Of a stretch of DNA of 64,000 nt, positions 1 to 64,000 are shown one piece after another. The DNA is from Reclinomonas americana ATCC 50394 (lineage: Eukaryota): positions 48,982 through 112,981 of the forward strand of contig PS015148.1 of NCBI GenBank assembly GCA_048213135.1, given 5' to 3'. A program made the position numbers and the translations under genes. Position 1 is the stretch's first letter, and the number at the start of each line of letters is the position of its first letter. Under the pieces are notes generated by a model. It saw only the letters and a list, made by a program, of their open reading frames with translations, was not told where the DNA came from and made no database searches.

Positions 1-243
1 TTGCTGCATGTGTGCCTCTGCAGCAGGCGCAGGATGATGATCGTCTGCGCTGCTGTTGCTCTGCGTGCAACCCATGGTCGCTTCCTCCTTCCTCCTCCAC
101 TCACACACAGACTGCACACAACGAAGGCGCCTGTGAAGGACGGAGGGTCGATTTCCACTCGTCACGGACCTGCAATCAATGGACCGCCAACAGCTCCATT
201 GGCGGTACGATATTGGACGACAGATGGTCTTCAGCTGCCAAAC

Positions 244-332
244 AACAATTCATTCACCAACAAACAAGCAACAGCTGTCTTGATGACCAGGTCCAACCAT
301 ATCCAAAACACAACACAAATACCAATCTTGAG
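244..332 (+). repeat. Dispersed short repeat, copy 1
   Basis: aacaattcattcaccaacaaacaagcaacagctgtcttgatg...aacc.tatccaaaa recurs on the minus strand at about 55672-55738 and in fragments at 4269-4551. Confidence 0.75.
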
Positions 333-578
333 CTCCACGCGTATAGGGGGGCACCTCAGAAACTGCGAAGTGAAAGTCGTATGTTCCTTTCCGTATTCAA
401 ACAGCAGCACAACCACCTTCTAGAGTGAGCACCAGAAAGACATTCGCTGAAACAGGAAGAAAAATCTGCAGTCGAAATCGACCTCCTCCCTCCCTCCCCC
501 TCATTCACCCGCTCTCTCGTTCCCCACACTGATCACCTCCGAATTCTGGTGCCATTTTATCCTTCATTCACGCACCAA

Positions 579-3500
579 TCACAGCTCGCGGGTGAAGCCT
601 CCCAGTTTCTCGCGCACTTCGCGCATCATTTCTCGGGCGTCGATCGAGGTGGGGCGTGATTCGTCGTACAGTGACATGCACCTGTGGGTGGCGGTTGGTC
701 TGTGCTGCAAAGGCTCCATCTCCCTTGTACATCCACCGTTGGTGCTCTCCGCAAATCGCTCACTCTACTGCGCTTCCCTTGATGTGCTGTGTCAGATGCA
801 AGGCGTGCGCCTCTCCTCTCGTCTCCGTCCCTCTCCTCCCATCAACTTTACGCAACTGCACCCCCAAATGCAACATTCCCCGCGCCACATCCTCCGGCCA
901 CTCGCCAGCATCCCGGTCGACCTCGGCCAGTGCATCCACGGTGGACGGGTTGCGCTCCCATCGCGGCGCCTGGGTCACGAGCACGCGCGCCTCTCGTCCA
1001 GTCAACAACTGCAACAGAATCAAGCCGAACGCGTGCATATCCATTGACTTGCGGATCTCGCCAGAGCGCAGGAACAGCGGGTCGACGTAGTGCGGCGAAC
1101 CAGAGTGCGTGCCAGTGTACCGGTGAGTCTGTCGCGATCGAGGGAGAGGGAGAAAACAAAAAAAAAACAAGTTGAGCTTTGCATAGTTGGTCGTCGACGA
1201 GTCGTCACCCACGCCGCACCTCCCCCTTGTCAAACATGCGCGCAATGCCAAAGTCGGCTAGTCGCGGTTCACAGCGCCGATCGAGCAAGATGTTTGACGG
1301 CTTGAGATCGCGGTGCACCACCTCGGTCTGTGCCACCCGGTGGTTGCATGAGCAACAACAACAGCCGCCGAGCGGGCAGTCGAACGCACACATACCTCGT
1401 GCAAGAAACAGACACCCTCGGCCACGCCGAGTCCGATTTGCACGCGCTCCATCACCGTGAGGGGCACCATGTCGGCTTTCCGTTTCAACAGCCGCACCTC
1501 CAGGTCGTGCCCACTGCAGCAGGTAATAAATGAGAAACAAAAAGTCCGGCACGCGTGCAGAGCAAGAAGAGCGCGCACCGCATAGCCTGATACACAAGAC
1601 ACCGCTCACGAATCTCGTCCTCTGCCAGTGCGGCGTAACCCAGCAACGGCACGAGACGACGGTGACGCAGCCGGCCGAGTGTGATGAGCTGCACAACGGT
1701 GGTCAGGAAGTTTCCTCGTATACCACGCTCCTCCTCTCCATCTTTTCCTTCTCATCGCCCTGCTGTCATCGCTTGCTCTCCCTTTCACCTCTCCCCTCTC
1801 CTCCTCACCTCCACTTTTCTCTCTTCTGGCATTACTCTCCACTGCTCTCTTTTCTCCCTTTGCTCTCATTTTCCTCCGCTTTCCCTTTGCCTCCCCTCCA
1901 TTCCTTTCTCTCTTCTCATCCCACGAATCTTCATCTCCTCTCCTCCACCCTTGTCTCCTCCACTTTTCTCTCTTCTGGCATTACTCTCCACTGCTTTCTT
2001 CTCTCTCTTTCCTCTCATTTTCCTCCGCTTTCTCTGCCTTCCCTCCATTCCTTTCCTCTCTTCTCATTAATCTTCATCTCCTCTCCTCCACCCTTGCCTC
2101 CTCCACTTTCTCTCTTCTGGCATTACTCTCCACTGCTCTCTTCTCTCCCTTTCCTCTCATTTCCCTCCGCTTTCTCTCTGCCTCCCCTCCATTCCTTTCC
2201 TCCATTCTGAACCAATAAATCTTCGTCTCGTCTCCTCTCCCTTTCTCTCTTGTGTGGCCTTTCATCTCCCGCTCTAACCTCCTCTCCATCGTTGCTTCTC
2301 CTTTCCCCTCCCCTCACCTCTCCTTCCCCTTCCCCTCTCTCTCTCTCTTTCATTCCCCTCACCTCTCTCCCTTTGACTTCCCTTCGCTCACCCCTATTCT
2401 CCTTCAATCTCTTCTCCCTCACATCCTCCTTTCCTTTCCATCTCCATTCTTGCTATTCTCCTCTCATTTCTCTTCTGCTCCCTCTCTCCTTCCCTTTCTC
2501 CCTTTCCCTTCCCCTCCCTCTCTTCCTTCCCTTTCCCCTCGCCTCTCCCTTTCCCTTCCCCTTCCCCTTCACCCTTCCCCTCTCCCTCCCCCTTTCCCTT
2601 CCCCTCTCCCCTTCCCTCTCCCCTTCCCCTCCACTCACCTCGGCCTCATACGACTCACTGGCCCACGGCACCTTGACGTCGAGCCGCTTGATCGCCACAT
2701 CCTCTCCGTCCAGCACCGTCAGGTACACCTCACCCTGCCCGCCCTCGCCAGCCTTGTAGCGGGCCGAGAACGCCTCTGTGGCACGCACGATATCGGCCCA
2801 GTCGTACTTGCGCAGACAAATGCCGCCAAAGCCTGCACACAGACACACACAGTGAAGAGTGTCAACCCTTGCTGAACACAAAGCCACTCCCCCCCTCATC
2901 ACGCAACTGCAGGTCGTGGCAAGCTGCACGCGCAAACGAGCGACTTCGCGAGAGAGCTCCTCACACTGCTGCTGCAGCGTGTGCGTCTGTTCGGCCGCCG
3001 CAGTTGCCGCCTGCCGTGCATCCTCCTGCGCCGCCGCCAACTCGCGTCGCAGCTCGACCGCCTCCAGTGCACTATGCTGCGCCAGTGCACTCGCGACACG
3101 CTGCTCCTCGGCTGCACGCTCGCGCTCCTCCATTGCCGCCGTCAGCTCGCGTCGCAGCTCTGCAATAGTTTGATCTCTCTCCGTCAGCTGCCGCGCCATG
3201 GCTGCCACCTCTGCCGCCTGAGCAATCACAGACAAAATGAGGAAGGATGACTTTTGATTCGCGCTACAAAAACGACGCACTCCTGCAGCCTCCGCCGCTC
3301 GTGGTGCCGCCAGCTGCCGCAGCTTCAGCCTGGCACGCTCCAGCTCCTGCACCGTCTCCTGCGTGTGCATATGATCTCGCGATGTGCACCGCTCTCGCAG
3401 CGTCACCGTCTCTGACAACAGTTGCACCGCCTCGGCCACCTCATCGACCGTGTTGCCGTGCGCCAGCGCCACGCCCAGTGCATGCGCCGAGTGGAGTCGC

Positions 3501-4039
3501 GTGCGACTGCGTGCGCCCCACGCTGCAGTGCGCTCACGCAGCGCAATGCGTCCCACTCGCACCGCCTCCTCGTGCATGCCACTCAGCGTCAAGGCGCGCG
3601 CCAGCACCGTCTGCACATGCGTAATGGGCCACGAACGGCGGTCGAGCACTGCGCTTGCACGCTCGAGCACCTCTTGCAGCTGCACGACGGCCTCTTCGTG
3701 ACGGCCGACACCGCACAGTGCGTCGCCGAGCAGCGCCACTGCATTGACACTGTGCTCATCGTTCTCTCCGAGTACCGCGTTCATCGACGGCAACAGTTCC
3801 TCCAGCAGGCGCACTGCTCGCTGCCACTCGCGCAAGTCCAACACAGCGTCGGCATGACATGCGCACATGCGCAGGTACTCGGCGTCGCGACTGCCAAACC
3901 CAGCAACGAGCAGAGCGCAAATGTCACTGTAGGCGCGCTCCGAGGTCACGTCGTCACCCCGTCGAATGGCAAGCTGCGCTTCCGCAGTCAGCTCGTGCAC
4001 GCGCCGGGCGAGGTTGACGGGGTTGGCGTTGTTCTCCAT
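579..4039 (-). CDS. TPR-repeat + coiled-coil + Pelle/IRAK/RLK-family protein kinase (about 8 exons; start uncertain, could extend to 4282)
   Basis: Spliced translation gives helical TPR-like repeats (LLGDALCGVGRHEEAVVQLQEVLE, VLARALTLSGMHEEAV), a coiled coil, then YDWADIVRATEAFSARYKAGEGGQGEVY, VAIKRL, LVYQAM, HRDLKPSNILLD, DFG, SGSPHYVDP, QCMSLYDESRPT; GT-AG introns keep the frame; stop at 579-581. Confidence 0.85.
1805..2210. repeat. Intronic CT-rich minisatellite, about 3 copies of a ~150 bp unit
   Basis: ttctctcttctggcattactctccactgct recurs near 1815, 1965 and 2108 inside the large kinase intron. Confidence 0.8.
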
Positions 4040-4268
4040 CTGATGTGCAAGTGCGTGTGTCGGTGACAGGTTTGTTGACGGGACATTATCATCATGTACA
4101 CAATTGTTTACAGAAGGTGGTGATGTGGGGAAAGAGAAGAGCTCGTGCAGCTTTGTTGGTAGCCGAGTGCAATCACAAGCAGCCATCTGGTGGCAGATTT
4201 TTTCCAAGAAACGAACGTCGACCGCCGGCGCCGGCTTTGCTTTGCTTCCTGGCCTTGGAAGAGAAGAC

Positions 4269-4551
4269 ACACCAACAAACAAGCAACAGCAACAACAACT
4301 TTACTAATCCAAACAGCAGCAGCTGCATGATGATCACCATCTTGACGTCCTGATGACCCAAGGCCAACCATATCCAAAATAAACAAACAAAACACTTCAT
4401 TCACCACATTCCACGCCCACAAATCCCTTGCCGACATTGACCAAGGCACAACTATCATAAACTTCTCCAAACAGTCATCTTCCCTTTCAGGAGACAAAAC
4501 CAAGCAATTGCAATCACGCGTGCTGGCCGGTACACAGACACCAATCTTGAG
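4269..4551 (+). repeat. Dispersed short repeat, fragmented copy 2
   Basis: Blocks caccaacaaacaagcaacagc, tgatgacc...ccaaccatatccaaaa and accaatcttgag match 244-332 in the same order and orientation. Confidence 0.6.
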
Positions 4552-4793
4552 GCAGAAGCAGGTTTTCTTGCCCTCGGAGCTCCGAACAAGTCGAGAACTG
4601 TGATCTTCACCGCATAAGCGTGGATGAACAGTGGATTCGACGCACTTGGAGTGCGCTTCGCACTGCCAACTTTGTGGTCGCCAAGGGATTTGTTCCGGAT
4701 GAAGTGCTTCATTTTCTTTTTTCCATTCTGCTGGCACCGCTGCCCTGCTGCTGTGCTGCACTCCTCCTCAAGGGTCATCTTCGTCCGTCACAA

Positions 4794-8065
<3,272 letters not shown>

Positions 8066-8470
8066 TGTGTCTGCGCTCTCTCTCACTCGCTGAGGAAATG
8101 AATGAATACTGGTGCGCACCGCACCCAGCAGCACCGATCCTCAGACGGGCAGCAGAATCTCACCGTTGGAGCTTTCTCGTGCACGAATTGTAGATCTGCG
8201 TGCGCTTCCACTGTCTCAGCACTCTCCCCTTCTGTGATCACTGATATAACTGGTTTGTTCTTCCGTCACCGCCAATCAGGAGCTCATCCAGCAGGCAATG
8301 AAGTGCTGCTTGCTTGGAAGAATGTTTCTCTTGAAAGAGGGTTTCATTTGTGCATGAGGATGATGCAGGAGGGGGAAACAAGAAGAAGAAGAATCTATGG
8401 TGGTTGATGGTGGTGGTGATCCACACAACTGCTCCGTTGAATCAGACGGCTCTGCTGCCCGTCCGTCGTC

Positions 8471-10989
8471 TTACACCACGGTACGCGGATCCGAGCAGTA
8501 GAACTTGCCCTGGTTGAGCGTGTCGATCAGACGCATCTCTTGGTCCGTCAGCTCAAAGTCGAAGATATCAAAGTTCTCACTCCGATGATCCGAGTCCGTC
8601 GTGCGCGTCAGCACAACTGCGCGTAGCGTGCGTGGGTAGGTAAGTCACTGAGTGCAAGCAATCAGAGACAGACACTGGTACGCACCGTTGCCTTGCTGCA
8701 GGTTCCAGCGCAAGAAAATCTGCAACCAGAGAGAGAATCAGTCATTACTCGCACGCCAATCAATTCATGGTTGTCAGTGATGATATACCTGCGCGAGCGT
8801 CTTGCCGTGCCTCTCGCTGATAGTCTTGACGTCGTCGTTCGACACGTCAATCAACTGTGCATGCGCAGTGATCGTCAGCAGTCAAGATGACAGAGAAAAG
8901 TGTCTGCCACCATCCACACACGTTGCCAGTGCCGAGCGGCGAGAACGCTTCGACCACGATGCCACGGTCGCGGCAGTAGCGCACCAGGGCACTGAGCGGG
9001 CAGACGTGAGTTTGTTTGTGAGGAACGTGTGACAAATACAACAACAAGCACTCACCGCCGAGTGAGGCGCGGATGCACCTCCACCTGGTTCACCGCAGGC
9101 GGCACCACACACTCGTGGATCAGCTCCTCCAAGTGCGAGATCTCAAAGTTGGAGACGCCAATGGCACGGGCGCTGCGTAAGCATGCCGCGAATTAGTGCA
9201 CTGCAGCAGTGATAACCACAACAACAACAACACCACCAACCGGCCGGTGGAGTGGATCTTCTCCATTGTCTTCCACGTCTCCAGACGGAGGAGCGAGTTT
9301 CGCGTGTCCGTCTCGTCGCTGTAGCACAGTTAGCAGAAGGGCGGATCGCAGAGGAGACGGCATGGTCACGCACAGATCATGGGCGCCTGTGTGTGTATCG
9401 ATCACGAGTGAGTGAGTGGCAATGTGATCAAAAGGAAACGCATGAATTGCCTCACCAGGCCAGCCGATCAGGTACAGGTCGACATAGTCCACCTGGAGGC
9501 GCTCGAGCGAGTTGTGGAAGCACTCCATGGCCTTGCCGCGACTGCGCGAAAAGTGTCAGCGTTACAGGAGCTCACACACGAGTACCACTCGCACGCAACC
9601 CCAGGTGCTTGTCGTCCAAGCGAGTGGTCAGGAAGATCTCGCCACGAGGCACTCCAGAGTCGCGAATGGCGCGGCCCACTGTCATCACCAGCACCACCAG
9701 TTAGCTATAGCATGATTGACTTGCATACATGATCAGATGACCAGCAACTGTTCGACTCACCCTCCTCCTCGTTGCCGTACTCGGCAGCGGTCTGCGCAGA
9801 TTGTCAGTCAAGGTTCTCATCGCCTCGCTCACATGCACCTCTCACACACTCACATCAATGAGGCGGAAACCGGAGCGCAGAGCGCCCAGCTGTCGCGTTC
9901 ACAAACATCAGTATCGTTCTTGTCGACAACTCGATTCTGCCACCACTCACCACCGCATCGTAGCAGTCGTCACCAGTCAGGTTGAGAGTGCCAAAGCCGA
10001 GAACCGGCATGCGCACTGGACGGCCGTCGCGCACACTCGGCGTCTTGAGTGTCACCATCGGCTGGTGCATGAAAGAGTAGCGCGTGCCGAGACCGCCTCC
10101 TCCCACCGTGCCCACTCCACCAGTGCCAGTGGTGCCGTAGATCTGCGACCCAAGGCCCTGCTGGTAGATCTGCGATCCGACGCCCTGCTGGTAGCCGCTG
10201 GTGGGGGTGCCGTAAATCTGGGAGCCCTGCGGGTATCCCGAGGTGAAGCCACTCACCGGGATCTGCCGACACCACCACATGAGCAGACTGAGATCATCAG
10301 TGACGGGCGACGGCATCACTCACCGAGCGCACTCCACTGCGCAGTGGCACGCTGCCGGAGACGTTCGACAGGCCAGTGGTGCCGGTGCCACGCGTGTAGT
10401 CTTGCGAGAGCGGCACGCCCTGCTGCTGCTGCAACTGCTGCTGCTGGCGCCAGACGTCGCCAGTGCCCACCTGCTGGTGCTGCAACGGGCGCTGCGGATA
10501 GTTGACCGACTGCTCCGGGACGGAGAAGGGATAGGGGCCAATGTTCTGCTGCTGCTGGCCCAGGCCCTGGCCCTGGCCCTGCGCCCACTGGCGTTGGTAC
10601 TCGTACGCCGGCACCTGCTGCGTCTGCTGCGACGACTGCGCCCACTGGCGCTGGTACTCCGGTTGCTGCTGCTGCTGCGTCTGCGACTTGAGGTACGTGT
10701 ACTGCGGCTGCTGCAGCGTCTGCGACACCGGCTTCATCTGCTGCTGCTGCTGCACGTACTCGGGCACGTCGCGGCCGAGCGTCGACGACGACGTCACACC
10801 GGTGCCGGTGGCGGTAATCGGAATCGCACGGCTCGTCGACGTGGTCGACACCTTTTCACGCGTCTGCACATAGGCACCAGCAGCAGCAGCAGCAGGAGGA
10901 GGAGCAGTGGAGTGTTAGGCGTGATGATGCGAAGAGGCAAGAAGCACTTGCGAAACAGATTGATGATCTACAAACGCAACATACGACAT
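8471..10989 (-). CDS. Aldo-keto reductase paralog 2 with Q/G/T-rich N-terminal extension; probable pseudoenzyme
   Basis: MSY|TREKV start, ~250 aa Q/G/Y-rich region, then [65 protein letters not shown]. Confidence 0.88.
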
Positions 10990-11595
10990 GGCGAAGAGGA
11001 AGAAGAAGAAAAGAGAGAGTGATAGTGACTGGTCTGCGCTCCGCGCTGAATGAGAAAACAATGGTGACCAAGCAGCGAGTAGACAGAGGATCTGGTCCTC
11101 GCACACGCGCCTGACGCTTCCGCCGCGCGTCGGAAATTCTTTGCATTACTCCGCAGAATATTCCCCTGTATCTTCTCTCACAGAGGACTCCTGATGTGGT
11201 GGCATTGGTGCGCCCTCTCGTGCACAGTCCCTTGACTCGCCTCGAGTGACTATCACGAGTGTGGGAAGCAGGGTATCAAAGAACACGACAACGACGCGCG
11301 TTGCGTGCACTGATACCGTGACGCAAAAAACACCTGTGTCCGCACACACGTGCATGCGCACGGATGTGCAACGTGTGATTGATTGCCACAACCTTCTTCA
11401 TCTTCTTCTGTGCAAAAGGATCATTACGCTCTCCCGCGTGGCCATTGTCACGATTTCATCATGTGCGACAGGAGATGATGATTGCAGCATGCGGCTTTAC
11501 TTTTTCTCTGTCATCATCGTCACTCGTATCATACTCATGGAAATCGTCATCTACGGCAGTGGGCGACACGAGTCGCCAGCTGCATCTCATCCCGC

Positions 11596-14500
11596 TCACT
11601 CGACCACTCGCGGGTCTCGGTTGTAACGGCGACCCTTGTTGATTCTGTCGATTGTCTCCATGTCGTCTTCGGTCAACTCAAAGTCGAATACCTCCAAGTC
11701 CTCCTTGCGATGGTTTGCGTTTGAGGTGCGCACGACCACAGCTACGCAAGCGAGTCAGTCACTCGGCCGAGCTAGCACCTCGCTGTCTGAGGTACACTCA
11801 CCATGACCCTGTTGGATGTTCCATCGCAGGAAAATCTGCGTCAAGACAGCAAGAGAATCGGTGACCACAGTGCATGAAGAAGTGTCAGGGCACCTCGACG
11901 CTCACCTGTGCAGGGGTCTTGTGGAGGCGAATGGCCACTTTGTGTGCTTCATTCATCGCACGGATAGTGCGATCGCCCACGCCAGCATTGAGACGCTTGA
12001 GAGCCGACGGCGGCTTCACCATCTGCAGCATCGCGGGGGGATCAGCGTTGCAAAGATGAGAAACGAGAGATACAGCAGCTGCGACTCACATGCCCAGCCG
12101 CCAACGCTGAGGCGGCCATGACCACAATCGCGTGGTCGTGGCAGTAGCGCACCAGAGGTCTGCATGTATGTGTGTGTGAAGGCAGAGACGGAGGCAGTCG
12201 ATGCACACAGCATGCGCAACTTGCGTGTGAGCTTCGGGTGCACCTCGATCTGGTTGACTGCCGGCGGAATGGTGCACTCGTGCAGCAGTGCCTCCAGGTG
12301 CGAGATCTCAAAGTTGCTGACACCAATGGCGTGCGCCCTGCATGTATACGGATCAGTGCAGTGAGCGTCTGATGCAAAGTGACACGCCAGCACTATGCGC
12401 AACTTGCCACTGGCGTGGATCTTCTCCAGCATTTCCCACGTCTCGCGTCTTAAGGCTGCATTGCGTGGATCTGCCGCTGACCTGCAATAACGATGTGAGG
12501 GAGATACGATGACCAACGGCGAAAGTACGGGAACTCAACAGATCGAGAGCGCCTGGCCAGCCGACGAGGAACAAGTCAAAGTACTCGAGACCGAGATGCT
12601 CCAGCGACGTCTGGAACGCTTCCAGGGCCCGTCCTCTCCTGTGGACACACACAGTAAATAACATGGCGGCGGTGGGTGCGACAATACAGTATGTCACGGA
12701 CCCCAGATGACGGCCATCCAACTTGCCCGTCACAAAGATCTGACTGCGGGGCACCTTTGAGTCGCGGATCGCCTCGCCCACTGTTGTGTGACGGTGAGTG
12801 CGTGTGAAGAGTTTCACGTCCGCATACGTAGGCGCGCACGCACCTTCAGATTCATTGCCGTAGAGGGGGCTCGTCTGCATGTAGCCAGTGCGTAAGATGT
12901 GAAACGTGAGGAAATATAGAGGAGAAGCAGTGCACACTCACGTCAATATGGCGGAAACCAGCCAGCAACGCTCCAAGCTGTGCACACTCGGTGAGAAGAA
13001 CAGCTCACAAACCACCAGCGCCCCATCAGCGACAACTCACCGTGGCCTTGTATGCATTCTCGCCGCGCAAATGGTTCGTGCCAATGGCGATGATCGGCAT
13101 GTGGATCATCTCGCCCTCGGCACTCGGTGTGCGCAGCGTGATGGTTGGCACGGCCACCGTGTCATACGGCAGGCGTCGGAAGCTGGTGGTCGAGGTTGGT
13201 TGCTGCTCCTGCTCCTTCTCCTGCTGCTGCTGCTGCTCGCCGCCACTGGTCTCACCTCCCGGTGTCACACCCGACAGTGCACCGCTCGGCAGCACGTCAG
13301 TCACCAGTCCGGCGGTCGGCGGCTTGGCGGCCACGATGCTGCTGGCAAATGGCACCGCCGCCGCCGCAATGGGACCAGCCAACACCTCGGCAGGCACCTG
13401 TGGCACGAGGTTGCGCGGCACCGTGACCACCATGGGCACCGGAACCAAGTCCGTGTCGCCGCCAGCACCGCCACTGATTCGGCGAATGGACATGGGAATC
13501 GGCTCGCCGTCGCCGCCTGGCGTCACGGCAGTGGCCAGCAGTTCGGCTGTCAGTGGTGGGTTCAGCACGCCACCACTGGGAAGGAGACCCCCTCCAAGAG
13601 CGCTGGGTTGCGACGCCGCCGCAGCGATGGCCGCACCCGTGGCAGCCGTGCTCAACGCAGGCGACACCAGATCGGCGGGATTGGTGATGTTCGCAGGTGC
13701 AGCACGTGGAAGTTGCTGCTGCGGCGGCGGCGCACTCGCCTCAGTTGTGTGCGGCCGGCTGTGTCGGTGGTGGTGTCTGGTAAACTGGACGGGGACTTGG
13801 CGCGGCACGTGCGACTGCAGTGCGCCAGTGGCGGCCAAACTCTCCGGGCCAAATGTCACCGGCTTTGGCGACTCGACAAGTGGCCGCGGCACGACAATGG
13901 CCGGCATGGTCTGCGGCCGCGACGGCGGGAACGACAGAGTCGGCTCGCGTGCTCCTTGCAGCCCCTCGTCACCCTCGTCTTCGTTGTCCGTCGAGAGCGG
14001 TTCAATGAAGCGGCGCGACAAGGGCACAGCAGGCGGGATATTTTCCTGTTCCGCCATCTGCGGCTGCCACGGCGGCGGCGCAGAGGACGAGGGGAAGTCC
14101 AGCAGCGGCTCCTGTTGTTGTGCGGGAATTTGCGACCAGCCGCCCTCGTCACCCTCCGTGGGCAGCGGCTCGAAGAAACGAGAGTACGGCTGCTGCTGCT
14201 GCTGCGGCGGCGCCCACTGTTGCGGGAAGTCGATCACTGGTTCCTCTTGCTGCTGCCAATCGCTCGGCTCGCCCTCCTCCTCCATCGGTAGTGCTTCAAT
14301 GGTGCGACTCTGCGCCGCTGGCGCCGCAGTCCACTGCGGCGCAGCAGCGGGGAAGCCGATCAGCGGTTCCTGCTGCTGCTGCTGCTGCTGTTGCTGGGCC
14401 CAGTCGATCGGCTCGTCCTCCTCCGGCAGTGCCTCGATCGTGCGCTGCTGCACCGGCTCCGCCCACGGCTGCGACCGCGGGACTCCGCCGGCAAAGTCAT

Positions 14501-16209
14501 GCATCGTCTCCTCTGGCTCTCGCAGTTGCTGCTGCTGCTGCTGTTGCAGCCACTCCGACTCCGCGTCCTCGGTAGGCAGCGGCTCGATGATGCGCTGCGA
14601 GGCCGGCGGGGTGTTGTAGATGCTGCTGCTGCTGCTACTGGGCGCGCCAAAGTCACCAGCCGCCGGCTGCGAATCGCGATCCTGCCACGCGGTGAACGCC
14701 TCCGGCTCCCCCGACATGGGCGTCACACCAAAGACGGTGGGATCGCCACCACGGAAACTCTCAATCTGCGGCTCCTGCTGCGCCACGAGACGCGGCTCTC
14801 CGGCGGTCCAGTCGTCGCCGCCGCCGCTGCTGCGCAGTGGCTGCACAATGAAACCCGAACGGCCGCCGCCGACATCAGGCTCCACCGGCTGGAAGACATA
14901 GGTCGGCGCCGGCTTGTTCGCGGACGACGACGGCACCAGAGGCACCACATCGTCAGCGGGCGGCGCCTCATAATCGCTCGGGATCTCCTCCAGCGGATAC
15001 AGAATGCGAGTGTATGGGGTGGCCTCCACCGGTGTCACATTCGGCACCACATTCGGCAGGTGCGACCTGCTGCACGGTTGCATTTAGTTGACGGCGATGT
15101 GCCCCATCATGATCACCAATCGATCGCTCACCTCGGCCACGATTGCATCTCGTCCGTGACATGGCTCGTTGTCGGCAGTTCCTCCATGGCCTGGAACACG
15201 CCGCGACTCTGCTGCTGATTGTTGTCAAAGACTCCCGGCTTGCTCACAGGCACCGGCACTGGCTCGGCGCGCAGACTGGTGGGCTCTGGTGGAGGCGTTT
15301 CGAGGCCAGCCTCCTCCTCCTCCTCCTGCGTGCGCTGGCCAGTCCCCACCTCCGCAGTGCTCGGAGGAGGAGGAGGAGGAGGAGGAGTCGCACGACGGGC
15401 GCCAATGGTGGTGGTGGGGTGATGGGAGCGAGTCTCATTGTCGACTATGGGACTCGAGTACGAGGGTGACGTGGAGCCGGCAGTCGGCATGGACTGCTGG
15501 TCGAAGCGACGCGCGCCACTCGCATGCGTGGGTGCTGGAGGCGGGTTGTCGAACTCGGCGGCCGACGAGGGTGACTCGGTGCCGCCAAACGGCACCACCG
15601 TCGGCATGATCGGCATAGGGTTGTTCGGGTTCAGGCCGGTGGCACTGGTCGCCACCGCCGGCATCATGAACGCCGCGCGCTGGCCAATAGGCGACGCCGG
15701 CGACGGCGGAACAATGCGCAACTTGGACGCCACACCGCCGCCACCGCCACTGCCACCGACATCAGCCACGGGCGGATTGTCGGGCTCCACATGTGCCGCC
15801 TCGGACTGCGATTCGCCGATATCCGTGTCGGCACCATGAACCGCCGTCGCCGCCGTAGTTTTCTTCTCGTCACCGCCCTTGCTGGGTTTCATCTGTGCCA
15901 CGCATCACAGAGTGAGCAACAACAATCCGTGAGAACCAAAAACACAAAAGATTCTCCCCGCACAAACCAGCGAAGTCAAGCGGCGCTTGATCCAACTCAC
16001 CGCCGACTCGTCGCTCTCCTCTTCCTCCTCTTCTTCTTCAGCTTCCTCCGGTTCCTTGGCGACCGTGACCGTTTTCACTTCGCGTTCCGTGGTCACCGGC
16101 TGCTCCGCCGCATGAGCAATCGTTCCCTGTTCCACCTTTTACAGTGAAGCGACTTGTCTGTTCAGCAACGCGAACGTACGAGCGATCAGCATGCACTCAC
16201 CGACGACAT
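11596..16209 (-). CDS. Aldo-keto reductase paralog 3 with ~1000 aa P/Q/E-rich repeat-containing N-terminus; probable pseudoenzyme
   Basis: MSS|VEQGT start, long ORFs 15128-15901 and 13026-15083 joined by GT-AG introns, then MPIIAIGT, GFRHIDTSPLYGNE, FVTGKL, DLFLVGWP, AIGVSNF, NQIEVHP, VFDFELT. Confidence 0.85.
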
Positions 16210-17110
16210 GGGTCACAACTACAATAGTGAGGTTTCCGCGCTCTGCACAGGCGGAGAATCGGGAATTTGAGCATTCAGTGATCCCGACAAGCGTGGACGT
16301 CGACAAGGCTGACCAAGGCTGAAAAGAAACGGGGATAAGTTGGAAAGAAGGCAACAAGGAGCGCATGTAAATTTGGAGATGGGCGTGCGTGCAAAGTGAA
16401 GGAGGAGGAGAGAGGGCGAGAGGATGCACAGGAATAGGATGCACAGGATGCACGACAGAGAGAGAGAGTTTCGTGTGTGAAGTTGTGTCACCGAAGATTG
16501 CGGGAATGAGGAGTTGTCTCGCGCTTACCATGTGTGCCTTTGACATCGCAGTTGCAGAAAGAGTGACAACGTGTCGGTGTGCAAGCATTGCGCGTGCACG
16601 GCTTGTGACAAGTCAACGCGACGTTGTGCACAGGACACACTCACACGCGCTCATATCAGTCCATCGTCAAGCACACAACGAGCNNNNNNNNNNNNNNNNN
16701 NNNNNNNNNNNNNNNNNNNNNNNNNNNNNNNNNNNNNNNNNNNNNNNNNNNNNNNNNNNNNNNNNNNNNNNNNNNNNNNNNNNNNNNNNNNNNNNNNNNN
16801 NNNNNNNNNNNNNNNNNNNNNNNNNNNNNNNNNNNNNNNNNNNNNNNNNNNNNNNNNNNNNNNNNNNNNNNNNNNNNNNNNNNNNNNNNNNNNNNNNNNN
16901 NNNNNNNNNNNNNNNNNNNNNNNNNNNNNNNNNNNNNNNNNNNNNNNNNNNNNNNNNNNNNNNNNNNNNNNNNNNNNNNNNNNNNNNNNNNNNNNNNNNN
17001 NNNNNNNNNNNNNNNNNNNNNNNNNNNNNNNNNNNNNNNNNNNNNNNNNNNNNNNNNNNNNNNNNNNNNNNNNNNNNNNNNNNNNNNNNNNNNNNNNNNN
17101 NNNNNNNNNN

Positions 17111-17158
<48 letters not shown>

Positions 17159-17289
17159 ATGGTTGTTGTGAGATGGACCGCAGCGAGGCCTTGAACTCGT
17201 CACATTCACAGTGTCGCCATCATGTGATGGAGGAAAGATTTGGATTCAAGATGTCCACTACGTTCTCATGTCTTGTTTGCGCTGTGCAG

Positions 17290-17694
17290 CAATACGCGGA
17301 TGCGGCACTCATTGCCAAGTGGAAGAAGGTTTGTGTGCTTCCCTGTGCAGCCTTCACTCTCATGTGCTGCATGACTCACTGTCGCTCATTTTGCAGCAAG
17401 GATATGAGAAGCTGTGCTGCTTGAGGTGCGTTTGTGGTCTCTGCGCTCGTCAGTACCACCTGTCTTCCTTTGCACAGCATGTTCTCTTTCCTCTTCTCTT
17501 TTTCTCTCTTCCTCACTGTTTCTTGCACATCCTCTCAGTCTGCTCTCTCGTCCCCCTTCTCTCTCTCTCGTCTTTTTTCTACCTCTCCTTCTCGCCTCTC
17601 CTGCTTCTTCCGTTGCGCATTGTGATCCCTCTCTCCCCCTCAAACCCTCTCTATCCACCTCCGCTTCCGTCTCCTTCTCTCTCCTTCTTCGTCT

Positions 17695-17740
<46 letters not shown>

Positions 17741-18171
17741 AGTCTCAGTCCCTCCCTTTGTCCCTTGTCCCCCTCTTCCCATCGCGGCTTCATCTGTCCC
17801 TCACACCCTCCCTCCTACTCCTCTTCCTCTCTCTGTCCCCATCCCCTCTCCTCTTCTTCCATTTCGTCTTCACCCCTCATTGCGGGTTCCTCTCTGTCTA
17901 CCTCGATCCCTCTCTCTCTACCTCTCTCCTTTCCCTCCCTCTTACTCCCGCGCTAATCACCCTTCCCCTTCCCCCACACTCAGGTGCATCCAACCCTCCG
18001 ACCAGGTTTGTCCTCGCAACCCTAACCCCTTTTCCCCCCTCAGTGCTCACACACTGTGCACAGAATTTCGGCACCACCTGCGTCTGCCGCATTCCAAAGG
18101 CACAGCTCGAGTCCGGCAAGATCATCGAGTGCCTCAACTGCGGCTGCCACGGTTGCGCGTCGTGCGATTAG
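17290..18171 (+). CDS. BUD31: BUD31/G10 splicing factor (3' exons only; 5' part probably in the gap)
   Basis: [41 protein letters not shown]...[16 protein letters not shown] is the BUD31 C-terminal signature. Confidence 0.95.
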
Positions 18172-18293
18172 AAAAACAAGTAGTGTGTGCGCACATTTGT
18201 GTGCGTGACAGAGGGGGAGAGAGAGTGAAAGTGCTGTTCTTTTCCTCTTGGCTTTACATAATATCATTACTTTTTGTTACTTGCTCTACATGT

Positions 18294-20549
18294 TTAGAAC
18301 TTACTTGGACCCCCCATTGCGGCCCCGACGCCCAGGAGAATGGTCACGCCGTAGCCGATGCACACACCCAGCACGAGGTTGGTGATTGCGAAACTGTGGG
18401 ATCTGTGAGTATCGTTGCGCGCCCGCTCTCATGTTCTCCATCGTGCGTACCTCCACACCTTGCTGGCATCCACATTGTCCTTCAGCAACTGCACAAAGTA
18501 ATACGGTTGCGCAATGGGCGCTCGGTTTGACCACTGCTGCGCGATGCTGGTGACGCCGTCGTTGTACATGGCGATATCTTCATCGCTGTGCAGCGGCGAC
18601 GCGGTGAGCTCCGGTCGCCGTGGCAGTGAGAAGAATGACGAAACGCACTTTGCATGGAGGAGACTCGCCGACGCCTCCACCACGGTAGACGATGTGGGAT
18701 GCGTCCACGACTGTTGACACGCAAGGCGCGCCTGTGTGCACGTCTCCTCCGAGCCGGTGGTGTACTGTGCAGTGGATGAGGACGGATTGCAAGCACCTTG
18801 CTTTCACGGCGAACATACCTGCTTGCACACGACGTATGCCTGTTGTGCGAGTGCAGCAAGTCAGAATCAGCAAGCGTGAAGTACCTCGCCCACCCTGGCT
18901 TACACACCGATACTTTGGCGCCTACTTGTGCGTCGCGATCCGACGTGTACAGCGGGGCAACGGCCCTGCGTGAATAGCAGCAAGTGAGCACTAGCAGCAT
19001 GTTGGGCAAGCTTGAATGCTAGCTTGGTTGCCCCAACCAGAATGTGTAGCTGTGCCAACGACAATAAGCAACACTAGGCGAGAAACTCGTTTTCCCCACA
19101 CAACGCCACGCAACAAGGTTGTATCCTCGCTCGTGCCGGTCTCGAGGCACTGTGAGAACGACTGTTCGGCGGCGATGAAGAACCCCGGTTGCAGGTTGAA
19201 CTGGTTTGCCACGTCTATAGAGTGCATTCGGATGCTCAGCTGGACGCATCCACCACCACAGCCACCACCACCACCGCTCACATCTCAACACACCTGCCAG
19301 TCCCAGCTGGCGCACCTGCTCTACGGTTACCGGCGCCCCGTGATCGTACTCACGCCATTGTCGAACCACGGTGTAGTAGCGAAAGTCTATTCACAAATGA
19401 GTGAGTCAAATGTGCAGGCACAGAGAGAGAGAGAGAGAGGCTCTTCCTCCACGCTCAACTGTAACCCACGACGGCACCGACGACGATGAACACAATGCCG
19501 AAACCGGCAAAGAAGACGTACTCCGAGCAGTGAATGGGACGCTGGGGGCCGTTGCCACATAAGCAGCGGTAGCAGAGCCGCACCGTGAGAAACTGGAGGT
19601 AGACAAAGCCGCCTGTGATGCAGTCATCACGGTGTGAGACCACATCGCGTGCGTTATCCTATCCTCTCGCACGACTCACCGACACAGCTGACAAGCACCG
19701 CATTGAGGGTCCCGTTGGTTCTGAGTGGTTTTTCCCCAACAAGTAAGCACACGACTGACAGAGCGAGCTGGTGACATGCAGCACGCAACTTGGCGGCCAG
19801 TGTGAGGCTGAGCGCCAGCAAGCAGAGACTGACGACAAAATACAGCAGCGGCCACAAATAAAGTCGCGCTTGTGAGCCGCACTTTCTTGCACGGCACAGG
19901 CCACGGCGTTTCCGCACAGGCTGCACTCTGTAGTGGTGGGAGGGAGCACGCTGCAGTTCAGAAAGAGAGAGAGAAAGAGGGCAACCAGTGCAGGGTCGAC
20001 GCAACTCGACAGCGACAGGCGGTGGTGCTGTTTTCGTCGGCGAGAAGCTGATGGACAGAAACGACGAGTTAGTTCACCAGCTACGCGAGGTACATCGCTG
20101 TTACTGACGCACATTGGCTTGCCGGCTGTGGGTGGCGGCCTGCGTGCGCAGAGTGAGATGATCCGCACACATGGAAAGTGGTCTTGATTACGATCTCTCG
20201 CAACTGTTTCGTCGGCCTGCAGTGCACAGCAAGTGAGTGAGATGAAGGGGGCGCGAGACTTGGAGCGACGCAACTGTTCCGTGTAAGCTGGCGTCTTCTT
20301 GGCCTCATCCAGACTGTCGCCACACAGTTGTTTGAAAAGATTGCAACACATGTGGGCGAGTGCGCGAGTCACCTGCGCTGCGTCGCCAGGTACGTAGGAG
20401 TGGAGAGCGAGTCCTGACCATGTTGCAGCTCGCCACTGGCATGCAGTGCAACAGTCACCTGCTCGACACGACTGCGCAAGTTGTCCACGGAAAGCATTGG
20501 AGCCAGATCTGCGACGATTTCGTCGACAGTGTGTGCTTGCTGTGCATGC

Positions 20550-20590
<41 letters not shown>

Positions 20591-20765
20591 GTGAGTGGTG
20601 CAGAGTACTATGTGTGAGAGAGACAGGGGGGCACCACGCACCGTGAGACAGTTTTGCAACACAAGCTGTCGGAGCTGTCGTCAAGATATGTCATACAAAC
20701 GGCGAAGGCCGTCGACATGCCACGCGTGCACAGTGATACGCAACAAGCTCGTCGATGTTGACCAT
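18294..20765 (-). CDS. Uncharacterised membrane protein, paralog A: N-terminal helical (wHTH-like) domain, 3 TM, large loop, C-terminal TM
   Basis: About 17 small exons reconstruct MVNIDEL|LRQLVLQNCLT..., LWPLLYFVVSLCLLALSLTLAAK, GGFVYLQFL, VFFAGFGIVFIVVGAVVGY, NQFNLQPGF, YNDGVTSIAQQW, AITNLVLGVCIGYG; colinear homology and shared intron positions with 40962-44783. Confidence 0.75.
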
Positions 20766-21313
20766 GTCTTCTCTCTTCTCTCCAGCGTGTGTGAAAATCG
20801 ATGGTGAAGCAGCAGTCGTTGCGCTGCGGAATTTTGCGCAGCGATGACTTTGACAGCGGACGATTGCAGCGCGTTGTTGTCCTCTCTCTCTTGTCTGCTT
20901 GTTGCGCTGCTGCACTGTAGCGCGCTTATAGCTTCCTCACGCACTCAACACACACACACACACATGCACACACAACATGCACACACATGCACACTGCGCT
21001 TGCATGATGCGTGCGCATGCATATGCGTCATTTACTCTCCTCTGTGATCTGATTGGATTGCCATTGGTTCCCAGCTTGCAGCAGCAGCTGGCACAATGCT
21101 GAGTGGCAACGAATGGCCATGGTCACACTGCGCGCAGAATGGACGCAGCGAACCCGAAAGAATTCGAGACCGTTTTTAAATTTTGCCGCATTGCGATCGA
21201 AACGGTCTTCTCGGAGTGCAGTGATGCCTGACTCGCCCGTCGTAGCACGTTGCTCCACCATTTCGTGGCATTCAGAAGCAGATAAAAACGCTACCGCAAT
21301 GAGTATCACCGGA

Positions 21314-21339
21314 GAGCGCGCGAAATCTGCGCGCGAAAT
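21314..21339. promoter_or_regulatory. Tandem TTTCGCGC (E2F-like) motif upstream of tectonin copy 1, duplicated at 23674-23700
   Basis: gagcgcgcgaaatctgcgcgcgaaat is present upstream of both tectonin copies. Confidence 0.35.
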
Positions 21340-22110
21340 ACAAGGTACGGNNNNNNNNNNNNNNNNNNNNNNNNNNNNNNNNNNNNNNNNNNNNNNNNNN
21401 NNNNNNNNNNNNNNNNNNNNNNNNNNNNNNNNNNNNNNNNNNNNNNNNNNNNNNNNNNNNNNNNNNNNNNNNNNNNNNNNNNNNNNNNNNNNNNNNNNNN
21501 NNNNNNNNNNNNNNNNNNNNNNNNNNNNNNNNNNNNNNNNNNNNNNNNNNNNNNNNNNNNNNNNNNNNNNNNNNNNNNNNNNNNNNNNNNNNNNNNNNNN
21601 NNNNNNNNNNNNNNNNNNNNNNNNNNNNNNNNNNNNNNNNNNNNNNNNNNNNNNNNNNNNNNNNNNNNNNNNNNNNNNNNNNNNNNNNNNNNNNNNNNNN
21701 NNNNNNNNNNNNNNNNNNNNNNNNNNNNNNNNNNNNNNNNNNNNNNNNNNNNNNNNNNNNNNNNNNNNNNNNNNNNNNNNNNNNNNNNNNNNNNNNNNNN
21801 NNNNNNNNNNNNNNNNNNNNNNNNNNNNNNNNNNNNNNNNNNNNNNNNNNNNNNNNNNNNNNNNNNNNNNNNNNNNNNNNNNNNNNNNNNNNNNNNNNNN
21901 NNNNNNNNNNNNNNNNNNNNNNNNNNNNNNNNNNNNNNNNNNNNNNNNNNNNNNNNNNNNNNNNNNNNNNNNNNNNNNNNNNNNNNNNNNNNNNNNNNNN
22001 NNNNNNNNNNNNNNNNNNNNNNNNNNNNNNNNNNNNNNNNNNNNNNNNNNNNNNNNNNNCTCTCTCTCTCTTCTTCGTTCTTCTTCTTCCGTTCCGTCGT
22101 CGTCGTCGTC

Positions 22111-22179
<69 letters not shown>

Positions 22180-22256
22180 ATGATCACTCAATCGCGGTCA
22201 CACTGCCGTCTTTGTCACCCCGATTCACACACTCACCCTCCCTCTCCCGTGCACAG

Positions 22257-23389
22257 CCACTTTGGTGGCCTTGAACAACGCCTACATGACTGGTGTGGCG
22301 GACACCACCTTTGAGCACTCGGTGAGCGACGTGGAGGAGATGCGCGCAGAGCTCGAACTGGACGCTGCCGAGGAAGACTACGGGTGAGTTTCCTCATTCT
22401 CCTCAGATGCTGGACAAGCCCCACTCACCAGCGTCCCTCGCGATCGTGACAGCTTCTACGCCGAGGCTGAAAGCCGCCACGCACGCCGTTGCCGTCATGC
22501 CAAGTGCGACGACGACGACGAGCCGCTGCCTCTTGATTTCCGGTGAGTCTGCAGAGAGATCCTCCCCCGCACAGTCACCTGCTCACATCCCTCATCGCAG
22601 CTGGCAACAGGTCCCTGGCGGTGCCATTGACATCGGCTTGCAGCAGAGGCAACGCAGGACCGCCGCTGCGTGGGTCGTTGGCGTCGATGGAAATCTGTTG
22701 AGTATATGAGTGCATTGCATGTGGTCGACATGAAAGCTGGTGGTGCTGACATACACTTGTCGCTTGCGCGCAGCTACAACTATGTGCACAAATCCGGAAC
22801 ATGGACAGGCTACGACGTCAAGGGCCGCGCGGTGAACATCGCCGTCGCCCCGGACGGCACGCCGTATGCCTCGCTCAACGACAGCAAGCACATCATCATC
22901 TTCGACAAGACAAAGTTGACGTGGAGCGAGCTGCCTGGCATCGACTGGGCCATCGACATTGCCGTCGGCTCCCAGTACATCTGGTATCCACACATGAATG
23001 GCGGCCGCGTGGTGCGCGTCGATCGCAAGACCTTCAAGTTGGAGGTCGATCCCCAGGCCGGCGGCATCATGCGCATCACCGCCGACGCGGACGACAACGT
23101 GTTCGCCATTCGCAATGACAACAGCATCTGGCGCATGGTCAAGTTTGGCCAGTGGCAGCAGATGCCTGGTCTTGGGCTGGACATTGGCGTCGGCTCCAAT
23201 GGCTCGTTGTGGATTGTCGGCATGGACAAGGCATTCTACACGTACGCTCCCGCCGCTGGCGGCTGGATCTGCCTGCCGACGGCGAGAGGCATCCGCGTGT
23301 CGGGTGGACCCGAGGGGGGCCCGTGGCACGTGAACGACAACAAGGAGATCTGGCGCCCGATCTACCCGGCCGACGCAGACGATTACTAA
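22257..23389 (+). CDS. Secreted tectonin (beta-propeller lectin-like) protein, copy 1; first exon in gap
   Basis: Repeats WQQVPGGAIDIG, WSELPGIDWAIDIAVG, WQQMPGLGLDIGVGSNGSLWIVG; near-identical to copy 2. Confidence 0.8.
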
Positions 23390-23803
23390 AACCGAGGCAG
23401 TAAACTTGTCGGGTTTCGTCACTCAGAGAGTGAGGTTGGATTCGTTCACGCTTCGCATGCATTCGTGCTGCCGAATCATGACAACCGCCGAGGTTTATCG
23501 TCCGCTAGCGCCAAAGTATTCCTATATATCTGCTGTTGTTGCAAAAGATCGATGAGATCGTGGTCAAGAAAACACGAAGGCAAAGCGCGCTGAGTTTGGT
23601 TGGGCGAGGGCATGGCGGTGGAGGCGGTGGCGGAGGTGGAGGAGGATGATGAAAGGTAGCGAACGTTTCTCGCCGAGCGCGCGAAATCTGCGCGCGAAAT
23701 CTGTACAAGTACGACCGTTACTTCCCGCCTTCTCTGCGTTCAACTTTATTTCGTCTTTCGTGTGAGAGCAGACTACCTGGTTTTCTCCACTTCGTCATAT
23801 CTT

Positions 23804-24003
23804 ATGAATCGCCTTCTCCTTCTCATCGCCCTCTGTGCTGTGGCCATTGTGGCACTCGTCGGCGTGAACGCCGAGATGGAAACTGACTTCCAACTCGGTG
23901 TGTGGACTCATTTGTGGTTTCGCGCGCTCTCTTTCTCGCTCTTCTTTTCTTTATTTTCCCGCGCGCGCGCGTTCTCTCACTTCCTTTGTGAGTGTGAGAG
24001 TGA

Positions 24004-24039
<36 letters not shown>

Positions 24040-25251
24040 GATCACACTCAATCGCGGTCACACTGCCCTCCTTGTCACCCCGATTCACACACTCACCCTC
24101 CCTCTCCCGTGCACAGCCTCCCTGGCGGCCTTGGGCAACGCCCACATGACTGGTGTGGCGGACACCACCTTCGAGCACACTGTGAGCGACCTGGAGGAGA
24201 TGCGCGCAGAGCTCGAGCTGGACGCTGCCGAGGCAGACTACGGGTGAGTGTGGTTCCCTTTCTTCTCAATTGCCGGACAACTCCCACTCACAGGTTATTT
24301 CCTTCGCAGTTTCTACGCCGAAGCTGAAAGCCGCCACAGACGCCGTTGCCGTCGTGAACAGTGCGAGGACGACGACGAGCCGCTGCCTCTTGATTTCCGG
24401 TGAGTCTGCAGAGAGATCCTCCCCCGCGCAACACCTGCTCACATCCTTCATCGCAGCTGGCAGCAGCTCCCTGGCGGCGCCATTGACATCGGCTTGCAGC
24501 AGAGGCAACGCAGGACCGCCGCTGTGTGGGTCGTTGGCGTCGAAGGCAACATGTTGAGTATACAATCATGAGTGCACTGCATGTGGTCGTCGACATGAAA
24601 AAGGGTGGTGCTGACACGCACTTGTCGCTTGCGCGCAGCTACAACTATGTGCACCAGACCGGATCGTGGACTGGCTATGATGTCAAGGGCCGCGCGGTGA
24701 ACATTGCCGTCGCCCCTTGTGGCACGCCGTACGCCACGCTCAACGACAGCAAGCACATCATCGTCTTCGACAAGAAGAAGCAGACGTGGAGCGAGCTGCC
24801 GGGTGTCGACTGGGCCATCGACATTGCCGTCGGCTCCCAGTACGTCTGGTATCCGCACATGAATGGCGGCCGCGTGGTGCGCGTCGATCGCAAGACCTTC
24901 AAGTTGGAGGTCGATCCCCAGGCCGGTGGCATCATTCGCATCACCGCCGACGCGGACGACAACGTGTTCGCCATTCGCAGTGACAACAGCATCTGGCGTA
25001 TGGTCAAGTTTGGCCAGTGGGAGCAGCTGGTTGGTCTTGGGCTGGACATTGGCGTCGGCTCCAACGGCTCATTGTGGCTTGTCGGCATGGACAAGGCATT
25101 CTACCAGTACGCTCCCGCCATTGGCGGCTGGATCTGCCTGCCGACGGCGAGAGGCATCCGCGTGTCGGGAGGCCCCGAGGGCGGCCCGTGGACCACAAAT
25201 GACGGCAAGCAGATCTGGCGCCCGATCTACCCGCCGAATGCCTCCAGCTGA
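23804..25251 (+). CDS. Secreted tectonin (beta-propeller lectin-like) protein, copy 2
   Basis: Signal peptide MNRLLLLIALCAVAIVALVGVNA, acidic pro-like segment, RHRRRCRR, then about six tectonin-type repeats (W..LPG...DI.VG...W.V); 4 GT-AG introns keep the frame. Confidence 0.82.
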
Positions 25252-25399
25252 AACTGGTGAAGAGTGTGGGAAACCGCGACGCTGCGTTTCAAGAAAATGA
25301 ACGCATGCAAGGAAAACTAACTGCACGCTGCTATACTCTGTTTGTTTCTTCTCCACTTTCGCCGACGTCGGTCAAGTCCTGCATGCACGTGATCTCCGT

Positions 25400-25540
25400 C
25401 TACATACTTGCATCTCCGCCGAGCAGATGAGCACCACTCAAGTACAGCTGGACGAGAGCGGCCGCGACGCCGTGCGCGAAGTCACCGACGTCGACAGTCA
25501 AGTGCATCATCCGCAGTACTTGGTCTTTGAGGTCTGCATC
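25400..25540 (-). CDS. Possible terminal exon of an unidentified gene extending into the gap
   Basis: Acceptor after a CT tract opens DLKDQVLRMMHLTVDVGDFAHGVAAALVQLYLSGAHLLGGDASM*; no family recognised. Confidence 0.3.
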   Translation of the reverse strand, partial: DADLKDQVLRMMHLTVDVGDFAHGVAAALVQLYLSGAHLLGGDASM

Positions 25541-25595
25541 GCAGAGGAAGAGAGAGAGAGAGAGATAGAGATAGTGTGTGTGTGTGAGTGAGTGA

Positions 25596-25628
<33 letters not shown>

Positions 25629-26674
25629 CATGTGTGTGTGAGAGAGAGAGGTTGTCCGTGTAAAGTGCATCGGAGCTCCTCTGCATCTTCGCATTTGCAA
25701 GTTACCCGCATTCACCCCTTACACGCTCTTACACTTGTACAGAACCACGCCTTCCTCCGCAGCCGCGCTCTCCTCTCGCAACGTGGATTCGCCGCAAACA
25801 ACAGCTCATTGCTGGCTGCTGTGCGCCCTCTCCTGCCAGCGCTCAAAGTACGCACACTGCCTCTCTCTCACACACACTCACTGGGACACCCACTCACGCA
25901 CCCCCTGTCTCTATGCGTGTAACCGNNNNNNNNNNNNNNNNNNNNNNNNNNNNNNNNNNNNNNNNNNNNNNNNNNNNNNNNNNNNNNNNNNNNNNNNNNN
26001 NNNNNNNNNNNNNNNNNNNNNNNNNNNNNNNNNNNNNNNNNNNNNNNNNNNNNNNNNNNNNNNNNNNNNNNNNNNNNNNNNNNNNNNNNNNNNNNNNNNN
26101 NNNNNNNNNNNNNNNNNNNNNNNNNNNNNNNNNNNNNNNNNNNNNNNNNNNNNNNNNNNNNNNNNNNNNNNNNNNNNNNNNNNNNNNNNNNNNNNNNNNN
26201 NNNNNNNNNNNNNNNNNNNNNNNNNNNNNNNNNNNNNNNNNNNNNNNNNNNNNNNNNNNNNNNNNNNNNNNNNNNNNNNNNNNNNNNNNNNNNNNNNNNN
26301 NNNNNNNNNNNNNNNNNNNNNNNNNNNNNNNNNNNNNNNNNNNNNNNNNNNNNNNNNNNNNNNNNNNNNNNNNNNNNNNNNNNNNNNNNNNNNNNNNNNN
26401 NNNNNNNNNNNNNNNNNNNNNNNNNNNNNNNNNNNNNNNNNNNNNNNNNNNNNNNNNNNNNNNNNNNNNNNNNNNNNNNNNNNNNNNNNNNNNNNNNNNN
26501 NNNNNNNNNNNNNNNNNNNNNNNNNNNNNNNNNNNNNNNNNNNNNNNNNNNNNNNNNNNNNNNNNNNNNNNNNNNNNNNNNNNNNNNNNNNNNNNNNNNN
26601 NNNNNNNNNNNNNNNNNNNNNNNNNNNNNNNNNNNNNNNNNNNNNNNNNNNNNNNNNNNNNNNNNNNNNNNNNC

Positions 26675-29600
26675 AGTGTCGCTTTGTGATCCTTCGCATG
26701 CAAGTTCTGGAGACACCGCGACTGGTGTTTGTCATGTGGCGCCCGTCGGCCTCTTCCCGCGACGCCTCCACCGAGCTGATTGAGTTTTTCACCAAGCTGG
26801 CCGATGGACATGTGCTGGCGGCCTCGCATCAGGACGAGCTCAATGAGGATGCGCTGCTGGAGGTGCTCAGTCGACCCCCTACTGAGGCGCGGTCGCCCTC
26901 GTCTGCGTCGTCGTCGTTGTCGCCGTCTTCGTTGCTGCCGTGTGCGGTCCCTGAGCGTGCCCTGTCGCCCGTGTCGGCGGCGGTGGCGGCCACGCGCGAG
27001 GAACTGCCGNNNNNNNNNNNNNNNNNNNNCCACCAATGCTGATTACGGAGACAGCCAGTGGCTCGGCGGCGGCGGCTCCGCAGCCGGCGAGCGTGTTTGC
27101 CGACATGGCCACGTCGCCGGCACCTGTGACGCCTGCGGCGCCAAAGCCGCGGGAAAAGTTGCGCGGCAAGACAGGGAAAGAACTGGGAGAGGGGGCAGAC
27201 AACTGACTCTTGTTTCTTTTTCGTCGTCGTGCAGTTCGCTGACCGTCACCGACAACCGCACCGGTCGCACCTACACCATCCCGCTGATCGACGGGCGCTA
27301 CCTGGCCGCCATGTGTCTGAACCAGTTGTCGGACGGTGCTGGCGAGGACGGAGAGGCGCCACCGGTTGTGCTCTTCGATCCGGGCTACATGAACACGGCC
27401 ATTGCGCGCTCCAGCATCTCGTACATTGACGGCGACAAGGGCATTCTGCTGTACCGCGGCTACCGCATCGAAGATTTGGTGGAGCACTGCGATTTCATGG
27501 AGGTGGCGTTCTTGCTGATCTACGGCAAGCTGCCGACGAGGGACGAGCACGCTTCGTGGAGTGATCGGTGTGTGTGTGCGAGAGAGAGAGATGGGAGATC
27601 CGTGTTTCACGATGCTTACACTCCACGTATGTGTGTTGCGCAGTGTCACGCGTCACACGTACCTGCACGAGAATCTCGTGCAGCATTTGAAGACCTTCCG
27701 CTATGATGGTGTGTGTCAACTCAGGCTGAGGGCATTGGGAAGAGACATGCAAATGCTGATTCATGTTGTGCGCAGCTCACCCCATGGGCATGCTCATCAG
27801 CTCACTGTCCGCTCTGTCGACTTTTTACCCCGAGGCCAATCCGGCTTTGCGAGTTGCGTCGCTTCGAATGTCNNNNNNNNNNNNNNNNNNNNNNNNNNNN
27901 NNNNNNNNNNNNNNNNNNNNNNNNNNNNNNNNNNNNNNNNNNNNNNNNNNNNNNNNNNNNNNNNNNNNNNNNNNNNNNNNNNNNNNNNNNNNNNNNNNNN
28001 NNNNNNNNNNNNNNNNNNNNNNNNNNNNNNNNNNNNNNNNNNNNNNNNNNNNNNNNNNNNNNNNNNNNNNNNNNNNNNNNNNNNNNNNNNNNNNNNNNNN
28101 NNNNNNNNNNNNNNNNNNNNNNNNNNNNNNNNNNNNNNNNNNNNNNNNNNNNNNNNNNNNNNNNNNNNNNNNNNNNNNNNNNNNNNNNNNNNNNNNNNNN
28201 NNNNNNNNNNNNNNNNNNNNNNNNNNNNNNNNNNNNNNNNNNNNNNNNNNNNNNNNNNNNNNNNNNNNNNNNNNNNNNNNNNNNNNNNNNNNNNNNNNNN
28301 NNNNNNNNNNNNNNNNNNNNNNNNNNNNNNNNNNNNNNNNNNNNNNNNNNNNNNNNNNNNNNNNNNNNNNNNNNNNNNNNNNNNNNNNNNNNNNNNNNNN
28401 NNNNNNNNNNNNNNNNNNNNNNNNNNNNNNNNNNNNNNNNNNNNNNNNNNNNNNNNNNNNNNNNNNNNNNNNNNNNNNNNNNNNNNNNNNNNNNNNNNNN
28501 NNNNNNNNNNNNNNNNNNNNNNNNNNNNNNNNNNNNNNNNNNNNNNNNNNNNNNNNNNNNNNNNNNNNNNNNNNNNNNNNNNNNNNNNNNNNNNNNNNNN
28601 NNNNNNNNNNNNNNNNNNNNNNNNNNNNNNNNNNNNNNNNNNNNNNNNNNNNNNNNNNNNNNNNNNNNNNNNNNNNNNNNNNNNNNNNNNNNNNNNNNNN
28701 NNNNNNNNNNNNNNNNNNNNNNNNNNNNNNNNNNNNNNNNNNNNNNNNNNNNNNNNNNNNNNNNNNNNNNNNNNNNNNNNNNNNNNNNNNNNNNNNTGTG
28801 TGTGCTGGCGCGTTCTTCTAAACCTCTGTCTTCCGTAGGGCGTTGATATTTACAAGAACCAGACCATCCGCAACAAGCAGTTCTTCCGCTTGCTTGGCAA
28901 GATTATTACGATTGCGGCAGCCACGTTCCGCCATCGCATTGGACGGTTGAGTATTTCTCTCTCTCTCCCTCCCTCCCTCCCTCCCTCCCTCCCTCCCTCC
29001 TTCTCTCCCTTTCTCACTCCCTCCCTTTCTCCCTCCCTTTCTCTTTCCCTCCCTTTCTTCCTCCCTCCCTCCCTTTCTCTCTCTCTCTCTGGAATACTGA
29101 ATGCGCTGTCCCTCACTGCAGGCCGTACAATGAGCCGGCCCCGGGTCTGTCGTACACGGAAAACTTCCTGTACATGCTCGATCGTCTCAACGAAACCAAC
29201 TTCCGTTGCAACCCGACGCTCGTGCGGGCGATTGACGTGCGTGCGGCGTGAACCAAAGCTTGTTATCTCATACTTCATGGCTGCTCACTCGCATGTGACG
29301 AGCAGAAAATCTTCATCTTGCACGCCGATCACGAGATGAACTGCAGCACGGCCGCCATGCGACACGTGTCGTCGTCGGGAGTTGCGTTGCCGACGTTGTG
29401 CTTGTAGATGTTCCTGCATAGCAGCTTGCATGTGGTCTCTCTTCTCTGGCAAGTGCCTTTTGTGGTTGATTCTCTCTCTCTCTCTTTCCTCTCCCTCTCC
29501 CTCCCTCCCTCCCTCCCTTTCGTGTTCTCGCCCAGTTTCCTCCTTTCTCACAACATCCGACACACGCAGGTTGATCCCTACACTGCTGTGGCGTCAGCTG

Positions 29601-30496
29601 CCGGAGCACTGTACGGCCCACTGCATGGTGGCGCCAATGAGGTCTGCATTTTTCCCATTTTGCTCTCCGCATTTCAACGCTGTCTCACCAGCTCCCCCCA
29701 ACCAGGCCGTGGTTCGCATGTTGCAAGAGATCGACAATGAGGAGGCCATCCCGGCCTTTTTGGAGGGCGTCAAGGCCAAGAAGCGCCGTCTCATGGGCTT
29801 CGGCCACCGCATCTACAAGAGCTACGATCCGCGCGCCAAGATGATGAAGCAGGTGGCGGACGAGGTATTCTCCGTCGTCGGCAAGTCCAAGCTCATGCCC
29901 ATTGCACGGGCACTCGAGCAGGCAGTTACGTGAAGCTTTAATTCTCCCCTGTGTCGCAAGCTCTCTTGCTAATGGTGGGCGCAGGCACTCTCGGACGAGT
30001 ACTTTATCTCGCGCAAACTCTGTTGCGACATGCTTGTCACCGCTCTCTTTCTGTTTGTGCGCCTGATGGTTTACGTGTTCTCCGCAGATCCCAATGTCGA
30101 CTTTTACAGTGGCATCATTTTCAACGCCATGGGCTTCCCCACCGACATGTTCCCGGTGCGTTCGCGTGCCTCGCTGACATTGTCGGCCCATGTGCTTATT
30201 TTCTTCGTCGCAGGTGCTGTTTTCCATTCCACGCACCGCCGGCTGGTTGGCGCACTGGGCTGAGGGCCTTGACGACCCGCAGCTGCGCATCTACCGACCG
30301 CGCCAGGTCTCTTCTCGATGCGTGCTTATTTTATGGAGTGTGGTCTTTTGGCTCACACTTGAGAGTTTTGCAGATCTACGACGGCGAAATGGATGTGCCT
30401 TTTGTTCCGATGGACGAGCGCGACAAGGAGGCCGACGTGTTCCTCGATGCGTACTCGACGGGCTACTCGGCTCGTCGCGAGGCTGCGCGCAAGTGA
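26675..30496 (+). CDS. Citrate synthase (peroxisomal/bacterial-like type) with N-terminal ADF-H-like segment and Pro/Ala-rich linker
   Basis: [96 protein letters not shown]; upstream in-phase exon carries RLVFVMWRP...[17 protein letters not shown]. Confidence 0.92.
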
Positions 30497-30627
30497 GCCG
30501 CGTGCCGGAGAAGGTGGAGAGGAGTAAAGTCGTGTGGCTGCGGCGAAAACAACATTTGTGCATTCCATCTCCACTCTCGATCCACCCACTTGTTCTATCG
30601 CTCTCTCCCTCTCCCTCCAATCTCCTC

Positions 30628-31586
30628 TCACGCAAATCCCATTTGGCCCTCGTACTTGACGGCCTCCAATTTCTTGCTGTCGTGTGCCGCGAATCCGGTG
30701 CCGCCGCTGGCCAGTCGAATCACATCGCGATCCACCGACGCGATCTTCTTGGTGCACTTTGGGCACCGCTTCTCCCGCTGCACAATGCTGTCGTAGCACT
30801 TGATGCACACTGCATGCTGGCATCGCCGCAGCACCACAGCCGACAACGACGACGTGTACGCGTCACCACAGCACCCACACTGGCGCCGCGCATTGTCAGG
30901 CACTCCCACTCCACAACTCCACACACGCACGCACTCACTCACTCACTCACTCACCGCGTAGGTGCCGGTGCGCCGCAGCGACGAATCCTCGTCCTCGTCA
31001 GCGGCCTCACTCTTGCGTGACGACGACGATCCAGCGCCACTCTCCTCCGCCTTCTCCACATCAAAGTTGATCTCCAGCACGTCCTTGAAACGCAGCGGTT
31101 TGTGGGTCTCCGGATCGAACAGTTCGTCGCTCGGTCGCTTCGCCAGTCGCCGCTGCGCGTCAGGGCCAAGCTGCGTGCACGCACGAGAGTGAGCAAGTTA
31201 CCAAAAAGGGCACGCAAGCGAAACCCCTGCAGCGACTGCGAACCGAGGGCACCCAGAACGACTTCAATTCGCGATGCGCCTCCGTCTTCTGCTGCTGACC
31301 GGCGAGCACAGCGTTGAGCCTCGTCAGCTCGTCCAACAGCTGCTGCTGTTTCAAGTCGACCGTGTCGGCAAATCGCCGCTTCGTCTCCGACTCGTCTGCG
31401 CGTCGATGCCATCAGAGGCGCATCACACGGAGGAGCAGGCGAACAGAGCACATACCACCCTCAGCAGCCGCGGCCGTGAGAATCGTCGGCGTGCTGACAC
31501 TGCCTTCGACGGCCTCAAAGCGACGGATTTCGCGCTCATGCACAATGCGCGACTTCTCGGCGACCTCCGCCTGCAGGAGGAGCTCA

Positions 31587-31618
<32 letters not shown>

Positions 31619-31633
31619 AGGAGAGAGAGAGTG

Positions 31634-31665
<32 letters not shown>

Positions 31666-32215
31666 GAGGAGAGAGACGACGACGACGACGACGACGACGN
31701 NNNNNNNNNNNNNNNNNNNNNNNNNNNNNNNNNNNNNNNNNNNNNNNNNNNNNNNNNNNNNNNNNNNNNNNNNNNNNNNNNNNNNNNNNNNNNNNNNNNN
31801 NNNNNNNNNNNNNNNNNNNNNNNNNNNNNNNNNNNNNNNNNNNNNNNNNNNNNNNNNNNNNNNNNNNNNNNNNNNNNNNNNNNNNNNNNNNNNNNNNNNN
31901 NNNNNNNNNNNNNNNNNNNNNNNNNNNNNNNNNNNNNNNNNNNNNNNNNNNNNNNNNNNNNNNNNNNNNNNNNNNNNNNNNNNNNNNNNNNNNNNNNNNN
32001 NNNNNNNNNNNNNNNNNNNNNNNNNNNNNNNNNNNNNNNNNNNNNNNNNNNNNNNNNNNNNNNNNNNNNNNNNNNNNNNNNNNNNNNNNNNNNNNNNNNN
32101 NNNNNNNNNNNNNNNNNNNNNNNNNNNNNNNNNNNNNNNNNNNNNNNNNNNNNNNNNNNNNNNNNNNTACGTACGTACGTACGTACTACGTACTACTACT
32201 CTCTCTCTCTCTCTC

Positions 32216-32302
<87 letters not shown>

Positions 32303-32452
32303 CTCACCATCATTCAAACACAAACAGCACATGTCAAACTTGCGCAGTGAATCCGCGCCCAATCGTTGTTTCTGCGTGCCCAAGCCGAGCTTGAGTCGCT
32401 CGTGGTGGCTGAACCACATCTGAGTGGCATTGTTCTTGCTGTGTCGCGACAT
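30628..32452 (-). CDS. NOSIP: Nitric oxide synthase-interacting protein (U-box/RING E3)
   Basis: [10 protein letters not shown]...[51 protein letters not shown]...[15 protein letters not shown]; internal exon(s) in gap. Confidence 0.92.
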
Positions 32453-32954
32453 TCACTGCCTCCTGTCTGTCTGTCTATGCCGAAAGAGGACTGCAGGCAC
32501 ATCAACTTCGCGATATTGGCGGTCAAGCATGAGTGTCCATGCACGTAGGGTAGGGCACTTCTCCCGTCTCGTACTCGACGGGAATCATCCGCCCTTTTCC
32601 CGCCCCCTTTCGTTGTCAGTTTGCACGTGACCTGTTTTGCGTTGTCGGAAGTTGACCGTGACCCGGGCCAGGTCGCTTGCGGCGATCATGACGCGCTGCT
32701 GCTGCAGTCGCTGTCGGCCCTCTTTCCTCTTTCCTCCTCTTCCTCTTGTTCTTCATCGCCACGGAAGTATGCTGTGGCGGCCGCTCATGCATTGTTCAAT
32801 GCATTCGCGTGATCTCGAACAGCCGCGCAGTTGTCGCGATGTGTGTTTCGGAACAACATTTCCTCATAAAACCCGATCTGTGTGTGTCTGTGTGTCATCA
32901 ATCCCACCTCGTCTTTCGAGCCAAGAAAAACACCCTCTCCTCCCTCTCTCACCC

Positions 32955-33948
32955 ATGAAGCTGACTTCTGCTCTTCTCTTTGCCGCACTCTTGTGCGTGC
33001 TCGCTGTCGCTGCTCGTGCCGACGTGCTGCGTGCGGCTGGCGGCTACTACCCGCCCACCTCTGTCGATGTCGTCTGCTACGGCGGCACTTACATCAAGGT
33101 CGTCTCGGCCACCATCCGCGGATGCTCCCAGGGTGAGTGTGTCTCTCCACCTAGCCGACTGCATCCCTCTCCGCACACCGCTCACACTCTCCCTTCTCCA
33201 ACCCCACAGCTGACGGCTGCAAGTCCATCGCCACCGACGAATGCAACAACGTGAACGATGTGACTCACTACCCGCTGGTGCAAAAGCTGAACGGCGACAC
33301 GAAAGGCTGGCTGCGCGTGGAGGACTTTGAGGTACGATTGCTCTTCGGCGGAAATGCTACTGTCACGGACTCACCTGACCCTCTCCCACCACGCAGTACG
33401 CCAGCAAGTGGCTGCAGTCGCGTGTGCTGTACTTTGAGTACCAGTGCGTGAAGAAGATCGTTTACCCGCCGAAGCCGATCCCCAAGCCGAGCCCGATCAA
33501 GGTCTACAAGGCGTGCGGTGGCTGGGCGGTCGATCTCGATTGCCGCTCTGGTGGTGACATTTTCATCGTGTCGGCTGTCGTGCGCGGCGCTGAGACCACC
33601 GATGGCTGCTACGGAAACACGGCGTCGTCGGGCCTGTGCGCCACCATCAAGAACTACACGGTTGAGTCACATCTCCACCACTTCTCTCTCCCCTCATTCC
33701 TCACCTCATATTCCCCATCTCTCGCGCAGCACGAGGTCGGCTACTCGTGCAACGGCAAGAACCAGTGCTGGAGCCGCGTGGAGGATCTGGAGGGCTCGCC
33801 GTTCTCTGGCTACTTTGCCAAGTGCTGGAACCACCAGACCAGCTCGGGTGCGCTCGGCAACGGCACCGGCAACGTCGGCTTCCGTGTGCTGGAGATCACC
33901 TACAAATGCGTCGACCTCAAGTACTACGACGACGACGTCGTCGTCTAA
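32955..33948 (+). CDS. Secreted protein with two tandem SUEL/rhamnose-binding-lectin-like domains
   Basis: Signal peptide MKLTSALLFAALLCVLAVAARA; two repeats of pattern A.G...V.(V/L).C..G..I.(V/I)VSA..RG...C...NG...VED.E...RVL...Y.CV separated by a PKPIPKP linker. Confidence 0.65.
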
Positions 33949-34124
33949 GGAGCCGGCTACCTGTCGAAAATGTCACGGCGCGAGCCAACAGAGTCGTGCG
34001 CCCCCACCGGTGCACACACACGAGTGCGGCGTTTGCGTGTCAGTGAAAACAGCTGTGATACGGCACACGGTACCATCTGCGCACAAACTGTACTACAATA
34101 TGCCTGCTCCGCGTACGCGGGCAC

Positions 34125-35977
34125 TCAGTCTGATTGGAAGAGGCGCGCAGCCGCCATCTCCACATCACCGTTCGTCTCTTGCAGTGCTGAAATGGCGTCC
34201 TCGCGAGAGAATCCCATGTCCATCAGCGTGGCGACAAACTCCTCTCTCGGTGGCTGTGCGCCAAGGTGTGACACACACGCGTGCGGAAAGCGGTGGGGAG
34301 GAAAGGGGGTCGTGCACGCAACTTGTGCTACTGGCGGCGATCGTAGTGGGGGTGGTGGTAGTGGTGGGGCGGCACGGAGAAAGTTGCCGTCGAGCTGCCG
34401 AGTGAAACGATCGCGTGAGGATGAGAAATGGGGGCAGGGAATGAGAACAATGAAGCTCACCATGCCCGGACCGACCGCCACCACCGCAGGTCTTTGCACA
34501 GATGACGGTGATCGCTGTTGGAGACACAGGATGTAAGCAGGTCGACAAGGTTAGTTGCCCCTGCGTTCCACACTCACCATCTCCGACGGTACGCGCAGTG
34601 CATGGCCGTCGATCGGTGCGGGAAACGCGGGTACCCCGCCAGACACTGCATGAAGAGCACAGTGGCATGAGAACGGAGTCTGCGTTCGTCACACGAATAC
34701 CCTCTCTATTTCTCTCCTCACCAACTAGACTGCCACCCGCCTCCGCCGGACCTGCAGGGCTGGCGAGCCACTGCCCGAGGCACTTGTGACAGCACGTGGC
34801 AAGACACGAAGGGAAGCGAAATCGATCGAAGGGAATGAGGCCGGAAAAGTAAATCACGGCGGCCAGCACACCCACAGCGCTGGCGAGGAGACTGGACCAC
34901 AGAGCGGCGCAAGAGAGCTGCGAGGAGGAAGAGGAGGGCGAAGATTGAGAAAGAGGGGAGGGAGAATTGAAGAGAGGAGGCGAAGATGTGCAGCAGAGGG
35001 ACGATAATAAACAACAATGGACTGTGACCAAAGAAGGGGAGAAGCGAAAGAAGAGGAGAAGCGACCCAGAAACACAGACACGTGCGACGCCCACTCACCT
35101 GGAGCGCCAGCAGATAAATGAACGACTTGTCAGAGAGTGATACACCAAGCACGGTGAACGGGTGCATGCGCGGCACATATCTCGCATACGGCACGATGAA
35201 GGCGAAGATCAAGCAGTAGCTGTTCGACAACAACTTCAGCGACAGCACCAGAACATGTCAAATACACACGCATGACGCAACGGCCCTATTGTGGCCACGG
35301 CCTTGGTCGACCTGAAAATGGCCCAGAGCGCCAGCTCCAAGAGAATCACAAAGAGGTGAATGACGAAGATAAAGGCCTGCATGCGTGACAATGTAAGAAT
35401 AGACATGGATCNNNNNNNNNNNNNNNNNNNNNNNNNNNNNNNNNNNNNNNNNNNNNNNNNNNNNNNNNNNNNNNNNNNNNNNNNNNNNNNNNNNNNNNNN
35501 NNNNNNNNNNNNNNNNNNNNNNNNNNNNNNNNNNNNNNNNNNNNNNNNNNNNNNNNNNNNNNNNNNNNNNNNNNNNNNNNNNNNNNNNNNNNNNNNNNNN
35601 NNNNNNNNNNNNNNNNNNNNNNNNNNNNNNNNNNNNNNNNNNNNNNNNNNNNNNNNNNNNNNNNNNNNNNNNNNNNNNNNNNNNNNNNNNNNNNNNNNNN
35701 NNNNNNNNNNNNNNNNNNNNNNNNNNNNNNNNNNNNNNNNNNNNNNNNNNNNNNNNNNNNNNNNNNNNNNNNNNNNNNNNNNNNNNNNNNNNNNNNNNNN
35801 NNNNNNNNNNNNNNNNNNNNNNNNNNNNNNNNNNNNNNNNNNNNNNNNNNNNNNNNNNNNNNNNNNNNNNNNNNNNNNNNNNNNNNNNNNNNNNNNNNNN
35901 NNNNNNNNNNNNNNNNNNNNNNNNNNNNNNNNNNNNNNNNNNNNNNNNNNNNNNNNNNNNNNNNNNNNNNNNNNNNN

Positions 35978-36056
<79 letters not shown>

Positions 36057-36135
36057 TCCCTCTGTGTGTGCGTGCGTGTGCGTGGAGGCACACTCAACGA
36101 AAGCCCGTTGGCCCTGCTGCGTGAAAGTTCAGCAT
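34125..36135 (-). CDS. UBAC2: Rhomboid-like pseudoprotease with C-terminal UBA domain (UBAC2/Dsc2-like)
   Basis: MLNFHAAGPTGF start, GPYCLIFAF, FTVLGVSLSDKSFIYLLALQ, hydrophobic segments, C-terminal VATLMDMGFSREDAISALQETNGDVEMAAARL; middle exons in gap. Confidence 0.8.
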
Positions 36136-36886
36136 GGGTGGCCCCTACTGCTGCTGCTGCTTCTGCTTCGCACACAAAGAGAGAGCTCACACGCGAGAGA
36201 CAAGAGCGCGTGCGTGAGTGTACGCGTGTGCGCCGGAGACAATCGCACTCGCGCTGATGTGATTGGTCATGTTCACGAGAGTCTGCGAAAACTGTGCGAC
36301 TGTGAGTGCAAACACAAAAGCGAGCAAGGGAGGTGTTTCCCAAAGCTCTTATGCAGGAAGCCACCAAGTCAACACACCAGTCGGAGGCCTGGGCATCGCG
36401 CAAAGCGTGAACTTTAAATTTCGAATTCACCACATATGGATACCTGTACCGCGATTGGCGCGCATGCAGTTGCCGAGCATGCTGTGGCGTTGCTCCGGCT
36501 CCTGCACACGTTCCAGTACTAGTGGCAGAAGTGGCCACGGACCCGTGCTTCAGATCTGGGTGCTGCGACAATTGCAACCCCGGCGACGAAAAACAGTTGC
36601 CGATCTGCGCCTTGGCCTCTCGCAGATGTTGAGAAGCGACTGCTGCATTGCAAGCACGAGGAGGCCAAGACGGACAGAGTGCTCCTTCTGTAAACCGTAC
36701 ACACGCGCACACATGCATGTCCGCTTTTGACGCGGAAAGTGTGCGAAAAGTGTGCGAAAGTGAGTGCAACCACGAAAGCACACCACGAGCACGCTTCTCA
36801 AAGCCCACGCACACAGAACCACGACGTCAAACGCGCGCCACCAAAGTCACCACGAATTTTCCTCCTCACTCACTCCTCACTCACAA

Positions 36887-37081
36887 ATGGCCGATCGCCG
36901 CGGAGGTCGCCGCGACTACGGCTCCGCAGTGCGACCCAACAGCGGCAGCGGGCCTCTCATGCTGCGTCGTGCCAACCCCGGCGACGAGGAGAACGATCTC
37001 GAGCAGCAAGCACAGCAGCAGGCGCCTCTCGGAGATGACGAGCAGCGACTGTTGCGCGGAGCTGCTGGTGTTGACGATGAC

Positions 37082-37112
<31 letters not shown>

Positions 37113-40100
37113 GTGGTGTGGGTGGAGGAGGTGATGACGATGATGATGAGGACGATGAGGCGACGGAGAAGATTCTGGATGGGGATGCGGATAAGGAGGA
37201 TCGCGCGTTGATGAGGTGTGTGTGAGAGAGGGAGTGAGAGTGCGTGTGTGTGTGTGTGAGGGAGAGAGAGGAGAGCAGCTTGAGCGCAGACGGTCGGTGA
37301 TGCATTGTCTCTTTCTTTGTGCGCACACACGCGCTGTTGTGTGGATACGCGTGTGTGTGTGCTCTTGGAGAGGAGTGGGAATCGTGTGCTGGTCGCATGC
37401 ATGCAATGTGTGTTTGTGTGTGCCCTCGCACTCACGATTCTCTGCTCTCTTGCAGTCAAAACCCGTTCGTGGTGCAAAAGGAAAAGCAACGGTTTCGCTC
37501 CATCCGCCTCATGTACCTCACCACCTTTCTCTCCTCGACCGGTGCGTTGATTGCTCAGCCACCCCTCGCTCTTCTCTCTCACTCTCACATCTCTCTATCT
37601 TTTTTCCAGGCTTCTCCATGGTGCTGCCGACGTTGTGGCCGTACCTCGAGAAGCAGGGCGGCACCAAGTCGTTCCTCGGCTACGTGGTGGCCAGCTACAG
37701 TCTCGGGCAGCTGATTGGCAGTGTGATTTTCGGCACGTGGTCCAATCATGTGCGGCGGATGATCCCACTCTGCATCTCCACCGCCATCACCGTCGTCGGG
37801 AACGTGCTCTACTGCTTCACGGGCCAGTTCCCGTTCTCGCACTCGTGGAGTTTGTTCGCTTCGCGGCTCATTGTTGGCCTCGGTGCCGGCAACGTGGCCG
37901 TGGCGCGCGCATACGTCGCGTCGGCCACCACGCTGAAGGAGCGCACAGGTTCCATGGCGTTCATGAGCGCGGCGCAGGGTCTCGGTTTCATTCTGGGGCC
38001 AGGTGAGGACGAACAGTGAGAGCGTGTGTTGTGCGTGACGCGTCGACCTCACTCTGCGTCGCGAGCGCAGCCATTGGTGCCGCATTCTCACCGCTCTCCA
38101 GCGGCGCCAACTTTGGTCCGTTCGAGTTCGACTACCTCACGGCGCCGGGCTACTTTTCGGCCGTCTGCGAAGCCTTCAACCTCGTCCTGCTCATGTTGTT
38201 CTTCAGCGAGCACAAGGTGCACGATGCCGAGGATGCCAGCGAGGCTGACGCTTTGTTGGCGGCACCGCAGACAGGTGGGTTGAGGTGGCGGAGGACTCTT
38301 TTTTCTTCCACCTCTTTATTCCTGCGCTTACCTCCTTCCCTATGTCTCCATCACCTGCAGGTGGTACCAAGCACGCCGGTCGCAAGGGTGCCATCAACAC
38401 CGGGGGCGACGCCGACTACGAGTCCAACTCGGACGATGAGCGCTCCGAGGCCGTCAGTGTCATTCTGGACCCGTCGAGTTTGCACCGCTCTGTCACCAGC
38501 AGCATGCGTGAGCGCCTGCGACGCGAGGCCTCTGGCTTACCGATTTCGCCTGTCGACCGACTCGGTGTTTCGGTGACCATTATCAACTTTTTCAGCGTCA
38601 TTTTCGTGTTTGCCATCTTTGAGACGTTGCGTCACGTTTGTCACGCGTCTTCCCTCTTCTCCCACTGCCTTCTCTCACTCTTCCGCGCAGTATTCTCACT
38701 CCGCTCACCATGGACGAGTACGATTGGACGAAGCAGCAGGCAGACCTGTACTGCGGCATCCTGCTCGGTGCTGTGGGCCTCATCGCCGTGTTTGTGTTCA
38801 TGTCGGTCAAGATGGTGGCCAAGTGGGCCGGCGAGCGCCAGCTCATGCTTGCCNNNNNNNNNNNNNNNNNNNNNNNNNNNNNNNNNNNNNNNNNNNNNNN
38901 NNNNNNNNNNNNNNNNNNNNNNNNNNNNNNNNNNNNNNNNNNNNNNNNNNNNNNNNNNNNNNNNNNNNNNNNNNNNNNNNNNNNNNNNNNNNNNNNNNNN
39001 NNNNNNNNNNNNNNNNNNNNNNNNNNNNNNNNNNNNNNNNNNNNNNNNNNNNNNNNNNNNNNNNNNNNNNNNNNNNNNNNNNNNNNNNNNNNNNNNNNNN
39101 NNNNNNNNNNNNNNNNNNNNNNNNNNNNNNNNNNNNNNNNNNNNNNNNNNNNNNNNNNNNNNNNNNNNNNNNNNNNNNNNNNNNNNNNNNNNNNNNNNNN
39201 NNNNNNNNNNNNNNNNNNNNNNNNNNNNNNNNNNNNNNNNNNNNNNNNNNNNNNNNNNNNNNNNNNNNNNNNNNNNNNNNNNNNNNNNGGCTTTGTCGTT
39301 ATGGTCGGCTGCTTCGTGCTGACCATTCCGTTCCGTGGATCGACTCCCACGCCGTGCAGCGACAATCCCTGGTGCGACTCGGTTCCGCAACTCAACCTGG
39401 CACAGTTCATTTGCTCCGCCTTTTTGATCTCGGTCGGCTACCCGCTGGCGTCGGTCATGATTTACACTCTCTTTTCGAAGATGCTGGGTCCGTCGCCGCA
39501 GGGCCTGTGGATGGGCATTCTCACGGGCTGCGGCTCCGCGGCGCGCATGATTGGCCCGATTTACGTCACCAATGTGTACGAAAAGTACGGTCCACGCTGG
39601 GCCTTTGGCGGCGTCGCGGGCATTGTGGCCTTGTCCGCCCTGCTGACCATCATCTTCTGGCGCCGCTTCAAGGAGCACCCGGATTCCTTGAAGAAGCGAC
39701 TGGACAAGGAGAAGGCGTTGGTGGGCAGTCGGAAGCGTACGGCTGGCAGCGGAGTCCGGAGGTCCGGTGTCGCCGTGGGCATGATTGCCGGCGGCGGCAG
39801 TCCGGGCAANNNNNNNNNNNNNNNNNNNNNNNNNNNNNNNNNNNNNNNNNNNNNNNNNNNNNNNNNNNNNNNNNNNNNNNNNNNNNNNNNNNNNNNNNNN
39901 NNNNNNNNNNNNNNNNNNNNNNNNNNNNNNNNNNNNNNNNNNNNNNNNNNNNNNNNNNNNNNNNNNNNNNNNNNNNNNNNNNNNNNNNNNNNNNNNNNNN
40001 NNNNNNNNNNNNNNNNNNNNNNNNNNNNNNNNNNNNNNNNNNNNNNNNNNNNNNNNNNNNNNNNNNNNNNNNNNNNNNNNNNNNNNNNNNNNNNNNNNNN

Positions 40101-40765
40101 NNNNNNNNNNNNNNNNNNNNNNNNNNNNNNNNNNNNNNNNNNNNNNNNNNNNNNNNNNNNNNNNNNNNNNNNNNNNNNNNNNNNNNNNNNNNNNNNNNNN
40201 NNNNNNNNNNNNNNNNNNNNNNNNNNNNNNNNNNNNNNNNNNNNNNNNNNNNNNNNNNNNNNNNNNNNNNNNNNNNNNNNNNNNNNNNNNNNNNNNNNNN
40301 NNNNNNNNNNNNNNNNNNNNNNNNNNNNNNNNNNNNNNNNNNNNNNNNNNNNNNNNNNNNNNNNNNNNNNNNNNNNNNNNNNNNNNNNNNNNNNNNNNNN
40401 NNNNNNNNNNNNNNNNNNNNNNNNNNNNNNNNNNNNNNNNNNNNNNNNNNNNNNNNNNNNNNNNNNNNNNNNNNNNNNNNNNNNNNNNNNNNNNNNNNNN
40501 NNNNNNNNNNNNNNNNNNNNNNNNNNNNNNNNNNNNNNNNNNNNNNNNNNNNNNNNNNNNNNNNNNNNNNNNNNNNNNNNNNNNNNNNNNNNNNNNNNNN
40601 NNNNNNNNNNNNNNNNNNNNNNNNNNNNNNNNNNNNNNNNNNNNNNNNNNNNNNNNNNNNNNNNNNNNNNNNNNNNNNNNNNNNNNNNNNNNNNNNNNNN
40701 NNNNNNNTACGGCTGTCAACAGCGGCGCCACGGCAAGCAACGGCAACAGCAGGTCACGGTTGTGA
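36887..40765 (+). CDS. MFSD8: MFS transporter, MFSD8/CLN7-like (3' end across a gap, uncertain)
   Basis: FRSIRLMYLTTFL, GFSMVLPTLWPYL, FLGYVVASYSLGQL, SRLIVGLGAGNVAVARAY, QGLGFILGP, LFSKMLGPSPQGLWMG...GSAARMIGP; acidic dileucine-type motifs (DEQRLL, EADALL). Confidence 0.88.
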
Positions 40766-40961
40766 GAGGTGCTTGTCTGCACGTTGTGCTCTCTCTTTCT
40801 CTTTATATGTTGGTCTGTTTTGGCAATGCATGAACGCGTGAATATTGATTGTTGGATGAGCGCCAGACTGTTGAATAACTTTAATAGACTGGCGGTGAAA
40901 GCGATTGCCACTGTCGGAGACGTTGGAGGGAAATACACACACAAAGTGAGTGAGTGGCTCA

Positions 40962-43900
40962 CTAGGCATTTTGTGCAATGAGGCAGTAAACTGCCACGGC
41001 GCCAAAGATCCACACAAGTCCGTAGCCGACGCACGAGCCAATGACGACGTTGCGAATGGCCCATCTGTAACGAGCGATGAGTACGAGAGCGACAAACAGG
41101 AGCAAAAAAACAATCAATGAGACGCAACGACCACACGTCGGAGGAGGTCACGCTGTCGGTGAGCAGCTGGTAGAACTGGGGAGGATTCACCGGCTGTCGT
41201 CCCCACTGCGTCTGCACGCTCGCCACACCGGCGTTGAAGACAGAGTAATCGTACGAGCTGTGCGCCGAGAGAGGGAGAAGGAGAGAGTGAGGAGGAGCAA
41301 AGAATAGTTTCCACACGCAATGACAGCAGAAGGGGCAAGAAACTCATCATCAACACATGCATGAGAATGAGAAGGGGCAGAGCAAAGCACACTAGAGAGG
41401 TGTGCACATGAACTAATGCGAGTGAGTGAGACACACAAGAAAGGGAGGAGCGCAACAACCACAGAAGGGTCAGGAAAACAAATTCGAGCGAGGGAGACAC
41501 ACAAGTGAGGGACAACAGCTGAAGGGTCAAGGATTAACAAATGCAAGAGAGAGAGAGAGAGAGGAGGAGCAGAGCACAGTTCCCGTGCGCAGCACAAAGC
41601 ACAGGAGTGAGGTGTGCACAATGAACAAATGCGAGGGAGGAATCATACAAGTGAGGGAGAAGGAGCTACGCGCAACAACAGCAGAAGGGCCAAGTTGCTC
41701 ATCATTAGCAAATGCATGAGAGGGATGAGGAACAAAGCACTGTTCCCGCGCGCAGTACAAAGCACAAGAGTAAGAAATGCACAATTTGAACTATTGAGAG
41801 CGCGGAAGTATAAACAGGTGCGCAGTTAAAGAGAGATGCGTTTCTTCCTGACTATCTCACACGCGCACATTCCCTCCCCCCATTCTCTGGTATTCATACT
41901 CACTCGGCCTTGAACAAGCTCACTCCGGCCTCCACAATGGTGTTGGAGCGCGGCGAGCCCCAGTTGAGTCGGCACCCACTGCCGGTGAAGCCGCAATTGT
42001 CGCTCGATGTGCCCAAGTTCTGCACGCACACGATGAAACGAGATCAGGCTCACAGTGATTCAGCGTGCGCCGAGGTGCCATGAAGTACTCACCACACAAG
42101 TGACATAGGCCTGCACACAAGATACAGTGAGTAAATGGAGAACAAGACACGAAATGGTCTGCTCGCAAACGCAACGGGGACAGGGACATTGGCATCCATG
42201 TCAGCTTGACTCGAATACAATGGCGAAACACACCTGTTCATGGAGGTACAGGTGAGGGACAGCGAAGCCACATGCCAAGCTGTTCTTTCAAAGACCGCGA
42301 ACCAGAACCAATAACTGCGACAATTAAGGTTTCAGTGAGCCAAGCAAAGCAGGTGGGAGTTGCAACAGCTTGTCACGAACTATCGCGTGCCCTTGGACGA
42401 GTACGAGTACTCCTGGCGCGTGTAGAATTGGCCAAAGGGGACCACGAAACCGCGCTGCAGGTTGAATTCATTGGCAGCACCTGCAAACGGAGACGTCAGC
42501 GTGTCAAGATATGTGCGGTTTCCAACACAATGGCATGACTTACCAGACGCGTATGCGCTGCGTGCCGTCTCCACAGACACTGTTGCGCCATTGTTGTAAA
42601 TTTTCCACTTTTGTGTTGTCACATAATACTCGAAATCTGCGCACGCGCGAGAGAGACGTGAGAGATGGCGTTGAAACGTGATCAGTGCAGCGTAAAGACA
42701 CAACTGTAGGCGCACACGCAGCCAACAACAATCCAAACAATGAGGCAACCGATGGCGAACATGAGTTCGCCAAAGGTGCTGTTCGAGCACATGAGACGGA
42801 TGTAAAGAACGGCGAAATAAACAAAGAAGCCTGTGGAACGAAACACGCAGTGAGTAACGACGGAGACAGGAGCACGGCGGTTTGATGGATAGCAAGGTAC
42901 CGGCGGTGCAGAACACGATGACTGCAATGCGACCAGACGATCTGCATCACACAGAGGCGTGAGACACGAGGTGCAAGTAGCGTGTTGAGCACGGAAGCGC
43001 AACTTGGCACCAGCCACCAGGCACAGCGCTTGCAAGGCAACTGAAAAGAGGAACCAACCAATGCAGGCGACCAACATATGCATGCCTTTGCCGTCGTAGG
43101 AGCAGTTGAGTCCCAGACGGCGTGACCACTGACGTTGGATCACACTGCGACAAGTGACGCAGGATGGGTTGAGCGTGAGAAGACACGACAAGAGAGAATG
43201 ATAGTGGGAGAGTCTGTACGCAACTAGGACGGCTGGCGCTGCGGACGCGCAGCGTTGTTCATCTCCACTGCAGATGGATCGGCGGGGCGATTGTTGTTGG
43301 GCGAATACGTGTTGCCAATGACCACAGTGGTCGGCGAGAGGACGATCGCTGGAGACTCCACGTCGACGGCTCTGCGAGAGAGAGGGCGCAATGAGGAACG
43401 GGGGAAGAAGGGGGAAGAGAAGGAGAAGAAGATATAGGAGGAGGAGGAGGAGGAGGAGGAGGAGGAGGAGGAGGAGGAGNNNNNNNNNNNNNNNNNNNNN
43501 NNNNNNNNNNNNNNNNNNNNNNNNNNNNNNNNNNNNNNNNNNNNNNNNNNNNNNNNNNNNNNNNNNNNNNNNNNNNNNNNNNNNNNNNNNNNNNNNNNNN
43601 NNNNNNNNNNNNNNNNNNNNNNNNNNNNNNNNNNNNNNNNNNNNNNNNNNNNNNNNNNNNNNNNNNNNNNNNNNNNNNNNNNNNNNNNNNNNNNNNNNNN
43701 NNNNNNNNNNNNNNNNNNNNNNNNNNNNNNNNNNNNNNNNNNNNNNNNNNNNNNNNNNNNNNNNNNNNNNNNNNNNNNNNNNNNNNNNNNNNNNNNNNNN
43801 NNNNNNNNNNNNNNNNNNNNNNNNNNNNNNNNNNNNNNNNNNNNNNNNNNNNNNNNNNGAGGAGGAGGAGGAGGAGGATAAGAAGATATAGGAGGAGCAG

Positions 43901-44783
43901 GAGGAGGAGGAGGAGGAGAAGAAGAAGAAGAAGGAGGAGGAGGAAGAAGAACAAGAAAAGAAGGAGAAGGAGAAGAGGAAGAAGAGGAAGAAGATGTAGA
44001 AGAAGAAGAAGATGCAGAAGAAGAAGAAGAAGGAAGAAGAAGAAGAAGAAGAAGAAGAAGAAGAAGAACAACAACAACAACAACAAGAAGAAGAAGAAGA
44101 CGAAGAAGAAGAACGACAAGAAGAAGAACAAGAAGAAGAAGAAGAAGGAGTGAGGACAGAGAGAGAGAAGAGAATTCGCGCCCGCCTTCACTCAGCCAGA
44201 CAGCAAGCCCTCATGACTGGCATTGAGCGTCTCCCACATCTGAAAAGAGAAACGAACATGCACGACAATCTCGGAACTTTTAGAACACACTGAACACACA
44301 ATGAAATGAGAGAGAGAGAGAGAGGAGTGGATGTGTGCGTGAGTGAGAGAGAGGCAGTGAGGGAGAAAGTGCCAGTGCGTGAGTCCGCGCGCGCGTCAAT
44401 ACAACACACACTGTTTCCCCCTCTCTTTATCTTCGTCTCTCTCTCTTCCTTTCTCTCTCCCTCACACGCAACTCGACAGTCTCCTCATCCAACACCGTGT
44501 GATACACCGACACCATGTGCGAGTCATACACACGCCGCAGACGACCGCCTTCCATCAGTCGCGACACTGCGTCCTCAATGCGCTTGCGCTGCACATTGAG
44601 ACCGGCCAATTGCTCCACCAGTTGATCCTCGGTCTTGCCTGCGCCACCCTTCAGGCACGCAGCGAGAATGTGCTCATTCACCTGTGCGCAAACAAACAGA
44701 GAGAGAGAGAGCGTGAGATACGTACACTCAGGTGCGCGCGCACACGCAAGGTGCGCAACGAGCTCGTCGGAGGCCTCTGCCAT
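40962..44783 (-). CDS. Uncharacterised membrane protein, paralog B: N-terminal wHTH-like domain, 3 TM, large loop, C-terminal TM
   Basis: MAEASDEL|VNEHILAACLKGGAGKTEDQLVEQLAGLNVQRKRIEDAVSRLMEGGRLRRV, IGWFLFSVALQALCLVAGAK, FFVYFAVL, MFAIGCLIVWIVVGCVCAY, NEFNLQRGF, FNAGVASVQTQW, AIRNVVIGSCVGYG; homologous to 18294-20765; one gap inside a predicted intron. Confidence 0.75.
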
Positions 44784-45603
44784 GCTCTGCTCTCTTCGAT
44801 GTGTGTCTCTCAGCACAACGAGGGCGCAGACGGGAGGAGGAGTTGTTGCTGTGATGTCGTCCGGCAAATTCAGCGAGTCGCTGCGCAAATTGATCGCAAC
44901 ATGCGCATTGGCGTGTGCAGTTTCGAGTTTTGTGTGTGAGAGGATTGAGTGATGCAGTGCTGGCGTTGTCCGTCTGCAACGTCGTCGTCGTCGTTGCATA
45001 AAAGATCGATATCACGTTACCGATATTTGAATATCTGACAATATGGCTGCCTTGTTCTGGGACTGCTGGACTTGGGCATTACGGCGCATTGCACAGCGGA
45101 TACAGTACGTACTCCAGGAGCAGCAGTGCACAATGCAAAGGTCGAGCTGCAGCGCTGCATCTTTGCCACGGAAGAATTCCCGCGAAAAAACAGCGGTGGA
45201 AACGGGATTCAACAACGGCTGCCCTTAGCAACCATAAGTCCAACCATGTCCGACACATCAGCTGCAGTACAACACGCAGCACTCAAAAATTGAGATGCGC
45301 ATGCGCATGCGCAGTCACGGCCGACGATCGCGACGTACGCGTGCGTTGATCGCATCGTTCATACTGTAATTTAACGAGCCCACCAGCATTACTATTGCAG
45401 GTGAACGTGGTCTCTCGTATCGGGAACCAGATGCCATGGCCACCTTGTGTGTTTGTGTATGCGTTCTGTAAACTAAGATCTCCCGTGGCCAATTGCAATT
45501 ACGGCGCCAGCCGGCAATACCCCTGTCGATCCACATCTTGCCCCAGCAGCAGCCAGTCACAGTTTTCGATCCCATCTCACCGGACAGCAAAGTATTACGA
45601 AAC

Positions 45604-48096
45604 ATGGCGGATTGTGCCGGGAATGCATGCCGGGAAATTGCAGATCGAAGCTGTCTGACATTTTTTCGATAAGCATGGCGAGCGCGGCTCATGGACTGCA
45701 TTTTGCTGACGAGAGTGGTGCCGAGGCTTTTGCACTGCTCAAGGAAGGCGACGAGCCATTGTTCAACTGTGTGGCATACACGGTGAGCTCCACCCACTAA
45801 TAATCACACTCTTCTCTCCCTCTCTCCCTCTCACTCTCTCACTCTCCCTGCAGTTCGACCGCGCCTCTCCCCTGGCGCTCCTTGTTGATGCGCAGTTGTC
45901 CACTGACGGCAACGTGCTGAACTACGTGAGAGAGCACATCTTGCCTGGTCGCGATGCCGAGGTTCGCGCATACTCTCTCCCCTTTTATCTGCAACCCTGC
46001 GCAGTGCATGTCTCACACCTGTGTGTATGTGTAGATCGTGATTGTGGCCGCGCACGTGCGAGTGGAGGGAGCCTCTGGCACAGTGCTCATCGTTGCGCAT
46101 GTCAGATACCATTTTCGATACCTGCATCTCATTGCTGATCGACTGCCTCCCTCCTTCCATCTCTCTCCTCCACGCAGATACACATCGGTGAGAACGTTCC
46201 GCCACTGGTCCGCGGCAACGTGGCGGCGCGAACAGCGCAGCTGCGAACACTCTTTCCGGTAAGATGCAGTAGTACATTGCATCACTCCACAGCGGTTGCG
46301 CTGAGCTCTCCCACACGCAGGGTGTCACACTGGAGGTGCAGCTCAACGGCGGTGAGGCGCTGGACACGGAGTCGGTGATGCGAGACTTGCAGGCGCGCGT
46401 GCGGCCGCGGCCTGCTGGCGGATCTGGAGTGCGCCAGCGAGTGGCGGCCGCCTCCGCCAGCACGCAGCTGCGCGGACCACCGCCTTCGGCGCTGCCAGCG
46501 GCAAGAGGCGGTAGGGGAAGGGGGCGAGGCGGGGCTGCTGGTCGTGCGCCGATGACGTACATGGACGGCGATCAAGAGTACACGATCCCGCCGTCGCCGG
46601 ATGAGCCGCTGCCGGCCCGTCGACTGCCGGCCAATGTGCCGACGGCTGCGGATCTCGTGTGCGGAGGTTGTGGCGAGACGCGACCGGCCACGTACCGTTT
46701 GGCGTGTGGTCATGGCCTGTGCCCCGCTTGGTGAGTGCTCAAGAAACGAGAGGAGAGACACTTTTCATGTTCCCAACTCATTGTGCACTGCGCAGTGTCG
46801 AGACTCGCCTGCGTGACCTCGTGCGGCAACAGACTCCGGCGGCACTTACGTGTGCGACGCGCGACTGTGGCAGAGGTCGGTGGACTCCCTTTGCTCTCTT
46901 CGCTTTGTTTCTCATGCCATGAGCAGAGGTGCCGGTGGAGGTCGTGGAGCATGTGGCCATCAGTGGACAGCGCCTGGGCGAGGTGGAGGATGCGTACTAC
47001 GAACTGCTGAATCATCGCTTCGCGGAGATGCCGAGCCCAGTGCCGAGAGTGATGCCCGAGGTGGCACTGGCGCCGGGCCTGAAGTGCGAGAGTTGCACCG
47101 ACACTGCGAATCCGACCACCTATCGAATGGCTTGTGGTCACGGCCTGTGCATCGAATGGTCTGCAGCGAGTGCTGCCGCCGTGTTGAATGTTGCCACTCT
47201 GCGCTCACCTGCGCGCCTCTCACAGCCTGGAGGCCACTCTGCGAACGGTGGTGCAGCAACAGATCCCGAAGATGCTTACGTGTGCCCAAGGCGGCTGCAC
47301 GTCAGGTACACTCTCTCGGTGTGCGACAGGAGAGCGAGTTGAATCTTTGTGCTGACTGATGCCATGCAGTGGTGCCCAACGAATTCGTGCAACACGCCGC
47401 CATGTCTGGCGGTCGCTTGGGGCAGGCCGAGGATCGCTACTACGAACTCCTCAACCAGCTGTACTGCGTCTCCAGCAAGAGCCGACCGTGCCCGGAAGTT
47501 GCGATCGCTCCCAGCTTTTGCGCACTGCCCTTCGTGCTGAACTGAATCTCCCCACGTACACAGTGTCAGCGTCCGTGTATCGCCGAGGACGAGGCGGCGC
47601 GTGACGTCAACTGCTTCGTGTGCCACATTCGCTTCTGCATGCGGTGCGGACGCCGGTGGGTCTCCGCCGACGGCGCCACCGTCTGCGGCAATCCGGATTG
47701 TCTGGCGGCAAACCACCTGTTGCAGACTTGCCCCACCATGGTTCACTCGTGGCACGGAGCTGAGCTCTCATCCTTCCCTTGATCTCACCCTGTGCACCAC
47801 TCCTCCCCAGGAACTCGGCGGTGTGGCCGGTCAGACACCCATTTTCCGCGCATGCCCCAAATGCCACTTTATCCAAGGTAATCCGGTGTACAGCCGCTCA
47901 CAACTGCTCCTCGCACTGCTCATCACCTCGTGCCGCCACGATAGAACACAACCAAGGCTGCAAATTCATGGTGTGCCAACGACCCGGCTGCCTCGAAGGC
48001 TACTGCTTCGGCTGCCTGCGACACCAGGCCAGAGACGCCCACGGCATCTGCCCAAACCCATGCCCAGTCGCACCCCGACAGGAGGTGCCAGAGTGA
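45604..48096 (+). CDS. RBR-type E3 ubiquitin ligase with tandem RING1-like domains, IBR and RING2
   Basis: Two C..C...TYR(L/M)ACGHGLC..C...LTC....C units, IBR-like CFVCHIRFCMRC, RING2-like RACPKCHFIQEHNQGCKFMVC...C...YCFGC. Confidence 0.82.
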
Positions 48097-48139
48097 ACTT
48101 CCGAGCCTGTGTCCTTCGTCCGCAAATTCGTTCTCTCTG

Positions 48140-51100
48140 ATGATCTCTCTGATGGCCTCCGCGTCATCCTCCTCGCTTCTTGAGGTTCTCCTCACCAAAT
48201 GCCGCGATCTGCTCCACCGCCGTCGCGAGCGACTCCAACGCGGTGGCGCCCTCGGTCGCACACGTTCCATCTCCTCGGCCACCGCTCCCTCTTCCTCCTC
48301 ACTCCTCACACTCTCCTCCTCTGCTCCTCACCCCTCGCTGCTCGCTGCTGCTGTCACACGCACACGAGCCTCCTCCTCATCACAAGTCGGTGAGTCGACT
48401 GTGCGCCGCCACACAGAGACAGAGAAGAAAGACTGATTCTCGTGTGTGACAGCATCCACTGTCAGCAGTGATGCTCCTGCTGCTGAGGACGATGACTATG
48501 GCGATGATGATGATGATGATGAGGGAGCGTTGGACGATGCCGCGTGGCTGCGCAAGGTGCTGGTCCGCGGTGGGCGCGGGGAAGGCTCGTCGCGTGAGAG
48601 TAGTGAGCTAGTTGCGCGCAATGCGCGGCTGCTGGCTCGCTCGTGCATGCTCTGTCACGCCATGACGCGGGCGGCTGCGGCCGCGGCGCCTGTGGTCCCC
48701 GGCAGTGCCATTGCGGTGCCGTCGGCCACCACGGCCAAGGCGATTCTGAGTGGCGAGCAGATGCGCAGTTGCGAGGGCGATTCAGCAGTATGTTGGTGTT
48801 GTTGTTGTCAGAGATGGTGACTGGGGGAGTGCGCAGGCAAGTATGGTGCGTCGGTGTCGCAGTTGTTGCAGCACATGCTGGCGGACTTGGCCGAGTGCAG
48901 GGATCCGGCGGTGCGGGAGGTCGTCTCGCAGGTGCTGCTGGATGCTGCCGATGGTTTGCACGCCTCTTCTTCTCCTTGTCGTCTCGAGGCTCGCTGATTG
49001 TTGAGCCCTTGCGCAGAGCCGCATGGTCTGAGCTGTTGCAAGTCACAGACAGCATCTTCTCGCACTCGCTCACGCCAGCTCTGTGCACAGTGTTGACGCA
49101 TACCACGAATGGACAGCGCGGTGACAAGCTGCAGGAGTTGATTCATGTCGCCGTTCGTCGCGCCTCGCAGCCTGTTGGTGAGCCTGCTCTTTTCGACCAT
49201 GTGGTCGCCGGCTGTCGCCACTCATTGTGTGTTGCCGTGCAGAGACAGACGCCGATGAGCAAGTGGCTGCCGATCCGCCGTTCGCACCGCTGCCTCAACA
49301 TCTGCGCGGCTTTGATGCGGTGGAGGAGCGCAATGTGACATACTTTGTTGCGTGGTGCCTCCCCCCCTCCTCTCTCTCTTTCTCGTCACCCTATACTGAA
49401 ACGACGCCGTGTGCAATGCACAGTCCAAGGATCGGCCACCCAGCACGAGAATGGCGCACGTGCTCAAACTGATTGTCGTCGGCAGTCCGGGTGGTGAGTC
49501 GAATGCAGACGACGAGAACAGGCTCTTGTCCCCACTCACCTGTTCTGTTCAGTTGGCAAGACGGATCTGTGCAACAAGCTCGAGTCGATGCGCTCCTCCA
49601 CGCCTTACAGCGTGGCGAGGCGAGCCAAGGCGGGCTCGGCGTCGGGAATGCACACGCTGTATGCGACGATTCCGGACGGCAGACATGTGGAGATTCTGGT
49701 GCGTCTGTTCGTCTCTTTCGTACTGCTCGCTGCATGCTGATCGCGTGAGGGGTCGCAGATGCTGGACCCGCACAGCCCCAACATCATGGGCAACTTCTTC
49801 ACTCGCGCGCACGCCTGTCTGTGGGTCTTCAGAGTCACCGATATGAGCACGTTTTTCGTTGCGTGGTGGGAACAGGGAAAGGGGTGAGAATGGAGAGGAG
49901 AGAGAAGAATGGGAGCAAAGAGCGAAGCAAGTGAGAAGAAAGGGAGGAGCAAGTGGGAACGAAAAGCGAAGTGAGAGAATGGGAAGTTGAACGAGTGAGA
50001 AAATGGGAGGGGCGAGCGGGAGCGAAGAGCGAAGCGAGAGAATGGGGAGTGAAACGAAGGAGGAAATTGAAGAGGCAAGTGGAAATGCTGAGCGAAACGA
50101 GGATTGGGGAGTGCAACAAGTGAGAAGAAAGGAAGACGAGTGGGAACGAAAAGCGAACCGAGAGAATGGGGAGTGGAACGAGTGAGAACAATGGGAGAGG
50201 CGAGTGGGAACGAAAAGCGAAGCGAGAGACTGGGGAGTGGAGCGAGTGAGAACAATGGGAGAGGCGAGTGGGAACGAGAGAACGGGGAGTTGAATGAGGG
50301 AGAAAAATGGGAGGGGCGAGTGGGAACGAAAGCGAAGCGAGAGAATGGGGAGTGGAACGAGGGAGAAAATAGGAAGGGCGAGTGGGAGCGAAGAGCGGAA
50401 TGAGGTGGGAGCAATTGAGACGGCGAGAGAACGAGAAGTGGAGCGAGTGCAAATGGAATCCTGTACCGCAGTGAAGACGAGAGTGGAAGCAAGTCGTGCT
50501 CCCCCGCTCCTTGTGTGTCTCACAAGTGATTTTCCCACAGAGTCTACCCAATATGGTGGAGACGTGCCGTGAACTCGGTCGACGACGAAACGGGTATCGC
50601 TTGTCGGGCATGGTGTTGGCGAACCAGGTGATTGCATCGTGCGCGCTGCATCCTTGTTCCTCTCGGGATTGCTGACGCCTGGTGTCGCAGGTGGATTCAC
50701 TCGATATATTACCGATGGACGAATGGTCGCCGTCGCAGACCGCGGAGCGACTGAAGCACCTGAGATCCTCCATCGGCAACGTGCGAGTGTGCGTTCATCA
50801 GTCGTGCACATCTGCTTGCTTCTCCCTCGCTGACCGTCCCACCCACCACGCAGAGTTCCATGCAGCGCACAGTGGGAGACAGAGCAGCTGCGGAGGTGTC
50901 TGAACGACTTGATCATGGAGTTGGTGGACCGCGCCGACGCCCACGACTTTGACGACGACGTGTGGCAGCACGAATCGCTGCTGATGGACGATCCAGCGGC
51001 CTACACACCAGTGTCGGGCGCGCTGGCACAGACGGCCATCAAGGGCGGTAAGGCACCGGATGCATCGTCGGCTTCCACCGAAGGGAGGTGTTCGTGTTGA
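48140..51100 (+). CDS. Atypical Ras-superfamily (Rab-like) GTPase with long N-terminal extension and C-terminal CXC
   Basis: KLIVVGSPGVGKT, FFTRAHACLWVFRVTD, VLANQVD, VPCSA, C-terminal GRCSC*; one N-terminal junction (~48950-49017) is ambiguous. Confidence 0.7.
49900..50450. repeat. Intronic purine-rich minisatellite (~60 bp unit, about 8 degenerate copies)
   Basis: gagaatggggagtggaacgag...gcgagtgggaacgaaaagcgaagc recurs throughout the intron. Confidence 0.75.
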
Positions 51101-51401
51101 GTGAAGGAGCTCGAATTCGTTTCCCACTTCCCCAACAACGAAAGACTTGGCCACTTGAACAGATGAACACGATGCACAGCGCTTGCAGATACAAGCGTCG
51201 CGCGACTTCAACGAATTCGTTTCCCCACTTCCCCGGCAAAGATATGACCAGTGGTACATGTGCCTGAAGAACACGATACAGCTTGAACGTCGCACAACTT
51301 CAACTTCGTTCCAACAAGTGGTGTCCTCTGAAAGCATTTTCGCGAAGATCACAAGCAGCACATCGCGCGCAGACACAGACACGCAGCAGCTGCTGAGGAT
51401 C

Positions 51402-51968
51402 ATGGGAGTGAGCATCACTGGCCCTTGGTAAGCAAGCACATTGCTCATTTGAGTTGACTCTCACACATGCACGCAGCTCTCACTCACTCTCTCACTCACA
51501 GGATCCTCTTTGCGATCTTTGTGTTGGTGCGTGCAAGCTTACACATACACACGTTGAGAGACAGAGAGTGAGAGAGAGGCAAAGACAATGCATCTCACTC
51601 TATCTCTCTCTCACAGATCACCATCTCCCTCTGTTATGTCTTCACCAAGTACTACTCGAAGGTGAATGTGGTGGCGAAAGTTCCGACGTTGGTGACTGTG
51701 TGTGCGCTCTCGTTTGCGGTTGCCTCGCTCTGGCTTGTTCCGCTCGATGTGTTCAATGCGGAACGAGGTCTCACGACGACAAGTGGTGGTGGTCAAGGGG
51801 AGGGAGAGGGAGAGGGGGATGAAGGGGTGTCGCCCATGGCCAGTGCGCAGTCGATTGAGACGTTGTATTTGGGTGAGTGGGGAGGGAGAAGGGGGAGAGG
51901 GGAGAAGGGGAGCGAAAGGGGAAGAGGGAGATGGGAGAAAGAGAGAGAGAGGGAGAGAGAGACAGAGA

Positions 51969-52008
<40 letters not shown>

Positions 52009-54982
52009 GGCAGAGTGAGGAAGGGACGCAAGGGAACGGGTGCACACGATGGTTTGTCAACGAGTGCAGGTGGAGAGTGTGTGTGTGAAAGAGAGAGGGA
52101 GAGAGAGGAAGGGAGAGAGAAACGCATTGCATGTCAACGAGTGCAGTTGCAGAGAGAGACTGTGATCATGCTGTTCTCATTCTTCATCTCTTTCTCCCTT
52201 CTGCGGTCGTGCTGTTCTCATTCCACATCTCTCTCTCCTCTCCGCCCCTTGCCATTTCAAGACTATGTGATCGTTCTTCATCTCCCTCGACTCCCGCTGC
52301 TTCACCCCTTTCCCCAGTTATTCTCATTCTTTATCTCCCTGCACTCCACCCCACCCTTTCCTCAGTTCCAGAGACTGCTATTCTCGTTCCTCATCTCTCT
52401 CACCACCCTCCGCCCCACCTCTTCGCCGTTTGCGATCATGCTGTTCTCTTTCTTCCTCGTCTCCCTCTCTTCCACTCTCCCCGTTCGCGACCGTGCTGTT
52501 CTCATGCCGCGTTTCTCTCACCTCCCTCTGTGCTCCGCCCCTTCCCGTTCGCGGTCGTGCTGTTTGCATTCCACATCTCTTCAACGCCCACTGCTGCACC
52601 CCGTCCCGTTCGCGACCGCACCGTTTTGCATGCCACGTCTCTCTCCTCCTCCTCTGCTCCACCCCTTCCCTGTTCGCGATCGTGCTGTTTGCATTCCACG
52701 TCTCTCATGTCCTCCTTCTCCTTCATCCCTTCCCCGTTCGTTCTCCTTCCGCATCTCTCATCATCTCCTCTCTGCTCCACTCTTCCACTTTCGCAGTCTC
52801 CTACCTGGTCATGACGGTCTTCGCCTTCATCATCGTCCCATTCGCCTACTTCTTCTACGAGGAGCACGACCCGGACTCGTCGGGCGTCAGTCGCGTGTGT
52901 GCCGCCCTCCGCTACACCATCATCTGCATGGTGATCTTTGTGATTCTCCTCATCCTCGGCCTGACGCTGCAACTCGGCAACTTTAGCGGATCCCCGGAGG
53001 AGTGGATCCGCGCCCTGTTCGACACGGAAAATCGCGGCGTGCAGGCCATTATCTTTCTCGTCACCATGCTGGCCCTCCTCGGCATGTCGGCGTGGGTCCT
53101 CTACGCTGGCTACGGCTTCTCCTCGTTGCCGGTGAACATGATCAGGGGGCGGCAGTCGGCGGCCTCGGAGGGCATCGACCTGGTCGACCGCATCGATCCG
53201 CTGACGATGCAGATTGAGCGGCTGCAGTCCAAGTACCGCATCACGGGCGAGCGCATGACCGAGGCCGATCGGGAGAAGCTGGAGCGCATGAAGCAGCGCA
53301 AGGAGTTGCGGATAAGCGGGAGGGGTGGGTGGGAAATGAGAGACACAAATGGCTTACCGTGATGCAGATTGTTGAGCTTCCAGGCACACTCGCTGCAGGA
53401 GGCGGACCAAGGGTGCGCCGCCAAGATCGAATCATGTATGGCGCCGTTCCGCGTGCTGCTGGGCTCCCTGCTGTTGCTGTTGTCGCTCTTTGTTGTGGTG
53501 TCGCTGTTTATCACCGCGCTGGATCGGGCCATCAACTCCATGGTAAGAAGATGAAGGCGCTAAAGAGGAAGAGGCAGAAAGGAGATCGGGACAGAGAAAC
53601 AGAGGCAGAGGAACAGAGAGACAGAGGCAGAGAACGTGACGGAGGCAGAGGGAGCGACTGAGGCAGAATCGGAGACAAGAGGCAGAAAAGAAATGACGAT
53701 AGAGGAACTGAGCCAACGACAGAGACAGAACAGAGGGACAGAGAGGGACAGAGGCAACGACATAGATAGAGGCAGCGATAGACACACACACGCACACACA
53801 CATACACACACAGAGAGAGGGAGAGAGAGACAGAGGCAGAGAACGTGACGGAGGCAGAGGGAGCGACTGAGGCAGAATCGGAGACAAAGGGCAGAAAAGA
53901 AGTGACGAGAGGGACAGAGACAGAGCAGAGAGAGAGAGAGAGAGAGAGAGTGAGAGAGGAACAGAGGCAGCGATACACACACACACACGCACGCACACAC
54001 GCACGCACACACACACAGAAAGAGAGAGAGAGAGCGACAGAGACAGAGACAGAGGCAGACATGTACAGAGACAGATAAGAGAGAGAGACAGAGAGACGGA
54101 GAGTGAGATAAAGGCAGAGAAAATGTTGTTCGTGGTGTTAGAAGGCTGAGAAATCGCGCCCCGTCTCTCGCACTCACATTGACTGACTGTGTTTACACAG
54201 TGCGGCCTCTCATGCGGATTCATCCTCAACAAGCCGCACCTCTTCAATCCTCTTGACAGACTGCTCACCGTGCTCTCCAAGGTGTGTTGGTGGCCTGATG
54301 AAGGTAACATGCCGGGGCGTTGCATTGACCGTGGCGCCGCAGTACTACCCGCTGGACTTGATATTCCTGAGCGGCCTCATGTTCTATGTCTTGCTGGCCT
54401 CCATGTCGGGTCTGGTGCGCATCGGATTGCGGGTGCTGTGTGTGGAGGTTTGTTGCCCCCTGCAGGAAGCTGTCCATCCCAGATGCTTACCGTGTGTGCG
54501 TCAGCTGTACCAGGTGCGCAAGCACCGCACGCCACCGCAAGCTCTGCTCTTGATGAGTGTGGTCATCATGTTCATCGTGCTGGTGTTCAGCCTGCTGTTG
54601 GTGTCGTTTGCACCGCAGTACGCCACGTTCGGGTCGCAGAACTTTGTGTCCCCTGTTGCGTTCACATCTCTCAGCCTCTTGTCGTCTCCTCCCGCTCACC
54701 CCCTTCTGCACGCAGAACACCAATGCCACCGAACCGTGCACCGTCGATGCCGCTGTCTCTCAGCTGTGTCGCATGACGGAGATCTCGCGCCTGCACAACC
54801 GCATCATGCTGTCGTCGACCTTTTTTAGTGCTGTATTCTACGTCGGCCAGTGGGCATTTATCGGCGCCTTTGTGGTCGGTCTCATTGTGTCCTTCTGCAA
54901 GGAGCGCGATCCACCAGCCATCAGCAGCAGTAGTAGCTTGAATCACGACGAGGAGGCGGCGGTGGGATTGCTACCGTGGTGA
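51402..54982 (+). CDS. LMBRD1: LMBR1-domain lysosomal cobalamin transport escort protein
   Basis: LWLVPLDVF, FIIVPFAYFFYEE, YAGYGFSSLP, CGLSCGFIL...NPLD, YYPLD, APQYATFGSQ, CRMTEIS; multi-TM; GT-AG introns in frame. Confidence 0.88.
52160..52740. repeat. Degenerate intronic repeat (tgctgttctcattc / tgctgtttgcattcc units)
   Basis: Core recurs about 8 times in the LMBRD1 intron; a second, ~100 bp direct duplication sits at ~53600-53700 and ~53815-53905. Confidence 0.6.
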
Positions 54983-55060
54983 TGTAGATCATACAAGTGA
55001 ATATTAATGAGTGTGTGTTACAACCCCCTCACAAACATGTTCTTTTCGTTTTTCAATGGG

Positions 55061-64000: not shown

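Follow-up and report, generated by a model that had tools for sequence, protein, structure and literature searches.

Tetraspanins have a short cytosolic N-terminus, a CCG motif and further conserved cysteines in their large loop, and tetraspan scaffolds serve to organise microdomains of the membrane as well as adhesion and fusion. Bacterial regulators of the ToxR/CadC type carry one transmembrane segment (TM) between regulator and sensor and a basic OmpR-type winged helix; proteins of the LEM2/MAN1/Heh group possess an N-terminal LEM/HeH domain, two TMs, a small luminal loop and a C-terminal winged-helix MSC domain that recruits ESCRT-III. PaaX and DsrD are likewise winged-helix proteins. The window analysed here, a stretch of 64,000 nucleotides from contig PS015148.1 of Reclinomonas americana ATCC 50394, holds two minus-strand genes about 20 kb apart, gene A (18294-20765; 12 exons, 442 amino acids) and gene B (40962-44783; 11 exons, 433 amino acids), which an earlier note had described as an unrecognised family combining a winged-helix-like N-terminus with a four-TM protein and a large outer loop.

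Built from the exon coordinates (Table 1), both genes can be spliced into complete open reading frames from ATG to stop codon using GT..AG introns only, and all 21 predicted introns conform to GT..YAG. The GC content by codon position (0.60/0.45/0.70 in gene A; 0.55/0.46/0.67 in gene B) constitutes a typical coding signature; judged by their sequence, A and B are real, intron-rich genes. The peptides quoted in the earlier note were all recovered on the minus strand where it had placed them. The exon ends it had set after 'LAAK' and 'AGAK' are not splice sites; a phase-compatible acceptor is lacking, and the exon reads on into a Cys-containing loop of 33-55 residues. As skipping the microexon would preserve the frame, the support for gene A exon 8 is its conservation in the paralogue; for gene A exon 12, which has two possible acceptors, the second was used since it agrees with gene B, and exon 9 of the same gene may contain a further internal, in-frame intron of 45 nt.

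Table 1. Predicted exons of genes A and B (positions within the window; residues abbreviated aa)
Gene	Exon	Positions	Strand	Feature
A	1	20745..20765	-	start codon, 7 residues closing with conserved D-E-L; first ATG of its own open frame
A	2	20642..20674	-	11 aa, first helix of N-terminal domain; next intron private to A
A	3	20373..20539	-	remainder of acidic N-terminal domain
A	4	19680..19927	-	basic juxtamembrane stretch, TM1, first loop
A	5	19460..19612	-	weak TM2, short Cys-rich loop, TM3
A	6	19294..19386	-	93 nt, start of large loop; B exon 4 agrees in length and phases
A	7	19115..19214	-	100 nt, conserved N-x-F-N-L-Q motif; length and phases as B exon 5
A	8	19038..19049	-	12-nt microexon, CAG and GT flanks, conserved in B
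A	9	18815..18965	-	middle of large loop, exceeding B exons 7+8 by about 24 aa
A	10	18649..18764	-	116 nt like B exon 9; carries two conserved Cys
A	11	18451..18585	-	conserved end of large loop
A	12	18294..18393	-	TM4, 6-aa tail, stop codon
B	1	44760..44783	-	start codon, 8 residues closing with D-E-L
B	2	44473..44681	-	entire acidic N-terminal domain, 69 aa; piece used for folding
B	3	42705..43144	-	juxtamembrane stretch, TM1, 55-aa Cys-rich loop, weak TM2, TM3; corresponds to A exons 4+5
B	4	42544..42636	-	93 nt
B	5	42381..42480	-	100 nt
B	6	42303..42314	-	12-nt microexon
B	7	42176..42233	-	from splice model
B	8	42093..42110	-	18 nt; preceding intron private to B
B	9	41904..42019	-	116 nt, two conserved Cys
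B	10	41129..41257	-	conserved end of large loop
B	11	40962..41064	-	TM4, 4-aa tail, stop codon

The end-to-end similarity reported earlier for the two proteins was borne out by blastp (177 bits, E = 3e-55, 140/460 positions identical, 30%, full length) and by the global MAFFT alignment, in which 144 of 398 aligned columns were identical (36%). When each model was compared with the raw window by tblastn, the exons of the other gene were recovered without its model (E = 1.7e-8, 4.9e-7, 4.3e-13 and 5.6e-6), and no third copy was detected in the window by tblastn of the A and B models; the 'two-member family' stands as two paralogues, a count that is valid for this window only. Eight introns, the 12-nt microexon included, coincide in aligned position and phase, as had been claimed for these tiny-exon genes, among them the intron following exon 1 (phase 0) and the one at the junction of N-terminal and TM parts (phase 2 in both genes). 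A ninth, at column 360 of A and column 339 of B (each phase 0) where the alignment has gaps, is probably common to both genes as well; two introns are private to gene A and one to gene B. Homologous exons of equal length number four (93, 100, 12 and 116 nt).

The layout is common to both predicted proteins: an acidic domain of about 75 residues at the N-terminus, a basic linker, TM1, a loop of 33-55 residues, a weak TM2, TM3, an aromatic-rich loop of 176-204 residues, TM4 and a tail of 4-6 residues. Hydropathy analysis revealed three clear peaks and one marginal peak in each (Kyte-Doolittle maxima for TM1 to TM4 of 2.42, 1.72, 2.43 and 2.17 in A, and of 2.25, 1.51, 2.74 and 2.11 in B). Of the layout given in the earlier note, the soluble N-terminal domain, the hydrophobic segments, the large Cys-containing loop and the last TM are borne out; TM2 (1.5-1.7) is marginal. 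TM1 is preceded by 98-99 residues, including a linker with 8 Lys/Arg and no Asp/Glu in A (pI 11.7) and with 4 Lys/Arg in B; TM2 and TM3 are connected by 7-15 residues. Seven cysteines are aligned between the paralogues (one in the N-terminal domain, two in the first loop, one in the TM2-TM3 loop, two in the large loop and one in TM4). Conservation is highest in the TM2-TM3 block (22/46 identical, 48%) and, with 39-41%, at either end of the large loop.

Taken together, A and B are tentatively regarded as ancient, dispersed paralogues of a gene restricted to its lineage and encoding a membrane scaffold or receptor-like adaptor of tetraspan topology with a cytosolic protein-binding module; this is the explanation we prefer. 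Based on hydropathy and charge, the acidic, mostly helical N-terminal domain and the basic linker would face the cytosol, and TM1, the marginal TM2, TM3 and TM4 would form a tetraspan-like arrangement with both termini inside. As a result of such a topology, the first loop and the aromatic-rich, Cys-containing second loop would both be exoplasmic. From the architecture, the large loop might bind a luminal or extracellular partner and the acidic N-terminal module might have a cytosolic protein, not DNA, as its docking partner. Cysteines in the loops and next to the membrane are candidate sites of acylation or disulfide formation.

The topology itself could be read differently, namely as three-pass: the putative TM2 would not span the membrane, the Cys-dense stretch of about 70-85 residues between TM1 and TM3 would be exoplasmic, and the large aromatic-rich domain would share the cytosolic side with the N-terminal domain, leaving the short C-terminus outside. 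The low hydropathy of TM2 compared with the 2.1-2.7 of the other three segments is consistent with this arrangement, as is the distribution of cysteines, which are dense between TM1 and TM3 (7 in 67 residues in A, 7 in 80 in B) and sparse in the large loop (5 in 204 and 4 in 176 residues, respectively, only two of them firmly aligned between the paralogues). However, no part of the proteins is better conserved than the TM2-TM3 block, whose short connecting loop is typical of a helical hairpin, and two cysteines of the large loop are conserved; the three-pass topology is considered rather unlikely. The positive-inside charge counts around TM2-TM4 were not decisive between the topologies.

A and B might also be highly divergent tetraspanins that acquired a long N-terminal cytosolic domain. 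The order of parts is the same, with a small loop between TM1 and TM2, a very short one between TM2 and TM3, a large Cys-containing one between TM3 and TM4 and a short tail at the end; juxtamembrane cysteines are present, too. On the other hand, the tetraspanin family PF00335 was not matched, even at E values up to 10, by any of the pieces submitted to the Pfam scan, i.e. B exon 3 (TM1-TM3, 146 residues), exons 4 and 5 of A and the TM4 exon of each gene; a CC dipeptide occurs in neither protein and, in consequence, the CCG motif is absent from both; and the sizes of large loop and N-terminus (176-204 and 98-99 residues) speak against this origin when set beside those generally known for tetraspanins. 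A tetraspanin descent is judged improbable. With exon-sized, unspliced queries, relatives of A and B were found neither in Pfam nor among PDB sequences, in word-indexed searches or in an exhaustive profile search of 1.84 billion proteins. Pieces of exon size taken from genes nearby gave Pfam matches in 6/10 and 7/10 cases. The architecture, which the earlier note did not recognise, could likewise be assigned to no known family by any search with such queries.

It is also quite improbable that the joined models are an artefact, in the sense that the N-terminal exons represent a separate small gene co-duplicated with the membrane gene, or that one or both copies are pseudogenes. The unspliced N-terminal exon frames do run into stop codons, at once when the intron is read through beyond the donor of A exon 3 and 15 codons past the last complete codon of the exon in B, and intron 2 of gene B measures 1328 nt including a run of 379 N. 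However, the frame of A exon 4 contains no ATG upstream of TM1, so that a start codon precedes TM1 in gene A only when the N-terminal exons are joined, and without them the membrane part would have no ATG until residue 370. Moreover, order, strand and junction phase are kept in both copies, and the spliced frames, 442 and 433 codons long, remain intact throughout and show a coding GC3 signature.

The N-terminal domain had been interpreted as a winged helix-turn-helix. In A and B alike it is acidic, with a pI of 5.04 and net charges of -4.2 and -5.2; identity between the two domains is 31%, and the putative recognition helix is poorly conserved. AlphaFold2 runs on B exon 2, as a two-row alignment and then alone, yielded helices only (mean pLDDT 66.1 and 70.2; low confidence, the alignments being very shallow), and a Foldseek search of the low-confidence model against the PDB gave no match at E values up to 10. 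The same exon reached the Pfam family PaaX at E = 0.094 with 13.4 bits, below the cut-off of 24.8, and the Pfam scan of the N-terminal exons of A gave no PaaX match. In the ESM Atlas, a cluster with DsrD lay near B exon 2 (0.92) and shared 153 of 256 features with it, where 170 shared features are typical for true family members. The best hits of the PDB profile search were unrelated chains (E = 0.51), and no Pfam DNA-binding family, the OmpR type included, exceeded its cut-off on the scanned exons. With both leads below threshold and one of them confined to B, the winged-helix reading remains unproven.

A membrane-tethered winged-helix DNA-binding factor, of ToxR/CadC type or released by proteolysis in the manner of SREBP and linking an outer sensor loop to transcription, would suit the soluble N-terminal domain adjoining a basic, NLS-like linker and the faint PaaX and DsrD leads, but is very improbable in view of the pI of 5.0, which speaks against DNA binding, the poorly conserved recognition helix, the winged-helix fold predicted in neither low-confidence AlphaFold run and the DNA-binding Pfam families that all stayed below cut-off. 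For the same acidic domain and unpredicted fold, a eukaryotic one-component route in which a ligand on the large outer loop of a four-pass receptor controls release or activity of a winged-helix N-terminal domain is most unlikely; to our knowledge, signalling in the ToxR/CadC style has not been described for any eukaryotic tetraspan protein. The DNA-binding sensor suggested earlier is disfavoured, given the acidic domain, the three to four membrane segments instead of one and the undetected OmpR-type domain.

If the models are right, A and B belong to an unannotated, lineage-restricted family in which a folded cytosolic module is joined to a tetraspan-like membrane core. A tetraspan scaffold with a built-in cytosolic docking domain would, if true, be a simple means by which an outer binding loop could be coupled to a partner inside the cell. 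Protist genomes commonly contain orphan multi-pass membrane proteins, and as long as neither a function nor a broader distribution is attached to it, the finding is therefore of modest interest. The case also illustrates that genes composed of exons of 12-150 nt are missed by ORF-based annotation.

Compared with known systems, the N-terminal domain of PaaX (PF07848) and DsrD (PF08679) share with B exon 2 a length of about 70 residues and the sub-threshold similarities given above; they are prokaryotic soluble proteins, however, and nothing was matched for paralogue A. The regulators of ToxR/CadC type likewise proceed from a small cytosolic N-terminal domain through the membrane to an outer domain, in contrast to A and B with one TM instead of three to four and a basic instead of an acidic, Pfam-unmatched domain, A and B being eukaryotic and intron-rich. 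The likeness to the LEM2/MAN1/Heh proteins of the inner nuclear membrane lies in the polytopic build, a putative small fold of nucleic-acid-binding type for protein recruitment and a basic membrane-adjacent linker, whereas all A and B exons scanned were unmatched in Pfam and the C-terminal tail comprises 4-6 residues only. From tetraspanins, A and B deviate by the missing sequence match and CCG motif, the length of the large loop, the Cys-bearing first loop of 33-55 residues and an N-terminal region with a folded domain; in common with them they have four hydrophobic segments, one of these marginal, with TM2 and TM3 joined by a short connection and the largest loop, which bears conserved cysteines, placed between TM3 and TM4, as well as juxtamembrane cysteines and a very short C-terminal tail.

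Genes A and B, two minus-strand genes about 20 kb apart, encode paralogous membrane proteins that can be aligned end to end and have intron positions in common, as had been proposed in the earlier note. Full-length blastp comparison yielded 177 bits (E 3e-55), 144 of 398 aligned columns were identical in the MAFFT alignment, and each protein, used as tblastn query on the raw sequence of the window, recovered the other gene without recourse to the model of the latter. According to the same MAFFT alignment, eight introns agree in aligned column and phase (two are private to A and one to B; a ninth is probably shared), and homologous exons of 93, 100, 12 and 116 nt are of equal length. The difference between GC3 (0.70 in A, 0.67 in B) and GC2 (approximately 0.45) is a coding signature. 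Together, the protein similarity, the tblastn recovery, the common introns, the equal exon lengths and the coding GC3 place the likeness of the two genes far above chance. A third copy was not found by tblastn in the window, nor were co-duplicated neighbours by tblastx of the flanks of A and B.

Exon ends were set by coordinate from the enumerated frame-compatible GT/GC..AG junctions plus sequence reading. Spliced in this way, A and B form complete open reading frames of 12 exons (442 aa) and 11 exons (433 aa), respectively; their start and stop positions agree exactly with the gene limits proposed earlier, and every peptide that had been quoted was found at its position on the minus strand. 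The splice ends suggested after the peptides LAAK (A) and AGAK (B), in contrast, had to be abandoned: the exon continues at both points into a Cys-containing first loop with two aligned Cys. In gene A, the sole acceptor ahead of the TM2 frame requires a phase-1 donor, i.e. GTGAGT at 19680/19679; in gene B, the frame runs straight on past AGAK. All 21 inferred introns end with a YAG acceptor, and 18 of them are 50-102 nt long (the remaining three: 445, 646 and 1328 nt). Donors start with GTT in 12 of the 21 introns (GTTGCG six times, GTTCG[CT] three times, GTTGAG, GTTGTG and GTTGGG once each) and with GTG or GTA in the remainder; a T at +3 of the donor is uncommon among U2-type introns.

Both proteins comprise an N-terminal domain of approximately 75 aa, a basic linker and four hydrophobic segments (TM1-TM4), with a large loop between TM3 and TM4 (see table). 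Seven Cys are aligned between A and B, two of them in the large loop. TM2-TM3 (48% identity) and the two ends of the large loop (39-41%) are the best conserved parts; the N-terminal domain has 31%.

Coordinates and sequence properties of genes A and B (TM peaks are Kyte-Doolittle values)
Feature	Gene A	Gene B	Remarks
Spliced ORF (minus strand)	20765..18294	44783..40962	
12-nt microexon	19038-19049	42303-42314	common to both paralogues; flanking introns 65-72 nt
Run of 379 N		43480-43858	within intron 2, amid low-complexity AGG/GAG/AGA repeats
N-terminal domain: pI, net charge	5.04, -4.2	5.04, -5.2	
Linker before TM1	8 K/R, 0 D/E	4 K/R	
TM1 peak	2.42	2.25	
First loop (TM1-TM2)	33 aa	55 aa	
TM2 peak	1.72	1.51	
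TM2-TM3 loop	15 aa	7 aa	
TM3 peak	2.43	2.74	
Large loop (TM3-TM4)	204 aa	176 aa	
W+Y+F in large loop	27	30	
Cys in large loop	5	4	
TM4 peak	2.17	2.11	
C-terminal tail	6 aa	4 aa	

The basic linker suggests that the N-terminus is cytosolic in both proteins. If TM2 spans the membrane, a tetraspan-like topology with the large loop outside would result; if it does not, the Cys-dense 70-85 aa between TM1 and TM3 would lie outside and the large loop in the cytosol. The first case underlies the reading that we tentatively regard as the most likely one: a lineage-restricted scaffold or receptor-like adaptor of tetraspan topology, whose large loop would act in binding on the exoplasmic side and whose acidic module would serve for docking in the cytosol. 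The second case corresponds to a protein that passes the membrane three times and has its large domain in the cytosol, which we consider unlikely.

The searches for relatives agree with the earlier impression of an unrecognised family, all of them having been run with exon-limited queries of at most 146 aa, a length that weakens blank results. None of 18 exon-sized pieces (taken from nine of the 12 A exons and six of the 11 B exons) reached the cut-off of any Pfam family; exon-sized pieces of neighbouring genes, used as control, gave matches in 6/10 and 7/10. Profiles built from the alignments of the N-terminal domain, of TM1-TM3 and of the C-terminal loop matched only unrelated chains among PDB sequences (best E 0.51). 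The word-indexed protein searches, covering the length class "longer", returned 222 candidates for A exons 10-11 read through and 7245 for the TM1-TM3 alignment, none at E <= 0.01, as well as 532 for the N-terminal alignment, none at E <= 1. Exhaustive hmmsearch with the C-terminal loop profile (104 positions, of which 26 are intron-derived and thus 78 truly coding) found none of 1,835,955,588 proteins at E <= 0.001, and ESM Atlas gave no usable match for B exon 3 (recognition 1222). A metagenome scan with a single protein reduced 117 pattern matches to one locus, a 58-aa ORF (2458-2634) on an AT-rich contig of 32% GC; it matched over 26 aa around the searched 8-mer and had a 12-residue stretch in common with gene A exon 11, but no other exon matched, and the locus was rejected as a chance match to the 8-mer. 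In the literature searches carried out here, no description of a winged-helix plus tetraspan architecture came up. A very divergent tetraspanin would also possess four membrane spans, but neither a profile match on the exons scanned nor the CCG motif nor a short N-terminus was found, and this assignment is rather improbable.

That the N-terminal and membrane exons belong to one transcript is favored by three features of the gene models: gene A lacks any ATG from the intron-3 acceptor to residue 370, so that its membrane part requires the upstream exons; order, strand and phase-2 junction of the two exon groups are identical in A and B; and the M-x(3-4)-D-E-L start of both proteins is set off by an intron of phase 0. 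The putative microexon, encoding an aromatic Y-x-F-W type motif, has its support solely in paralogue conservation, and the frame would be kept even if it were skipped; A exon 9 may contain an extra in-frame intron of 45 nt, and the N run in B intron 2 may hide an exon, the B model being phase-consistent without one. A gene-model artefact or pseudogene has only a slim chance; A and B are real genes and apparently orphans.

The winged helix that had been suggested for the N-terminus remains putative. AlphaFold2 predicted three helices and no strands for B exon 2 (69 aa; mean pLDDT 66.1 with a two-row alignment, 70.2 alone), and the better of the two models found no counterpart in the PDB by Foldseek. 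Two weak leads came from PaaX and DsrD, which we take to be small winged-helix proteins: PaaX was the only Pfam row for B exon 2 (E 0.094; 13.4 bits versus a cut-off of 24.8; nothing for the N-terminal domain of A), and ESM Atlas, recognizing B exon 2 as protein-like (3051), listed among its 30 nearest clusters (scores up to 0.92) 21 without family and 9 with DsrD, the latter having 153-154 of 256 features in common with the query, i.e. under the 170 typical of true relatives. NCBIfam and PHROGs searches with the two N-terminal exons produced chance-level rows only. The acidic charge of the domain in both paralogues argues for a protein-binding rather than a sequence-specific DNA-binding role. 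The architecture and the unrecognised family of the earlier note stand, whereas its membrane-tethered, ToxR-like DNA-binding factor is the least probable of the readings weighed here.

The window is eukaryotic and intron-dense, with a coding GC of approximately 56-60% and 14 runs of N (7482 N overall); (TC)n/(GA)n tracts are numerous throughout, and Rfam and tRNA scans of it found nothing. Neighbouring exon-sized ORFs matched Pfam families of protein kinase, TPR, aldo/keto reductase (two), LMBR1, Ras, Tectonin (two), citrate synthase, UBA and MFS transporter. The Tectonin (beta-propeller lectin) ORFs form a closely alike tandem pair (22631-23386 and 24487-25248, plus strand; E 1.6e-8 and 9.3e-5, the latter below the curated cut-off). 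Citrate synthase exons (27032-27703 and 29340-29930, plus strand; E 4.8e-19 and 1.7e-21) are separated by N runs; exons of an MFS transporter gene interrupted by two N runs (37195-38016 and 39289-39807, plus strand) approach gene B convergently from its 3' side. Fragments of two aldo/keto reductase genes (9196-9555 and 12019-12534, minus strand), approximately 3 kb apart, probably represent another local duplication. A 685-aa open frame without Pfam family (13029-15083, minus strand) is rich in Q runs and repeated acidic/proline motifs, and tandem repeats (49930-50397, units 63/125 nt; 52478-52740, units 64/125 nt) adjoin the LMBR1-like gene (52271-53359).

Until a fold of the whole protein, a broader distribution or a phenotype is available, the significance of A and B is modest, since orphan multi-pass membrane proteins are common in protist genomes.
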